Shown here: positions 1 through 64,000 of the stretch, piece after piece
How positions within the stretch are numbered: the first letter of the stretch is position 1
Layout: every line of letters begins with the position of its first letter
Assembly (NCBI GenBank): GCA_965249725.1
Contig: CBDFMQ010000002.1
Coordinates: forward strand, 608,001 to 672,000
Direction of reading: 5' to 3'
Length of the DNA: 64,000 nucleotides
DNA from: Longimicrobiales bacterium
Lineage (GTDB): Bacteria; Gemmatimonadota; Gemmatimonadetes; Longimicrobiales; Gaopeijiaceae
Position numbers and translations under genes: made by a program
Notes under the pieces: model-generated
The model's input: only the letters and a program-made list of their open reading frames with translations
The model's database searches: none
What the model was told of the DNA's origin: nothing

Positions 1-2631
1 GTGGAGTGGGAGCGTGATCTGGCGGTAGCCGAGGAGCGCAGAGGCTACGCTGAGCGCCGCTTGAGTCAAATCGGTAGTGACCGCGAGGCCTGGTCGAAGC
101 GCCTGGACGACGTCCGTGTCGAAACAACCGAACTGCAGGCAACGCACGACGGGCAGGAAGGAAACCTGCAGCGGGTACGGGACGATGCGAACCGACAAGC
201 GGAGGTTTCCGCGGCGGTTAAGGGTCGCCTGAAGGAAGCCCGCGAACAAATGGAGGAGGCGGAACACCGCGAGCGGGATCTGGTCCGCAAGGGCGCGCAA
301 CTGGAGGGTGACGCCGAAGCCGCCAAGGGTCAGGCGGCCGAGTTGGAGCGTCGAATTGAGCGCATTGCCGCGGAGCTGAGTGACGCGTCGAACGTGCTGA
401 CGGATCTGGAGTCGCAGGGCGATCTGTTCACGACCCGGCTGGATGGACTGGAGGCCTCGGTGGAGGCGGCCAGCGGGCGCCTCGTTGCGGCTCAAGAGGA
501 CTTGGGTGCTCACCGCAAAGCCCTCGAAGAGGCGAGGCGGCGCGAACTCGATGCCGCGCGCATCGTCCAGGGAGTGGAAGCCGAGATCGCTGCCTTAGAG
601 GCTATGGGCCTAAGGCATGAAGGGGTCGATCCCGCCATACAGGGCGTGCTCGCCCTGGAGGATTCGGGCGTCGTGGGATCCCTCCTGGACTTCATCGAGG
701 CTTCCAGCGAGGTCGCCGCCGCGGTGGAGACCTATCTGGGCCCGATCGCACAGGCTCTCGTGCTGAGGGACGGGGCCGCCGTAGACCGGATCGTCAACTG
801 GTTTGCCGACGAGTGGACGGAAGAGGGTGGTTTGGTGCTGCTTCCGCTCGATCGGGTACCTGGATCGTCAGGCGGGTCGCTCCTCAACGCCGTGAGTGCC
901 AAGGGAGAAGGCGCTCCGTGGGTCGAGGCGCTCCTCGGCGAAGTAGACCTGGTGGACACTCATGAGTCGGGGGGCACGAGTCCTGAGCGCCCGCGGCTTT
1001 CGGTTTCCGGCACGGTCAGCGATCCCCGCGGCTTCATCAAGGTCGGCCGACCGTCGGGTACCTCGGGTGTGCTCGAGCGAAGAGCTCGTGTGGAAGGGCT
1101 GCGCCAGACCCTGGACCAAACGGCTGCCAAGGCGGCCGGCGCGAAGCAGGTCGTGGCTAACGAAGAAGACGCCACGGAGTCGGCCGAGGGTGCCGTCGAG
1201 GCTGCTCGCGCGGTCTTCCTCGAAGCCGAGGATGAGCTGAGACAGACGAGCGCCGACATGGCGGCTCAAGTGGACCGCCGTGCGCGAGTCGACACCCACC
1301 GGGACGAGTTGGCCCGTCAGCTCGAGGGAGCCAAGGCGGCGGTGACCCGGGCTCAGGAGCGGGCCCAGACGGCGGGTGAGGACCGAGAAGGCCTCCTGGG
1401 CCAAGAGGGTGCCATTCGGGCCGAGCGAGAAACGGCGCGGACGGCCCTGGTGGGCGTGCAGGATGAATGGGAAGAGGCTCGTGGCGAAGAGTCCCGGCTT
1501 TCCGTCACACTGGCCCGCATGGAGGCGGAGGCCGAGCGAGTAGCTGAGCGCCTCGGGGATTTGGCTCGCGAGACCAAGACCGGCGAAGAGCGGCTCGGCG
1601 AGCTGGATGCTGAGGAAAAGGTCCTCAAAGAAGAGGTAGACACCGTCCAGAAGCTACAAGCGGATGGCAGCGTCGCAACCGAGCGCCTGTTCGCCGAGCG
1701 TGACGAAGCGGAGAAGCTGCTCGGAGAGCGGGCCAAGGTGCTGTCTGAGGTGGCCGAGGCTCTGGCCGAGGCGGACAAGGCGGCACGGTTGGCCCGGAGC
1801 GCCGAGCGCGAAGCGGTCGATCGGCGGCACCAGTTCGAGTTGGAGCGACAGGAGGTTTCGGGTCGCATCGGTCTCATTCAGGAGCGCCTCGAGGGAGAGT
1901 GGGGGCGTCCGCTTGAGCGCCTTCTCGAGGACGCCGAGCCGGTGGAGGGTGAGCCCGAGGCACTCAAGGAAGAACTCGAAGACATCGTGATCAAGCTCGA
2001 GCGCATTGGGTTCGTCAACATGCTCGCCGTCGAGGAACACGCCGAGGAGAGCAGCAGGCTCGAGTTCCTCAGCGAGCAGCGCGACGATCTCGTGGCGGCA
2101 CGGAACGATCTCAAGTCGGCCATACGGCAGATCAACGAAACCGCCATCGATCTCTTCGAGGGCACGTTCGAGAAGATCCGGGAGAACTTCCGCTCCACGT
2201 TCCAAAGGCTGTTCGAGGGCGGTGAGGCCGACATCTGGCTTGCCGACCCTGAAGACCCGCTGGAGTCGCCGATCGAGGTTCACGCCTCTCCGCGAGGGAA
2301 GAAGACCCAGAGAATCGACCTGCTGTCGGGTGGGGAGCGGGCTCTGACGGCGTTGTCTCTCCTCTTCGGGATCTACTTGGTCAAGCCGAGTCCGTTCTGC
2401 GTCCTCGACGAGGTCGATGCCCCGCTCGACGAGAACAACATCGGTCGCTTCATTCGCCTGCTCCAGGAGTTCAAGGAGCAGACGCAGTTCGTGATCATCA
2501 CGCACAATCCGCGGTCCATCGAGGCCGCTGATTGGATCTACGGAGTGACCATGGAGGAGCCCGGCGTCAGTACGGTCGTCGGTGTGCAACTCCAGGACGC
2601 CGTGCAGGTGGTGGGCGGCTCGGCGGCCTAG
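1..2631 (+). CDS. smc: Chromosome segregation protein SMC (5'-truncated by window edge)
   Basis: Long coiled coil, hinge-like segment, C-terminal ABC signature LSGGE and Walker B/D-loop LDEVDAPLD, ITH motif. Confidence 0.95.
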   Translation: MEWERDLAVAEERRGYAERRLSQIGSDREAWSKRLDDVRVETTELQATHDGQEGNLQRVRDDANRQAEVSAAVKGRLKEAREQMEEAEHRERDLVRKGAQLEGDAEAAKGQAAELERRIERIAAELSDASNVLTDLESQGDLFTTRLDGLEASVEAASGRLVAAQEDLGAHRKALEEARRRELDAARIVQGVEAEIAALEAMGLRHEGVDPAIQGVLALEDSGVVGSLLDFIEASSEVAAAVETYLGPIAQALVLRDGAAVDRIVNWFADEWTEEGGLVLLPLDRVPGSSGGSLLNAVSAKGEGAPWVEALLGEVDLVDTHESGGTSPERPRLSVSGTVSDPRGFIKVGRPSGTSGVLERRARVEGLRQTLDQTAAKAAGAKQVVANEEDATESAEGAVEAARAVFLEAEDELRQTSADMAAQVDRRARVDTHRDELARQLEGAKAAVTRAQERAQTAGEDREGLLGQEGAIRAERETARTALVGVQDEWEEARGEESRLSVTLARMEAEAERVAERLGDLARETKTGEERLGELDAEEKVLKEEVDTVQKLQADGSVATERLFAERDEAEKLLGERAKVLSEVAEALAEADKAARLARSAEREAVDRRHQFELERQEVSGRIGLIQERLEGEWGRPLERLLEDAEPVEGEPEALKEELEDIVIKLERIGFVNMLAVEEHAEESSRLEFLSEQRDDLVAARNDLKSAIRQINETAIDLFEGTFEKIRENFRSTFQRLFEGGEADIWLADPEDPLESPIEVHASPRGKKTQRIDLLSGGERALTALSLLFGIYLVKPSPFCVLDEVDAPLDENNIGRFIRLLQEFKEQTQFVIITHNPRSIEAADWIYGVTMEEPGVSTVVGVQLQDAVQVVGGSAA

Positions 2632-2655
2632 GCCGGCTCTTCAGCGAAAGCGGCC

Positions 2656-2745
2656 GAAGCACCCCGTCGAAGCACCCCCGTCGAAGCACCCCCGTTGGAG
2701 CACCCCCGTTGGAGCACCCTCGGTGAAGCGCCTCGGTTGGAGCAC
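2656..2745. repeat. Intergenic ~14-bp tandem repeat, about 6 degenerate copies, consensus near G(A/G)AGCACCCCCGT(C/T)
   Basis: Read directly: gaagcaccccgtc gaagcacccccgtc gaagcacccccgtt ggagcacccccgtt ggagcaccctcggt gaagcgcctcggtt ggagcac. Confidence 0.85.
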
Positions 2746-2844
2746 TAGCAGTCATCCCGTAGACTCCATCTGTTCCCTCCGGTAGACTTCTGTGCGTCGC
2801 ATAGCACCGTCTAACCCGTTGCACGCCAGAGATTTGAGAATCAC

Positions 2845-3873
2845 ATGCTCGTAGTGATGAAGCACAGCGCCTCCGCGACCGAGGTCGAGTGCGTTGTCGA
2901 AAAGATCGAAGCGATGGGGTACGAGGCGCGGTCCATGCCGGGTAAGCAGCGGACGACGGTCGGCCTCATGGGCAACGACGGGAGGGTCGACGCTGCGCGG
3001 ATCCAAGGACTGCCAGGAGTCTTGGAGATCATCCCCGTCACCAAGCCCTACAAGCAGGTCTCCCGAGAATGGCGTGACGCCGACACCATCGTCGAGGTCG
3101 CCGACGGCATCCGTTTCGGAGGGCCCGAGGTGCCGATCATCGCCGGTCCGTGTGCCGTAGAGAGCGAGGAGCAGATTCTCGGCATCGCCCGAGAGCTGAA
3201 GTGCATGGGGGCCAGCCTCCTACGCGGTGGTGCGTTCAAGCCGAGGACGTCTCCGTACTCTTGGCAAGGGTTGGGCGAGGACGGACTCAAGATGTTGGCT
3301 GGGGCTAAAGAGGCGACTGGACTAGCCATTGTCACCGAGGCTCTGGACCCGGACAGCGTCGATCTGGTGGCGGAGTATGCCGACGTCCTACAGATCGGGG
3401 CTCGCAACATGCAGAACTACCCGCTGCTGAGGCGGGCAGGGAAGTGCGGCAAGCCGGTCCTGCTGAAGCGGGGCATGTCCGCGACCATCAATGAACTGCT
3501 GCTTGCTGCCGAGTACCTTCTCGCGGAAGGAAACGAGGACGTCATCCTCTGTGAACGAGGGGTGCGGAGCTTCGACACTCAGACTCGCAACCTCCTCGAC
3601 CTCACCGCCGTCCCCGTCGTGAAGGCCCTCTCGCATCTGCCCATCATCGCTGACCCCAGCCATGGGACGGGGATCCGAGACAAGGTGATTCCGATGGCCC
3701 GGGCGTCGGTGGCCGCGGGTGCCGACGGCCTCATGGTCGAGGTGCATCCGGATCCTCCGGCAGCCTTGTCGGACGGAGCCCAGTCGCTGTATCCGAATCA
3801 GTTCGGCGAGCTCATGGAGCAGATTCGCGTCATCGCGAAGGCTATCGGCCGCTCGGTACGAGAGGCTTCCTGA
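2845..3873 (+). CDS. aroF: 3-deoxy-7-phosphoheptulonate (DAHP) synthase, type I-beta with N-terminal regulatory domain
   Basis: [37 protein letters not shown] motifs. Confidence 0.93.
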
Positions 3874-3999
3874 CCATGGGTACGCCCGACTCCGGGCGCC
3901 ATCGTAGGCATCGGGACTCCTCGCCCGGCAGTGGGCATGCGGCCTCCCTGCTCAACAGGAGACATCCGGATCCTCGGCCTTTCAACCCTGTTGCGAACG

Positions 4000-4359
4000 A
4001 TGAATACGGTGGATCGTGGGCGCCACTTCGAGGATCTCGCCGAGGCCCATCTAGTGGATCGCGGTTGGAGGGTCCTGGATCGGAATATCCGCTTCATGCG
4101 CAAGGAGATCGACCTCGTCGTGATCAAGGACGGGGTCGTGGCGTTCGTGGAGGTGAAGGGACGGGGTGGCTTACAGTTCGGCCATCCCCTCGAGGCCATC
4201 CCCTGGCGTAAGCGTCGGGCCATCTCGGTGGCGGCGCGAATGTGGATGGCGCGCAGTCGGATTCGGGCGTGCTCCTACCGTTTCGACGCCGTTTGGGTGT
4301 GCTCGAAGGAATCCGGCACCGTCGAGATCGAGCACGTCGAGGGTGCTTGGACAGAATGA
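4000..4359 (+). CDS. yraN: YraN family PD-(D/E)XK endonuclease-like protein
   Basis: G..FEDLAEAHL..GWRVLDRN...EIDLV...FVEVK...RFDAV; ATG 4000 chosen over GTG 3931. Confidence 0.88.
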   Translation: MNTVDRGRHFEDLAEAHLVDRGWRVLDRNIRFMRKEIDLVVIKDGVVAFVEVKGRGGLQFGHPLEAIPWRKRRAISVAARMWMARSRIRACSYRFDAVWVCSKESGTVEIEHVEGAWTE

Positions 4360-4411
4360 GCTGAAAGCGGCGAAAACCCGCGTGTTTCCTGCTTTCTCGC
4401 TCTGCCCGCCG

Positions 4412-4440
4412 TTGACGCTCCCTTCGGCGCGGTCTAACTT
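4412..4440 (+). promoter_or_regulatory. Sigma-70-type promoter for the SRP RNA
   Basis: TTGACG (4412-4417), 17-nt spacer, TAACTT (4435-4440), 5 nt upstream of the SRP RNA helix. Confidence 0.7.
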
Positions 4441-4445
4441 TCGCA

Positions 4446-4543
4446 TGTCCCAGGTCCGTAGGGCGAAAGCCCACGAACTCCGTCAGGACCTTGCCGGTAG
4501 CAGCGGTAAGTGTGGTGATCGTTGCTGCGGGTCGCCTGGGGCA
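4446..4543 (+). ncRNA. ffs: Small bacterial SRP RNA (4.5S) with atypical apical loop
   Basis: Long hairpin (tgtcccagg/cctggggca, tccgtag/ctgcggg, ccac/gtgg) with domain IV CAGG-ACC...GGT-AGCAG; followed by a T run; canonical ffs-dnaX-ybaB-recR context. Confidence 0.88.
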
Positions 4544-4615
4544 CTTTTTTTTCTAGTGCGGCCCCTCTGCTGCACCAGCTCGGCTCTCGAAGCGTACTCC
4601 TGAAGCGTACTGCTT

Positions 4616-6454
4616 GTGTCCCACACAGCTCTGGCCAGAAAGTATCGCCCACGGCGATTCGCCGAAGTGACGACTCAGGAGCACGTCTCTGAGACCCTGT
4701 GTCGCGCAGTCGCGGACGCCAGAGTCGGCCACGCCTACCTTTTCTGTGGCCCGCGCGGTGTGGGCAAGACGACCCTGGCTCGGGTTCTCGCGATGGCTCT
4801 CAACTGTGCCGACCGAGACGACTCGGGTGAGCCATGCGGCGACTGTGACAGCTGCTCGCGGATTTGGGGTGGTCAGACCGCCCTCGACGTGGTCGAAATC
4901 GACGCCGCGTCCAACCGAGGAGTAGACGATGCCCGTTCACTGAGAGAGCGGGCCATGTACGCTCCCTCACAAGAGGGTCGATACAAGGTCTACATCGTGG
5001 ACGAGGCGCACATGCTCACACGAGAAGCATGGAACGCCTTGCTGAAGATCCTGGAAGAGCCGCCCCCGCGGGTGATCTTCGTCTTCGCCACGACCGAGCC
5101 GCAGAAGATCCAACAGACGGCGGCGCCAATCCTGTCGCGGTGCCAGCGGTTCGACTTCCGGCGTATTGGCGTGGCGGACATCATGGCGCGCCTCTCGATC
5201 GTACTCGCAGGTGAGGGATCCACGGCTCCGGATGACGCTCTCCGGACGATCGCGCGTAAGGCAGACGGAGGCATGCGAGACGCGCTGTCGCTCCTCGATC
5301 AGGTCATCGCGCTGACGGGAGGAGAGGTCACTCAGGAGTCGGTCAGGCGGGTGCTCGGGCTGGTCGAGACGGAGCGCTACCTCGAGTTCATGGATATCCT
5401 GGCCAGCCGGCAGCACGGCGAGGTCTTCGCGTTCGTGGAGCGCCTGCTCGACGAGGGCTACGACCTGGTCGAGTTCTACCATGGCCTCGTAGATGCGCTG
5501 AGGTCCCTTCTCAGGCTCTCCCTCGGGGGCGATCCGCCCGACTTGGTCGGGGAGATCCGAAAGGCCTTCGAGGCACGGCTCGCACCGTTCCAGGCCGCCG
5601 ATCTCGTTCGCATGCTTTCGCTGGCGTCGGAGCTCGAGAGTTCCGGCAGCCTCAGGCGAAGCGCGAATCCACAGGTCTTGCTGGAGATGCTTCTCCTGAG
5701 GCTCAGCTATGTCGATCGCACGGTCTCGCTCGAGGAGTTGCTGAACAGTCTCGGTGGTACGTCGCCCAGCTCCGACTCGGATGTCGAAGTGCCGGCCGGC
5801 GGCGAGGGTGGCGCACCGGGTGGGTCCGCATCAACACCTTCGGACCCCGCATCGGCGGGAGCATCCACCCTCGAGCTCGACGTTCAGGAGTCAACCACGG
5901 AAAGCGGGGGCGCCCCTGACGCCTCAACGGCGCCGGATCTCGACAGCGAGGAGGCGGGGCCCACGGAGGATGACGTGGCCGGCACGGACGATCGCTCCGA
6001 CCCCGGCACAGCGGCCACCCGAGATGACTCGGATGCCATCGAGCAGGTACCGCTCGTGAAGGACCCGATCGATGACCCGATCGATGACCCGACGGATGCC
6101 TGGGCCCAACTGATGCAGGAGGGACGAGGGCTCCCTCCCGGCATGGGGCCCTTCCTGAAGGCGGCCGTCGTGGAGCTGGGCGAAGACGGGGCACTAGTCG
6201 TGGGTCTACCGGAGGGGCCGGGGCTGGAGCGCTTGAGGGAGGCGACGGAGTTGAGGATGATTCAGAACGCTCTGGAGACCCTCATGGGTGGGCGCCCTGA
6301 GATCGTCGTACGCGCGACGGGTGGCACGTCCTCAGAGAAAATGGAGCGCATCACACCCGAGACGGTGCGTGGTGACCGGCTCCGCGAGCTCATCCAGCGG
6401 GAACCGCTTCTCCAGCACGCGGTAGAAGAACTCGACCTGGAGTTACTGGATTGA
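4616..6454 (+). CDS. dnaX: DNA polymerase III subunit gamma/tau
   Basis: ARKYRP, GPRGVGKTT Walker A, Cys4 Zn site, EIDAAS, DEAHML, SRC, G.MRDA. Confidence 0.96.
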   Translation: MSHTALARKYRPRRFAEVTTQEHVSETLCRAVADARVGHAYLFCGPRGVGKTTLARVLAMALNCADRDDSGEPCGDCDSCSRIWGGQTALDVVEIDAASNRGVDDARSLRERAMYAPSQEGRYKVYIVDEAHMLTREAWNALLKILEEPPPRVIFVFATTEPQKIQQTAAPILSRCQRFDFRRIGVADIMARLSIVLAGEGSTAPDDALRTIARKADGGMRDALSLLDQVIALTGGEVTQESVRRVLGLVETERYLEFMDILASRQHGEVFAFVERLLDEGYDLVEFYHGLVDALRSLLRLSLGGDPPDLVGEIRKAFEARLAPFQAADLVRMLSLASELESSGSLRRSANPQVLLEMLLLRLSYVDRTVSLEELLNSLGGTSPSSDSDVEVPAGGEGGAPGGSASTPSDPASAGASTLELDVQESTTESGGAPDASTAPDLDSEEAGPTEDDVAGTDDRSDPGTAATRDDSDAIEQVPLVKDPIDDPIDDPTDAWAQLMQEGRGLPPGMGPFLKAAVVELGEDGALVVGLPEGPGLERLREATELRMIQNALETLMGGRPEIVVRATGGTSSEKMERITPETVRGDRLRELIQREPLLQHAVEELDLELLD

Positions 6455-6485
6455 TGGCAACGTGTTGCAGGGCAAGGACTTGACG

Positions 6486-6803
6486 ATGACGGATCTTCAG
6501 AAGCTCATGCAGATGGGCCAGCAACTCCAGGAACGGATGACCAAGCTGCAGGCGGAGCTGTCGGCGCGGGAGATCTCCGCTTCGTCCGGAGGGGGAATGG
6601 TGACGGCCACGGTGGACGGCAAGGGTACGGTTTCTCGGATTGCCATCGATCCCACGGTCGTGGACCCTGGGGACGTCGAGATGTTAGAGGATCTGGTCCT
6701 CGCGGCCGTAGCCGAAGCCCAGAGCAAGGCGCAGAGCGAGTACGAAGAAGAGATGCGTAAGGCGGCGGGGGGTATGCCCATCCAGCTTCCGGGCCTGTTC
6801 TAA
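6486..6803 (+). CDS. ybaB: YbaB/EbfC nucleoid-associated protein
   Basis: SGGGMVTATVDG, DVEMLEDLVLAAV; lies between dnaX and recR. Confidence 0.92.
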   Translation: MTDLQKLMQMGQQLQERMTKLQAELSAREISASSGGGMVTATVDGKGTVSRIAIDPTVVDPGDVEMLEDLVLAAVAEAQSKAQSEYEEEMRKAAGGMPIQLPGLF

Positions 6804-6894
6804 CCACTGTGGCTTTTGTTCGACCTGTCCGGCCTCCCGAAGGGACAGCCGGCGCTCCCATCGCGACCTCCGATACTTCTTCGTCAGGCTTCTA

Positions 6895-7488
6895 GTGTCG
6901 GTCATACAGCAGCTCACCTCCGAGTTCTCACGACTCCCGGGCGTCGGCCCGAAAACGGCGCAGCGACTCGTATACCATCTCCTGAAACGTCCTCGCGAAG
7001 AGGCGATCAGGCTCGCCGCCGCGATTCGCGAGGTAGCCGAGCGCGTGCGTCCGTGCGTTATGTGTGGGAATTTCAGTGAACGTGAACTGTGCGAGATTTG
7101 CAGCGACCCGAGACGGGACGGCACGGTGCTCTGTGTTGTCGAGGAGGCCTTCGAGGCCGGGGCCATCGAGCGTGCGGGCGAGTACAAGGGCCTGTATCAC
7201 GTGCTCGGTGGACGGCTGTCGCCCCTGGACGGGATCGGACCCGAGGAACTGTCGCTGGCACCGCTCCTGGATCGAATCAAGGGCTCGGATGGTACGGTCG
7301 AGGAGGTTATCGTAGCGACGAATTCGAGTGTCGAGGGCGAGGCTACCGCGGTCTACCTCGAAGGTCTGATTCGAACGATGGGGCCGCGTGTGACGCGCTT
7401 GGCGAGGGGCATTCCGGTCGGGAGTGACTTGGAGTATGTCGATGGCTCGACCATCGTTGAGGCTCTGACCGGTCGACGGGAGATGTAA
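6895..7488 (+). CDS. recR: Recombination mediator RecR
   Basis: LPGVGPKTAQR HhH, C4 Zn finger, YHVLGG.LSPLDGIGPE, TOPRIM EGEATA. Confidence 0.97.
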   Translation: MSVIQQLTSEFSRLPGVGPKTAQRLVYHLLKRPREEAIRLAAAIREVAERVRPCVMCGNFSERELCEICSDPRRDGTVLCVVEEAFEAGAIERAGEYKGLYHVLGGRLSPLDGIGPEELSLAPLLDRIKGSDGTVEEVIVATNSSVEGEATAVYLEGLIRTMGPRVTRLARGIPVGSDLEYVDGSTIVEALTGRREM

Positions 7489-7492
7489 GGGG

Positions 7493-7795
7493 ATGGACAA
7501 ACGCCTCAAGAACACGGGATTCGCGGTGCTTGCCGCAGCGGCGGCAGGTGCCGTGGCTGCTCTAGTGATCCGCGATCAGATCCAACGGCACAGCCGGGAC
7601 CTCTTCAGTCCTTCCTTTCTCCGTCGTCTGGCCGCTCTCGGGTTCATGGCGAAGGCGGAGGCGTCCGTCGATCACATCAACCTCTTGAAGGACTTCGTAG
7701 CGTGGGAGCCCAGGCTTACCCTACGGCGTAGGGCGGAGGCGATCATCGGACGAATGGAGGAGGATGCCATGCGTGGCGTTCTCCCGGCCGGGTAG
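7493..7795 (+). CDS. Hypothetical protein with N-terminal membrane anchor
   Basis: ORF 4 nt after recR, hydrophobic N-terminal helix, host-like codon usage. Confidence 0.7.
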   Translation: MDKRLKNTGFAVLAAAAAGAVAALVIRDQIQRHSRDLFSPSFLRRLAALGFMAKAEASVDHINLLKDFVAWEPRLTLRRRAEAIIGRMEEDAMRGVLPAG

Positions 7796-7981
7796 TTGCT
7801 CATCCTGTCCACGTACCCGACCTTTACGCGTCCCTTTCCTCGAAAGGGTGAATGCCTCATCTTCGTCGCCGTCCTGGACGATATCACATCCCATCTGGCT
7901 CCCTGTGCGGGGGCCGAGACCACGGGGGACCGCTTGGCGGGATTGATCGATTCACACCACCGGAAACGAGCGTAGCCGATC

Positions 7982-8560
7982 ATGTCGATGATCAACTACG
8001 CGAGCCGGGAGATCAATTGCAAGATTGTCTATTACGGCACCGGACTCGGTGGAAAGACGACGAATCTCGAGTATGTGTACTCCCGGGTGAATCCGGACGC
8101 GAAGGGAAAGATGATCTCCCTCGCCACCGAGACGGAGCGGACACTCTTCTTCGACTTTCTCCCGATCGACTTGGGAGAGGTGAAGGGCTTCAAGACTCGC
8201 TTCCACCTGTACACGGTGCCCGGTCAGGTCTACTACAACGCCAGCCGCAAGCTCATTCTCAAGGGAGTGGACGGCGTCATCTTCGTCGCGGACTCGCAGC
8301 GGGAACGCATGGAGGCCAACATCGAGGCCATGCACAACCTCTACGAGAACCTCGAGTCGTACGGGTACGATCTCACCAAGATCCCGTTCGCTGTTCAATA
8401 CAACAAACGGGACCTTTCCAACGCCATGGAAGTGGAGGAGCTACGCTCCCAACTCAACCCTGGAAACGTTTCAGATTTCGAGGGCGTGGCTATTGAGGGT
8501 AAGGGAGTCTTCGAGACTCTAGGTGCCGTCAGCAAACTGGTGGTTCAGACCCTGAGCTGA
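7982..8560 (+). CDS. mglA: MglA-family small Ras-like GTPase
   Basis: [44 protein letters not shown]. Confidence 0.95.
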
Positions 8561-8567
8561 GGCGACC

Positions 8568-9209
8568 ATGGCCCGGAGTCGCAACCTTCCCAACCTCATC
8601 ACGATCGGAAGGATTCTGGCGTGCCCCGCGATATTCGCGATGGCCATGTCGTCGTCCGTGGGTGCGCGTTACGGCGCGTTCGTCCTCTTCCTGATCGCTG
8701 CACTCTCCGATCTGTGGGATGGCTACCTGGCGCGCAAGCACGGTTGGATTACCGATGTCGGCAAGCTCCTGGATCCGCTCGCGGACAAGCTGTTGCTCCT
8801 CTCCACCTTCGTGCCGTTCTATCTGATTTCTCACCGGGGTGGCGAGGAGTGGTTCGTTCCGTGGTGGGGCATGCTCCCGATGTGGGTCATGATCGTCATC
8901 TTGGGCCGCGAGCTTCTGGTGACGGTCTTCCGCCAGTGGGCTGCTCGGCGGGATGTCGTCATCGCTGCCGGCCGGTCGGGCAAGTACAAGGCGTTCATTC
9001 AGAACCTCTTCTCCGGCGGTCTCCTGCTGTGGTATCCGCTGCGGGAGAGCGCGCAGGGCTGGGGGTGGGACGGTCTTCCGTGGGGGATCTGGACGTGGCT
9101 CCACTCGGCCTGGATCGGTGTCACACTCGGCTTTGCCCTGCTGCTCACCGTCTATTCCATGTTCGACTATTTCTGGAGCTATCGGTCGCTGATCGGGGTG
9201 CGGAGCTGA
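8568..9209 (+). CDS. pgsA: CDP-alcohol phosphatidyltransferase (PgsA-like)
   Basis: NLPNLIT..R, D..DG.LARK...GKLLDPLADK motif. Confidence 0.85.
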   Translation: MARSRNLPNLITIGRILACPAIFAMAMSSSVGARYGAFVLFLIAALSDLWDGYLARKHGWITDVGKLLDPLADKLLLLSTFVPFYLISHRGGEEWFVPWWGMLPMWVMIVILGRELLVTVFRQWAARRDVVIAAGRSGKYKAFIQNLFSGGLLLWYPLRESAQGWGWDGLPWGIWTWLHSAWIGVTLGFALLLTVYSMFDYFWSYRSLIGVRS

Positions 9210-9215
9210 CCACCG

Positions 9216-10487
9216 GTGAGTGACGGGAGTGCGCTTCACGCCGTCGTTGTCACGGTCGGCGAGGAACTGCTCTCGGGTGAAACGGTCGAGACCAACGGTT
9301 CATGGCTCAGCCAGCAGCTGGCCGCCTTGGGAGTGCCGGTCACCAAGAGGCTCGTTGTTGGTGACGACCCGGATGCCATTCAGGCTGCCGTTTCCGCAGG
9401 ACTCCGGCTGGCGCAGCTGGTCATCGTCACGGGCGGGCTCGGCCCGACGAACGACGATCTCACCCGGCCGGCAGTAGCGGACCTCTTGGGGCTCGAGCTC
9501 GAACTGGATCAGGGAATTTTGGACGACCTGCGGGAGCGGTTTCGCAGTCGCGGCCTCACAGATCTCCCCCCGAGCAACATCGTGCAGGCTCAGGTGCCCC
9601 ACGGCGCGACCGCGCTTACCAACACCCGGGGGAGTGCACCGGGCCTGTGGATCGAGAGTGATCAACGGGTGGTCGTGCTCACGCCGGGTGTTCCACGCGA
9701 GATTTACGAGATGTACGAGGGGGAGATCGTGGGTCGGCTGAGGGACCACTTCGGATCACGCCTCACGCCCCTCGCCCATCGGATGTTCCACACCACCGGC
9801 ATCTCGGAGTCCCTCCTGGGGGAGCGTCTGGATGAGGTCGGCTCTGACCTACCGGGTGAGGTCACGCTGGCCTCCCTCCCGTATCTGGGAGGGGTTTCGA
9901 TACGAATCTCCACGGCGTCGGGCGACGCCGAGGAGGCCCAGATGCGCCTCGATGAGGCGGAACGGACCCTGAGTCCGATTCTGGCGCCCTACCGGTTCGA
10001 GGCGGAGTCAGGGGACCTGGTCGAGGCGGTCGCGGAGGAACTTAGTCGACGCGGTTTGACGCTGTCGGTGGCCGAGAGTTGTACGGGTGGTCTGATGGCC
10101 AAGCGGCTCACGGACCGCCCCGGATCGTCCACGTACCTGCGTGGAGGGGTTGTAGCATACGACAACGAGATCAAGAGCGAGGTGCTGGGGCTGGACGAAT
10201 CGGTCTTCGAGAGTGAGGGAGCTGTTTCGGAGGCCGTAGCAGGCGCTATGGCGCGGGGTGTGGCCGAGCGGATGAGAGCCGATGTCGGCGTGGGGATCAC
10301 GGGGGTTGCGGGGCCCGAAGGGGGCACGGACAAGACGCCCGTGGGAACGGTATGGTACGCCGTCTTCTTCGAGGATCGGGTCGTGGCGTCTCACAGGGTG
10401 TTTCCTGGGGATCGGGAAGCCGTCCGAGAACGAGCGGCTCAGGCCACCCTTCACCTGCTTCTCAAGACGATAACGGGCGTCCGTTGA
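9216..10487 (+). CDS. cinA: CinA family nicotinamide-nucleotide amidohydrolase (MoCF domain + PncC domain)
   Basis: VGEELLSG, TGGLGPT.DDLT, AESCTGG, ITGVAGP. Confidence 0.94.
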   Translation: MSDGSALHAVVVTVGEELLSGETVETNGSWLSQQLAALGVPVTKRLVVGDDPDAIQAAVSAGLRLAQLVIVTGGLGPTNDDLTRPAVADLLGLELELDQGILDDLRERFRSRGLTDLPPSNIVQAQVPHGATALTNTRGSAPGLWIESDQRVVVLTPGVPREIYEMYEGEIVGRLRDHFGSRLTPLAHRMFHTTGISESLLGERLDEVGSDLPGEVTLASLPYLGGVSIRISTASGDAEEAQMRLDEAERTLSPILAPYRFEAESGDLVEAVAEELSRRGLTLSVAESCTGGLMAKRLTDRPGSSTYLRGGVVAYDNEIKSEVLGLDESVFESEGAVSEAVAGAMARGVAERMRADVGVGITGVAGPEGGTDKTPVGTVWYAVFFEDRVVASHRVFPGDREAVRERAAQATLHLLLKTITGVR

Positions 10488-11353
10488 AGCCCTGCGAGGA
10501 CGGCGTGCTCGAGGCTCCGGACGGAATCGACCTGCGCTGGGGCCGCTGGCTGCCCGAGGCGACCGAGCGCCGGGTCGTACGCGGAGTCGTGGTGCTGGTT
10601 CATGGCTACGGAGAGCACAGCGGGCGCTACGACTTGGTCACCGACTTCCTGGTTGGAGCCGGATTCTGCGTCGTCGCGTTCGACCAACGCGGTCATGGAC
10701 GGTCCGGCGGACGACCGGGCTTCGTCGCCGACTTCGACGAATTCCTGACGGACCTGGACGTCGTAATCGCCAAGGTGACTGGCGAGGACGGGTCTCGGGG
10801 GCCGGTCATTCTCTGGGGTCAGTCCATGGGAGGGCTCATCGTGCTGCGGTATCTGCAGACGCGTCCCGGGTCCGTGGCAGGGGCGGTGATCTCGGCCCCC
10901 TGGCTGGAGACGAAGATGAAGACTCCTTGGTGGAAGGTCACGCTCGGGCGTGTACTGAACTGGATCGCCGGTGCCGCGCGGCTGCCCCAGGCCCTCGCTC
11001 CGGAGACCCTGATGCGTGACCCGGAGCGGCAGCGAGCCTACCTCGACGACCCGTTGGTGCACCGCTTCATGACGCCGGGCCTCTATTGGGCGGTTCTCGA
11101 CGCACAGAGACTCGCGCTCGCCGATCCGGAGGGCCTAGAGGGGCCGGCCCTCTTCCTCGTGCCTCGGGCCGACGAAGTCGTTGATTCGGACACCACGATG
11201 CGCTTCTTGGAGCAGGCCGTGAGTCCGGACATTCAGACGTCCCTACTCGATGGATTGCGCCACGAACCTCACAACGAACCAGAGAGAGGGGAGGTCTTTG
11301 CCCTGGCGGGGACCTGGCTCGACAGCAACTTCCCCGGGGTGGACGCGACCTGA
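10484..11353 (+). CDS. Alpha/beta hydrolase, lysophospholipase-like
   Basis: HGYGEHSGRY, DQRGHGRS, GQSMGG nucleophile elbow; TTG start overlaps the cinA stop. Confidence 0.88.
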   Translation: MKPCEDGVLEAPDGIDLRWGRWLPEATERRVVRGVVVLVHGYGEHSGRYDLVTDFLVGAGFCVVAFDQRGHGRSGGRPGFVADFDEFLTDLDVVIAKVTGEDGSRGPVILWGQSMGGLIVLRYLQTRPGSVAGAVISAPWLETKMKTPWWKVTLGRVLNWIAGAARLPQALAPETLMRDPERQRAYLDDPLVHRFMTPGLYWAVLDAQRLALADPEGLEGPALFLVPRADEVVDSDTTMRFLEQAVSPDIQTSLLDGLRHEPHNEPERGEVFALAGTWLDSNFPGVDAT

Positions 11354-11460
11354 TCGGACGGTGGTTTGATGCCCGGGGCCTCCCACATACAGTCAGAAGA
11401 AGTAAATTCACCAACACGTAAGAAGAAGCGTGGTCCGTAGGACCCAGCATCGAGACGAGA

Positions 11461-12093
11461 ATGAGCGACAACGAAGCCGAGACTCCAGAAGAGATGGTCG
11501 ATCCGACTCCGACCGAGGCCGCCATGGAGGCCGGGCAGAGTGATGCCGTCGATCCCGAGGTGGAACAGACCGGTGGAATTGAGCCGCCGGTCTCGCCCGA
11601 GGCCTTGGAGGAGCTAGAGGTCGAGGAGGAGCTGGTACGGGACTTGGACCACATGCAGGCCGAGTTGACCACCCTGAACGATCGGCATCTACGTCTTGCG
11701 GCCGAGTTCACGAATTACCGCCGGAGGGCGGAGACGGAACTCTCGGAGGCTTGGGCCCGGGGTCAGGCGGACTTGCTGCGCACGTTTCTCGATGGCTTGG
11801 ACGATCTCCAGCGGGTCGGAGCGTGGCAACCCGAGTCGACCACGGTTGAGGCCCTGGTCGAGGGAGTGGATCTCGTCGAGCGGAAGTTCCGACAGGCCCT
11901 AGAGTTGGCTGGCGTGGAGGTGCTCGAGCCCCTCGGTGAGAAGTTCGATCCCAACCTCATGGAGGCCATGGTCACTGTCCCGACCGAATCACCGGTCGAG
12001 GACCACACGGTGCAGGACGTGTTCCAGAAGGGGTACCGCTTCAAGGGACACCTGGTGCGTCCCGCACGGGTCACCGTGTTCAAGCACGAGTAG
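11461..12093 (+). CDS. grpE: Nucleotide exchange factor GrpE
   Basis: [25 protein letters not shown]...LVRPARV. Confidence 0.95.
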
Positions 12094-12113
12094 CTGAGGC
12101 GATCGGAGAATAC

Positions 12114-13235
12114 GTGTCGACTGCGCCCAAGGACTACTACAAGACTCTCGGGGTCTCTGATAAGGCTAGCCAACCCGACATCAAGAAGACCTATCGGAAG
12201 CTGGCGAAGAAGTACCATCCCGACGCGAACCCGGGGGATGGGAAGGCGGACGATCGCTTCAAGGAGGTCGGAGAGGCATACAGCGTCTTGTCGGATCCCG
12301 AGAAGCGGAAGCAGTACGACAACATGCGGCGCTTGTCGAGCTTTGGATTCGGCCGGGGACGGGACGCGCCGAGGGGTGGTGCCCCCGGGGCTCCGCCGGG
12401 AGGCAGTTTTTCCTTCGAGGACCTCCAGGGCTTTGGAGGCCTAGGGGACATCTTCAGCTCGATCTTCGATCGTGGAGGCAAGGGCGCCAACGAGCCCAGG
12501 CCGAAGGGCCCCCGGAAGGGACACAACGTCGAGTACGTCGTGGAGATTTCATTCAAAACGGCCGTCCAGGGCGGCAAGATCTCCATCGATGTCCCCATCA
12601 CCGAGGGGTGTGCAACGTGCGGGGGCTCGGGCGCGAGTCCGGGAACCGAGACGAAGCGCTGCTCCGAATGTTCGGGGAGTGGGGCCATTTCGTTCGGTCA
12701 GGGTGGATTCGCGATCGACCGACCCTGTCCGGCCTGCTTCGGAAGAGGAAGCATTCCTGAGAGCCCCTGTAAGTCCTGTGCGGGTAGCGGGTCGGTCCGC
12801 CAGGACCGGAGAATGCAGATCACGGTGCCGAAGGGTGTCGAGTCGGGGGCGAAGATCCGAGCCACGGGGCAGGGTGAGCGGGGCAGTCAGGGCGGGAAAC
12901 CCGGAGACCTCATCATTACGTTCAAGATCAAGCCCCACGCCTTCTTCCGCAGGGAGGGCTTGGACATCCATGTGAAGGTGCCGATCAATCTCGTCCAGGC
13001 CACTCTGGGCTCGAAGATGGCGGTGAAGACCGTGGACGGTAAGAAGGTCCATCTTCGCATCCCACCGGGCACCCAAAGCGGGACCAAGTTCCGCATTCGT
13101 GGGCAGGGAGTGGAGAGGGGCGGCCGTGTCGGCGACCAGTACGTCGAGGTGGCGGTCGACATTCCCGAGGAGCTCAGCGATGAGCAGAAACAGGCGATGG
13201 AAGAGTTCGCATCCTCGTCGGGTCTCAAGCACTGA
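12114..13235 (+). CDS. dnaJ: Chaperone DnaJ
   Basis: J domain with HPD, G/F region, four CxxCxGxG repeats. Confidence 0.96.
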
Positions 13236-13238
13236 GGA

Positions 13239-14357
13239 CTATCCCGCCGGTGCTCCCAGTTCGACTTCCGCGCCCTTCACCGCTCGTACGATGCGACCAC
13301 CGCCAAGGACTCGCTCCCCGTCGAAGAAGACGGCGGACTGTCCAGGGGTCACGGCGTGCTGAGGTTCGTCGAAGGCGAGTGACACGCTGTCCCCGACCGT
13401 GACGACGCGCGCCGGCACGTCCGCGGCGCGATATCGGATCTGCACGCGAAGGTGTGACTCTGGGGCAGGTACGGTGCCCACCCAGTTGATCTCGCCGATC
13501 TCGACTCCGGGCGATTCACACTCCTCTCGTGTACCGATGACGACCTCGCGGGAGTCCGCGCGGATCTCGACGACGAAGAAGGGTTCCTCGAACCCCCCTC
13601 CGAGACCCTTGCGCTGCCCGACCGTGAAGTTGGCGTATCCGGTATGCTCTCCGAGCACCTCTCCATCGACAGACACGAGAAGGCCCGGCTCTAGGGCCGG
13701 ATGTCGCGACTCGAGCCGCTTGCTCAAGAGGTCCCTGTAGTCTCCGGTCGGCACAAAGCAGATCTCCTGAGACTCGGGCTTGTCGGCGGTGGTGAGGGTG
13801 AGTTCCCGCGCCATCTCCCTCACCTGCGGCTTCGTGAGTTCTCCTAGCGGAAAGTGGAGCAGGGGGAGCATCTCCTTGGGCAGTCCCCACAGGAAGTAGG
13901 ACTGATCCTTGCCGCGATCGATCCCCCTCAGGAGAGTGGACTCTCCTGAGGCCGAGTGCTCGATACGGACGTAGTGTCCCGAGGCGATGCCGTCGCACCC
14001 CAGCGCCCGGCCCCGTTCCATCAAGCCCTGGAACTTCGTGTTCGAATTGCATCGTACACACGGATTAGGAGTGCGCCCCCGGGCATATTCCGAAACGAAA
14101 TCGTCGATCACATCTCGGGTGAAATCCTCTTCGACGTCGAAGACGTAGTGTGGGATGCCGAGGGTGTCGGCGACCCGGCGGGCATCCTGGATGCCGTCCA
14201 ACCCGCAGCACGTCTTCGATGGGGCAGCATCGTCCGAATAGCAGAAGGTCTTCATGGTGGCACCCACCACCTGGTACCCCGCCTCGACTAGCAGCGCCGC
14301 CGCAAGCGAGGAGTCCACGCCGCCCGACATGGCCACGAGGATGCGCTTGTTCTTCAT
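13239..14357 (-). CDS. mnmA: tRNA 2-thiouridylase MnmA
   Basis: AMSGGVDSS, TPNPCVRCN, KDQSYFL, ESQEICF, TPGQSAV. Confidence 0.96.
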   Translation of the reverse strand: MKNKRILVAMSGGVDSSLAAALLVEAGYQVVGATMKTFCYSDDAAPSKTCCGLDGIQDARRVADTLGIPHYVFDVEEDFTRDVIDDFVSEYARGRTPNPCVRCNSNTKFQGLMERGRALGCDGIASGHYVRIEHSASGESTLLRGIDRGKDQSYFLWGLPKEMLPLLHFPLGELTKPQVREMARELTLTTADKPESQEICFVPTGDYRDLLSKRLESRHPALEPGLLVSVDGEVLGEHTGYANFTVGQRKGLGGGFEEPFFVVEIRADSREVVIGTREECESPGVEIGEINWVGTVPAPESHLRVQIRYRAADVPARVVTVGDSVSLAFDEPQHAVTPGQSAVFFDGERVLGGGRIVRAVKGAEVELGAPAG

Positions 14358-15511
14358 GCCGGTACGTTGCGATTCAGGATGCCGGCTACCACCGACAGGG
14401 TCGCCTCTGCGACGCGCAGGACGTCGTCTTCCGCGGTCGATCGACCCACGCTGAAGCGGAGGGCCGCAACGCCGTCCACGGCACCGTAGAGGGCCTCGAG
14501 CACGTGACTACCTCCCTTGCCTCCACTCTCGCACGCCGAACCGGCCGAAGCGGCGATTCCCTCCATGTCCAAACCGGCCAGCAGCAGCTGCGGATCCACT
14601 CCTGGGATTCCCACGTTGAGAATGTGGGGTGCACGCCGTGCCGTCTCACCGTGCACCCTGAGGCCATCGAGGCCGTTGCTCAGATGCTCCTCCAGCGTGT
14701 CGCGGAGTGCACCCAGCCGCGGAGCCTCGAGTTCCCGCTCGCGTACAGCGAGATCGACGGCGACGGACATGCCGACCGCTCCGGCCACATCCTCGGTACC
14801 GGGTCGCAAGGCACGTTCCTGTCCACCACCGAAGATGAGGGGTGACACCTCCACTCCCTCGCGCACGAAGAGTACGCCAGTGCCTTTGGCTCCGTAGATC
14901 TTGTGTCCGGTCAGCGAGAGGAGGTCCACGGGAAGGGTGTCCACTCGCACCGGGACCTTGCCGATGGCCTGGACCGCGTCTGTGTGGAGCGCCACCCCTC
15001 GTGCGCTCGTGCGTGCGGCGATCTCCTCCAGGGGCAGGTGGATACCTACCTCGTTGTTCACCGTCATCACCGAGACCACTGCCGGCCGATCTTCGAGAGC
15101 CTCGTCGAGAGCGTCCAGATCGACCGCGCCGTCGGGAGAGACCGCGAGCACGGAGCAGCGTCCACCTTGCTCCGCCACCTTGGCGGCCGCTTCGAGCACG
15201 GCGCGATGCTCGATGGCACTGACGACGGCATGGTCGGAGCCGCCGGTGGCCCGTACGGCCGCCGCTCGGCCAAGAATCGCCAGATTGTCCGATTCGGTTC
15301 CGCCGCGGACGAAGTAGATCTCACTTCGGCGAGCCCCCAATGCATCGGCGAGCCGTTCGCGCGCTTCCTCCAACCGAGCCGACGCACGCCTTCCCCACGT
15401 GTGTACGCTGGATGGATTGCCGAAATCCTCTTGAAGAATCGGCAGCATCGCATCCCGCACCTCGTCACGGAGAGGGGTCGTGGCCGCGTTGTCCAGATAG
15501 ATAGGTCGCAT
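14354..15511 (-). CDS. Cysteine desulfurase (IscS/NifS family)
   Basis: IYLDNAATTP, HTDAVQ, HKIYG.KG, SAGSAC; ATG 15511; stop overlaps the mnmA start. Confidence 0.92.
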   Translation of the reverse strand: MRPIYLDNAATTPLRDEVRDAMLPILQEDFGNPSSVHTWGRRASARLEEARERLADALGARRSEIYFVRGGTESDNLAILGRAAAVRATGGSDHAVVSAIEHRAVLEAAAKVAEQGGRCSVLAVSPDGAVDLDALDEALEDRPAVVSVMTVNNEVGIHLPLEEIAARTSARGVALHTDAVQAIGKVPVRVDTLPVDLLSLTGHKIYGAKGTGVLFVREGVEVSPLIFGGGQERALRPGTEDVAGAVGMSVAVDLAVRERELEAPRLGALRDTLEEHLSNGLDGLRVHGETARRAPHILNVGIPGVDPQLLLAGLDMEGIAASAGSACESGGKGGSHVLEALYGAVDGVAALRFSVGRSTAEDDVLRVAEATLSVVAGILNRNVPA

Positions 15512-15569
15512 ACGTTCCTGAGGGGCGGTAGCGGGGGAGGGCCGTTTCGGCCGACCAGGGTCTCCCCGT

Positions 15570-15971
15570 ATGTTCGACAACATACCGAATGACTTCAGGG
15601 TGGTGAACCTTGATCCCAACGCTGGAGCGTGGATGACCGGTACTCCGCCGCCGTTTCCGAGAGGACGGCCGCCGCAGTTCAGATCCACCGTGCACGGATT
15701 GGTGTTCGCGGGCCGTGATCGACATCTACAAGGTCTGGAAACCGGTGCAGCCCTCTATCTGATCCCCGATCCTCCCGACCAGGAGGCGCCCGAGGTGTGG
15801 GTGCACCGGGAAGGCGGAGACCTGTTGGGGCATCTTCCCCCTGAGATCAGCGCCTGGCTGGCACCCTGGCTGCTCGAGGGTGGCGGGGCGAACGCCAGGA
15901 CCATCAAGGTCCACGGCTCGGACGTGCCGAGCTGGAAGAGGTTGCTCCTCGAGGTTCGCTGCGCGGTCTAG
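15570..15971 (+). CDS. HIRAN-domain-like protein
   Basis: TVHGLVF..R...L.LIPDP......VWVH...LLGHLP pattern resembles HIRAN. Confidence 0.6.
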   Translation: MFDNIPNDFRVVNLDPNAGAWMTGTPPPFPRGRPPQFRSTVHGLVFAGRDRHLQGLETGAALYLIPDPPDQEAPEVWVHREGGDLLGHLPPEISAWLAPWLLEGGGANARTIKVHGSDVPSWKRLLLEVRCAV

Positions 15972-16011
15972 CCGAAGATCATCCCACCGCCAGAAGGCGT
16001 CCGGCGGACGG

Positions 16012-17271
16012 TTATTCGAATCGCAGGGCGTGGACGGGGTCCAGGCGAGAAGCCCGATAGGCCGGAACGATACCGAAGAGCACACCCGTCACCAGGGCCA
16101 TGAGTAGGGCCGCCACTACGGCCCAGATGGGCACTGCGGCCGGGATGGGCGTCATGGCCGCGACCGCCTTCGCCGCCCCCGCACCCATAGCCATCCCCGT
16201 CGCTCCTCCGAGAAGAGTGAGCACCGCGGATTCGACCAGGAACTGCCAGAGGATTTCCCGTCGTGTGGCGCCCACCGCCTTTCGCACCCCGATCTCGCGG
16301 GTCCGCTCCGTCACGGAGATCATCATAATGCCGATCACTCCGATACCGCCTACGAGCAAGCCGACGGAGGAGAGTGCGAGCATCACGAGAAAGAAGACTC
16401 CGGTGAACTTGTTGAACGCCTCGATGATCTGGTCGGAGCGTAAGAGGGCGAAGTCGTTCTCTTCTCGTGGCCGCAGCCCACGCATAGAGCGCATGGTGCC
16501 GATCACCTGATCCATCACGTCCGATTGGACGGTCGAGTCACGGGGTACGACCCACACCCCCGCCTGCCAGTTGGAGGCCTTCAGCCTCTTCATCGCCGAG
16601 CTGTAGGGAAGGATGGCCCAATGCTTGATGGCAGCGGCGAAAATGTTGTCCTCGGTCTGGAACACGCCCACCACCCTGAAGGCCTCACTGACTCCCCGGT
16701 TACCCGCGCTGACGCGGATCTTCCGACCGATCGGGTCGAGCTCCCCGAAGAGCTCTTGGGCCAAAGGCACGGACAAGATGACCAGCGGGCGAGACTGGCG
16801 GACCTCCGCGGGTGTGAAGTCCCGACCCGACACGAACCGCCCTGGAGTGTAGGCCGGCCATCCAGCGTCATAGGCGGTGGACTGAATGTTCCTCACGCTG
16901 CGAGCGTCCACGGCCATGTTCGTTGTGAGACTGAAGTTGTACAAAGCCACTGCGACGTCGGGAAGCCGAGCGAGACGCACCGCCTCTTCGGGCTCGATGC
17001 GTGGTTTGTTCCACCAGGGGGGGCGGGAATTGCCCTGAACGAGCCGCACGCTCGTGAAGTCGAATCTCATCACGGAGAAGTTGTCCGGGCCTGCGGCCTC
17101 GAAGCCCACCATGATGGACTCGCGAATCCCCGTGACCATCGCCGCGATCATCATCACCACGCCCACACCGATCGCCACACCCAGGATGGTCAGACCGGAG
17201 CGGACCTTGTTGGCCCGAATGGAGTCGAGTGCAATGGAGACTCCTTCGTCGAGCGTGTTCAGGCGGCTCAT
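16012..17271 (-). CDS. MacB/FtsX-family ABC transporter permease
   Basis: RSGLTILGVAIGV, VGGIGVIGIMMISVTERTREIGVRKAVGA, LDPVHALRFE. Confidence 0.92.
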   Translation of the reverse strand: MSRLNTLDEGVSIALDSIRANKVRSGLTILGVAIGVGVVMMIAAMVTGIRESIMVGFEAAGPDNFSVMRFDFTSVRLVQGNSRPPWWNKPRIEPEEAVRLARLPDVAVALYNFSLTTNMAVDARSVRNIQSTAYDAGWPAYTPGRFVSGRDFTPAEVRQSRPLVILSVPLAQELFGELDPIGRKIRVSAGNRGVSEAFRVVGVFQTEDNIFAAAIKHWAILPYSSAMKRLKASNWQAGVWVVPRDSTVQSDVMDQVIGTMRSMRGLRPREENDFALLRSDQIIEAFNKFTGVFFLVMLALSSVGLLVGGIGVIGIMMISVTERTREIGVRKAVGATRREILWQFLVESAVLTLLGGATGMAMGAGAAKAVAAMTPIPAAVPIWAVVAALLMALVTGVLFGIVPAYRASRLDPVHALRFE

Positions 17272-17272
17272 G

Positions 17273-18511
17273 TCACTCCTGCCTGAGCGCGTCGACGGGG
17301 TCGAGCTTGGATGCCTGCGAGGCCGGATAGACCCCGGAAGCGATCCCCACGGCAACGCCAAGAAACACGCCGAGGGTGATCCACTTGATGTCCACGGCCG
17401 CCGGTAGCGGTGAGAACGTGGCCACGAGGTAGGTGAGTCCGACCCCCACCGCGACCCCTAGAGCGGCTCCCACCCCCGACAGTGTGATGGACTCGATCAG
17501 CACCTGACTGAGGATATCACGACGACGCGCGCCGATTGCCTTTCTGACACCGATCTCCCGGGTCCGCTCCATGACGGAGACCAACATGATGTTCATGATT
17601 ACTACTCCGCCGACGACGAGCGAGATTGCTACCAGGCCGGGTAGAGCCAGGAAGAGGATCTGCGAGATCCGGTCCCAGAAGCTCAGCGTCTCGTCGGCCG
17701 TCTCCACAGAGAAGTTGTTTTCTTCCGCGGGCCGAAGGCGTCGCCGGGCCCGCATGACACCCTCCATCTCGCGCTGGAGCTCGCGTGTGTCGGCAGGATC
17801 CAGGGATTGGGCGACGACCTGATCGACGATGCCGCGAGGATTGGTGACCGCTTGGATGGGCGAGCGAGCCGGCGCGATGACCCGATTGTCCAGTGAGATT
17901 CCGAACAGGCTGCCCTGTTCCTGGAGTACGCCGACGACTCGGTAGGGAAAGCCACGTATCCGCACGCGGCGCCCTATGGGGTCCCGCGACTCGAACAGAA
18001 GATCTGCGGTATCGATCCCCAGAATCACGACCGCGGTGCCACGTTCGGCTTCCTGCGGAGAAAACGGGCGCCCCTTTTCGACGGCCAGGTCCCGAATCCT
18101 CAGGATCTCGGGCGACACCGCGGAGATGTTGACGTTTCCGGCCTTCCGGCCGTTGTCCGCCACCACTTCGCCACCGGTCTCACTCTCCGCTCCCACACGT
18201 GCCGGCACCGTGATCTGATTCTGGACGGCCTGCCAGTCCTCGTACGTGATGCGAGGCCGACGGGCCCGATCTCGGGCACTGAGTCCATCGCCGTTCGGTC
18301 CGTCCGACCATCTCCGCAGGGTGACGGTATTCACGCCGAAGATCACCGAGGAGAGATCGTCTCGGATGTACCGGTCCATACCTTCGACGACACTGACGAC
18401 CACGATGAGGAACATCACGCTCACGATGACGCCCAGAAGACTGAAGAAGCTCTTCAGCTTTTCAGTGCGTATCTGATAGAGGGCGAGTCGGACGCCTTCA
18501 GCGAACTGCAT
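17273..18511 (-). CDS. MacB/FtsX-family ABC transporter permease
   Basis: VGGVVIMNIMLVSVMERTREIGVRKAIGA, LDPVDALRQE. Confidence 0.92.
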   Translation of the reverse strand: MQFAEGVRLALYQIRTEKLKSFFSLLGVIVSVMFLIVVVSVVEGMDRYIRDDLSSVIFGVNTVTLRRWSDGPNGDGLSARDRARRPRITYEDWQAVQNQITVPARVGAESETGGEVVADNGRKAGNVNISAVSPEILRIRDLAVEKGRPFSPQEAERGTAVVILGIDTADLLFESRDPIGRRVRIRGFPYRVVGVLQEQGSLFGISLDNRVIAPARSPIQAVTNPRGIVDQVVAQSLDPADTRELQREMEGVMRARRRLRPAEENNFSVETADETLSFWDRISQILFLALPGLVAISLVVGGVVIMNIMLVSVMERTREIGVRKAIGARRRDILSQVLIESITLSGVGAALGVAVGVGLTYLVATFSPLPAAVDIKWITLGVFLGVAVGIASGVYPASQASKLDPVDALRQE

Positions 18512-18525
18512 GGTTCGTCTCGGAG

Positions 18526-19821
18526 CTAGTTGGAGCCGTCGTCGCCCGAATCCTCCAGGGCTCGGACCGGGTCACCATCGGACAACTGCCGAATCTGTTG
18601 GTACGGACCCGCGACGATCGTATCACCCGCGTTGACTCCGCTGAGCACCTCGAAGTGCTCCTGGCCGGTGACCCCGATCTCGACCGGTGTGAAAGTGACC
18701 TCTCCGTCCACGACGACGAAGACTCCCTCTACATCAGTGTCCTGGGGTCGGCCTGCCGGGCCGAGTTCCCGAGCTTCCTGATCGTCATCATCGTCTGCCG
18801 CGGCTGCTTCCTCGTCGTCCTCGTTCTTGGCTCTCACGGTCAGAGCGATGATGGGAACGGAGAGAGCGTTCTTCCGGGTGGCGGTAACGATGTCCGCTGT
18901 TGCTGAGAGATCGGGCCGCACACCTCCCGGAGGGTCGTCCATGGTGATGACGACCTCGAAGTCGATGGCGGCCGTCTGGCCGCTGCCTGCGGTCGAAGCG
19001 GGTGGGCGAATGGCGCTGTTGCCGATCTCCGTCACCAGACCGCTGAAGAGAAGGTCGGGAAAGGCGTCGAGTTCCAGCACGGTGCTGTCGCCTACCCGGA
19101 TGTAGGGAATGTCCGTCTCATCGACCTCCAGGACGGCCTCGACACGCGAAAGCTCACTGATGGTCAGGACCAGGCTGCCCGGGTTGTTCATGGTGCCGAC
19201 GATGACCGTCTCGCCTTCTTCCACGTTCAATCGAGTCACTTTGCCGGAGATGGGGGCGGTGAACACCGTCTTACTCAGTAGTTCCTGAGCCTCCTCTAGC
19301 GCAGCCGCACTCTGCGCGACACCGAACTGGTTGGACTCGAGCTGGCGAGTAGCCAGCTCCACCTCGGTCTCGGCATCGTCCAGCAGTTGTCGGGCGATCA
19401 GGTCGGAATCGGTTTCGAACAGACTCCTGAAGCGTTCATAGTCCCGTCTGACACGCTCGAGACTGGCCTCCTGTTGTCGCTCCATTGCGACCGCCTGGTT
19501 CAGGGCGGCCTCAGAACGTGCGACGGTGGCGTCGAATTGGGTCGGATCGAGGCGGAGCAGCAGCTGACCGGCTTCCACGTCGTCGCCTTCGTCCACCCGA
19601 AGATCCACCACCTTGGCGGATACGTCCGAGCTGATATCCACGACTCGGCCTGCACGGATGTTGCCGCTTGCGGTGACCGTCTCAACGAGGTCCCTACGGG
19701 CCACCTCTTCGAGTCGGACTTCGAGGCCGCGGTTCCTTTGGCGCTTGACGCTCAGGGTGGCAGCGGTCCCCAGCACGGCGACCACCACCAGGCCGATGAG
19801 GAATTTGCGATTAGCAGTCAT
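18526..19821 (-). CDS. MacA-like periplasmic adaptor (membrane fusion protein)
   Basis: N-terminal anchor, lipoyl halves V.EGD.V..GQLL and APISGKV, VDETDI. Confidence 0.92.
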   Translation of the reverse strand: MTANRKFLIGLVVVAVLGTAATLSVKRQRNRGLEVRLEEVARRDLVETVTASGNIRAGRVVDISSDVSAKVVDLRVDEGDDVEAGQLLLRLDPTQFDATVARSEAALNQAVAMERQQEASLERVRRDYERFRSLFETDSDLIARQLLDDAETEVELATRQLESNQFGVAQSAAALEEAQELLSKTVFTAPISGKVTRLNVEEGETVIVGTMNNPGSLVLTISELSRVEAVLEVDETDIPYIRVGDSTVLELDAFPDLLFSGLVTEIGNSAIRPPASTAGSGQTAAIDFEVVITMDDPPGGVRPDLSATADIVTATRKNALSVPIIALTVRAKNEDDEEAAAADDDDDQEARELGPAGRPQDTDVEGVFVVVDGEVTFTPVEIGVTGQEHFEVLSGVNAGDTIVAGPYQQIRQLSDGDPVRALEDSGDDGSN

Positions 19822-19836
19822 GGGCGGTTCAATGCC

Positions 19837-21372
19837 TCACTGTATGCGCAGAGTCGTCCCTACGACCTTTTCGAGAATGGCCAGGGCGTCGTGGTATGCG
19901 AAGATGGCTGCGATTTGCTCGCGGTCCGCCTCGACCTTGAGAGTCTCGGCTTCGAGCAGTTCCAGAAAGTCCGCCAGCCCGACACTGAAGCGCTCCCGAG
20001 CGAGTCGGAGTTGCTCGTCGGCGACGATCTGGTTCTGCTCCTCGATCAGGGCCGCGCGATAGGCGGCACGAACGGTGGCCAGCGTGGCGGCGATATCTGC
20101 CCGCAGGGCCAACTCCTGCTCCCGGAGGTTGTAGTCCAGGTCCTCTAGCTGCACCTGGGCTTCGGTCACCTGACGTTGACGGTCGAGGCCCTGAAACAGC
20201 GGGAGGCTGATCGTCAGTCCGGCGTTCGCGGGTTGGTTGGTGAAACTGAACGGAAAGGCGATGTTCCCGTCCTCGATGTTCTGTGCGGCGGCGTCCGTGA
20301 AGGCCAAGGTCGAGCAGTCCTGTGCCGGTAGCGGGTCGGCCAGCCGCGCGAAAAGATCGTTGGTGAACAGGCAATTTTGCACCGAGCCTTGAGCCTGAGC
20401 CTCGGCCTGTTGGATCTGGAGTGCAGTACTCGAGGCTTGGCGCGTGAAGCCGCTGAGACCGGCGCTGAAGCTCAGCGTCGGCAGGTACGAACTCTTGGCC
20501 ATCTTCACCCCGTAGCTGCTCGCCGATCGACTTGCTCTGAGCGCCCGCAGATTCGGATTGCCCTCGAGGCCGAGGCTGTACAGCTCATCTCGGCTCCAGG
20601 GTGGTTCCGTGAGAAGGAAGGGGGTTGTCGGCACGAAGGGGCTGTCCAGGTCGACGCCCATCTGCTGGAGCAGACGAATGCGACCCGTTTCCAGGGCATT
20701 CGTGGTCTGGAGGATGGTGACTTCGGCACGCCCGAGCGCCACCTCGGCCTGGGCCACATCGACGGCCGTGGCGGTTCCGACCTGCAACTGAGCCTGCGCC
20801 AGTCGGAGATTGAAGGCTGCTCGTTCTCGCTGCTGCTCGGAGACGCGTACCTGCTCGATCTGGCGGAGCACCTCAATGTAGTTCTGCGTGACCACGGAGA
20901 CGAGTTCGGCCGCGAGCCACGCCACACCGGCCCGCGTCGCCGTCCGGTCCGCCTTGGCCTGTCCGGGTGCGAGCAGCGTGGTCCCGCTGATGCTGTAGTT
21001 GAGGCCCAGTCCGTAGCTCGAAAACATGAACGACGGCTGATCTGCGAAACCCAACTGCCCCAACGTCAGGCTCCCGAAACGTTGTTCGCCCGCACCCTGC
21101 CAAGAGACCCCGAAGTTCGTCGAGGCTGACGGGAAAAGGGCGCCATACGCGGACTTCACGTTCCAGTCCGCGACGGTTTCGTCGTTGCGTGAGGCCTGGA
21201 AGCCTGGATTGTTCGTCCGGGCGATCTCGATCGCCTCTTCCAGGCTGAGCGTTACGGGCACGATCTCCTGGGTGGTCGCACGACCGGGGACGAGCAATAT
21301 CGCAGCCAGGGTCATCCGGCTCAGGAACGATCCGGTCAACACGGGAAGCCTCCGTATGGATGGATGGCGCAT
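19837..21372 (-). CDS. TolC family outer membrane efflux protein
   Basis: LSLEEAIEIA..NNP, duplicated OEP repeats; start uncertain (ATG 21372 used). Confidence 0.88.
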   Translation of the reverse strand: MRHPSIRRLPVLTGSFLSRMTLAAILLVPGRATTQEIVPVTLSLEEAIEIARTNNPGFQASRNDETVADWNVKSAYGALFPSASTNFGVSWQGAGEQRFGSLTLGQLGFADQPSFMFSSYGLGLNYSISGTTLLAPGQAKADRTATRAGVAWLAAELVSVVTQNYIEVLRQIEQVRVSEQQRERAAFNLRLAQAQLQVGTATAVDVAQAEVALGRAEVTILQTTNALETGRIRLLQQMGVDLDSPFVPTTPFLLTEPPWSRDELYSLGLEGNPNLRALRASRSASSYGVKMAKSSYLPTLSFSAGLSGFTRQASSTALQIQQAEAQAQGSVQNCLFTNDLFARLADPLPAQDCSTLAFTDAAAQNIEDGNIAFPFSFTNQPANAGLTISLPLFQGLDRQRQVTEAQVQLEDLDYNLREQELALRADIAATLATVRAAYRAALIEEQNQIVADEQLRLARERFSVGLADFLELLEAETLKVEADREQIAAIFAYHDALAILEKVVGTTLRIQ

Positions 21373-21552
21373 AGGATGAGCAAGGTTGATTGGGGCGGTC
21401 TCAGACCGGCTGGCGAGGCGACGCTGGGTCGCACCTGACCTACGCCTGCTGGACCGTACCGGTTTCAAAGGGTCATGATGGCCGAAACGTCCGCGCCAAG
21501 ACATGTAGTATCGGGTCGACACCAAGGGGTACGGGTCGACGAGTTCTGATCT

Positions 21553-22260
21553 TCACGACGGCGGATCGCGCCGCACGGCGACATAGCCCTCTCCGGGGAT
21601 CTCCACCCTCAAGACACGGTTCTGGCCGTCGAGCCAGAGTTCATGGACGGCTCCGGCCAGGACCAACTGCAGGTGCTGGGCCTGGACCGTCCGTTCTCCG
21701 AGCGAAATGGGCTCCACCGAGGCCATACGCAGGACGCCCTCGGCCTGTCCGCCTGGCCGCGGGTGAATAATCGAAATGCGCGTCTCCCCGGGGTTCTGAT
21801 AAGGCCCGAGGAAGAAGTAGTGGTGCGCCAAGAAGCGGTCGAGCAGCACCGTAGGTGTGCGTGCAGAAGGCCGTCGGTACTGCCGTTCCTCGACTCCGGC
21901 GTCGGAGGTCGTTTCCGCTACGAGGCGATCCCCTCGGCGCTGAAGCAGAACCTGCAGCTCTCCCGGGCCGGCCACCTTGACCTGATAGGCGTCGAGCGAC
22001 ATCCCGACCCCGACCGTTCCGAGGGCGGATTGCACCGTCTGGTCGCCGCCCTCGACGGTGAGCTCGAGCGTACCTTGAGCGATGACCTGCGCGTTCTCGC
22101 CGAAGCCGGAGCGCCGGATACGGAAGCTCTCCGTTCCGACCGCCCGACCGCCGATCTCCACCGCAAAGGATCCCTCGTCCAGTACCACCGCCTGGGCCGA
22201 GAGAGGGGCGGATACGGTAGAGAAACCCGTGATCATCAGGAACGCTGATAGAATACGCAT
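21553..22260 (-). CDS. Exported hypothetical protein (beta-rich)
   Basis: Signal-peptide-like N terminus; host codon usage. Confidence 0.7.
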   Translation of the reverse strand: MRILSAFLMITGFSTVSAPLSAQAVVLDEGSFAVEIGGRAVGTESFRIRRSGFGENAQVIAQGTLELTVEGGDQTVQSALGTVGVGMSLDAYQVKVAGPGELQVLLQRRGDRLVAETTSDAGVEERQYRRPSARTPTVLLDRFLAHHYFFLGPYQNPGETRISIIHPRPGGQAEGVLRMASVEPISLGERTVQAQHLQLVLAGAVHELWLDGQNRVLRVEIPGEGYVAVRRDPPS

Positions 22261-22268
22261 GGTTGCCA

Positions 22269-22379
22269 CTACACCGGATCCCCGCACACGGTTCGGAAGA
22301 GGCGACTCAGGAATCGGGTTCCGCTACACCGGGATCCCGGTGCACGGTTCGGAGGAGGCGGATCACGAATCGGGCTCCG
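22269..22379. repeat. Imperfect direct duplication of ~55 bp (22269-22323 and 22324-22379)
   Basis: ctacaccggatccccgcacacggttcggaagaggcgactcaggaatcgggttccg vs ctacaccgggatcccggtgcacggttcggaggaggcggatcacgaatcgggctccg. Confidence 0.8.
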
Positions 22380-23111
22380 CGGGGTGCGGGTGCGACAGCG
22401 CGGTCTCCAGACGCTGATATAGCGCTCGAAGATCATTCGACCCTTTTCCTCGGTGGCCAAGGTCGGGCGTCCGACCACACCCTGGAAATCGGGATGGGGT
22501 GATGAGACCCGGCCTTGCACGTACTTTCCAGAAGGACCTGGATGATCGGTGTAGTCCACGGCCTGGTCCATGCGTACGAGTTCGGGCGCCAGGTGCAGGA
22601 GCAAAGACGTCTCCAGCTCACCGCCACGCTCGTGTTCAGGACGGCCTTCGACCAGGTCGCCGACGTCGATCGTCATGAGGTCCACGACTTTGGTCGTCGA
22701 GGTGCTCGTCAAGGCGGTCAGGAGAGCCTCGACATGCGGTTCATGACGCTGTGCGGTGATGACGACCACCTCTTCGATGCCGTGGTCGTCCCAGCTTGCC
22801 AGGAGTTCGTTGATGGCACGATGGAAGGTCTTACGACGAAGCGTACCGGTGCCCGGATACGGGGTCCAGTCCGGCTTCGTCAGGCCATAGTGAAAAGTCG
22901 GTGCGACGACGACGCGCAGGCGCGCGGACAACGTCCGGGCTACCCACTCCGAGATGAGCGTATTGGCACCGAGCGGCAGGTGAGGTCCGTGATGGTCGAG
23001 AGCCCCTACGGGAAGGATGAGCCGGGGATCGCGCTCGAGGTGCAAACGAACTTCGGGCCAAGACAGGTGGTTCAACTCGTATGAGCGCCCCTGATCAGCC
23101 GTCTGCTCCAT
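22269..23111 (-). CDS. Creatininase family protein
   Basis: ILPVGALDHHGPHLPLG, GGELETS, GVVG.PTLATEEKG; GGAGGAG RBS before ATG 23111; 3' end runs into the repeat. Confidence 0.85.
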   Translation of the reverse strand: MEQTADQGRSYELNHLSWPEVRLHLERDPRLILPVGALDHHGPHLPLGANTLISEWVARTLSARLRVVVAPTFHYGLTKPDWTPYPGTGTLRRKTFHRAINELLASWDDHGIEEVVVITAQRHEPHVEALLTALTSTSTTKVVDLMTIDVGDLVEGRPEHERGGELETSLLLHLAPELVRMDQAVDYTDHPGPSGKYVQGRVSSPHPDFQGVVGRPTLATEEKGRMIFERYISVWRPRCRTRTPRSPIRDPPPPNRAPGSRCSGTRFLSRLFRTVCGDPV

Positions 23112-26100
23112 TCTTCTCCTCCGGTCCTTGGCTCGCGTTTACCCGCGTCGGTCCTTGGCTGGGCGTCCTCGGGTTGGCCGCGTGGACCCGATGGCCCCTG
23201 GTCGGCTGGCTGGGGTTCTCCAGCGTAGCGTCCCTTTCCGTCTTCTCAGTCCGGCCTCGGCGTGGAATAGCCCATGCGATAGCCGGCATCGTCGTACTGG
23301 CGGGCGTCGTGGCCGGCTTCGTCGGTCACGAGGTGAGCCGCCGGGTATCGCAGGACTTCGATCGGTACTGGGAGGCCCGCAACGCCCGCGCTGAGATCGC
23401 GCTCGATAACAGGATCGAACGGCTTTTGACAACCGGTGAGGCCGCGGTCGCACGCATCGGAAATCTCGCGGTCGAGGGCGACGGCACAAGCCTCCTCGAG
23501 GATCTGCAAGCGATCCGACGACGCACAGGGATGACCGCGGCGGCGATCTATGGCCCGACCGGCGACTTCGTTGTGTGGGATGGCACACACCGTGGCGTGG
23601 TCCCACCCGAACTCCAGTCCGGTGAAGTTCGGTATCTGTACCGAGATCGACCCCTGTTCAGCTATCTGTATTTCACGGCTCCGATTCCGGGGGGCGGGAC
23701 CGCGATGGCTGCGGCGTTGATCAAGGCGAACCTCCCCCGGAATCTCGAATCGGACCCCGGCGACTTCGTCAGTTCGTTCCGCGATGCTGTTGGAGAGGAT
23801 CTACGGATCCTGCGTGCTGAGCGCGCCAGCGGGGACGACGTTCTCGACCTGCGCTGGGAGGACGAACCGCTCTTCAGCGTCTCGGTGATCAGGCCAACGC
23901 AGGAGCAGAGACTTCGCGACGTGCGGCTCTTCTGGTCGAGAGTGGTCGGGGCCCTGGCTGTGATCGCCTGGCTACTCCTCGCCATCACGGCCGGGGTGGA
24001 GGAGGGCGATCGCAAGGCGGCGGCTCTGACCCCGTTGGGTCTAGCCTTCCTGATCCCGGTGGGTGCGGCCATGGGGTCGCTGCCCATCTTCACCGCCGCC
24101 GACTTCGTCCTGCCCGGTCCGGTACCCGTGACGTTCGAGCGAGTCCTGTTGGTGTCGCTGGCCGCCGCTGTCGTGACGGCCGCTCACCTGCCTCCGGCTG
24201 CGCGTCTCGGGCCTATCGCCTCCGGCCTGGGAGTGCTCGTCACGTTCCCGCTGGCCGCCATCCTCCTCGTGGGTGGGGCGGGTCCGGCCCTCCTGTCCGG
24301 TGGGGAGGGCAAGTGGGTGGCGTACCAAATCGGGGTGGCTTTGGTACTCACCCTGCTGTGCCTGGCCTCCTTCCGGCTGGGCGAGCGGGCTCGGCGGCAG
24401 CCGCACCCCGAGATACCTCTACTCGTCGCCGTGGCGCTGGTTGTGGCCCTTGCGGGTATGGGCGCGCTGATGGTGCGGGTCGGAGGCACGCTCCCGGCCT
24501 GGAGCACCGCCGCCTGGTTCCTTCCGGCGGGACTGGCTGCGCTGGGCCTGTCGGGTCTCCGTGGATGGCCCCGCGTTTGGGTGACGTGGGGGTTCGCCGC
24601 GCTCCTGGGGGCCTCTTCGGCTCTGGTGGTATCGTGGGCTGCCCGGGTAGAGGCACGCATGGATACGGCCGAGCTTCAGCTGGCCCGTCTCGGCACTCCG
24701 GCCGATCCGTATCTGGAATACGTCCTCCACCGGTTCTTGGAGTCGGCCGATTCCCTGGACGCGGGAGGCGCCGATCCTCCCGAACTGCTCTACGAGAGTT
24801 GGGTCGACAGCGGTTTGGCCGAAGAGGGTTCCGGCGTATGGCTGACGCTGTGGAGTCCCGGCGACCTGCCGGAGTTCGAGATTGCCATCGGTGTAGACGG
24901 CGGTCGGCCGGGCCGGGCGGACGACTTTCTCGAGCAAGCGAGGCAGGGAGAGCCCGCGTTTGTTCGTCGCCTCGCATCAGGGGACGCCAACTACATGCTG
25001 CAGGTCCCTCTCAGAGGGGGCCGGGTGCTCACCGGGGTGCTACCGGCCAGACGGGAACTTCCCGACGCGTCGCCGTTCGGTCCGGTCTTCGGGGGCCTGA
25101 CGGCGTCGACCGAGAGCCCCTTGACCCTCGTCCCAATTCTCGAGGGTGATCAGGCACGCCAGACCGAGGGGGTAGCGTGGGTACGGACGGCCGACGGATG
25201 GGAGGGCCGCCAGAGTTTTCCTTATCCGGGTGGAGGCTTCGACGCCCAGTACGTGGTCGATCTGCCACGTCCGTGGCTGGTGGCGGCGAGGGGAACGCTC
25301 CTCGTCCTGGGCGACGTGGCCCTCATTCTACTCCTGTGGACCCTAGGTCAGTTCGTTCTGGTTGGTCGTCGGCCGGCGGTGAGGAGCTGGACGAATCCGT
25401 TCGCCTCCTTCCGCGCGAAAGTGACCTGGGCGCTCTTTGCGTTCTTCGTTCTTTCAGCTGCCGTGTTCGGGAGCCTCGCGTTTCGCACGCTGTCCCAGGC
25501 CACGGTGCGTACTGCTGCGGCCATCGCCGCACGCATCGCCGACGACGCCGCGGCCTTCTACTACGAGGCCGGCCGCTCCATGACCCTGCTGTCGAGTCGG
25601 GTGGGGGCCGATCTGCTCGAGTATCGCGCGGGAGAGCTCCGCGGCGGGTCGGTCGATGACCTCGTCGAGATGGGCCTCTACGACGGCTGGATTCCCTTCG
25701 ACGTGAACCAACAGCTCGAGAGTCGTGAGGAACTCCTGGAGACGGCGCTGGGGAGTCTTGGTCGACGACAGTACCTCATGGCGTTCCGGCGGCTGCCGGA
25801 CGGGGACGTCGTGGCCACGCGGGTGCCTCTGCAGGCAGGCGCCACGGCACTGCGAGAACGAGAGGTGGCCGAATTGGTCGCCTTCGTTGTGCTGCTCGGG
25901 GCCGCCCTGTCCCTGGGCCTCGCTCTTCTCGTGGGACGGACACTCACCCGTCCGATTCGCACGCTACAGGTGGCGTCGGAGAGGGTCGGTGGCGGGAACC
26001 TGGCCGTGCAGCTGCCCGACGACCGCGCCGACGAGTTCGGCTCCGTCTTCCGAGCCTTCAATCGGATGGTGCTCCGCATCAGCCGAGCCCGTCGGGATCT

Positions 26101-27151
26101 GGTTCGTACGACGCGACGCACACAGGCCATCGTCGATGAGGCTGCTACCGGCGTCGTGGCGCTGGATCGGGAGGGCAACGTCACGCTGGTCAACCCGCGG
26201 GCCCAGGACGTGTTGGGAGGCAAGGTCGAGGTGGGTGAGCCGCTTCCCCAGCTCGAGGGCACCCTCGCCGAGCTGGTCGAGTGGATGGAGATGGGGCTGC
26301 GCGACGGTCTGCGTGAGTCGACGTCGGAATTTCAGGTCGGTGAGCGCCGGATTCGAGTCCGGTCGAGGGAAATCTCGAGGCAGGGGCCCGGTGGTGTCGT
26401 GCTCTCGATAGAGGATGTGACCGACGAGCTCCGTACTGAGCGCATCCTGGCGTGGGGTGAGATGGCCCGTCAGGTTGCGCATGAGGTTAAGAACCCGCTG
26501 ACACCCATCAAGTTGAGCGTCCAGCACATCCGTCGGGCTTGGCAGGACAAGAGCGAGGACTTCGAGCCTATCCTGGACCGAAACGTAGGGGCGATCCTGA
26601 GCGAGATCGACCGCCTCGCCGAGATTGCCAGTGGATTCTCGCGGTTTGGTGCCCCCGCCGCGGCTGGAGAGATTCCCCTGGAGCCCGTGGACGTGGCGGC
26701 CTTGGCTCAGGAGGTGCTTACTCTGTACCAGACCGGAGAAGAGGGACCACTGCAGTTCGAGGCTCAGGTACCAGAGGACCTGCCCTCCGTCAGTGCACGT
26801 GAGACCGAGTTCAAGGAAGTGCTCCTGAACCTGCTCGAGAACGCGCGTATCGCCGTGGAGGGCACCGGCACGGTCACCATCGAGGCCGTGCATGTTCCCA
26901 CGGCGGTTGAGGTACGGGTCCACGACGACGGGACGGGCATTCCGCCGGAGTTGCTGGGTCGGATTTTCGAGCCGCAGTTCAGCACCCGTTCGGCCGGTAC
27001 GGGCCTGGGACTCGCGATCGTGCGGAAGCTGGTCGAGTCCTGGGGCGGCACCGTAACGGCGGAGAGTGGACGCGGAGAGGGCACCGTGATTCGGATGCAG
27101 CTGAGGCCGTGGGGTGAGGCTGGCGACGGACCTCAGGATTCGGCACCTTAG
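23081..27151 (+). CDS. Large multi-TM sensor histidine kinase (HAMP-PAS-HisKA-HATPase, NtrY-like)
   Basis: WGEMARQVAHEVKNPLTPI H-box, NLLENA, DDGTGIP, GTGLGL; start uncertain. Confidence 0.9.
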   Translation: MSAPDQPSAPFFSSGPWLAFTRVGPWLGVLGLAAWTRWPLVGWLGFSSVASLSVFSVRPRRGIAHAIAGIVVLAGVVAGFVGHEVSRRVSQDFDRYWEARNARAEIALDNRIERLLTTGEAAVARIGNLAVEGDGTSLLEDLQAIRRRTGMTAAAIYGPTGDFVVWDGTHRGVVPPELQSGEVRYLYRDRPLFSYLYFTAPIPGGGTAMAAALIKANLPRNLESDPGDFVSSFRDAVGEDLRILRAERASGDDVLDLRWEDEPLFSVSVIRPTQEQRLRDVRLFWSRVVGALAVIAWLLLAITAGVEEGDRKAAALTPLGLAFLIPVGAAMGSLPIFTAADFVLPGPVPVTFERVLLVSLAAAVVTAAHLPPAARLGPIASGLGVLVTFPLAAILLVGGAGPALLSGGEGKWVAYQIGVALVLTLLCLASFRLGERARRQPHPEIPLLVAVALVVALAGMGALMVRVGGTLPAWSTAAWFLPAGLAALGLSGLRGWPRVWVTWGFAALLGASSALVVSWAARVEARMDTAELQLARLGTPADPYLEYVLHRFLESADSLDAGGADPPELLYESWVDSGLAEEGSGVWLTLWSPGDLPEFEIAIGVDGGRPGRADDFLEQARQGEPAFVRRLASGDANYMLQVPLRGGRVLTGVLPARRELPDASPFGPVFGGLTASTESPLTLVPILEGDQARQTEGVAWVRTADGWEGRQSFPYPGGGFDAQYVVDLPRPWLVAARGTLLVLGDVALILLLWTLGQFVLVGRRPAVRSWTNPFASFRAKVTWALFAFFVLSAAVFGSLAFRTLSQATVRTAAAIAARIADDAAAFYYEAGRSMTLLSSRVGADLLEYRAGELRGGSVDDLVEMGLYDGWIPFDVNQQLESREELLETALGSLGRRQYLMAFRRLPDGDVVATRVPLQAGATALREREVAELVAFVVLLGAALSLGLALLVGRTLTRPIRTLQVASERVGGGNLAVQLPDDRADEFGSVFRAFNRMVLRISRARRDLVRTTRRTQAIVDEAATGVVALDREGNVTLVNPRAQDVLGGKVEVGEPLPQLEGTLAELVEWMEMGLRDGLRESTSEFQVGERRIRVRSREISRQGPGGVVLSIEDVTDELRTERILAWGEMARQVAHEVKNPLTPIKLSVQHIRRAWQDKSEDFEPILDRNVGAILSEIDRLAEIASGFSRFGAPAAAGEIPLEPVDVAALAQEVLTLYQTGEEGPLQFEAQVPEDLPSVSARETEFKEVLLNLLENARIAVEGTGTVTIEAVHVPTAVEVRVHDDGTGIPPELLGRIFEPQFSTRSAGTGLGLAIVRKLVESWGGTVTAESGRGEGTVIRMQLRPWGEAGDGPQDSAP

Positions 27152-27192
27152 AGTATAGGTTTCCAGCCCGTTTCTGCCTCGTCTGGAGCACC

Positions 27193-27801
27193 ATGAGGGA
27201 TTCCGTCGCCGAGCCGACCGACCTCCAATCGACACCGTCCTCCTCAAGCTCGCCTGCGGTACCATCAAACTCCCACCGATTGAGGGAGTGGCTCCAACAG
27301 CACGTCGAGTTCCTGTCGCACCACTGGGTCGATGAAGTGCGTCGACGGGCGAACCCGGATGGGGACCTGGACGACCTCCTCGTACGGTTTCTCCGGCTCC
27401 TCACGACGTTCACTCCCCAAGCCGTCGGGCAGCATCGCGCTCGGGTGGCGCCGCTCTGGATCAAGGCTGCGGAGCTCTACGGATCGCTGGGAGCCCAGCG
27501 CGGTCTGGCGGCCGGGGAAATCGTCGAGGAGTTCCAGATTCTGCGCGAGGCTCTCCTCCGGCTTCTCTTCGAGGCGCCGCCGGCAAGTGTCGGCGCGGCC
27601 TTCTCGATGGGTGATGCGCTGCGGCTCAACCGCTTTCTCGACAGTGGCGTCACCCATGCGAGCATCGGGCATACGGACGCCCTGTTCTTCGCCCTCTTCC
27701 AGGGCAACGGCGTTCCGAGGGTACCGACGGACCAATTGGTCGCGGAAGTGGAGGAACAGCTCCAGGCCCTCGAGGAGGAACTGTCCGCCACGGCCCACTG
27801 A
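27193..27801 (+). CDS. Hypothetical helical protein, RsbRD N-terminal-like
   Basis: AAELYG....QRG....EIVEEFQILREAL resembles the RsbRD_N/HisK-N helical bundle. Confidence 0.55.
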   Translation: MRDSVAEPTDLQSTPSSSSSPAVPSNSHRLREWLQQHVEFLSHHWVDEVRRRANPDGDLDDLLVRFLRLLTTFTPQAVGQHRARVAPLWIKAAELYGSLGAQRGLAAGEIVEEFQILREALLRLLFEAPPASVGAAFSMGDALRLNRFLDSGVTHASIGHTDALFFALFQGNGVPRVPTDQLVAEVEEQLQALEEELSATAH

Positions 27802-27815
27802 AGCCACGGCTGACC

Positions 27816-29291
27816 ATGTCTGACCCGCACCATCCCGGCGACGCCCCGTCAGAGGGTACCGAGATGGGCGACATGACGCCGGAGGAGTTCCGGCGTCATG
27901 GGTACGCGGTAGTGGATTGGATCGCCGGGTACCTCGCAGGGGTGGGGGAGTATCCCGTGCTCCCTTCGGTGGTCCCAGGGCAGGTGCGTGGGAGCCTCCC
28001 GACCTCCGCGCCTTCGGAGGGTGAGCCCTTCGAGGACATCCTCCGCGACTTCGACACCAAGATCGTTCCGGGCATCACCCACTGGAATCACCCCGGTTTC
28101 TTCGCCTACTTCGCCGTGACGGGATCGGCCCCCGGCATCCTGGGCGAAATGCTCTCGGCGGCCCTCAACGTCAATGCCATGATGTGGAAGAGCTCTCCGG
28201 CCGGTACCGAGCTCGAGGAACTGACGCTCGACTGGCTGCGAGAGCTCGTTGGACTTCCACCAGAGTTCCTGGGTGCGATCAACGATACGGCCTCTTCGAG
28301 TTCTCTCTACGCGCTCTCGGCGGCCCGTGAGGCCTGCTTCTCCGACGCGAGAGAGAAGGGGCTCTTCGGAGGTCCGGTCGGTCGCATCTACGTTTCGGAG
28401 GAGGCGCATTCCTCGATCGACAAGGCCGGCATCACGCTGGGCTTCGGACTCGATGGTGTTCGGCGTATCGAGACCGATGCCGATTTTCGCTTGGACACCT
28501 CAGCACTCCGAGACGCCTTGGCGGAAGACGTGGCGGATGGAGTGCGTCCCGTAGCCCTCGTGGCCACGCTGGGAACCACGTCGACCAGCAGCATGGACCC
28601 GGTCGAGGAGTTGGCAGACATCGCGGAGGAGTACGGCGCGTGGCTGCACGTGGACGCGGCGTATGCGGGCCCGGCGGCGATCGTGCCCGAACTCCGCGAT
28701 CTCTTCCGTGGCTGGGAGCGGGCAGACTCCGTCGTGCTGAATCCGCACAAGTGGCTCTTCACTCCCATCGATTGCTCGATTCTCTACTGCCGGCGTCCCG
28801 ATCAACTGCGGAGGGCCTTCAGCTTGACGCCGGAATACCTGACCACGGACGAGAGCGCGACCAATCTCATGGACTACGGACTATCGCTCGGACGCCGTCT
28901 GAGGGCTCTCAAGCTGTGGTTCGTGCTGCGCTACTTCGGAAGCGAGGGACTCGCGGCTCGCATCCGGGAGCACTGCCGACTCGGCTCCGTGTTCGCGGAC
29001 CTCGTAGACGAAGCGTCTGGGTGGGAGCGTGTGGCACCGGTGCCCTTCAGCACCGTCGTGTTCCGGTACCTACCCGCGGGGTCCCGCGGGGTCGAGGGCG
29101 GCGAGCTGCAGGATCGACTCAATACGGCGATCCTCGATGCCGTCAACGCGAGCGGGGAGGTGTTTCTGTCCCACACTCGACTGGACGGCCGGGTGGCGCT
29201 TCGGCTGTCCGTGGGCAACCTGCGTTCCACCGAGGTGCATGTCCGGCGGGCCTGGGATCTCCTGCAGGCGGCCGCCATCCAAATCAGGTAG
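27816..29291 (+). CDS. PLP-dependent group II decarboxylase (aromatic-L-amino-acid decarboxylase-like)
   Basis: PGITHWNHPGFFAYF, WLHVDAAYAG, NPHKWLF, RALKLWFV. Confidence 0.93.
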   Translation: MSDPHHPGDAPSEGTEMGDMTPEEFRRHGYAVVDWIAGYLAGVGEYPVLPSVVPGQVRGSLPTSAPSEGEPFEDILRDFDTKIVPGITHWNHPGFFAYFAVTGSAPGILGEMLSAALNVNAMMWKSSPAGTELEELTLDWLRELVGLPPEFLGAINDTASSSSLYALSAAREACFSDAREKGLFGGPVGRIYVSEEAHSSIDKAGITLGFGLDGVRRIETDADFRLDTSALRDALAEDVADGVRPVALVATLGTTSTSSMDPVEELADIAEEYGAWLHVDAAYAGPAAIVPELRDLFRGWERADSVVLNPHKWLFTPIDCSILYCRRPDQLRRAFSLTPEYLTTDESATNLMDYGLSLGRRLRALKLWFVLRYFGSEGLAARIREHCRLGSVFADLVDEASGWERVAPVPFSTVVFRYLPAGSRGVEGGELQDRLNTAILDAVNASGEVFLSHTRLDGRVALRLSVGNLRSTEVHVRRAWDLLQAAAIQIR

Positions 29292-29300
29292 GACCGAACA

Positions 29301-29765
29301 TCAGGTTCTTGAGGGCGGCCTTCTCTTCAGCTGCGACTCGAGATCTCCCGAGCGGGGAAAGGCCATCGCCTGGCTCCCCACCGACGCGGCGGCGAAGATC
29401 AGTATCCAGATGGGAGATCCGGCCATCAACCCGGTGATGACTCCCACCATCCCCACGCCCTCCCGAATCGCCTGGGGCACGATGATCGAAGCGGCATACC
29501 TCTGCACGACCTCGTCTTCGGAGAGACGGCTGAGGGAGTCCCTGAGCCGCGCACCGAGTACCGGGGCGCCGAGCAGGCCGATCGCCATGACCCCCATACC
29601 TGCGTAGAGCACGATCCGACCGGTAGCCGGATCCATCGGCGACCATCTGCCTGCCTGCGACAGGAAATAGGCCAGCCCTCCAAGGACCGCGACCCCTCCG
29701 ATGAGGGTTGCGGCCACCACTTGGACGATCCGTTCCTGCTGACGGATACGTTCGCTTCGTTCCAT
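29301..29765 (-). CDS. Hypothetical membrane protein
   Basis: About four hydrophobic helices; GGAGG upstream; downstream of pntB. Confidence 0.7.
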   Translation of the reverse strand: MERSERIRQQERIVQVVAATLIGGVAVLGGLAYFLSQAGRWSPMDPATGRIVLYAGMGVMAIGLLGAPVLGARLRDSLSRLSEDEVVQRYAASIIVPQAIREGVGMVGVITGLMAGSPIWILIFAAASVGSQAMAFPRSGDLESQLKRRPPSRT

Positions 29766-29791
29766 CTGACTCGCCTCCGGCAGCTACGAGA

Positions 29792-31195
29792 TCAGGCTTC
29801 GCGAACCTCTTTGACGAGCTCGCCCATGGATCCCTTCGCGTCTCCGAAGAACATCCTCGTGTGATCCATATAGAACAGCGGATTGTCGATCCCGGCGAAG
29901 CCCGGTGACAGGCTGCGCTTCATGATGATCACGCTCTTGGCGTTCTCGACATCGAGAATCGGCATCCCTGCGATGACGCTGTTGGGATCGTGTGCGTCCG
30001 GGTTGACCACGTCGTTGGCGCCCACCACCAGTACCACGTCCGTCCGATCGAAATCGTCATTGATCTCGTCGAGGTCGAAGAGCTTGTCGTAGGGGACGTC
30101 CGCTTCGGCGAGCAGCACGTTCATGTGTCCCGGCATCCGGCCGGCAACAGGGTGCACGGCGTACTTCACGTCGACACCGCGCTCCTCCAGGTTGTCCATC
30201 ACCTTCCGAAGGTCGTGCTGGGCCTGGGCGACAGCGAGACCGTAGCCCGGTACCACGATGACCGACTGGGCGTAAGCGAGCATCATCGCAGCCCCCTCGG
30301 CGTCCGTGGAACGCGCCGTCTTGTCACCGGCTCCGACCTGTGCGGCTGTCGCACCCTCGGAACCGAACGCTCCGAACGCCACGTTGGCCAGCGAGCGATT
30401 CATGGCCTTGCACATGATCATCGTGAGGATGAGTCCGGCGGCTCCGACGAGCGCACCACTGATGATGAGCACGTTGTTGCCGATGACGAATCCGACAGCC
30501 GACGCGGCCAGCCCCGAATACGAGTTCAGGAGCGAGACCACGACCGGCATGTCTGCGCCCCCGATCGGGATGACCAACAGGATGCCGAGTAAGAGTGCAA
30601 TGACCGTGAAGATCACGAACACGGTGAGCGTCGGCAGCGCACCGACCTGGAACAGACCCATGATCGACGCACCCAACGCCAGCACACCCACGAACAGGAT
30701 GGCGTTGAGGGTCTTCTGCAACGGGAAGGTGATCGGATTCCCGGACACGAGACCCTTGAGCTTACCGAACGCTACGAAGCTGCCGGAGAACGTCACGGTT
30801 CCGATCAGGCAGGAGAGGGCGATGGTGAGTCCGTCACCCAGTGCGAGGGCAGATGCGGTCGTCTGTACTCGAACCAATTCGGCCGCGGCCACGAGAGCCG
30901 AAGCTCCTCCACCGAACCCGTTGAACGCCCCCACCAATTCCGGCATGGACGTCATCTTCACCGTTCGGGCCAGGACGCCCCCGATGAGACCGCCCAGGAC
31001 CATGCCCCCTACGATGCCGGTCCAGCTCACGGCCTGGTTGTCCACCACGGTAGCCACGATGGCGATGAGCATGGCCAGAGCGGCCAGCTGGTTGCCGGCT
31101 CGAGCCGTAGCGGGAGACTGCAGCCGCTTGAGTCCGACCACGAATAGGACGGACGAGAAGAGATATGAAAGCTCCACCCAAAGGGAGAGATCCAT
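29792..31195 (-). CDS. pntB: NAD(P) transhydrogenase beta subunit
   Basis: IGGADMPVVVSLLNSYSG, HPVAGRMPGHMNVLLAEA, GANDVVNP. Confidence 0.97.
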   Translation of the reverse strand: MDLSLWVELSYLFSSVLFVVGLKRLQSPATARAGNQLAALAMLIAIVATVVDNQAVSWTGIVGGMVLGGLIGGVLARTVKMTSMPELVGAFNGFGGGASALVAAAELVRVQTTASALALGDGLTIALSCLIGTVTFSGSFVAFGKLKGLVSGNPITFPLQKTLNAILFVGVLALGASIMGLFQVGALPTLTVFVIFTVIALLLGILLVIPIGGADMPVVVSLLNSYSGLAASAVGFVIGNNVLIISGALVGAAGLILTMIMCKAMNRSLANVAFGAFGSEGATAAQVGAGDKTARSTDAEGAAMMLAYAQSVIVVPGYGLAVAQAQHDLRKVMDNLEERGVDVKYAVHPVAGRMPGHMNVLLAEADVPYDKLFDLDEINDDFDRTDVVLVVGANDVVNPDAHDPNSVIAGMPILDVENAKSVIIMKRSLSPGFAGIDNPLFYMDHTRMFFGDAKGSMGELVKEVREA

Positions 31196-31219
31196 TGGTT
31201 TACTCCTTTGAGTGCTTGT

Positions 31220-31498
31220 CTATTTCTTGAACATCTCGAGCATGCGATCGGTGACCATAAAGCCACCCACCACATTGATCATGGCCAAAACGATGGCCGC
31301 GATCCCGAGAACCTCGGACAACCCCGAGTCGACCTGCGCCGAAACGACCAAGGCTCCCACGATGGCGATGCCCGAAATAGCGTTGGCTCCCGACATCAGG
31401 GGAGTGTGCAGGGTGGGGGGCACCTTGGTGATCAGCTCCCGACCGGCCACGGTAGCCAGGACGAAGACGTAGAGTCCTACGACCATCTCGCCCATCAA
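31220..31498 (-). CDS. pntA: NAD(P) transhydrogenase alpha subunit part 2 (membrane)
   Basis: VPPTLHTPLMSGANAISG, NVVGGFMVTDRMLEMF. Confidence 0.95.
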   Translation of the reverse strand: MMGEMVVGLYVFVLATVAGRELITKVPPTLHTPLMSGANAISGIAIVGALVVSAQVDSGLSEVLGIAAIVLAMINVVGGFMVTDRMLEMFKK

Positions 31499-31583
31499 GT
31501 CCTCCTTCTATTGGTCATGCTGTATGTGGGACGTGGACCGAGAACTGTACGGCCCATCAGAGTCACTGTCTGTCGGCTCCTCG

Positions 31584-32717
31584 TCATGCGAGCCCGAGCC
31601 GCTCCTTGGTGGGCCCGTGCCGCACCTCACCGCCATGCGTCACGCACGTGCCGGTGACGACCTCGTCTTCGAAGTCGAGAGTGAGCTCACCTTCGTTGAC
31701 CAGTTCCTTGAGGAGCGTGGCCACGTTCTTGGCGAACATTTGGCTGGCATGCACCGGGATTCCGGCGGGAAGATTGGAGGGCCCGATGATCTTGACGCCG
31801 TTGCGGACCACTGTCTCTCCATCGACCGCCCCGGCGCAGTTGCCACCGGAGGCGGCGGCGAGATCGACGATGACCGACCCGGGTCGCATCGAATCCACCA
31901 TCTCTTCGGTGATGAGCCTCGGCGCCGGACGCCCGGGAATCTGAGCGGTCGTCACGACGAGGTCCGTGTCGGAAATGTGGGCTGCGATGAGCTCCAATTC
32001 CCGTTGGTGCTGTTCTTCGCTGAGTTCTTTGGCGTAACCGCCCTCGCCCTCGGCGGTGACATCGTGTTCGGTTTCGAGGAAGGAAGCGCCGAGGCTTTCG
32101 ATCTGCTCCTTCACCTCGGGCCTTACATCGAACGCCTCGACCTTGGCACCGAGACGACGCGCGGTGGCGATGGCCTGTAGCCCGGCCACTCCAGCACCCA
32201 GCACGAGGACCTTACCCGGGCGGATGGTTCCGGCGGCCGTCATGAACATGGGAAGAAACTTGCTCAACGCGTCGGCCCCCATGAGTACGGCCTTGTATCC
32301 GGCCACGGTCGCCTGCGACGACAACACGTCCATGCTCTGGGCGCGGGTGATACGAGGGATCATCTCGAGCGCGAAGGCCGTCACTCCCGCTTTGGCCAGG
32401 CGGCCGATGAGTTCCGGCTCTGTGAGGGGAGAGAGGAGCGAGATGAAGACGGCTCCGTCTTCGAGTCCCTCGATCTCCTGATCGCTCGGAGCCTGGACCT
32501 TGCACACGATCTGGGCTCCACGCATCGCTGCCGCCGCGTCCGCGACGACCGAAGCCCCGGCCTCCTTGTACTCTTCGTCCGCAAAGTGTGATGTCACCCC
32601 GGCTCCCGAGGCGACCGTTACGTCACACCCGATCTTGGCTAGTTCACGGACAGTTGCAGGTATCAACGCAACCCGGGTCTCTCCGGGTGTGGTTTCACCG
32701 AGAACGGCAACATTCAT
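31584..32717 (-). CDS. pntA: NAD(P) transhydrogenase alpha subunit part 1 (dI)
   Basis: [40 protein letters not shown]. Confidence 0.96.
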
Positions 32718-32978
32718 CGAGCGCTCCCGCCTTTGTTCTGGTTAGAGTTTAGCGCACTAATCTACCACTCGAATCGGTTGGGTGGTACGGGGCGGACGCA
32801 CCATAATTGGCGGTTCTTTTCTCCTCGACGCGGACAAGGAATCAGAGGCGATCCCACCGGTTTCGACGGCCCGAATCCAGGGCCTGAATCGACGCCGAGT
32901 CACGACGGTCTCGGGCATGGATTCGCCCGACGTCTTCCGTCAGAGTTATGGACAATCGCCCAATCCCGGAGAACCTCG

Positions 32979-34034
32979 ATCCTCGCACACGTCCGCTCGG
33001 CTTCCGTACAGGGGGTCGAGAGTTACTCGGTCTCCGTCGAAGTGAATCTGTCCGTGGGGCTGCCCGCGTTCGTCGTCGTCGGGCTCCCACAGGGTGCGGT
33101 CCGTGAGGGACGGGAGCGCGTTACCGCCGCGCTCCACAATGTGGGGCACGCCCTTCCTCCCCGTCGCATCACGGTGAATCTCGCTCCTGCGGATGTGCCC
33201 AAGGAGGGAAGCGCCTTCGATCTACCCATCGCTGTGGGCCTTCTCATCGGAATGGGCGTCATCCCTCAGGATGGAGTAGACGGTCTCTGTCTGGTTGGGG
33301 AGCTCGGCCTGGGTGGACGTCTGAGGGCCGTGCGCGGAGCGCTCCCGATCTCCGCCGGCTGCAAGGAACGGGGTGACGGTGCGCTGATTCTGCCACGGGC
33401 GAACGCGAGAGAGGCAGCCGGAGTCGGGGACCTGGAGGTCTTCGGGGCCGACGACTTGCGCTCGGTCGTAGACCACCTCGTCGGAGGTCGGAGCATCGTG
33501 CCCACCACGGTGGACTCCGGTCGGCTCCTCCGTGACCCTCCACCGATGGCCTCTGACCTCTCAGAGGTACAAGGACAGGAGTTCGCGAAGAGGGCCCTCG
33601 AGATCGCGGCCGCGGGCGGACACAACCTGCTGCTGTTGGGACCTCCGGGGTCGGGGAAGACGATGTTGGCGCGACGGATGCCGGGAATTCTGCCTCCCCT
33701 CACGGTCGCCGAGTCCATCGAGGTGACCAAGATCCACTCGGTCGCGGGGCTGGTTCCCGAAGGGGGATCATTGTTGGTGGGGCGGCCCTTTCGGGCTCCT
33801 CATCACACGGTGAGTGACGCCGGGCTGGTGGGAGGAGGGGCGGTCCCGAGGCCCGGTGAGATCAGCTTGGTGCACCAAGGAGTCCTGTTCCTGGACGAGC
33901 TCCCCGAGTACCGCAGGCATGTACTCGAGGCGTTGCGTCAGCCGTTGGAGGATGGGGTGGTGACCCATGCGAGAGCCCGTTCGGCCCTCCGATACCCTGC
34001 GCGATTCATGTTGGCCGGAGCGATGAACCCGTGT
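32979..34034 (+). pseudogene. comM: comM/YifB Mg-chelatase-like helicase, 5' part interrupted at attL
   Basis: [49 protein letters not shown]; ends ...AMNPC then homology is lost; apparent start ATC 32979 behind GGAG. Confidence 0.93.
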
Positions 34035-35541
34035 TCCCGCGTTGCCTTGTTGCCACTGTTTGAGGGGAAGAGAGGGAGGGGTTGGGTTCAGTTTCGAGTG
34101 GAAGGTAGGCGAGTTCGATCGTAACCTCGTCTGTACCGATCACGATGGCCTGTACAAGGTTTTCGACGATCTGACGCTTCTCGTCGAACCCGAGTTCACC
34201 CCACCGGCTGTATAGGTTCCGTGCTTCCGACAGGATCTCATCGGAGGAAAGGAATTGAATGCGAAGGAAGTCGACCTCTCCCTGGAGCCTTGGGATTTCC
34301 TCATCCAGCTGTTGGAGGCGCTCATCGAGAGGTCGGTAGAGGGTGCCGAAAGAGTCGACCGTCAGTTCGTCGTTGACATAGGCTCGGTAGATCTTGTCTC
34401 GCTGGGTGTCTACCGTTTGGCGCTCTCGCTCCATTCCTTCAAGAAGCTCTTGTCGTTCCTTGAGGACCCCATCGGCCTGTTCGAGATAGGTGGACATCTG
34501 CTCCGGTGAGAGGAAGAAGCCCTTGAGTTGCTCTTCGAAGACAGCTTCCAGATCAACGATGGGGATCTTGTTGCGACAGCCTGAACAGACGTACTTCGGC
34601 GTGTTGGACGGCACGTACATCTTCCGTCCACAATGGCACCGCGTCACACCGGCAAAGAGCTGCCTGGGCTTCCTGCCACGCTTCTTTCTCGATCGACGCT
34701 GGTCCTGGATGATCGCATTGACCTGGTCCCAGAGTTCTTCAGACACGATGGCGTCAACGGCATGCCACACCCATTCGCTCTCGGGCTTCTTCTTCCACGC
34801 CTGCCCCTCGCCGAGGCTCTTGGTGTAGTTGGCTCGCCTCCAACCCTTGGCCGTGGGGTCCTGGAGGAGCCTATCCACGGTCGTATCGGAGAACCGAGCA
34901 CCCTTGCGGGTTCGGTGACCCAAATCGTTGAGCAATCGTGCGACCGTCTTCTTGCGCTTGTGCTCCAGATAGAGCTCGTACATGAGCCGCCGGACCGGCG
35001 CTTCGTCTGGGTCGGGTACGAGTTTGGCGTCGTCCCAACGGTACCCGAATGGGGCGGCACCCCCCAAGGGCTTGCCCATCTTGGCTCGGACGACAACGGA
35101 GGCAGCGACGCGGTCCGCGATTTCCTCCCGTTCCCATTGGGCCATGGCGGCGATCATCGTATAGAAAAGGCGCCCGGCCGGAGAGCTGGTATCGATGGCC
35201 TCTTGGAGGGAGACGAGATCAGCGTCGTGTTCCCGGAAGTAGTCGGCGAAGTCCAGAAGCTCTCGGGTGTTCCGCGCGAGCCGCGCCAACTTGGAGAAAA
35301 TGAGGCCGGTGATTCGTCCCTTTCGGACATCCTCCATCATGCGCTTGGCTTCCGGATGGGCCATGACGGACTTCCCGGACACGGCTTCCAGGTGGTAGAC
35401 CTCGTGCACCTTCCAGTCCTTAGCCTCGGCGTACATATGGGCGCGACGTTCGTGGTGCTCAGGACTGTCTCCGTGAGCTTGGTCTTCGGTGGAGACCCGG
35501 ATCCAAACCCCGACGGACTTCGGTGCTTCCCGCTGCGTCAT
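34006..35541 (-). CDS. Large serine recombinase (resolvase + recombinase + Zn-ribbon + coiled coil); reads across attL
   Basis: WIRVST catalytic Ser, [24 protein letters not shown]...CSGC, C-terminal [14 protein letters not shown]. Confidence 0.95.
34031..34055. other. attL junction: GTGT core (34031-34034) plus 21-bp element arm
   Basis: ccc GTGT tcccgcgttgccttgttgcca; the arm is the inverted complement (20/21) of 54884-54904. Confidence 0.9.
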
Positions 35542-35703
35542 GAGATTTCCCAGCTACGCATGGGGGATGTGGTGTGTATTCGGCTAATATTCGGTCACGA
35601 TCGTTTGTGGTCAAGCGAGGACGAAAAGCTCACGCGGGTAGAGGATAGTTGCGCCCGCAAAACTGAGGCGCGTTCGTATCGGTCCGATCGGCAGAGACGG
35701 TGA

Positions 35704-36319
35704 GGTACTGTCAACTTGAGGCCGGTCCCTGCAGACTCCGCGGATGAAGACGAATTCAAGTAGCTATCGCGGCCACCGGTTTCCGACTGAGATCATCGGC
35801 CACGGCGTGTGGCTGTACTATAGGTTCTCCATGAGTCTGCGCGACGTTGAGGAACTCCTGGCGAAGCGGGGCATCACCGTCACCCATGAGACCATCCGGC
35901 AGTGGTGTATGAAGTTCGGTCCCAAGTACGCGCGAAGACTCAAGCACCGCCAGGGCAGGCTCGGCGATATCTGGCACCTGGACGAAGTCTTCGTGAAGAT
36001 CGGGGGCGAGCGTCACTATCTATGGCGGGCCGTGGATAAAGATGGGGATGTGCTCGATATCTTGGTTCAGCGATACCGCAACGCTCGCGCGGCCAAACGA
36101 TTCTTCCGCAAACTACTGAAGGGGCAGGGAAGCCAGCCGTGGCAGCTGGTGACCGATAAGCTGAAGAGCTACGGCGCCGCGCACCGAACCATCATGCCCT
36201 CCGTAGATCACAACACGGAACGCTACGCGAACAATCTGGCTGAAGTCTCGCATCAGCCGACGGGACAGCGAGAGCGTCAGATGCGAGCTACTTCCCGATA
36301 CCGTCGAGCTAATTTCTAA
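35704..36319 (+). mobile_element. Truncated IS6-family element: left IR (ggtactgtcaacttgag) and transposase 35744-36319 lacking its normal C terminus
   Basis: YRGHRFP.EII, WHLDEVFVKI, YLWRAVD, VTDKL.SY, NNLAEVSH; homology appears to end after QRERQMR (~36286); no right IR found. Confidence 0.85.
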
Positions 36320-36459
36320 TACTTAGGAATTGGTCGTGCCTCGATGGAGAAAGCCGGAGCGCCGCGCGAACGAAACGGACATAGACTCGCGTACGCCTAC
36401 CGAAAATTCGGTGCCCGTGACCTGCTGGAAGAGGAGGTACGCGGATGGGTGGATCGAGG

Positions 36460-38877
36460 ATGGACGTGAAGGTCGCGGCCCGCACGCTCGTGAGGTCGCC
36501 GGCCTTCGCCGGCTTCGCAGTCGCGACACTGGCGCTCAGCGTCGGAGCGGCTACGCTGCTCTTCTCGGTCGTGAATGGCGTACTGCTCAGCCCGCTGCCG
36601 TACGAGAGTCCAGACGAACTCGTCGCAATCTACCTCACGAACGACGAGTGGCGTGAGAGCAAGAACGAGCTCCTTCGGCGCAACTGGGACACCTACACCA
36701 TGTCGCTCGGTCACATCGAGGCCTTCCGGCAGACGCCCGGGCCCATCGTTGGCGTAGCGGGTTACGCGGGCCGGGTGATGCCGCTCGACAGCGGGGACGG
36801 CGAGGAGGAAACCGCCGAGACGGTGCTCGTGGATGGCGAGATCTTCTCGGTTCTGGGGGTCGTTCCGTCCCTGGGGCGGCTCCCCAGCCCGGACGAGATT
36901 CGCGAAGGGGCCCCGGTCGCCGTGCTGCGCGACAACACCTGGGCCGACCGCTTCCGGCGCGACCCTGACGTGCTGGGCCGCACGTTCGGCCTCGGAGACC
37001 GCACGTACACGGTCATCGGCGTGATGCCGCCGGGCTTCTTCCTGCCGTCCGAGGACGCGTCGGACCTGTGGGTGCCCGTGACGGAAGGAGAGCGACGGTG
37101 GCCCTCGTTCTCCGGGGTTGCACGCCTGGCGCCCGGCGCAACCATCGCGGAGGCGAGCGGCTTTTTCGAGCAGGTCGCACGCCGCGTCGGCGAGGAGGAC
37201 CCCGAGCGCTCCGGGCTCGGCGGGCGTGCGATCTCGCACCTCGAGAAGGTCGTCGGCGGGGTCAGCGGTGGCATCCGACTCCTCTTTGGCACCACGCTCC
37301 TCGTCGTTCTTGTCGCTTGCGTGACTCTCGGCAACCTCTTTTTGGCACGTGCCTCGGGCCGGCGCCAAGAGTTGGCGGTGCGCGCGTCGCTCGGCGCCGG
37401 GATGTGGTCGCTCACCTCTACGGTGCTGGCCGAGTTGCTCTTGATCAGCCTCGTGGGCGGCGGTCTCGGCGTCGCGCTAGCCGCATCCGGCGTCGATCCG
37501 TTCGTCGCGGCCCTCCGCACTTCCCTCAGGCGGCTGCCCCGCCAGGGTGCGATCGGCCTGGACGGATCAGTACTCGTATTCTCACTCGCCGCGACGCTAA
37601 CCGTAGCGCTCGTGGCCGGATTGGTCTCGACGCTCGCTTCGCGAAGGTGGACAACCGCGAATGCCATCACCGACGTGCGCCGATCGGGTGGGAGTGACGC
37701 CACAAGGATCGGGCAGCGGCTGGTGCTTGTCGTGCAGGGCGGCATGACCGTCGTTCTCGTCTCAGCGGCCGCCCTGCTGGGCCGTAGCTTCTTGGCCGCC
37801 ATGTCCGTCGACATCGGGATGAGGACCGAGAGGGTGGCCGTTCTGCGGGTCGACTCGGACCGCGAGACCTACCAAGAGCCTGAGGCGCTCGCGAGGGTCC
37901 AGGAAGCGATCCGCGCCGCTGTGGGGGCCCTTCCCAATGTGACCGCGGCGACTACCGTCTGGTCCCTGCCAGGTACGGGGGGCGTGCTCTTGCGCCCGGT
38001 CCGGCGGGAGGACACCGAGCCGGACGCCGCCGTGCAGGTTACCGCGGTTCCCGCCGGCGAGGGCTACTTCGCCACGATGGGAATCCCCCTCCTCGCCGGT
38101 CGTGGCTTTCGCGCTGGCGACGGCGCTGGCGACCGTCGCAAGACGGTGGTGAGCGAGAGCCTTGCCACCGAGCTCTTCGGCACGCCCGACGTGGTGGGAC
38201 GACGCTTCGTTCAGAGTACCGGTGACGAGCTGAGCACCCTGGAGATCGTCGGAGTGGCCGCCGAGACGCGACAGTTCTCGGTCTTGGCGCAGCCGACCCC
38301 GACGGTTTACGAGCCGATGGAGGGCACGGGCTCGCACAGCTTCTACGTGACGATGGCCGTCGACGGAGACCCGACGACCGTGCTCGGCGCCGCACGGGAG
38401 CGCGCCCTCGCCGTCGACGGGACGCTGGAGATCAACCAGGCATCGACCTTCGATGCGATGCTCCGCGACAGTGTCAGGCACATTCGGTTGCGGATGATTC
38501 TCATGACCTCGCTGGCAGTGCTGGCCGGCGTCCTGGCGATGATCGGCATCTCCGGCGTGGTCGCGCACTTCCTCTCGGAGCAGACGAGGGAGGTCGGCAT
38601 CCGGATGGCGCTCGGCGCTACGCCGCACCGTGAGATCGGTCGGGTCGTGCTCCACGCGTTCCTGCCGACGGCCATGGGTGTGGCTATGGGTGCGGCCGTC
38701 GCAGTGAGTGTGTCCGGCGTAATGGAGGGCTTCGTCTTCGGTGTCGAGCCGAGCGACCCCGTCACTTACCTCGCGGTCGCGATTGTGCTCCTCGCGACGG
38801 CGGCGGTGGCTGCCTTGATCCCAGCGAGCCGCGCGGCCACCGTGGACCCGGCGCGTGTGCTGAACCACGAGGACTAA
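36460..38877 (+). CDS. Duplicated MacB/FtsX permease (ADOP-like)
   Basis: D...A.R.L.RSP.F, VIGVMPPGF, ELAVRASLGA, REVGIRMALGA, PASRAATVDP. Confidence 0.88.
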   Translation: MDVKVAARTLVRSPAFAGFAVATLALSVGAATLLFSVVNGVLLSPLPYESPDELVAIYLTNDEWRESKNELLRRNWDTYTMSLGHIEAFRQTPGPIVGVAGYAGRVMPLDSGDGEEETAETVLVDGEIFSVLGVVPSLGRLPSPDEIREGAPVAVLRDNTWADRFRRDPDVLGRTFGLGDRTYTVIGVMPPGFFLPSEDASDLWVPVTEGERRWPSFSGVARLAPGATIAEASGFFEQVARRVGEEDPERSGLGGRAISHLEKVVGGVSGGIRLLFGTTLLVVLVACVTLGNLFLARASGRRQELAVRASLGAGMWSLTSTVLAELLLISLVGGGLGVALAASGVDPFVAALRTSLRRLPRQGAIGLDGSVLVFSLAATLTVALVAGLVSTLASRRWTTANAITDVRRSGGSDATRIGQRLVLVVQGGMTVVLVSAAALLGRSFLAAMSVDIGMRTERVAVLRVDSDRETYQEPEALARVQEAIRAAVGALPNVTAATTVWSLPGTGGVLLRPVRREDTEPDAAVQVTAVPAGEGYFATMGIPLLAGRGFRAGDGAGDRRKTVVSESLATELFGTPDVVGRRFVQSTGDELSTLEIVGVAAETRQFSVLAQPTPTVYEPMEGTGSHSFYVTMAVDGDPTTVLGAARERALAVDGTLEINQASTFDAMLRDSVRHIRLRMILMTSLAVLAGVLAMIGISGVVAHFLSEQTREVGIRMALGATPHREIGRVVLHAFLPTAMGVAMGAAVAVSVSGVMEGFVFGVEPSDPVTYLAVAIVLLATAAVAALIPASRAATVDPARVLNHED

Positions 38878-39059
38878 GAGGCGCAGCCGGGCGAGCTCTC
38901 TCCTTCAAGCGGATCGGGGGCGCGACCGACGGCCGGCCGGGGGATGCTGCCCCTCACCCGGCTCGTGCGTCCCCCTGCGGGACCCGCCTACGATTGCCGC
39001 AGGATGGGCGACGCCGGGCCCCTCGACACCCAGACCTACTTGCCGGAACGAGGCGCTCC

Positions 39060-39250
39060 AGTGCCACTACCGGATCGAGAGAGGGTGTGTGCGGGGCGGG
39101 ATGGAGACGCGTATATCTCGCGGAGGATCTTCGCCACGGAGGCGAGCTCGCGCTCAAGGTGTCCGATTCCGGAGTCCGCGCGTTGGCTGACTCGGGCCGT
39201 TTGTTTTGCAGGAGATCAAGATTGTCGCGGGCATCACGCATCCGCCTGGG
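39060..39250 (+). pseudogene. Degenerate N-terminal fragment of a Ser/Thr protein kinase
   Basis: Across frameshifts: HYRIER..RGGM, VYLAEDLRHGGELALKV, FLQEIKIVAGITHP. Confidence 0.65.
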
Positions 39251-39777
39251 CCGTACCGTCGCTATTCGAAAAAAGTAGGCGCATCTTCGTCGAGGCGAGG
39301 CGCTGGAGTGCCGGTGCTAATACCGCAAGCGACGGGTGTTTCCTTTCTTCCGCAGGTGAAGAGGGTGTAGATTGCGGACAACCACAGCATCTTGCACCTC
39401 TGTGTCATTGAGAGCGTCACGGCCACAGACGGCGGCGATCGATTGCCTTAGCTCATTGTACACGGTTGCACCAAATGCACTTCACCGGGGTGTGAAGCGG
39501 ATGAGATTCCAGTATCCTGCTCGACGAGGCAGAGCAGGATATCGGATCGTAGGATGCATCGGCTCAGCAAGAACCTCGCCGTGAAACACAACTGGTTGCG
39601 AGGGTTTGAGTCTTGCGATCCGAGGTTCACCGGTTCTTCGACTAAATGACGATTTCCCCCATTACGCGCTAGCTCAATCCACCGGTGTACCCTTCGCGAG
39701 GGCCCAGCTCCCTGATGGGTCGGGGCGCGTTTTTTTTGTTCCGTGCCGGACGGTGCAGGGTCACAGGAGTTGCTCAC

Positions 39778-42390
39778 ATGGCGAAACGGAAGGCCCGAAG
39801 ACCGGCGAAGGCCGAATCAGCCGTCCGGAAGCCAAATGCGGACGTCCCGCTTTGGCTAGTTGGCGGATCCTTTTTGGCGGTAGCCCTGTTTCTGTTCCGA
39901 GACTTCGTCTTCGGCGGTGGGATGCTGTTTGGGTCGGACACCGAGGCACTCGGGTACATGGCTCGAAAGTTCTTCGCGGATTCACTCAGAGATGGAGTGT
40001 TTCCCCTGTGGAACCCGTTGCTGTTCGGAGGTACCCCCTTCCTTGAATCGCTGGCCGGAGGCGATTCCCTTTATCCGCCGTCGGTCCTCTTGTTGCTCGT
40101 CATGCCGCCCTTTCGAGCGTTGGGATGGAAACTCGTGCTCCATCTTCCTATCGCCGCGTTTGGGATGTACGGGTGGACTAGGTGCTTAAGCCGAACACGT
40201 TCTGCGGCCTTCGTGGCTGGCCTCGGCTTCATGGTCGCACCGTTCTTCGTGACCTTGGTCTTCCCCGGTCACGACGGAAAGATATTCGTGACCGCGTTGA
40301 CGCCTTGGCTCTTCTGGGCAGTCGAGCGGTTCTTTTCTACCGGTACCCGATCGTCGTGGACTGCCGTGGGTGTGGTCGTTGCTCTCGTAGCGCTGACCAC
40401 GCACTTCCAGATGGCGTACTTCCTGTTCGTAGCGGTCGGTCTCTACGCGGGGTTTCGCGCCATGGTTATTCACCGGTCATCTCAAGAGGCAGGCGGTGAG
40501 CCGCGAAGGGTCCGCCGTAGCGGCGTGACCCGTTTCGCACTTTTCCTGACTGCTTCGGTAGTCGGAGCGGGAGCGGCAGGAATCCAGCTACTCCCCGCAG
40601 TCGAATACGTTCAGGCGGACTCTCGACGCTCAGCGACCACGACGGTAGCGTCCGCTGCGGTCAACAAGCAATACGCTGCTCAGTGGTCCCTGCATGCAGA
40701 GGAGGCCCTCGCTTCTCTCATCATCCCAGAGTTCGTAGGGAATTCACAGGCAAACGGGGAGTGGGCGCGGGGTACGTATTGGGGAAAGAACACCTTCAAG
40801 CTCAATCACGAGTACATGGGCTGGATTCTCGTGATGCTAGCCTGTTTCTCGGTGTTCAGCGCTGAGGGGCGTGGGATTCGTATCTTCATGCTAGCCCTCT
40901 TCGGTGTGTCGTTTCTATACACCCTCGGCGCGGCCTCACCAGTGTGGAACGGCCTCTACCACACCCTGCCCGGAATCAAGCTCTTTCGCTCTGCAAGCAT
41001 GGCGATTTTTCTCTCTGGGTTCGCCGTTTCCACTATGGCCGCATATGGCACGGACGCGGTGCTCTCTTGGGCACGCGGAGCTGAGCCGGTGCCCGCCGAG
41101 GCGCTCCGGCTGGTCTTGGGGCTCGTTGGCCTGTGTGCGCTATTGCTAGTCGGGTCTCAGACCGGAGCTCTCTTCTCCGTGTGGACCAGTCTTTTCCACG
41201 CGAATCTGGGGCCGGACCAGCTAGCCTCACTCCAGCGCGCCCGCCCGTTCATAGTCCGAGGAGCTTTCTTGGCGCTTGCATTTACCACAGCGTTTGGCGG
41301 CTTGGTATGGGCGGCGGCGAAACAACGCCTCGGCCCAATGACCATCACGGCCGTATTGGCGGTTGCTGTCGTGATGGACGGTGGACGGATAGACGCGCCC
41401 TTCATTGCGACAACAGACTTTGACGCGTTTTCCGCACCCAGCCAAAATATCCAGGCTCTCGTTGAGAGACAGCGGACCGAGACGCCCTTTCGCGTTTTCG
41501 ATTTTAATCGCCGAGGGGAGGAGACTCGGGCCGCGATGTTCGGTCTTGAGTTGGCAACGGGTCACCACCCCAACGACATGGCTCGCTATCGGGAACTGAT
41601 CGGGATGAGGGGTGGGGGGCTGCCGGAAAACCTTCTTCGGTCGATGAACGTCATGCGGATGTTGAACGTTCGGTACCTGATTTGGCCAGTGCGGCAAGCC
41701 GGGGCCTTAGAGGGAGCGACACCGATTTTCGCGACTCAGCTTGCCGACGGTTCGATCTTTGAAGCCGTCTATCAGATAGACGACCTGCCACGAGCTAGGC
41801 TTGTGGCCAACGCCGTGGTGAGGGCACCGGAAGCCGCCGTTAGCACCCTCATCGACCCCGCTTTTGACGTCACGACTGCTGCCGTCGTGGAGGAGCCTCT
41901 TGCGCTAGATTTAGGCGGGGGTGATGCGGCGGGCAACGTGGATTGGGTGACCCGTTCAACGAATAATGCTCGACTGAACGTGCAGACGGACCGGAACAGC
42001 CTCTTGGTGATCTCACGGAACTACCATCCCGCGTGGAAAGCGTTTGTGGATGGGGTCGAGGTTAAGACTGAGCGGGTGAACCACGCGCTTCTGGGGATTC
42101 CGCTGGCAGCAGGTAGCCATGATGTCGTCCTGACCTATGAATCTGACACCATCTCGGTGAGCCTCGCGGTCTCCATCGCGTGCTTGCTGATCCTAATGGG
42201 TGCTGGCGTGGCCCCGGTTGTTTGCAGCATGCGAGCCACTGCCCCGAAAATGCACCCTGACAAGCCGGATTCAGCCGGACCCACACGGAAAGACCCATCC
42301 CAGAACACCAACGGGGGCGGGCTCCATGAGACTCAGCGGGACGGAAGGCATCAACAGCAAGATCCAATGGACCAAGAACACCGGGCCTAG
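39778..42390 (+). CDS. YfhO-family multi-TM protein (putative GT-C glycosyltransferase)
   Basis: FPLWNPLLFGG.PF, many TM helices, LPRARLV, NYHPAWKAFVDG...GSHDV; AGGAG RBS before ATG 39778; C-terminal tail runs into the IS relic. Confidence 0.82.
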   Translation: MAKRKARRPAKAESAVRKPNADVPLWLVGGSFLAVALFLFRDFVFGGGMLFGSDTEALGYMARKFFADSLRDGVFPLWNPLLFGGTPFLESLAGGDSLYPPSVLLLLVMPPFRALGWKLVLHLPIAAFGMYGWTRCLSRTRSAAFVAGLGFMVAPFFVTLVFPGHDGKIFVTALTPWLFWAVERFFSTGTRSSWTAVGVVVALVALTTHFQMAYFLFVAVGLYAGFRAMVIHRSSQEAGGEPRRVRRSGVTRFALFLTASVVGAGAAGIQLLPAVEYVQADSRRSATTTVASAAVNKQYAAQWSLHAEEALASLIIPEFVGNSQANGEWARGTYWGKNTFKLNHEYMGWILVMLACFSVFSAEGRGIRIFMLALFGVSFLYTLGAASPVWNGLYHTLPGIKLFRSASMAIFLSGFAVSTMAAYGTDAVLSWARGAEPVPAEALRLVLGLVGLCALLLVGSQTGALFSVWTSLFHANLGPDQLASLQRARPFIVRGAFLALAFTTAFGGLVWAAAKQRLGPMTITAVLAVAVVMDGGRIDAPFIATTDFDAFSAPSQNIQALVERQRTETPFRVFDFNRRGEETRAAMFGLELATGHHPNDMARYRELIGMRGGGLPENLLRSMNVMRMLNVRYLIWPVRQAGALEGATPIFATQLADGSIFEAVYQIDDLPRARLVANAVVRAPEAAVSTLIDPAFDVTTAAVVEEPLALDLGGGDAAGNVDWVTRSTNNARLNVQTDRNSLLVISRNYHPAWKAFVDGVEVKTERVNHALLGIPLAAGSHDVVLTYESDTISVSLAVSIACLLILMGAGVAPVVCSMRATAPKMHPDKPDSAGPTRKDPSQNTNGGGLHETQRDGRHQQQDPMDQEHRA

Positions 42391-42466
42391 CTTCGCCAGC
42401 CGCGCCAGCTTCCGCACTTGCACTGCGGCGGCCTCGACCTCTACCCACACAAGCTCTGATAGAGCC
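42320..42466 (+). mobile_element. ISL3-family remnant (transposase C-terminal scrap plus right end)
   Basis: EGINSKIQW..., HCGGLDLYP, terminal cacacaagctctgatagagcc; possible degenerate left end ggctccatgaga at 42320. Confidence 0.65.
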
Positions 42467-42479
42467 CCAGAATGGCACC

Positions 42480-43256
42480 TCAGTATTTGGGACGCAGCGC
42501 CCTCGACATGAGTAAGCGGGCGACTCGGACGAGCGTGTTCCCAACCCTCATCGACGACGGGGTCGGTTTGCGATCGTAATGAAGGTGAAACGGAACTTCC
42601 GAGATACGGGCACCAGCATCGATGACACGCAGTAGCAACTCGACCGCGGCGGCAAAACCGGGTTCGGTCACAAGTCGACCGTCGCGGCTAACGGCGGCGA
42701 TCCGTCGGAGCACGGACGCGTCGTAGGCACGAAGATTCGATGACAGGTCGGTCGTTACTCGCCCGAGGAGACGACTCACAACGCCGTTAGCCATACGGCT
42801 GACTGTGCGACGCGAAAGGGGAACTCCGACTTGCCTCGAGCCGGGAACATAGCGGGATGCCAATACGACGTCCGAAGCACCCCGCACGATGGGTTCTATC
42901 ATGGTCGGAATCAGACCGACATCGTGCGTGTCATCAGCATCCATCGTGACGATGATGTCCGCCGTTTCCAGGGCTTTCGACAAACCATCGTTCAATGCTA
43001 CGCCGAATCCGCTATTGACGTCGTGCGTCAAGCCACTTACGCGGTCGCCACGATGTTGTACTATGACGTCCGCCGTGCGGTCCGTGGACCCGTCATCGAC
43101 AACCAAGACCGAGAATTCGTACGAGGCCAATCCCGGCGCCACTCGGATCCGGTGGAAGATTCTTGCTAGTCCGTCCGCTTCGTTGTAGGCCGGAAGGACG
43201 AGCACCACGCGGGGGCTATAGCTCCCACGCTGCTGAGGGTCCAAAGCTTGTTCCAT
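42480..43256 (-). CDS. GT2 glycosyltransferase (polyprenol-phosphate sugar synthase-like)
   Basis: LPAYNEA, VDDGSTDRT, MDADDTH, SRYVPG. Confidence 0.88.
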   Translation of the reverse strand: MEQALDPQQRGSYSPRVVLVLPAYNEADGLARIFHRIRVAPGLASYEFSVLVVDDGSTDRTADVIVQHRGDRVSGLTHDVNSGFGVALNDGLSKALETADIIVTMDADDTHDVGLIPTMIEPIVRGASDVVLASRYVPGSRQVGVPLSRRTVSRMANGVVSRLLGRVTTDLSSNLRAYDASVLRRIAAVSRDGRLVTEPGFAAAVELLLRVIDAGARISEVPFHLHYDRKPTPSSMRVGNTLVRVARLLMSRALRPKY

Positions 43257-44036
43257 GCGGCCGCCTCGCCAGAGAGAGCGAAAAGGGTAACGGGGCCGGA
43301 CGGGTCTGCGCGAGGTGCTGGCCAACGAAATGACCGAGCCATGATCCTCGGCGTGTTGTTCAACGGCAAGATCCGACGTGACCGAGGAAGGGAAGCCTAC
43401 TCAGCGCTCCTATGGGGGCCTCTGGGTGGACCAGGAAGCACGAGGTTAGGTGAAGTTCACTCTGTCTGACGGTGTGATTGCTGCTGCCGGAGAGACCGTC
43501 ACCGAGATCGTTGAGAGGGTGTCCCAAGCAAGGTTGACCTCAAGTCCTGGACTCCCTTTGGGCTCCAATTCTCCAAGCAGTCTTGGCCGGAGATGCGCAA
43601 ACAACTCGTCTCTCTGACTGCGGCGGTCGTCAGGGGTTGGAAGACTCGAATGGATAACTTGGCCAGTGCTGGTGAGGTTTAGGCTCAGGCGGCCGAAGGA
43701 TCTCAGTAGCAGAAGACCGGTGAGGTGAGCTCGAAGTCGCGACAGCACATAACTCGGGCCTCCGGCTCGGGCCGCTAACAAGCGGCCCTCGGTCAAACCG
43801 GCCGCGACCGGGTGGGCGGCGGTTCGCAGATTCGGTAACTCAGAGGGAATAGACGAAGGAAACGAAGGAGTGGACCGGTTCGGAGGCCCGACCTGCATCG
43901 AACTAGAGTGTTTCTGGACGTCGGACGATTTCACTGGTTGGCATCCTGTCTCCAGTGGATCGGCGAACTACAATGGGTTCCTGGGCATATACATGCCGAA
44001 CTGACACCGCTGACTGAGCTCTCAAGGAGAAACGAG

Positions 44037-44471
44037 ATGTCGTTGCCACGATTAGGTCGAGCGGTGTGCTGGATAGCACTCGTGTTGGTCTCGCTACAGT
44101 CAGCTGCGTGTGTGTCCAACAGTACGGTCCATTGGGAAAGCGACTGGCGGGCGGCATCGACGCGCGCAGAGCAATTGACGGCTAGGCACATTGCAGAGAT
44201 CAAACTCTACTCAGGCCGAACCGTTAACGCTAGAAACGTGTCCTTTGGGCTGAATTCCCTTTGCTGGATGGCCCTTGATGCTGACTCGGTGTCCACCTTG
44301 GCCTTGAGCGACGTTGAACAGATTAGCGTGGGGCTGGGTCGAGCTACACTGCGAACTGCAGTGGCCCTAGGCCTCGCTCCGCTTGTCGTTGTGAGCTTGC
44401 CTTCGTATCTGATGCGTGACGGACGTCGAGTGCGTGTTTGGAGCGACGAACTCACACGGCTCTCAGCATAA
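44037..44471 (+). CDS. Hypothetical protein, possible lipoprotein
   Basis: AGGAG RBS, signal-like N terminus ending SAAC. Confidence 0.5.
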   Translation: MSLPRLGRAVCWIALVLVSLQSAACVSNSTVHWESDWRAASTRAEQLTARHIAEIKLYSGRTVNARNVSFGLNSLCWMALDADSVSTLALSDVEQISVGLGRATLRTAVALGLAPLVVVSLPSYLMRDGRRVRVWSDELTRLSA

Positions 44472-44724
44472 CGGGTGTCCTATTGGGTGCGATGCTCGGC
44501 TCTTCGGTTGGGGGTAGGGTTGTGTTTGTCCGCGAATAGGGCCGTTGTCGGATAGGTCACGTCATCTTTGAGGCGGGTCACCCTTCCGGGGTGGCCCGCT
44601 GCTCTCCTGTCGATCGATGGCCACGGGAACGCTCGTATCACACTGTCCCATTGGCGTCACCGGTCCGCACGCGGATGACCTGGTGCCTAACTAGGGTCGG
44701 GCAACAAAGCCATCCCCGGGGACG

Positions 44725-45192
44725 CTATTTCGTGGCCGTGACCTCTTCCGCAGGATCTGGCAACTGTTTCGCGTACTGATGTACTCCAAAGCCCGCCACG
44801 AAGAACGATAGCCACCAGAGGAAATACCCGGGTTGCAGGTTCTCTACATCAACACTCCCTTCAAGCCCGAGCACCCAATGGGCATTGAGGACGCCCGCCA
44901 GCATGCACGCCTGTCCCGCCTGAGCGATCTCCACCCGTGAACGAGTTGTCAGCACGAGGGGCAGGATCAGCACGAACACATTCGTGATGACGCTCGCGAC
45001 GAAGAGTGCGCCGACGAGCCCACCACCCTCGAAATCGACGCCTTCGTCGGGCCAGATGGGAATTAAGGCTGCGCGCACGGCCTCAAGGCCCGGAATAGCA
45101 TCGGGAAGATGGCCAAGAGCGACGTGCACCGGGACGAACCAAGCGATCACGTACATGAGTACGGCTCCGAGCACGACGTTGAGTGATTTCAT
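44725..45192 (-). CDS. Hypothetical membrane protein
   Basis: GGAGG RBS, four hydrophobic segments, PGYFLWW. Confidence 0.7.
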   Translation of the reverse strand: MKSLNVVLGAVLMYVIAWFVPVHVALGHLPDAIPGLEAVRAALIPIWPDEGVDFEGGGLVGALFVASVITNVFVLILPLVLTTRSRVEIAQAGQACMLAGVLNAHWVLGLEGSVDVENLQPGYFLWWLSFFVAGFGVHQYAKQLPDPAEEVTATK

Positions 45193-45304
45193 AAGGCCTC
45201 CCTTTCAAATGGTCTGAGCTGTGCTGACAACTCTTCTGGCATCATCTCCGGGCGTCGGACTCCGCAAGTGTGAACCTACGGAGCGGGAGGGCACCGACGC
45301 CCGG

Positions 45305-48300
45305 TCACGCGTCCTTTCCTCGAAGTCTCTTTGTGGCACCCAGGATGACCTTCGCAATGGCCTGGGTGCGAGTACTCTTGTCTCCTTCTTCGAGGGATTG
45401 GAAGCGCGTCTTCACCTTCCAACCACGGATGGTCTCCTCGCCGCCCGCTCCGTGGGCCTCGAGGGCCTCCAGGAATACGAACAGCTCTTCCGGCGTCAGG
45501 AACTCGATCCGAGAGAGGCTCTCTTCCTCAACGGCAGCCTCAACCGCCGCCTGAGCCCGACCCAGCACCTTCCTCTCCGGTGAGACCACCGCGACGGCGT
45601 CAAATCCGGCTGCCAAGCATTTCTGGACGTTCCCGACCTCTTGGTCTGGGGTACTCTTAACGGCTACCTCACAGGCCACTCGCTGCTCCGAGCGTTCAAG
45701 CGATACGTCCACCCGGCCCAGGCCGTCGAGGATCGGCTGCTCTACGGTGACGTGCCATCCTCGGCTTCCCGCCCAGCGCTTGATGAGTTCCTGGAGGTAG
45801 CGGTGTTGGGCGCCACCCCGACCGAGCGGTTGAGGCTCGGCGAGTTTGGTGGCTGCTAGAACCGGACGAGAGGCCCGACGAGGTGCAGGGGCCTCCTTGG
45901 GGATCTCCGGCGCTTCAGGCGGTGATTCCGGGGCCGTGGGAGGTCCAGGAGCTGAGGTGCGGCCCCGCCTGAGAGCCTCTTCCACGACATCGCGGGGTGT
46001 CCCGTACCTGGCGCGGGACAGCGCAACGATCCTCTGGACCCGATCCATTCCAACCGATGGTTCAAGCTCGAGGAGCGGCAGCGTCCTGAGGTTGAAGTCC
46101 CAGTCGGATCGCTCCACTCGACAAATCGCCTCCCCCCGACCCAGGCCGGAGAGGTCCTTCGCCTCAAACGAGGCGAAGCCCTCGGAGAGCTTGCGGGCGT
46201 CGCTGTCGCCAACCCGGAAGCAGACTCGCGTGGCAGGATTGCTGAGCACGGCGCTCGCTAGACCGGTGCCAGCTTGATCGAGTTGCGCGAGGTCCTGGTG
46301 AGCCAAGGTTAGGCCAAGGCCGTACTTGCGGGCGCCGCCCAAGATCTGGGTCATCGAGGGCGTAGCGAAGTGCTGAAACTCGTCCACGTATAGAAAGAAT
46401 GACCGTCGGTCGGCTTCTGCTTGTGCCTGCCGAGCGGCGGCGAGCTGTTGAAACTTGGCGGCTAGAAGCGAGCCAAGCAGATGGGCATTCTCCTCACCGA
46501 TGGCTCCCTGAGAGAGCCGGGCGAGGAAGATCTGCCCCTGGTCCATGATCTCGGCAAAGTCCAGGCGACTCTCACGCTGCGAGACCATCCGGCGAAGCGG
46601 CTTAGGTGCCAGGAAACTATCCAGGCGTGTGAGGAGCGGTCCCTGTGGACGGCCCGAGAGGAGCGGAAACTCACGCTGCCAGAAGTACACAACTTCCTCA
46701 TCCCGAACCGTCTGAAGGAAGGCAGTCCGAAAACCTGGCTCTACGAGGAAGCGCCGTAGATCAGCTAGGGTGCCGCCCTCGTCGGACTCCAGAAACGCCA
46801 GGACGGCATTACGGAGGACGGAGGTCATCTGGTCGCCCCAGCTGGTGGCCAGGCGCCTAAAGGCTGCCACGAGGTCGGAGGCGAGGAGGTTTCGCTCCAA
46901 CTCAGAGTGTGCGGAGAGAATATTGAACGCGATCGGGAAGTCCTCGTCGGCGGGATCGAGCAGAACAACGTCGCCGTGTCGCTCCTCGGGGATCCGTTCC
47001 AGTATCCGGTCGATGAGGTCGCCATGCGGATCGAGGACTCCGACACCCTCTCCGTTTTCGATGTCCTGTAGGATGAGGCTCAGAAGGAAATGTGACTTCC
47101 CTGTGCCGGTAGCCCCAAGAACATGCATGTGGCGCAGGCGGTGGCCGGATGGCAGGTGTACCGTGGCGGTCCGGCCTCGGTGGTCGTTCTCACCCAGCAC
47201 CAAACCCGGACCCTGTGTGAGGGTCGGGGCTTCCCTGGTGGTACGTCGCTCCCTGCGAAGGCTCTCAGAGCGCACTACTGGCGAGGGCAGGTGCACCAGG
47301 GCCACCAGCTCCCCAAGGTTCAAGATCATTCCGCTCCGGTGCGTTGTGCGCTCCAGCAGGTCGAGCTCGTGTTCGTCGTCCGGGTAGTCTGCGTTCGAAA
47401 GCGGGATGAGTTCGTTGGAGCCGGTGCGGGCCAGCGGGCCGAGTGCTCCCCCAACCGAGCGCACGATATCCCACGTTCGATCCTCATCTTCACTGCGCGC
47501 AGCGACCCGAATCACAGCGGCGAAGAGTGGCTCGGATGCTTTGGCACGAGCAAGCGATTTCGGTTCCGAGCCCTCCAGGAGTTCGGCGCCTCGGAGCATG
47601 TTCCCGGACCATGGATGACGGACACGCCGAAACAGCACTTGGAGGACAGCGACTTCTTGTCCTCGAAGACCTTCCATGGCGCCGACGATGCCGACGAGCG
47701 GGTCGGTCTGGAAACTCGTCCCAGTATCAAGCGGAAACAGGAACTCGTTTGAGAGTCCGAAGTCGACCAGGAGGGATGTGCCGATCTTGGCCTCTCCCCA
47801 GGCCTGACGAAGGGCCTCGGAACTCTCTTCGAGGGCGATTTCTGGAAAGTGAGCCAAGAGCTGGCGTTCCACCACGCCGGCGTCCTCACGTCGCGTTGCC
47901 CACTGGACCGTGATGGCCTTGCTGGTCCCGATGAGTTCGAAGCTGACCACATCAAGATGGGCAGGAAGGCTCGCCAAGACCTGACCCGCCACAGCCCCGG
48001 AGACCTTTAGATCTGGGGGTAGCGAGACCGAAAATTCTGTGAGATCTGGATGGGTCGCATCCAGATCGGGCCACGGCTCTTCCCCTTCGCTCGGACCATC
48101 GTCGGTGATGCCTGAGTCCGGCTCGCGCTCCTTCCTGACGAGTGACGCGACGAGCTTGCTGACCAACGTGGGCTTGTGGGCATCGTCGGTAAGAGTCGGG
48201 GCATTTGAAAACTCCGGGGGAAAGGGTCGAAACGGTGGCTCAATCTCCACGGCATGTGGCCACACCCACCACCCGCGTCCGCGGCGCTCCCACGCATAGA

Positions 48301-48409
48301 AATCGACAAGTTGACGCTCCGCTGGCGAGAGCGGGGCCGCTGCCGCGGTCGTGTCGTCCACCTGACGGCTACTTTCCGAGGAATTCTCGAAGGATCGGCT
48401 TGCGCTCAA
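45305..48409 (-). CDS. VirD4/TraD(TrwB)-like P-loop ATPase with long N-terminal region and C-terminal restriction-endonuclease-like domain
   Basis: RLRHMHVLGATGTGKS, LDPHGDL, LYVDEFQHF, RKYGLGLTLAHQ; C-terminal HRYLQ..IK...G.VDV...VACEV; true start may be GTG 48361. Confidence 0.85.
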   Translation of the reverse strand: MSASRSFENSSESSRQVDDTTAAAAPLSPAERQLVDFYAWERRGRGWWVWPHAVEIEPPFRPFPPEFSNAPTLTDDAHKPTLVSKLVASLVRKEREPDSGITDDGPSEGEEPWPDLDATHPDLTEFSVSLPPDLKVSGAVAGQVLASLPAHLDVVSFELIGTSKAITVQWATRREDAGVVERQLLAHFPEIALEESSEALRQAWGEAKIGTSLLVDFGLSNEFLFPLDTGTSFQTDPLVGIVGAMEGLRGQEVAVLQVLFRRVRHPWSGNMLRGAELLEGSEPKSLARAKASEPLFAAVIRVAARSEDEDRTWDIVRSVGGALGPLARTGSNELIPLSNADYPDDEHELDLLERTTHRSGMILNLGELVALVHLPSPVVRSESLRRERRTTREAPTLTQGPGLVLGENDHRGRTATVHLPSGHRLRHMHVLGATGTGKSHFLLSLILQDIENGEGVGVLDPHGDLIDRILERIPEERHGDVVLLDPADEDFPIAFNILSAHSELERNLLASDLVAAFRRLATSWGDQMTSVLRNAVLAFLESDEGGTLADLRRFLVEPGFRTAFLQTVRDEEVVYFWQREFPLLSGRPQGPLLTRLDSFLAPKPLRRMVSQRESRLDFAEIMDQGQIFLARLSQGAIGEENAHLLGSLLAAKFQQLAAARQAQAEADRRSFFLYVDEFQHFATPSMTQILGGARKYGLGLTLAHQDLAQLDQAGTGLASAVLSNPATRVCFRVGDSDARKLSEGFASFEAKDLSGLGRGEAICRVERSDWDFNLRTLPLLELEPSVGMDRVQRIVALSRARYGTPRDVVEEALRRGRTSAPGPPTAPESPPEAPEIPKEAPAPRRASRPVLAATKLAEPQPLGRGGAQHRYLQELIKRWAGSRGWHVTVEQPILDGLGRVDVSLERSEQRVACEVAVKSTPDQEVGNVQKCLAAGFDAVAVVSPERKVLGRAQAAVEAAVEEESLSRIEFLTPEELFVFLEALEAHGAGGEETIRGWKVKTRFQSLEEGDKSTRTQAIAKVILGATKRLRGKDA

Positions 48410-49034
48410 ACTCCGACATCAACGGGAGTCCTCCGTCCCGAGTCAGATCATCCACCACTTCATTGACGGCTGCCTGGACAGAACTCTGGAACATCAGCGT
48501 GGTGTCGATGCGGTAGTACGTTTCGGGGCTGAACCAGCGCTGATAGAGAGTCCCGAGAAGCGGCATCGCCACCAGGGCATCGTCCCAGCCCGCGACTTGG
48601 GAAGCCACGTAATTAGCGAAGAGCCAGAGGCACAGAGGCACCAAGAATGGGAGCAGGACCAGTGCTAGGAGGACTCCAACCACCTTCGTCATCACCAGGG
48701 TGAGGATGAGGGTTCCGAGGGTCAGCGCGGCAAGCGCCAAGGGGCCATATGGAGACTGGAGCCGCCCCAGCCACCAGGAGACGAAGAAGCCGTTTCCATA
48801 AGGGGCTCCGCAGACGTCGAAGACGAGACGACCTCGCTCGATGCGGAGGTACTCCCGCTTGGCTGAAAGCACTCCACCCTCGTGCCAATCAACCCGGGAG
48901 CGTGACGTCTCTGGGAGTTCACGCCTCTCAACGGCCTGCTCGACAGAGTCGTAGAACCCGAGTGGCGAGGCACTGAGGCCTTCGAAGAGCCGGTACCAGT
49001 GGGAAAGGACGGTGGGAGCGGCGCTGCCAGGCAT
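48369..49034 (-). CDS. Hypothetical two-TM membrane protein between the two ATPases
   Basis: AGGA RBS, central hydrophobic hairpin, tightly coupled to the downstream ATPase. Confidence 0.75.
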   Translation of the reverse strand: MPGSAAPTVLSHWYRLFEGLSASPLGFYDSVEQAVERRELPETSRSRVDWHEGGVLSAKREYLRIERGRLVFDVCGAPYGNGFFVSWWLGRLQSPYGPLALAALTLGTLILTLVMTKVVGVLLALVLLPFLVPLCLWLFANYVASQVAGWDDALVAMPLLGTLYQRWFSPETYYRIDTTLMFQSSVQAAVNEVVDDLTRDGGLPLMSEFERKPILREFLGK

Positions 49035-49195
49035 AGTCGGTTCCTTTCCTAATGGAACGTGGCCTGGGGGGTGCTATCTCAACTTGCGCACAAGGTACGT
49101 TGGGGCAGGGCATAGGCGCCAGGAAATTGACGTTGGAGTTGGTCGTGTCACCGCCGTCCGAGTGGACGACGCGGCCAACTCTAGACCGTTATGAG

Positions 49196-50377
49196 TCAGC
49201 GTAAGGAGTCGATCGAGACGGCCGAGAACGGTCGTGACACCTCACCCTCAACAAGAAGTCTGAGGTACATCTCATACCTCGGTAGCCCGATCAGGTCGTC
49301 GGACGAGAACACGGGGGCGAATTCTCGGGCGAGGGAGATCGCGTCCTGACCGCCGACTCGGAAGGACGCCAGGGTGCCCGTGTTGCCGAACACGGCGTCG
49401 CGGATCCCGGGCTCTAACTGACTCAGATGTTGATGGGCGAGAACCATGCCAATTTTGTACTTACGAAGTTCAGACAGCATGTTGGCGAGGGATTGCGTCG
49501 TGAACGTCTGGAATTCGTCGAGGTAGACCCAGAAGTCTGAGCGATCTTCCTCAGGCTGGTCGCCTCGCGAGAGCCCTGCGAGGGCGATGTGGGATAGAAG
49601 GAAGGAACCCAGAATCGTGGCAGGTCCCTCTCCGATCCGGCCTTTGTCCAGGTTAACCAAGAGTATCTTGCCTGAATCCATCAGACGGCGGAGATCCAGC
49701 ATCCTCCCCTGGTCAACTAGAATGCGGCGGAGCAGGGGGTCCACCAGTAGCCCGCCCACCTTGTTCTGGAGGGGCGCGATTACGACGGCCCGGAAGGCTG
49801 GTGAGTACCGGTCGAACTCATCGATCCAGAACCGCCGAACGACATCGTTCTCCAAATCGGCCACCAGATTCTTCCGGTAGTCCCGATCCGTCAAGAGTGC
49901 GGGGATGTCGCCCAAAGTGCCTCCCGGTGCCTCCAAGAGCGTGTAGACGACATTGCGAAGTAAGTGCTCTAGGCGAGGACCCCAGTCGTCGGGCCAGATT
50001 TTCCGGAAACTCTCGACCAGGCCTGCGGCAGCCAGTGGCCGATTCTCCGGCGAGATGCCGGCAAACGGGTTGAAATGCCACTCGAGCCTACGGTCCGGGA
50101 CATCGAGGTAGATGAGATCAGCGTGTCTCTCAGGAGGTATCTGCTCACGGACACTGGCGACTAGGTCTCCGTGGGGATCGAAGAGCGCGAATCCCCCCCC
50201 GGCGGCGGCATCCTGGGCGGCCATGACCCGGAGGAGTGTGGATTTTCCCGTGCCGGTCTTGCCTACCAGGTAGAAATGGGAACGCCTGTCTGCTTGGCGG
50301 ATGCCAAAGAGGGTGCCTGCGTTTCGATGACTGGTTCGGGCGAAGAAAGTGATGCGGCTGTCTGGGGTGGATGACAT
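49196..50377 (-). CDS. Second VirD4/TraD-like ATPase (stand-alone NTPase domain)
   Basis: FGIRQADRRSHFYLVGKTGTGKS, FDPHGDL, VYLDEFQTF, LSELRKY...LAHQ, RPFSA. Confidence 0.87.
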   Translation of the reverse strand: MSSTPDSRITFFARTSHRNAGTLFGIRQADRRSHFYLVGKTGTGKSTLLRVMAAQDAAAGGGFALFDPHGDLVASVREQIPPERHADLIYLDVPDRRLEWHFNPFAGISPENRPLAAAGLVESFRKIWPDDWGPRLEHLLRNVVYTLLEAPGGTLGDIPALLTDRDYRKNLVADLENDVVRRFWIDEFDRYSPAFRAVVIAPLQNKVGGLLVDPLLRRILVDQGRMLDLRRLMDSGKILLVNLDKGRIGEGPATILGSFLLSHIALAGLSRGDQPEEDRSDFWVYLDEFQTFTTQSLANMLSELRKYKIGMVLAHQHLSQLEPGIRDAVFGNTGTLASFRVGGQDAISLAREFAPVFSSDDLIGLPRYEMYLRLLVEGEVSRPFSAVSIDSLR

Positions 50378-50495
50378 GGAGTCATCGTGCCTGAGACGGC
50401 CGTCTCCTGAAAGAGGTATGATCCTGCCCATCAGTCACTTCTGGCTCGCGCCCGAGGTTCGGTATGCGAGAAGCTAAGTACCCTGCGGACACGAA

Positions 50496-51566
50496 TCAGG
50501 GGCGAGTAGTAGACCTCAGTTCGGTTACTACACCGGTATTGATGTCGATCTCGACCAGATCAGATCCCGAAAAGCCGAACAGCCTGTCTCCCTTGAACAT
50601 CAGATCCTCGACCTGTGGCAAGGTGCTCAGCGTTGCGGGCGTCAATGCAAATGTGGTCGGGTTCATGGTCATGAGGCTGATCGGAGATCCGGCGTCCGAA
50701 TGGCTTTCTTTCGTAGTGACATAGATCGAGCCCGCCGGGGACCGGGCTGCCCCAAGAAGGAAATCGCTGAAGTATTGATACACCCGCTGTGTGCCCGATC
50801 CAGGCGTGTAGCGATATAGGTCGGTGAAGCCAGCAAAAGTGGTCACAAGCAAGAGTGACCCGGTCGGCTCGCAAAGGGTACTCGTCACATTGGCCGGTCC
50901 GATATCGATCTCTTCTTGAGAGGTGGCAATAGCGGTTGGAGGGTCTACCCGCCACAGAATATCGCCGTGGTACACATTCGAGTTCTCTGTCGCCCAGACG
51001 TCGCCCGTCTCGCATTCGGTCATCGCTGCTAGCAGGGGCCAATTGGACCTTCGCGCGCTCCCTCCACTTAAGTCTGCAGAGGCCACATGGACGATTCCGA
51101 CACGGAGATCCATTCCGCTCCTTGCTGTGTCGACCATCGCGATCGTCGTGGTGGTTATTGGTGTTAGAAGCGTATCGTATCCAAGGGCGAGAATTGAGCC
51201 GGGAATACGCGTCGGGGTCGTGGACACGATATCGACGGAACCGTGAATTCCAGTGACGGTCTCCGTTGCGGTGATCGTCGCTTGACCTGGTGACCTCGCC
51301 TCAATCAATCCACTGGCTGAAACGCCGACCAACATTGAAGCGGTGGATTGCCAACGAAACAGCTTGCCCGTGATTGTCTTGCCTCTGGCATCTCTTGCTA
51401 TGGCGGTGAGAGAGATCGCCTCGCCAACTTGCACGGTCGTCTTAGGTGCTAGGGCTTCGACGTCCGCAACTCCAGCAAGCTCAAACGGAATTGTCGGAGT
51501 TCCATCGTCGCCCCCACAAGCGAGACCGATGAGAAGAATCGAGAGAATGATGGTAGCCCTTTTCAT
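50496..51566 (-). CDS. Lipoprotein with Ig-like (Big_2-type) domain and propeller-like repeats
   Basis: GGAGG RBS, lipobox GLAC, VGEAISLTA..RDARG...WQS...VSASGLI....PGQATITA. Confidence 0.75.
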   Translation of the reverse strand: MKRATIILSILLIGLACGGDDGTPTIPFELAGVADVEALAPKTTVQVGEAISLTAIARDARGKTITGKLFRWQSTASMLVGVSASGLIEARSPGQATITATETVTGIHGSVDIVSTTPTRIPGSILALGYDTLLTPITTTTIAMVDTARSGMDLRVGIVHVASADLSGGSARRSNWPLLAAMTECETGDVWATENSNVYHGDILWRVDPPTAIATSQEEIDIGPANVTSTLCEPTGSLLLVTTFAGFTDLYRYTPGSGTQRVYQYFSDFLLGAARSPAGSIYVTTKESHSDAGSPISLMTMNPTTFALTPATLSTLPQVEDLMFKGDRLFGFSGSDLVEIDINTGVVTELRSTTRP

Positions 51567-51612
51567 GGTCCCTCCAGGAGAACGTCGCGGGGTTGCAGAG
51601 AATTGGGTCGGG

Positions 51613-52098
51613 TCACATCCCCACTTGAATCGAGACCTTGGCCTGAAATCCCTCGACGTTGGGTTCTATGGCGAGGTTCAGTCGCTGGCGAAGCTCTTCA
51701 TTGTGGCGCCTCGCGTAGTCCATTGCCGAGACCACTCCCCACACCCTTCCCCCGAGATACGCCAGGACCCCTCCGATGATGAGAGCGTCATTGCCATCCT
51801 GAATGCAGGAGCCGAGAAACTGCTGCCTACATCCGACTGAGGTCCCGGCGATTGCGAGCACGAGACCTCCAACGCTCACCACCGTTGGCTTCAGGCCGAC
51901 CTTCGCATCATCCACGTAGGCGTGGCCGACAATGGGGATGGCCATTTCGAGCATGATGGCGGCGAGCTCGTCCTTTTTTTCGGCATTGTACCGGGATAGG
52001 GCGTCAGAGCTACCGGTCACCTGACCCACGACGGGGCTTACTGGCAGCAGGGTTGTGGTGGAGAGAACGAGCAACAGGAGTGTGAGTGATCCACGCAT
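51613..52098 (-). CDS. Exported hypothetical protein
   Basis: GGAGG RBS, signal peptide, P.VGHAY motif and hydrophobic helices. Confidence 0.7.
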   Translation of the reverse strand: MRGSLTLLLLVLSTTTLLPVSPVVGQVTGSSDALSRYNAEKKDELAAIMLEMAIPIVGHAYVDDAKVGLKPTVVSVGGLVLAIAGTSVGCRQQFLGSCIQDGNDALIIGGVLAYLGGRVWGVVSAMDYARRHNEELRQRLNLAIEPNVEGFQAKVSIQVGM

Positions 52099-52251
52099 TT
52101 GGGGCCTCCGTGAAAAGAAGAGGGTGAGAGAGACCAGCTCAGGACACCGTCACCGACGCTGGCTCCTCCACGATGTGCCAATGTCCGTAGCGACAATAAT
52201 GCTACTTCTATGCTGTCGCAAGAATGACGCGCCGACCTCACGGTTGGCGCC

Positions 52252-52548
52252 ATGGCAAAGATCAAGAAGACTCACCTCAGGGTGTCAATCGGGCTTCGAC
52301 TGCGGGCTCTTCGTCAGGAAGCTGGGATAAGCTCACAGGAGGCCTTGGCGCACAGGGCCGGAGTTCACCGGACTTACATAGGACGGCTAGAGCGAGGGGA
52401 GAGCGGGGTGACGGTGGATTCCCTCGCGGCTATTCTCGCTGTGTTTCCGGTTAGCCTAGCGGAGTTCTTTCAACCGTTTAATGAAGCCGTGCGCCCAGCC
52501 ACACCGAGGAAGCGATCGCCAACGGTGCGCCGTACGCCAGATACATAG
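52252..52548 (+). CDS. XRE-family HTH transcriptional regulator
   Basis: IGLRLRALRQEAGISSQEALAHRAGVHRTYIGRLERGE. Confidence 0.88.
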   Translation: MAKIKKTHLRVSIGLRLRALRQEAGISSQEALAHRAGVHRTYIGRLERGESGVTVDSLAAILAVFPVSLAEFFQPFNEAVRPATPRKRSPTVRRTPDT

Positions 52549-52731
52549 ACTCCACAGGATTCGCGAGGAGGGGCGCGATCCCGTAATCACTGGCGAGCGG
52601 AGGAATCTATCGGTCCGGACTTATGGGTCACTTCGGCATTGCAGCGCGATTTGATGCCTACGCTATGAAGTGTGGCCGCTGCCCATCAGTATGGGATTCC
52701 ATGGTGGCCTGAAGTGTGGTACAGTTTGTCA

Positions 52732-53088
52732 ATGGCAATAACTCGATCTGTCTCAAGGCACATGGTTCACTTGGTCCTCGCGATAGCTTTGGTACTCATG
52801 TCGGTATTCGTTCCGGTGGTAGTTGAGACGCGACATGAGCTGTCGGAGGTCAGGTTGGGGTTGCCGTTGCGATTTCTCACGCAGGATCTATCCGTTCTCC
52901 CCTATGGGAGGGGTGGAGACGCGGATCCGCTTCCCATAGAGCGGGCGCTATTGAGTCCGTGGGAGTACCCCTTCAGGGTGTCTCCTTTGAGGTTGGTGCT
53001 GGATGTCTTCATGACCTACTTCGTTATTTCGTTTGTTGCAGACATCTTTCGTGTGGTTATGGGGAGTGGCTCATCGCTTAGGAAGTAG
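52732..53088 (+). CDS. Hypothetical membrane protein
   Basis: Hydrophobic N and C termini, GLPLRFL motif; start uncertain. Confidence 0.5.
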   Translation: MAITRSVSRHMVHLVLAIALVLMSVFVPVVVETRHELSEVRLGLPLRFLTQDLSVLPYGRGGDADPLPIERALLSPWEYPFRVSPLRLVLDVFMTYFVISFVADIFRVVMGSGSSLRK

Positions 53089-54093
53089 AATCGTCTCGAT
53101 GGGATTGCCCTGAGAGGAGGCTGATCTGCGAAGCCCTTGGGTGATTGTACTGATGGGTTCCACGCTGGCAGAGAGGGGGAGGCTACTGTTCTCAACGAAC
53201 AAGAGCATCATGTAGGCTCGGACCTCTTGTGTGCCGAGCGGAGGCACTCGAATCGGTATCTGGATCAGCTTGTCGAAGTAGCTGGTCACCAGATTCTCGT
53301 TCTCGATACCCTCAAAATGACGCCGGACAGCGTGTTTGATCATCGCGTCGTCCGCCGCGATCACGAAGGCCGTGTTTTCGAGGAACAGGAGGAGCCTGAT
53401 GGCTTCAAGCGTCGAGATCGTAGTGGGCGGCAGACAGCGGTCCAAGTCGTCAATTAGCACGACAAGCGTTACGCCCAGAGCCGAGAGGGCTTCCGTGAAG
53501 CTCTGCCGGATAGCATGAATCTCTTTGGGTGGAGAAGAGCCCTGACTCGGCTTGAGTAGGCCGGAAGCTTCGGCCACGACTTTACCGGCGGTTGTCTCTG
53601 CCGCCTCAAGATCCTCGGAGGCCACCTCCCCAGCGAGCGCAGTCTTGCCAAGGCGCACAGCTTCACCGACGAGTCCGATTGGGGGGAGTCCAAGCGCTAG
53701 GGCTAGAGTAGAGCCTGCTGTCAGCTTCGCTGCTCGGAGCCAGTCAACCCGCCTGATCAGCTCCTGGACCTTATCGAGCCCGGTCTGTTCCTCCTCAGCC
53801 CTTCGCTCCAGCTCCGAGGCGATAACTTCGAGGAGAGAGGCTCTGGCATCGTCGTATCCTTGGTACAGCCACGCATTGAACTCAACGAATACGAACTTCG
53901 AATCGTCATCGTCGTCGCGCCCTTTGAGCGCGTCCCTGATGAGCTTTATCATCGACGACTTTCCGACACCCCAGGCGCCAGACACCCCGATTGACATCGG
54001 CTTGCCCTGCGCCTGGACGATGATCTCCGCGACCGTGTCGGCAACGCCGGTGAAGTTTAGAAAATCGCGTGCTGTCTCATTGTCGTGCCACAC
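53071..54093 (-). pseudogene. qatA: 3'-truncated KAP-family P-loop NTPase, QatA-like
   Basis: AGGAGG + GTG, W.DNET..DFLNF.GVADTVAEII, GAWGVGKSS, FNAWLYQGYDDA, IDDLDRCLP, YFDKLIQIP; about 340 aa with a non-homologous-looking tail. Confidence 0.72.
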
Positions 54094-54474
54094 CGTCCGC
54101 CTCCTTTGAGCCTGCCCCAAAACCGGCCCGCACCTCGTTAGAGCTATCGAGACGCGTGATAAACAAGTTCAACGTTGTTATCTCCGACGTGCGTATAAGC
54201 CTCACGAGGCCGGGGACTTGCGAAGCGGTGCGGATAAGACGCTTATGGTGTGCCCTTGATCTCTCTGCACGTTCTACAATTGACCGGTCACGGACCTGCC
54301 TGCAAGGGGGGAGGGCAGGAAAGGTAAGCGTCGACCGGAAGGGCTTTGGATCCAGCCCAGCGGCGTCAATATGCCGGGAGAGCTCGCACCGCGCCACATC
54401 CCCGCGCTTCTCACTCGGCTAAGGAGTTGCATCAGGCTCCCCGACACTGAGCTGTTCCTGTACAGTCGGCGGCT

Positions 54475-54897
54475 CTAGTCGTCGAGGAGTTTCTTCAACC
54501 GCCCTTCATTCGTGGCGTTCGGTCGTTTCTGGCGGCTCTCCCAGGTTCGGACCGCGAGTTCGTCTACGCCGATGACGTCGGCCAGTTGCCGTTGGGTTAC
54601 CCCGTGCCTCCAGCGGTATGCCTTGAGCCGCTCCGGGAGCGAATCTCCACACTCCAGCGGTACGTATCCAAGAAATTCAGTGATCCCGGGCCCGTGCCGG
54701 AGGGCAGGGGCCACGAGATTCCGTTCCCAATTGCCAATCGTAGTTTTGTCGACTCCGAGCTGGGCACCCACCTCCCGTTGGAGCATGCCCATCTCTGTTC
54801 GCTTCCGTCTGATGTGGTCTCCGATTGTCTGAAGTTGGTTGGGATACCAGGGCGGAAGGGCTCTCGCCGCCCTGAGCGTGACATGGCAACAAGGCAA
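54475..54897 (-). CDS. Tandem XRE-HTH ORF beginning inside the attR arm; in frame with the recombinase after excision
   Basis: IGDHIRRKRTEMGMLQREVGAQLGVDKTTIGNWERN and LKAYRWRHGVTQRQLADVIGVDELAVRTWES; only upstream start is a TTG within the att arm, no SD. Confidence 0.85.
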   Translation of the reverse strand: MPCCHVTLRAARALPPWYPNQLQTIGDHIRRKRTEMGMLQREVGAQLGVDKTTIGNWERNLVAPALRHGPGITEFLGYVPLECGDSLPERLKAYRWRHGVTQRQLADVIGVDELAVRTWESRQKRPNATNEGRLKKLLDD

Positions 54898-54908
54898 CGC
54901 AGGAGTGT
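54884..54908. other. attR junction: 21-bp element arm plus GTGT core (54905-54908)
   Basis: tggcaacaaggcaacgcagga GTGT ccgtgtggttgg. Confidence 0.9.
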
Positions 54909-55385
54909 CCGTGTGGTTGGTACGGAGACGACTCGGGGCGGTGCGGATGCGATCCGATGCACATAGAGCGTTATCGGTCGAAGGTGTCGGGTCCTCTCCT
55001 GGACCGGATCGACCTCCACGTAGAGGTCCCTGCGGTTCCGTTTCGGGAGCTCGCCGGGGATCGGGCGGGGGAGGGGACCGCCACCGTGCGCGAGCGCGTC
55101 ACCCGAGCCCGCGACCGACAGGTCGAACGACTCTGCGACTCTGCAGGGGTCTTCGCCAACGGCCAGATGGGCCCTGCGGACCTGCGCCGACACTGTCGCC
55201 CCTCCACGGAGGTGGCTCGACTCCTCCGAAGAGCCTTGGACCGATTGCGCCTGTCTGCCCGCGCGTACCACCGCATCCTCAAGGTGGCCCGGACGATCGC
55301 AGACCTCGACGGGAGTGACCGCATCACCACGGCACATGCGGCGGAGGCCGTACAGTATCGGAGCCTGGATCGACAGCGGGCGTGA
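54909..55385 (+). pseudogene. comM: comM 3' part
   Basis: PCGWYGD...C.C....RYRSKVSGPLLDRIDLHV, LSARAYHRILKVARTIADL, EAVQYR; in-frame TGA at 54879-54881 upstream. Confidence 0.93.
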
Positions 55386-55539
55386 GCGGCGACCGCAGCG
55401 TGGCGCTCGACCCCTGCGGGGTACCGAAGCAGGGTCCGCCGCACTACCATCCAATCATGCATCACGAGACCACACCTGAGGACTGTTGCGAGGCCACGTC
55501 GGACGACCCGACGAATCGACCGGGCGAACGGAGTGACCG

Positions 55540-56523
55540 ATGACGATCCCTTGGACCGCCGCCCTGCAGCAGCCCGCCGATAGTACGGCGGGAAGCGCCT
55601 TGACCCAGGGCATCGACTTCTTGAGCCGGGGGTTTCTTCTGGACAGCCTCTCCTGGAGGAAGATCGGCCTCACCGTCATCGTTCTGCTCGCCGTCTGGCT
55701 CGTACGGCGGGTGTTACAGCGAGTGGTCCACGGTATGGTCGAGGACCGGGCGCTCCAGTACCGCTGGGGCAAGACCATCGCGTACGTCACGTGGTTGGTC
55801 GCAGCGCTCTTGGTCGCGTCTATATGGGTCGAGGGTCTTCGACAATTGGGGACCTTCCTCGGCCTGTTCTCTGCTGGCGTGGCCATCGCCCTGAAGGACG
55901 TCATCGTTGACCTGGCCGGCTGGCTGGTCATTGTCACCAAGCCTCCCTTCGTGCTGGGGGATCGGGTGCAGATCAGCGGACACCGCGGCGACGTGGTGGA
56001 CATTTCCGTGCTCCACTTCACGCTGCTGGAAATCGGGAATTGGGTCGAGGCGGATCAGAGCACTGGCCGCGTGGTTCGAATCCCCAATTCCAAGATCCTC
56101 ACCGAGCCGATCGCCAACTACACGTCCGAGTTCCCGTTCCTTTGGAACGAGCTCCCCATCGTGGTGACGTTCGAGAGCGACTGGCGGAGGGCTAAAGAGC
56201 TGTTCATGACAGCCGCGCAGGAGGCGACCGAGGAAACCAGCCAGAAGGCGAGAGAATCGCTCAAGCGACGGCCGAGTAGAATGCTGATCTCGTACGGAAC
56301 CCTCACAGCGACGGTCTACACTTCGGTAGTGGACCAGGGCGTAAGCCTGACGATGCGGTTTCTGACCGAGCCGCGTCGACGGCGGGGCGTCCAGGAACAG
56401 CTTTGGGAAGCGGTCCTGAACGTGATCGACTCGGAGCCCACGATCGACTTGGCGTACCCGACCACGAGAATCGTCAACCTCGGGGCTGCGCCGTTCCCGC
56501 CTCTGGCCCCGGAGCGCGAGTAG
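55540..56523 (+). CDS. mscS: Small-conductance mechanosensitive channel family protein
   Basis: AGVAIALKD, PFVLGDRVQI....GDVVDI, RIPNS, LAYPT. Confidence 0.88.
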   Translation: MTIPWTAALQQPADSTAGSALTQGIDFLSRGFLLDSLSWRKIGLTVIVLLAVWLVRRVLQRVVHGMVEDRALQYRWGKTIAYVTWLVAALLVASIWVEGLRQLGTFLGLFSAGVAIALKDVIVDLAGWLVIVTKPPFVLGDRVQISGHRGDVVDISVLHFTLLEIGNWVEADQSTGRVVRIPNSKILTEPIANYTSEFPFLWNELPIVVTFESDWRRAKELFMTAAQEATEETSQKARESLKRRPSRMLISYGTLTATVYTSVVDQGVSLTMRFLTEPRRRRGVQEQLWEAVLNVIDSEPTIDLAYPTTRIVNLGAAPFPPLAPERE

Positions 56524-56701
56524 CTGTCAGTAAGGCGTTTCACCGGTTTTCTACGACGCCGGGCAGTTGTTAGCACTGGGGCATCCCTGTATTTTTTCCC
56601 CAGGTGCAGCTGCGACACGGCACGCATTGTCGCTTGTTCCGGGAGGGGCCCGACGGAGGGCCCGACTCATTCTCAAACCGTCTGGGGTGTGATCCGCAGT
56701 C

Positions 56702-57262
56702 ATGCGACTCTTCGTAGCCCTCAATCTGCCAAAGAAGGAAAAGGACCGCATCTACCGGGCGGCTCGCGTGCTCCGCGACTCGGAGCTGCCGGTGCAGTGG
56801 GTAGAGCCGGACAAGTTCCACATCACGTTGAAATTCCTGGGTGATGTAGCGGAGGACCGCATCGAGGCCGTGGAGGAAGCGGTGGGCCGAGTGGCGCTGA
56901 CCACGGGTGCCCTCGAGCTGGCGGTGAGCGGTTTCGGCGCTTTCCCGACCATTCGCAGGCCGCAGGTGATCTGGGTCGGAGTCGAACCCACCCCCGCACT
57001 CCGTTGTCTCAAACAGGACCTGGAGTGGGCGCTCACCGACTGCGGCTTCGACCGGGAAACTCGAGCCTTCCACCCCCACCTGACCTTGGGGAGGGCCGAA
57101 GCCAAGAACGGGGCGGGGGCCTTTCGAGGATTGGACGAGAGGGCTGCAGGCCTGACCTACAAGGGAGAAATCAAGGTCCGAAAGCTCGACTTGATGCGGA
57201 GCCGTCTTTCGAAGGCGGGAGCGAGCTATTCCCTCCATCGTAGTTCCACCTTCGAGGGATAG
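56702..57262 (+). CDS. thpR: RNA 2',3'-cyclic phosphodiesterase (2H family)
   Basis: MRLFVA, HITLKFLG and PHLTLGR HxT motifs. Confidence 0.93.
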   Translation: MRLFVALNLPKKEKDRIYRAARVLRDSELPVQWVEPDKFHITLKFLGDVAEDRIEAVEEAVGRVALTTGALELAVSGFGAFPTIRRPQVIWVGVEPTPALRCLKQDLEWALTDCGFDRETRAFHPHLTLGRAEAKNGAGAFRGLDERAAGLTYKGEIKVRKLDLMRSRLSKAGASYSLHRSSTFEG

Positions 57263-57265
57263 GCC

Positions 57266-57929
57266 GTGCTTGGACTCGGCTGCCTCAAGAGCTGCCTTGG
57301 GAAAATCGTTCTCCTGGTACTGCTCGTGGCCGCCGCGTACGGGGGATGGCTATGGGGCCCCTCAGTCTTTCCGCAACTGACGGCTTTCTTCTCCAGCGGC
57401 GAGGACGTCCCCGTCGTTACGGCGTCCCCGGAACTGGCCGAGGCCACGATGGATCGGTTCGAGGCGTTGAGGCGAGGGGAAGTGGGTGGGCAACTCGCTC
57501 TTGGTGCGAGCGAGGTCGAATCCGTGATCCGCTATTCGGTTCCGGGTATCATCCCGGCGGGCATCGGTGCACCGCGCATCGAAATGGAAGACGGCGTGGT
57601 TACGTTGTCGGCCCATGTCGCCCTGGCGTCCTTATCCGGAAATGCCGGATCTGAACGCCATTTTGGGTTTCTTGCCGGACACGCTTGAGGTGTCCTTTGA
57701 GGGTGCCCTCGCACCCTTGGACGATGAGCGTTGGGACGCCCTCGTCATCCACGGGGTGCAGGCCGGGTTCATACCGCTTCCCGATCGGATGATTCCAGAT
57801 ATCCTGGAAGCCCTGGGGAGGGAGTATGTGGGTGGCCTGCCGGAGGATGCCATCGCCATACCGCTTCCCGACGGGCTCAGCTCCGCCTACATCCTCCGCG
57901 ACAGTCTCGTGCTCGTGAGTGATCGTTAG
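57266..57929 (+). pseudogene. Membrane-anchored hypothetical protein split by a 1-nt frameshift near 57630
   Basis: Frame 1 ...VALAS continues plausibly as YPEMPDLNAILGFLPDTL... in the overlapping frame, whose stop ends 1 nt before the next ATG. Confidence 0.65.
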
Positions 57930-57930
57930 C

Positions 57931-59307
57931 ATGTCCCGCATCCTGATCGTCGACGACGAAGAGTCCATTCGCCACGCTCTGAGGCAGGTATTCGAGTACG
58001 AAGAGCACGAAGTGTCGGCGGCCTCTGACGGACCCGATGCCATCGAGCTGTTCCAGTCCTTCGGGCCCGACGTCACGTTTCTCGATGTGAAGATGTCGGG
58101 TCTGGATGGTCTGGAGGTGCTGGCCCGAATCCGGAAGATCGATCCGGGGGCCTATGTGGTCATGATCAGCGGCCACGGCACGATCGATACGGCCGTCGAC
58201 GCCACCCGGAAGGGGGCCTTCGACTTCCTGGAGAAACCGCTCGACACGGACCGGCTTCTCGTCAGCCTGCGCAATGTGCTCGAGCTCCGCGGCCTCTCCC
58301 AGAGCGTCGAACTGCTCCGGAGCGAGGTCGACGACCGATACCGGATGGTCGGGAACTCGGCATCGATCCGTGCGGTCTTGGAGCGACTGGATCGCGTGGC
58401 CGGGACGGATGCTCGCGTGCTCATCATGGGCGAGAACGGAACCGGCAAGGAACTCGTCGCTCGAGGCGTCCATCGTCTCTCGTCCCGTCGCGAGGCTCCG
58501 TTCGTCGAGGTGAACTGCGCGGCCATTCCGGCGGAACTGATAGAGTCGGAGCTTTTCGGACACATGAAGGGCTCCTTCACCGGGGCTGTGGCCGACCGCG
58601 CGGGCACCTTCGAGCAGGCGCACGATGGCACGCTCTTCTTGGACGAAATCGGTGATATGTCGCTGGCGGCCCAGGCCAAGGTGCTTCGGGCCCTCGAGGA
58701 AGGTGTGATCACTCGGGTGGGCGGATCCAAGTCCATACAGGTCGACGTTCGCGTGATCGCCGCCACCAACAAGAACCTCCCTGAGGAGATCTCCGAAGGA
58801 CGATTCCGGGAGGACCTGTTCTACCGACTGAACGTAGTGCCCATCGTCGTGCCCCCGTTGCGTGAGCGCCCAGAGGACATCCGAGCCCTGGTCGCCCACT
58901 TCGTCGGACAGGCTGTGGGGGCCGCCCACATCGCTCCCAAGATCATGGAAGAGGGTGCCCTCGAACGGCTCGAGGGGCTCGACTGGCCCGGCAACATTCG
59001 CGAGTTGAGAAACACGGTCGAACGGCTTCTGATTCTGTCACCGGGCGAAGTCGTGAGACCGGCCGACGTGGACGCCCTGGTCGGCGGGGCCGACCGAGGA
59101 GACGGGCTGGGAATGGCTCTGCTGAGTACGGAGACGTTCGGCGACTTCAAGGAACAGGCCGAACTGGTCTACATCACGCACAAGCTCCGCGAGAACGACT
59201 GGAACGTGAGCGAGACCGCGCGTCAGATAGACATGCCGCGTTCGAATCTCTACAAGAAAATCGAGAAATACGGCCTCACCCGGGATGACAAAGGGGGCCC
59301 CGTCTAG
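57931..59307 (+). CDS. Sigma-54-type response regulator (NtrC/NtrX family)
   Basis: REC domain ILIVDDE, GENGTGKE, ESELFGH.KGSFTGA, FREDLFYRLNV, WPGNIREL, Fis HTH. Confidence 0.94.
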   Translation: MSRILIVDDEESIRHALRQVFEYEEHEVSAASDGPDAIELFQSFGPDVTFLDVKMSGLDGLEVLARIRKIDPGAYVVMISGHGTIDTAVDATRKGAFDFLEKPLDTDRLLVSLRNVLELRGLSQSVELLRSEVDDRYRMVGNSASIRAVLERLDRVAGTDARVLIMGENGTGKELVARGVHRLSSRREAPFVEVNCAAIPAELIESELFGHMKGSFTGAVADRAGTFEQAHDGTLFLDEIGDMSLAAQAKVLRALEEGVITRVGGSKSIQVDVRVIAATNKNLPEEISEGRFREDLFYRLNVVPIVVPPLRERPEDIRALVAHFVGQAVGAAHIAPKIMEEGALERLEGLDWPGNIRELRNTVERLLILSPGEVVRPADVDALVGGADRGDGLGMALLSTETFGDFKEQAELVYITHKLRENDWNVSETARQIDMPRSNLYKKIEKYGLTRDDKGGPV

Positions 59308-60143
59308 GGCGACCCGGGTTCCTTCCTTATCTCGGCACCGTTGGGCAGTGCATACAACGCGTCGAGCGTTCTGAAGTCCCTCGTCGAGAGACTGCGCGCG
59401 GTGTTGGTGGGGTACATCACGTCACGCTGCGAGTCACTGTGTGGCAACCCCAACGCATGTCCCATCTCATGAGCTGCGGTCAGGAGCACCTGCTGTGGTG
59501 TCAGGGCCTGTCTGTAGTTCGACGGATTTCGGGAGGCCAACACCAGCCTGAGCACCCGGAAGCGCGGCTCCCCTGATTCGAATCGCCATTCGATGCCCGT
59601 TACGCCGAGTTGGGTTCCGTAGAGACCCGTGTTCCACGAGACCGTGATGTCGGCGGGTTCCGCCGACGTCGTGCGAGAGTCGATGACCAACTCGAAGGGC
59701 TTGCGATTCCAGTACTGGAAGCCACGGACGGCGGCGCGTTGGAGGTCCCTTATCTGGCTCTGATCCCTTCCCGGAGGCGGGGGGATGCGGATGCGCAGAC
59801 GGGTGGTCCCGTCAGGCCACCGATAGGCGCGTTGGGAGCCTGATTCCTCTAGCTCAGTGCAGAGGTACCCGACATCCCGGCAGGCTTCACCGGCCTGGAG
59901 AACGACGCGTGCCGCATTGGGGCCCGCCAACACGCCTTCATCGCAGAACGACGGGTCGCCAGCAGGGCAATCACTCGCTGCATCAACACCCGCGCCCTCC
60001 GAGTCGGCGAACATGGGCACCCGCCCGCGCAGCACGTTCACTGCCACGGCAAGGATCCCAATCAGGAGAAGGAATGAGACTGGAGATGGTTTTCCGCGCA
60101 CACACACCGCCTTCGGTACTCTTGACTCGAGTCGGTCCCTCAC
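59304..60143 (-). CDS. Matrixin-family metalloprotease
   Basis: HEMGHALGLPH zinc motif followed by DVMYP Met-turn; start uncertain. Confidence 0.85.
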   Translation of the reverse strand: MRDRLESRVPKAVCVRGKPSPVSFLLLIGILAVAVNVLRGRVPMFADSEGAGVDAASDCPAGDPSFCDEGVLAGPNAARVVLQAGEACRDVGYLCTELEESGSQRAYRWPDGTTRLRIRIPPPPGRDQSQIRDLQRAAVRGFQYWNRKPFELVIDSRTTSAEPADITVSWNTGLYGTQLGVTGIEWRFESGEPRFRVLRLVLASRNPSNYRQALTPQQVLLTAAHEMGHALGLPHSDSQRDVMYPTNTARSLSTRDFRTLDALYALPNGAEIRKEPGSP

Positions 60144-60272
60144 TGTTGTGATACGCCGACTCCTTCTATCAACACTAGGTTCGGATCCCCGTTGGAGGGA
60201 AGGCTCGCGTGCACGAGCGCGCCAGCCCCGAGACTGGAACGGAGGTCGGGCGCCTGTGTATTTTGAAAAACC

Positions 60273-60356
60273 CGTCAGGTTTTTCGTCGGGTTTCCCGTC
60301 GAGCTTCCCGTCGAGCTTCACGTCGAGCTTTACGTCGAGCTTTACGTCGAGCTTTA
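60273..60356. repeat. Intergenic 12-bp tandem repeat, 7 copies with graded divergence (CGTCGAGCTTTA consensus)
   Basis: cgtcaggttttt cgtcgggtttcc cgtcgagcttcc cgtcgagcttca cgtcgagcttta x3. Confidence 0.88.
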
Positions 60357-60443
60357 AGCGTGACCGGGACAGGGGACCGAGAGGGTCGCCCCCCGGGCGA
60401 GCGGATGTGGTCCATGACCTAACGTGAGAGCGAAGGACGATAG

Positions 60444-61187
60444 ATGGGTGACGAACGGAACACGGCGCGAAAGGAAAAGGGTGCGGGCCCGCTCCGTTTG
60501 ATCTGGGATTGGACGCGGTCGCTCTTCTTTGCCCTGATGCTCTTTCTGGTCGTCCGTACCTTCATCGTAGAAGCCTTCAAGATCCCAACCTCCTCGATGG
60601 AGGGCACGCTCCTCGTAGGCGACTTCCTGCTGGTGAACAAGGTGGCCTACGGTGCCGAAGTGCCCTTGCTAGGGATGAAGTTGCCGGCGTTCAAAGAGCC
60701 ACTCCGAGGCGACATCGTAGTGTTCAACCCCCCGCACGATCCCATCAAGAACTACGTGAAACGGGTCGTGGGCATGCCTGGGGACACGCTAGAGATGAGG
60801 GACAAGGTTCTCTACGTGAACGGGGCCGAGACGAGCGAGGAGTTTGCGCGGTATGTCGACCGCAACGGTGCGGACGCCATACACCCCAATATGAAGTGGC
60901 AGCGCAGTCATCTGTTGGCTCGGGAGACGGTGCGCCGGCGTGGACGCAGAGGCGAGTATCGACCCTCTCGCGACAACTGGGGGCCTCTGGCCGTGCCGGA
61001 CAGCAGTTACTTCGTGCTCGGGGACAACCGCGACAACAGCGAGGACTCCCGGTACTGGGGGTTTGTAGAGAGGGGTGCGATCCGAGGTCAGCCCTGGATC
61101 GTCTATTACTCCTTCGACGCCACGGGGGGGCGACCTGCGTGGTTGCGGGCTGTGCGGTGGAATCGGGTAGGCGGTCTAATCCGCTGA
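60444..61187 (+). CDS. lepB: Signal peptidase I
   Basis: IPTSSMEGTL.VGD, YVKRVVG.PGD, GDNRDNSEDSRYWG. Confidence 0.96.
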   Translation: MGDERNTARKEKGAGPLRLIWDWTRSLFFALMLFLVVRTFIVEAFKIPTSSMEGTLLVGDFLLVNKVAYGAEVPLLGMKLPAFKEPLRGDIVVFNPPHDPIKNYVKRVVGMPGDTLEMRDKVLYVNGAETSEEFARYVDRNGADAIHPNMKWQRSHLLARETVRRRGRRGEYRPSRDNWGPLAVPDSSYFVLGDNRDNSEDSRYWGFVERGAIRGQPWIVYYSFDATGGRPAWLRAVRWNRVGGLIR

Positions 61188-61351
61188 CAGGGCAGTCGTG
61201 ACATCAAAGAGTGACAACCCCCGACTCCTCTGAGGATTCTGCACTGGGGCAGTTGCGCCACGCGCGCCTTGACGTATCATTTGCTTGCTTCGGTGCCCCC
61301 CCCCCGTTCCGGGCGGGGACGCGACCAGACCCACAGACGATGGAGGGCTAG

Positions 61352-62209
61352 ATGAGTTTTCCTTCCCGTCGAGGTTCTTTCCGGGAAGGGTCGCTCGATC
61401 AGTACCTCAAGGAAATCAGCCAGTATCCGCTGATCGACAAGGCTGAGGAGGTACGGCTTGCCAAGGGCATCAGGCGGGGTGAGGAAGAAGCGCTCAACAA
61501 GCTCGTTCGCTCCAATCTCCGATTCGTCGTATCCGTCGCTAAGAAGTATCAGAATCAGGGTGTGCCGCTCTCAGACCTGATCAATGAGGGCAACCTGGGC
61601 CTCATCAGGGCCGCCCATAAGTTCGACGAGACCAAGGGCATCAAGTTCATCAGCTATGCCGTTTGGTGGATTCGTCAGGCGATCCTTCAGGCGCTGGCCG
61701 AGCAAAGCCGCATCGTCCGGGTGCCTCTCAACCGCGCGGGGGCTCTCCACCGCATCGGACGTCGGACGTCGGCCCTTCTCCAGGAGTTGGGCCGTGAGCC
61801 CACCGTGGAAGAAATCGCCCAGGATCTCGATATCTCGGAGGAGGAGGTCGAGCGCACGCTAGCGATTTCTCAATCCCATCTGTCGCTCGATGCACCCATC
61901 ACTCCGGGTGAGGACAACCGGCACCTAGACTACCTGCCCGATCAGTACTCGCCCGGTCCGGAGGACCACGCGTACGAGCATGCGCTCAAGGACAGTGTTG
62001 AAGTCGCGCTGTCCACGTTGAAGGAGCGCGAGGCCAAGATCCTCAGGCTCTACTTCGGACTGGACGATCAGGAGCCCATGATCCTCGAGGAGATCGGCTC
62101 TCTGTTGGGGATCACCAGAGAGCGGGTGAGGCAGATCAAAGAGAAGGCCTTGTTACGACTTCGGCACGCTTCGAGGGCACGCTTCTTGGAGACGTTTTTC
62201 CAGGAGTAG
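61352..62209 (+). CDS. RpoD/SigA-family sigma-70 factor lacking region 1.1
   Basis: NLRFVVSVAKKY, DLINEGNLGL, KFISYAVWWIRQ, TRERVRQI. Confidence 0.93.
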   Translation: MSFPSRRGSFREGSLDQYLKEISQYPLIDKAEEVRLAKGIRRGEEEALNKLVRSNLRFVVSVAKKYQNQGVPLSDLINEGNLGLIRAAHKFDETKGIKFISYAVWWIRQAILQALAEQSRIVRVPLNRAGALHRIGRRTSALLQELGREPTVEEIAQDLDISEEEVERTLAISQSHLSLDAPITPGEDNRHLDYLPDQYSPGPEDHAYEHALKDSVEVALSTLKEREAKILRLYFGLDDQEPMILEEIGSLLGITRERVRQIKEKALLRLRHASRARFLETFFQE

Positions 62210-62229
62210 CCCCCGGCGGCAAGAGGTCC

Positions 62230-62325
62230 GTCGAGACCCCCGTCGAGACCCCCGTCGAGACCCCCGTCGAGACCCCCGTCGAGACCCCCGTCGAGACCCC
62301 CGTCGAGACCCCCGTCGAGACCCCC
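62230..62325. repeat. Perfect 12-bp tandem repeat GTCGAGACCCCC x8
   Basis: Counted directly, eight identical units. Confidence 0.95.
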
Positions 62326-62357
62326 GCAACCCCCCGAAAACGCTGCCCTTTCCCCCG

Positions 62358-62386
62358 TTGACACCCCCAACACCCTCTACTATCCT
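62358..62386 (+). promoter_or_regulatory. Sigma-70-type promoter of rplM-rpsI-rpsB
   Basis: TTGACA (62358-62363), 17 nt, TATCCT (62381-62386). Confidence 0.72.
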
Positions 62387-62422
62387 TGATAGCTCTGTCG
62401 TTCAACAATGCGTGGGAACACG

Positions 62423-62851
62423 GTGAAGACATACACTCCTAAAGCTGACGAAATCGAACGCGCCTGGTGGGTCGTCGACGCAGAGGGGAAAACCCTCGGG
62501 CGTCTGGCCACCGAAGTGGCGCGCATTATTCGCGGCAAACACAAGCCGATGTTCACGCCCCATCTCGACGTGGGCGATTACGTCGTGGTCATCAATGCCG
62601 AGAAGGTCGAGTTGACCGGCAACAAAGCCGATCAGAAGACCTACTTCCGGCATTCCGGCTATATGGGTGGCGAGAAGCACATCCCGTTTCGGCGTATGAT
62701 CGAAAGACATCCGGATCGGGTGATAGAATTGGCCGTTCGGGGCATGCTTCCCAAGAACACCCTCGGACGCCACATGCGTAAGAAGCTGAAGGTCTATGCC
62801 GGTGCGGATCACCCGCATCAGAGTCAGAATCCTCAGCACCTAGAGCTCTGA
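62423..62851 (+). CDS. rplM: 50S ribosomal protein L13
   Basis: WWVVDA..KTLGRLA, GKHKP.FTPH.D.GD, GMLPKN.LGR. Confidence 0.97.
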
Positions 62852-62871
62852 GCGGAATCGGACACGATTTA

Positions 62872-63264
62872 ATGGCGGAACACAACATTCAGACCGTAGG
62901 CCGGCGGAAGTCTGCCGTTGCCCGCGTAGTGCTCACGCCAGGAAAGGGCGAGTGGTCGGTCAACTCGCGAGACCTGACCGATTATTTTCCCCGTCCCACC
63001 CACCAGCAGCGTATTGAGCAGCCGCTCAAGGCGGTGGAGATGGACGGTCAGTTCGACATCAAAGTGCGTGTGCGAGGTGGCGGACCGACCGGTCAGGCCG
63101 ATGCGGTTCGCATGGGCCTCGCCAGAGCTTTGGTGGAGCACGATGAGGAGCTGCGTCCGGTGTTGCGCGCCGGCGGGTTCCTCACCCGAGATGCCCGGAA
63201 GGTCGAGAGGAAGAAGCCCGGTCGCCCCAAAGCCCGGAAGCGCTTCCAGTTCTCCAAGCGTTAA
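62872..63264 (+). CDS. rpsI: 30S ribosomal protein S9
   Basis: GRRKSAVARV, GGG.TGQA, LTRDARKVERKK, QFSKR. Confidence 0.97.
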   Translation: MAEHNIQTVGRRKSAVARVVLTPGKGEWSVNSRDLTDYFPRPTHQQRIEQPLKAVEMDGQFDIKVRVRGGGPTGQADAVRMGLARALVEHDEELRPVLRAGGFLTRDARKVERKKPGRPKARKRFQFSKR

Positions 63265-63285
63265 ACCGTCGAGACGAAGAAATAC

Positions 63286-64000
63286 ATGCAGCAGCAAGTG
63301 GGCCTAAACGAATTGCTTGAGGCTGGCGTTCATTTCGGACACCAGACCCGCCGTTGGAATCCGAAGATGCGCAAGTTCATCTTCACGGAGCGCAACGGCA
63401 TCCACATCATCGATCTGCGTAAGACGCTGGATCGCTTGATCGCCGCTCAGCAGGCGGTTCGTGAAGTGGTTCTCGCCGGCGAGCATGTTCTCTTCGTATG
63501 TACGAAGAAGCAGCTCAGGGGCATCATCGAGCAGGAAGCCGAGGACTGCGGCGCGTACTACGTGACCGAGCGTTGGCTCGGGGGCATGCTCACGAATTTC
63601 CAGACCATTCGTAAGCAGATCCGCCGTCTCAAGGAGTTGGAGCGGGGCCAGGAAGAGAGCGCCTTCGAGTTCTACACGAAGAAGGAGCGCCTCTTGCTCG
63701 ACCGCGAGCGTCTGAAACTCGACAAGTACCTGTCGGGTGTGAAGGACATGAGTCGGTTGCCTGGTGCTGTCTTTGTGGTCGACGTCCGACGTGAGGGCAT
63801 CGCGGTCCGTGAGGCGCATCGTCTCGGGATTCCGGTCATCGCCATCACCGACACCAACGCCGACCCGGATCTCATCGAGTATCCGGTGCCCGGAAACGAC
63901 GACGCGATCCGTTCGGTGGGGCTGATCACCAAGGCCATCGCCGAGTCGGTCAAGATCGCGAGCACTCAGGTGCCTGTCGAGCAGAAGCGGGCAGTCCAGG
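63286..64000 (+). CDS. rpsB: 30S ribosomal protein S2 (runs off window end; absent from the ORF track)
   Basis: Manual translation: MQQQVGLNELLEAGVHFGHQTRRWNPKM..., RWLGGMLTNF, DTNADPD, PGNDDAIRS. Confidence 0.96.
   Translation, partial: MQQQVGLNELLEAGVHFGHQTRRWNPKMRKFIFTERNGIHIIDLRKTLDRLIAAQQAVREVVLAGEHVLFVCTKKQLRGIIEQEAEDCGAYYVTERWLGGMLTNFQTIRKQIRRLKELERGQEESAFEFYTKKERLLLDRERLKLDKYLSGVKDMSRLPGAVFVVDVRREGIAVREAHRLGIPVIAITDTNADPDLIEYPVPGNDDAIRSVGLITKAIAESVKIASTQVPVEQKRAVQ

What the first reader, a model, noticed from the sequence alone, without database searches (positions are those of the whole stretch)
34006..54908. Recombinase that rewrites its own gene: excision fuses the serine recombinase in frame to a tandem-HTH domain at the other end of the element
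Seen in sequence: the recombinase ORF (minus strand) runs through attL as ...[16 protein letters not shown] and stops inside antisense comM, giving 511 aa. Joining the ends at the GTGT core gives minus-strand ...cgc ggg aac ac|t cct gcg ttg cct tgt tgc cat..., which reads RGN-TPALPCCHVTLRAARALPPWYPNQLQTIGDHIRRKR.... That is exactly the frame of the double XRE-HTH ORF 54475-54897, so the circle encodes a predicted 646-aa recombinase-HTH-HTH protein. In the integrated state the HTH ORF has only a TTG inside the att arm and no SD, so it looks like a severed C-terminal domain. Established analogies: attP inside the repressor gene of some mycobacteriophages (integration-dependent immunity), and engineered integrase-RDF fusions. 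Inference: this is a built-in state switch in which the circular and integrated forms make different enzymes, controlling directionality, autorepression or target engagement. I am not aware of a described natural system of this form, but cannot check the literature here. A chance in-frame join has roughly a 1-in-3 prior, so conservation is the key test.
Basis: partly seen in the sequence, partly recalled or inferred. Interest (0 to 1): 0.93.

Follow-up and report, generated by a model that had tools for sequence, protein, structure and literature searches.

The report
Integrase gene split by own integration
A 20.9-kb mobile element sits inside the competence gene comM, and its serine integrase gene spans the element's own recombination site, so the free circle encodes a long integrase with a DNA-binding tail while the inserted copy encodes a shorter one; related elements in many phyla keep this arrangement.

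Summary
A 20.9-kb element interrupts comM. Its 511-aa large serine recombinase (LSR) ORF runs through attL. Joining the element ends in a script gives one 646-aa ORF ending in a tandem XRE-HTH domain (HTH2). Contigs from three other studies carry the empty site, cut at exactly these bases.

Conservation test: rebuilt attP is in frame and stop-free in 32 of 36 junctions; the other two frames are open in 7 of 36 each. Two reading phases over the same palindrome exist, and the LSR tail and the HTH always share one. The third phase occurs only in broken copies. Natural contiguous LSR-HTH2 genes exist: 6 of 7 attP-form loci and P0055. A second LSR family, 25% identical, carries HTH2 as an uninterrupted C-terminal domain even when inserted in comM.

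Against: one clade has a stop before the arm yet keeps HTH2 under purifying selection. tRNA-targeting relatives lack HTH2.

What HTH2 does is untested. Closest precedents are tyrosine integrases (Mx8 IntP, SSV type). I found no paper on a serine case. This scan noted the arrangement earlier on other DNA.

The parts
32733..34034 (+). comM 5' fragment (ChlI and Mg-chelatase AAA+ domains), cut after the first Cys codon of the NPCPCG motif
   Evidence: Pfam PF01078 1.7e-72 and PF13541 3.3e-38; sequence; empty-site contigs continue from this sequence into 54905 onward
34031..34034 (.). attL core GTGT; the inferred crossover dinucleotide is TG at 34032-34033 (CA on the recombinase strand)
   Evidence: The same 4 bases occur at both ends. 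CA sits at this position in all 42 attL junctions and all 36 attR junctions examined
34035..34055 (.). P arm of attP (element left end); it encodes the last element-derived residues of the recombinase
   Evidence: Inverted repeat I6, 21 nt, 95% complementary to 54884-54904
34006..35541 (-). Large serine recombinase ORF, integrated form, 511 aa. Residues 1-503 are element-encoded, residue 504 spans the crossover, and 505-511 plus the stop come from antisense comM
   Evidence: Pfam Resolvase 1.1e-32 and Recombinase 1.7e-19; translation; 5635 relatives
35586..35614 (-). Promoter-like site upstream of the recombinase start (a consensus match only)
   Evidence: TTGACC-17-AATATT, 9 of 12; the same stretch is similar in the closest relative L002
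35744..54120 (.). Element body. It holds an IS240-type DDE fragment, a MacB/FtsX permease, a YfhO-like membrane protein, a GT2 glycosyltransferase, two TrwB/TraG-like coupling ATPases, a Big_2 protein and a KAP NTPase
   Evidence: Pfam scan of 15 ORFs in this stretch, among the 19 ORFs scanned
54475..54897 (-). Tandem XRE-type HTH ORF (HTH2), 140 aa from a TTG inside the P' arm. In the circle it is the C-terminal 140 residues of the 646-aa fusion
   Evidence: PF01381 with 2 stretches and PF13560; model pLDDT 94.4; each half resembles P22 c2, 434 and SinR HTH domains
54884..54904 (.). P' arm of attP (element right end); it encodes the N-terminal residues of the HTH2 ORF
   Evidence: Inverted repeat I6
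54905..54908 (.). attR core GTGT
   Evidence: contigs of X4, X5 and X8 align from 54905 with 0 differences, and before that they carry the sequence of 34001-34030
54906..55385 (+). comM 3' fragment
   Evidence: Translation frame; PF13335 3.5e-33; rebuilt comM is open for 592 aa

Best explanation
attP of this comM-targeting element lies in the flexible linker of a composite gene: large serine recombinase, then linker, then tandem XRE-HTH domain (HTH2).

In the free circle the int promoter drives one 646-aa Int-HTH2 protein. Recombination with comM at the TG/CA dinucleotide cuts the gene between residues 503 and 504. The inserted element therefore makes a 511-aa recombinase. That protein keeps all catalytic and site-binding domains but lacks HTH2 and ends in 7 host-encoded residues. 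HTH2 is left at the far end of the element, 20.9 kb away, without its promoter and with only an arm-encoded TTG. Excision restores both the fusion gene and comM.

Shown: the anatomy, the precise insertion, conservation of the joint frame, natural full-length fusions, and an uninterrupted LSR-HTH2 architecture in a second family.

Inferred: the fusion is translated and selected. HTH2 is a repressor-type DNA-binding module that works with the recombinase, or on element promoters, specifically in the free state. Integration itself would then switch the enzyme and its regulation. Which reaction it changes (integration efficiency, directionality, autoregulation) is not known.
For: (1) Window: joining the ends gives a 646-aa ORF, and the arms are palindromic.

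(2) Insertion is precise. Contigs of runs X4, X5 and X8 (three other studies) hold the empty site with 0 differences.

(3) Rebuilt attP: 32 of 36 junctions (33 other genomes plus the window) are in frame and stop-free. That is 16 of 20 where both ends lie on contigs of the same length, taken as one contig, and 16 of 16 paired by genome only. Frames +1 and +2 are open in 7 of 36 each.

(4) Phase of the LSR frame at the crossover in 49 loci. 30 are in phase A (6 linker lengths, 0 with stops). 16 are in phase B (12 linker lengths, 3 with stops). 3 are in the third phase, all with stops. The linker is Pro/Ser-rich and varies in length. The two phases read the same arm DNA as different peptides. 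So the open frame is being kept, not a particular tail peptide.

(5) The HTH frame follows the LSR phase in all 32 open junctions. Phase B appears in a main clade (SH-aLRT 97) and again in L040 and L037 inside phase-A clades. L040's junction is in frame.

(6) Natural contiguous genes exist: 6 of 7 attP-form genome loci, for example ORFs of 638, 645, 663 and 683 aa, and P0055 at 636 aa.

(7) A second LSR family is 25% identical to the window's LSR. 22 of its 28 full-length loci have an ORF of 633-696 aa from the LSR N-terminus; these loci match LSR plus HTH2. In 6 of them the gene ends 61-2080 nt before the comM junction, so the fusion is intact in the inserted state.

(8) No Shine-Dalgarno-like signal precedes the arm TTG. 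The median is -3.2 kcal/mol in attR context and +0.7 in attP context, against -2.8 at random positions and -6.95 at LSR starts.

(9) The stretch between the arm and the first HTH is conserved as protein: an invariant Y-P and a G-D-H among 14 sequences.
Against: (1) Four related elements form one clade (L072, L073, L074, L080; SH-aLRT 100). They have stops in the LSR before the arm, yet their HTH2 ORFs are intact (165-168 aa), 60-66% identical, with dS saturated and the one computable pair at dN/dS 0.13. HTH2 therefore functions unfused there.

(2) L032 and L049 are also broken before the junction.

(3) An in-frame TTG lies in the arm in both phases (27 of 27 checked). Gene callers start stand-alone proteins there. 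Separate translation cannot be excluded.

(4) tRNA-targeting relatives have no HTH2: 0 of 3 genomes, with one weak partial hit in a fourth. A comM-targeting sub-branch of the second family crosses attP without any HTH. The recombinase does not need HTH2.

(5) The frame match descends from few events. The phase-B occurrences could be transfers of one tail-att-HTH module, so independent support is limited.

(6) There is no direct evidence for the fused transcript or protein.
Confidence: 0.7

Rival explanations
1. Circle-specific expression, not covalent fusion, is what matters. HTH2 is the element's XRE/cI-type regulator. Excision places it behind the int promoter. It acts as a free protein made from the arm TTG or by reinitiation. 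The missing stop between the two ORFs is tolerated but has no function.
For: The stop-bearing clade keeps HTH2 under purifying selection. A TTG is in frame in both phases. Each half has a repressor-type HTH fold. No promoter-like site lies upstream of HTH2 in the inserted state.
Against: This reading does not explain why the LSR frame stays open and in phase through a variable low-complexity linker: 43 of 49 loci are open, and the third phase occurs only in broken copies. It does not explain the uninterrupted LSR-HTH2 genes of the second family. No Shine-Dalgarno-like signal precedes the TTG in attP context (median +0.7).
Confidence: 0.2
2. Historical accident. attP merely overlaps the 3' end of int and the 5' end of an unrelated neighbouring regulator gene. 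The in-frame join arose once by chance and is inherited.
For: The prior is 1 in 3. The arms are a fixed palindrome, so the spacing cannot drift. Other comM-targeting LSRs cross attP with no HTH behind it.
Against: The two phases covary. The linker carries many in-frame length variants. HTH2 is fused to an LSR only 25% identical in 22 of 28 full-length loci. The HTH2 leader is conserved as protein.
Confidence: 0.08
3. Assembly or annotation artefact: a chimeric MAG contig or a mis-joined repeat.
For: The window comes from a metagenome-type assembly, and one run of the likely source sample holds the whole stretch.
Against: Empty-site contigs from three other studies break exactly at the core. 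The same junction structure occurs in 42 attL and 36 attR sites.
Confidence: 0.02

Closest known systems
Myxophage Mx8 integrase IntP/IntX (tyrosine integrase)
   Same: attP lies inside the integrase coding sequence near its 3' end. Integration creates a recombinant gene with a new 3' end and changed properties without destroying catalysis (PMC6070905, section 14, passage read; it cites Tojo 1996 and Magrini 1999, which I did not read).
   Different: Mx8 Int is a tyrosine recombinase of a phage. The exchanged part is a C-terminal tail. Here it is a folded tandem-HTH domain that is parked as an ORF at the other end of the element.
SSV-type 'suicidal' integrases of archaeal viruses and plasmids (SSV1, pTN3, pT26-2)
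   Same: The recombination site is carried inside the integrase ORF, and integration partitions the gene (PMC8371274, section 6, passage read; PMC7253208, abstract in the listing).
   Different: These are tyrosine recombinases, and the split yields two inactive pseudogenes. Here all recombinase domains stay in one piece. The review states that self-disrupting recombinases are found exclusively in archaea. The present family is mostly bacterial.
Integration-dependent immunity of mycobacteriophages (attP inside the repressor gene)
   Same: Integration changes the protein made from a regulator gene that spans attP. This is recalled knowledge; no paper was read here.
   Different: In those phages the repressor is shortened at its C-terminus and the integrase is a separate tyrosine enzyme. 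Here the regulator-type domain is cut from the integrase itself.
Engineered serine integrase-RDF fusions
   Same: An accessory protein is covalently linked to the C-terminus of a serine integrase to set directionality (PMC5737554, title and abstract in the listing).
   Different: Those fusions are man-made. HTH2 is not shown to be an RDF. In the second family HTH2 stays fused in inserted elements, which a constitutive RDF fusion would not predict.
LSR elements that target one widely conserved gene (Durrant et al., preprint 10.1101/2021.11.05.467528)
   Same: Diverse LSR clusters target one gene, annotated there as an ATP-dependent protease, which accounts for 12.4% of predicted site-specific integrases (passage read). 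That this gene is comM is my inference.
   Different: A search of the main text for 'helix-turn-helix' found no occurrence. The supplements are closed.

Membership tests
Large serine recombinase (serine integrase) | N-terminal resolvase-type catalytic domain with the catalytic serine | tested here: met
   PF00239 E 1.1e-32 over residues 13-157. R15, V16 and S17 are invariant in 16 sequences. That S17 is the nucleophile is recalled, not tested.
Large serine recombinase (serine integrase) | Recombinase domain followed by a zinc ribbon with an embedded coiled coil | tested here: inconclusive
   PF07508 E 1.7e-19 is met. PF13408 zinc ribbon scores only E 0.0059, below its cut-off, although C302, C304, C319 and C322 are invariant. 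The coiled coil was not modelled.
Large serine recombinase (serine integrase) | Short att sites with inverted-repeat arms around a non-palindromic central dinucleotide; conservative insertion | tested here: met
   21-nt arms. CA/TG is conserved at 42 attL and 36 attR sites. Empty-site contigs exist.
Self-splitting ('suicidal', SSV-type) integrases | att site inside the integrase ORF | tested here: met
Self-splitting ('suicidal', SSV-type) integrases | Tyrosine recombinase fold (Phage_integr_3); the split gives inactive halves | tested here: not met
   The enzyme is a serine recombinase. The conserved region up to residue 481 stays intact after integration.
XRE/cI-type HTH DNA-binding domains | Five-helix HTH_3 fold, here present twice | tested here: met
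   PF01381 with 2 stretches. Eight helices, pLDDT 94.4. Best match is the P22 c2 repressor, TM 0.79 on the target over 59 columns, E 8.6e-3. DNA binding itself was not tested.
Recombination directionality factor | Binds the integrase and switches it to attL x attR | not testable with these tools
   No test made here bears on this feature. It needs recombination assays.
Integrative conjugative or mobilisable element | Integrase plus transfer functions (coupling protein, relaxase, mating pore) | tested here: inconclusive
   Two TrwB/TraG-like ATPases were found (PF10412, 1.8e-14 and 8.4e-9). No relaxase family appeared among the 15 element-body ORFs scanned, and 6 of those 15 had no Pfam hit.

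The most novel reading that the evidence does not exclude
A pan-phylum family of comM-targeting serine integrases uses the recombination event itself as a covalent switch of enzyme architecture. The free element makes Int-HTH2. HTH2 would act as an arm-type DNA-binding or regulatory domain that commits the enzyme to integration. The inserted element makes a bare Int. Directionality would then be partly written into the gene structure rather than left to a separate factor. This would be the first such case for serine recombinases.
Probability: 0.35. Interest if true: 0.9.

Novelty: new variant of a known kind. Interest (0 to 1): 0.78.

Why it matters
Serine integrases are leading tools for inserting large DNA, and how their direction is controlled is an active question. 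A natural integrase whose domain make-up differs between the free and inserted states would be a new control principle to test and perhaps to copy.

It also bears on a published generalisation that recombinases disrupting their own gene occur only in archaea (PMC8371274, section 6).

For annotation, hundreds of 'recombinase' ORFs with odd host-derived tails, and of 'XRE regulators' starting at a TTG beside comM, would be two halves of one gene.

The family is also remarkable in itself. It shows 55-84% identity across very many phyla, including candidate-phyla-radiation and archaeal MAGs.

Tried and rejected
- Complex prediction of LSR (1-500) with HTH2 gave no verdict (best score 0.15, mark 0.32). 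It says nothing either way.
- No RNA holder was listed for the attR stretch, so expression could not be examined.
- Foldseek against PDB found no solved tandem-HTH equivalent, only single-HTH matches with E above 0.001.
- A k-mer search for a shared operator in the 220 nt upstream of 78 LSR genes found nothing. The top 8-mer occurs in 6 of 78, the same as in shuffles.
- The sigma-70 consensus scan found nothing upstream of HTH2. This is weak, because the promoter type of this organism is unknown.
- Word-index protein searches for fusions found few: 1 protein and 3 proteins. The genome and metagenome loci were far more informative.
- The viral-contig scan gave 1 locus with a different tail, which was uninformative.
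- For the second family's linker I looked for a palindrome. The best was 10 of 14, not convincing. The later finding that attL lies downstream of the whole gene explains this.
- Eight genomes gave no attR next to a comM 3' fragment and were not rebuilt: G008, G009, G014, G015, G018, G021, G022 and G037.
- G025 is flagged unpublished and was not fetched.
- Literature searches that found no description of a serine recombinase gene spanning attP.
Full report
**1. What is in the window**

A minus-strand ORF at 34006-35541 encodes a 511-aa large serine recombinase (LSR). It matches Resolvase at E 1.1e-32 and Recombinase at E 1.7e-19, with a weak zinc-ribbon hit. Its last residues and its stop lie in the antisense of a comM 5' fragment (32733-34034; Mg_chelatase 1.7e-72).

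About 20.9 kb away, a minus-strand ORF at 54475-54897 (140 aa, TTG start) holds two XRE-type HTH units. It abuts the comM 3' fragment (54906-55385).

The element ends are 21-nt inverted repeats, 95% complementary, beside a GTGT present at both junctions. Joining the ends in a script gives a single 646-aa ORF. Joining the comM pieces gives an open 592-aa frame.

**2. The insertion is real and precise**

Logan contigs of three runs from three other studies (X4, X5, X8) match 54905-55300 with no differences. Immediately before 54905 they carry the 30 bases that stand at 34001-34030 in the window. That is the empty comM site. One run of the probable source sample holds the occupied form.

**3. The element**

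The body carries two TrwB/TraG-like coupling ATPases, a KAP NTPase, a MacB/FtsX permease, a YfhO-like protein, a GT2 glycosyltransferase and an IS240-type transposase fragment. No relaxase family was found among the ORFs scanned.

**4. The recombinase family**

5635 proteins matched at E up to 0.001 among the 8000 candidates scored. The best 120 are 63-84% identical.

In one genome per species, 557 stretches encode a relative. The best 80 come from very many phyla, including candidate-phyla-radiation and archaeal MAGs. The nearest are Gemmatimonadota MAGs.

Of these 80 loci:
- 46 have antisense comM directly after the LSR.
- 7 have the HTH ORF directly after it on the same strand, which is the unrecombined attP form.
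- 27 have neither. Among those, by eye, 5 show comM-like tails at contig ends, 4 sit in tRNA genes, and one (L054) is attP-like with a decayed HTH.

**5. The conservation test**

I searched 44 of the 46 comM-inserted genomes for HTH2; L006 and L032 were left out because their flanks are short. 42 had a match at E up to 1e-5.

I fetched 40 regions and skipped the unpublished G025. I found 35 attR junctions in 33 genomes where HTH2 abuts the start of the comM 3' fragment. All 42 attL and all 36 attR junctions, window included, have CA at the same place on the recombinase strand.

Joining each attL to the attR of the same genome gave 36 junctions:
- 32 are in frame and stop-free.
- 2 are in frame but with stops in the LSR tail.
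- 2 are out of frame with stops.

The other 16 are paired by genome only (16 open). One of these, L055 with L088, joins ends of two different elements of one genome. Over the same stretch the other two frames are open in only 7 of 36 each.

**6. Why this is more than one inherited accident**

The arms are a fixed palindrome, so spacing alone cannot drift. Two further observations point to selection.

(a) Two reading phases exist over the same arm DNA. In phase A the LSR tail holds an R-Q-R motif and the HTH leader reads A-L-P-F-C-H. In phase B the same DNA reads as A-T-K in the tail and A-F-L-P-F in the leader. The HTH phase equals the LSR phase in all 32 open junctions.

On a quick tree, phase B forms a main clade (SH-aLRT 97). 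It recurs in L040 (sister to a phase-A locus, support 86) and in L037 (inside a 96-supported clade that is otherwise phase A). L040's joint is in frame. For L037 only an internal junction in the same genome could be seen, and it is phase B. Transfer of a whole tail-att-HTH module could also produce this pattern, so I count it as limited support.

(b) The distance from the last conserved LSR motif (Y-L-P, residue 481) to the crossover varies widely. It runs through a Pro/Ser/Thr-rich linker. Among 49 loci:
- 30 are in phase A, with 6 different lengths and none with a stop.
- 16 are in phase B, with 12 lengths and 3 with stops.
- 3 are in the third phase, and every one of them has stops.

A tail with no role beyond the recombinase would be free to shift or to end. 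It does not.

**7. Natural full-length fusions**

Six of the 7 attP-form loci read through from LSR into HTH. Examples are ORFs of 638 aa (L017), 645 aa (L030), 663 aa (L020) and 683 aa (L062). In L043 and L057 the HTH part is cut short after its first unit. L049 is frameshifted. P0055 (636 aa, from a 4443-bp contig) is another fusion. Four of the 5 attP-form genomes tested also have an uninterrupted comM.

**8. A second family gives independent support**

P0122 and P0274 are LSRs only 25% identical to the window's enzyme. They end in a homologous HTH2 that is 42-45% identical.

Of 80 metagenome loci of this family:
- 28 match over the full length.
- 11 stop matching near residue 522-534, with DNA continuing beyond.
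- 41 are cut by contig ends or fall in neither class.

Of the 28, 22 have an ORF of 633-696 aa counted from the LSR N-terminus. In 6 of them the gene has its own stop 61-2080 nt before an attL junction with comM, at the same CA.

Here the fusion is a normal, uninterrupted gene in the inserted state. LSR-HTH2 is therefore a genuine protein architecture of comM-targeting integrases. In the window's family the att site has come to lie inside the interdomain linker.

**9. Evidence that limits the claim**

- A clade of four elements (L072, L073, L074, L080) has stops before the arm. It still keeps 165-168-aa HTH2 ORFs that are 60-66% identical, with saturated dS; one pair gives dN/dS 0.13. HTH2 can therefore work as a free protein.
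- L032 is also broken before the junction.
- A TTG lies in frame in the arm in both phases (27 of 27), and gene callers start stand-alone proteins there.
- The tRNA-targeting clade has no HTH2: 0 of 3 genomes, plus one weak partial hit.
- A comM-targeting sub-branch of the second family crosses attP with no HTH behind it.
- The TTG has no Shine-Dalgarno-like pairing above background: median -3.2 kcal/mol against -2.8 at random positions, and +0.7 in attP context. Several of these phyla use such signals little, so this is a weak argument.

**10. What HTH2 is**

The model is confident (pLDDT 94.4) and has eight helices. The 24-residue leader scores about 80. Each half resembles the DNA-binding domains of the P22 c2 repressor, the 434 repressor and Cro, and SinR. 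No solved tandem equivalent was found.

The HTH2 family is large: 4864 representatives at E up to 0.001. It includes proteins with 3 to 10 repeats.

**11. Mechanism**

Shown: the gene is cut by integration and restored by excision, and the catalytic and site-binding parts stay whole.

Inferred: in the circle the int promoter drives Int-HTH2. In the chromosome HTH2 is cut off from that promoter. HTH2 is therefore a free-state-specific module, mostly delivered as a covalent domain.

I favour a role as a DNA-binding accessory or regulatory domain of the free-form enzyme. A classical RDF seems unlikely, because the second family keeps the fusion while inserted. The actual effect needs assays.

**12. 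Comparison with what is known**

- For Mx8, attP lies inside int and integration gives the gene a new 3' end with altered properties (PMC6070905, section 14, passage read).
- SSV-type integrases carry att in their ORF and are split by integration (PMC8371274, section 6, passage read; PMC7253208, abstract in the listing). That review says such enzymes are exclusive to archaea.
- All of these are tyrosine recombinases.
- Searches found no paper describing a serine recombinase gene that spans attP.
- The Durrant preprint notes a heavily targeted 'ATP-dependent protease' gene. It holds no occurrence of 'helix-turn-helix' in its main text, and its supplements are closed.
- This scan recorded the same arrangement earlier on other DNA. 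I reached the counts above independently.

**13. Verdict**

The fusion is very probably real and selected. Its function is open. It is a new variant, serine and domain-swapping, of a known kind of self-rewriting integrase gene.

Noticed in passing
L002-L081: The recombinase family is 55-84% identical across MAGs of very many phyla. These include Paceibacteria, Saccharibacteria, Thermoplasmatales and Thermococci bins. That is an unusually broad spread for one integrase-target pair.
   Followed up: partly
L117:520-620; L098:1218-1300; L084:740-800; L099:1179-1240: Extra HTH2 copies occur that are not next to comM. L117 has an attP-like internal junction with a short remnant of a recombinase tail and no recombinase. 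L084 and L099 share a different upstream sequence. These look like recombinase-less cassettes or second insertion sites.
   Followed up: partly
L109:326-1193 and 6835-7642: One Lysobacteraceae MAG has two copies of the comM 3' fragment plus attR plus HTH2, about 6.5 kb apart.
   Followed up: no
L058, L066, L067, L077: A clade of the same recombinase family is inserted in tRNA genes; the recombinase tail reads through the antisense of the T-arm. It has no HTH2 in the genome.
   Followed up: partly
L020:503-8709; L062:9980-17479: attP-form fusion genes lie on long contigs beside housekeeping genes (EF-G and EF-Tu in L020), while comM is intact elsewhere in 4 of 5 such genomes. How these copies are kept in the genome is unexplained.
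   Followed up: partly
P0123, P0137, P0138: Some proteins are made of 3 to 10 tandem copies of the HTH2 unit, up to 1002 aa. P0123 starts with the same arm-encoded leader as the window's HTH2 ORF.
   Followed up: no
window 54875-54916: Short contigs in runs X1 and X4 match only the P' arm and core with 2-3 differences and then run into other comM sequences. Related elements therefore sit in other organisms of the same samples.
   Followed up: no
P0009: This 621-aa relative carries an internal tandem duplication of roughly 115 residues that covers the end of the recombinase domain and the zinc ribbon.
   Followed up: no
window 35744-36319: An IS240-type DDE transposase ORF (191 aa, PF13610 4e-32) lies directly beside the recombinase promoter region inside the element.
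   Followed up: no
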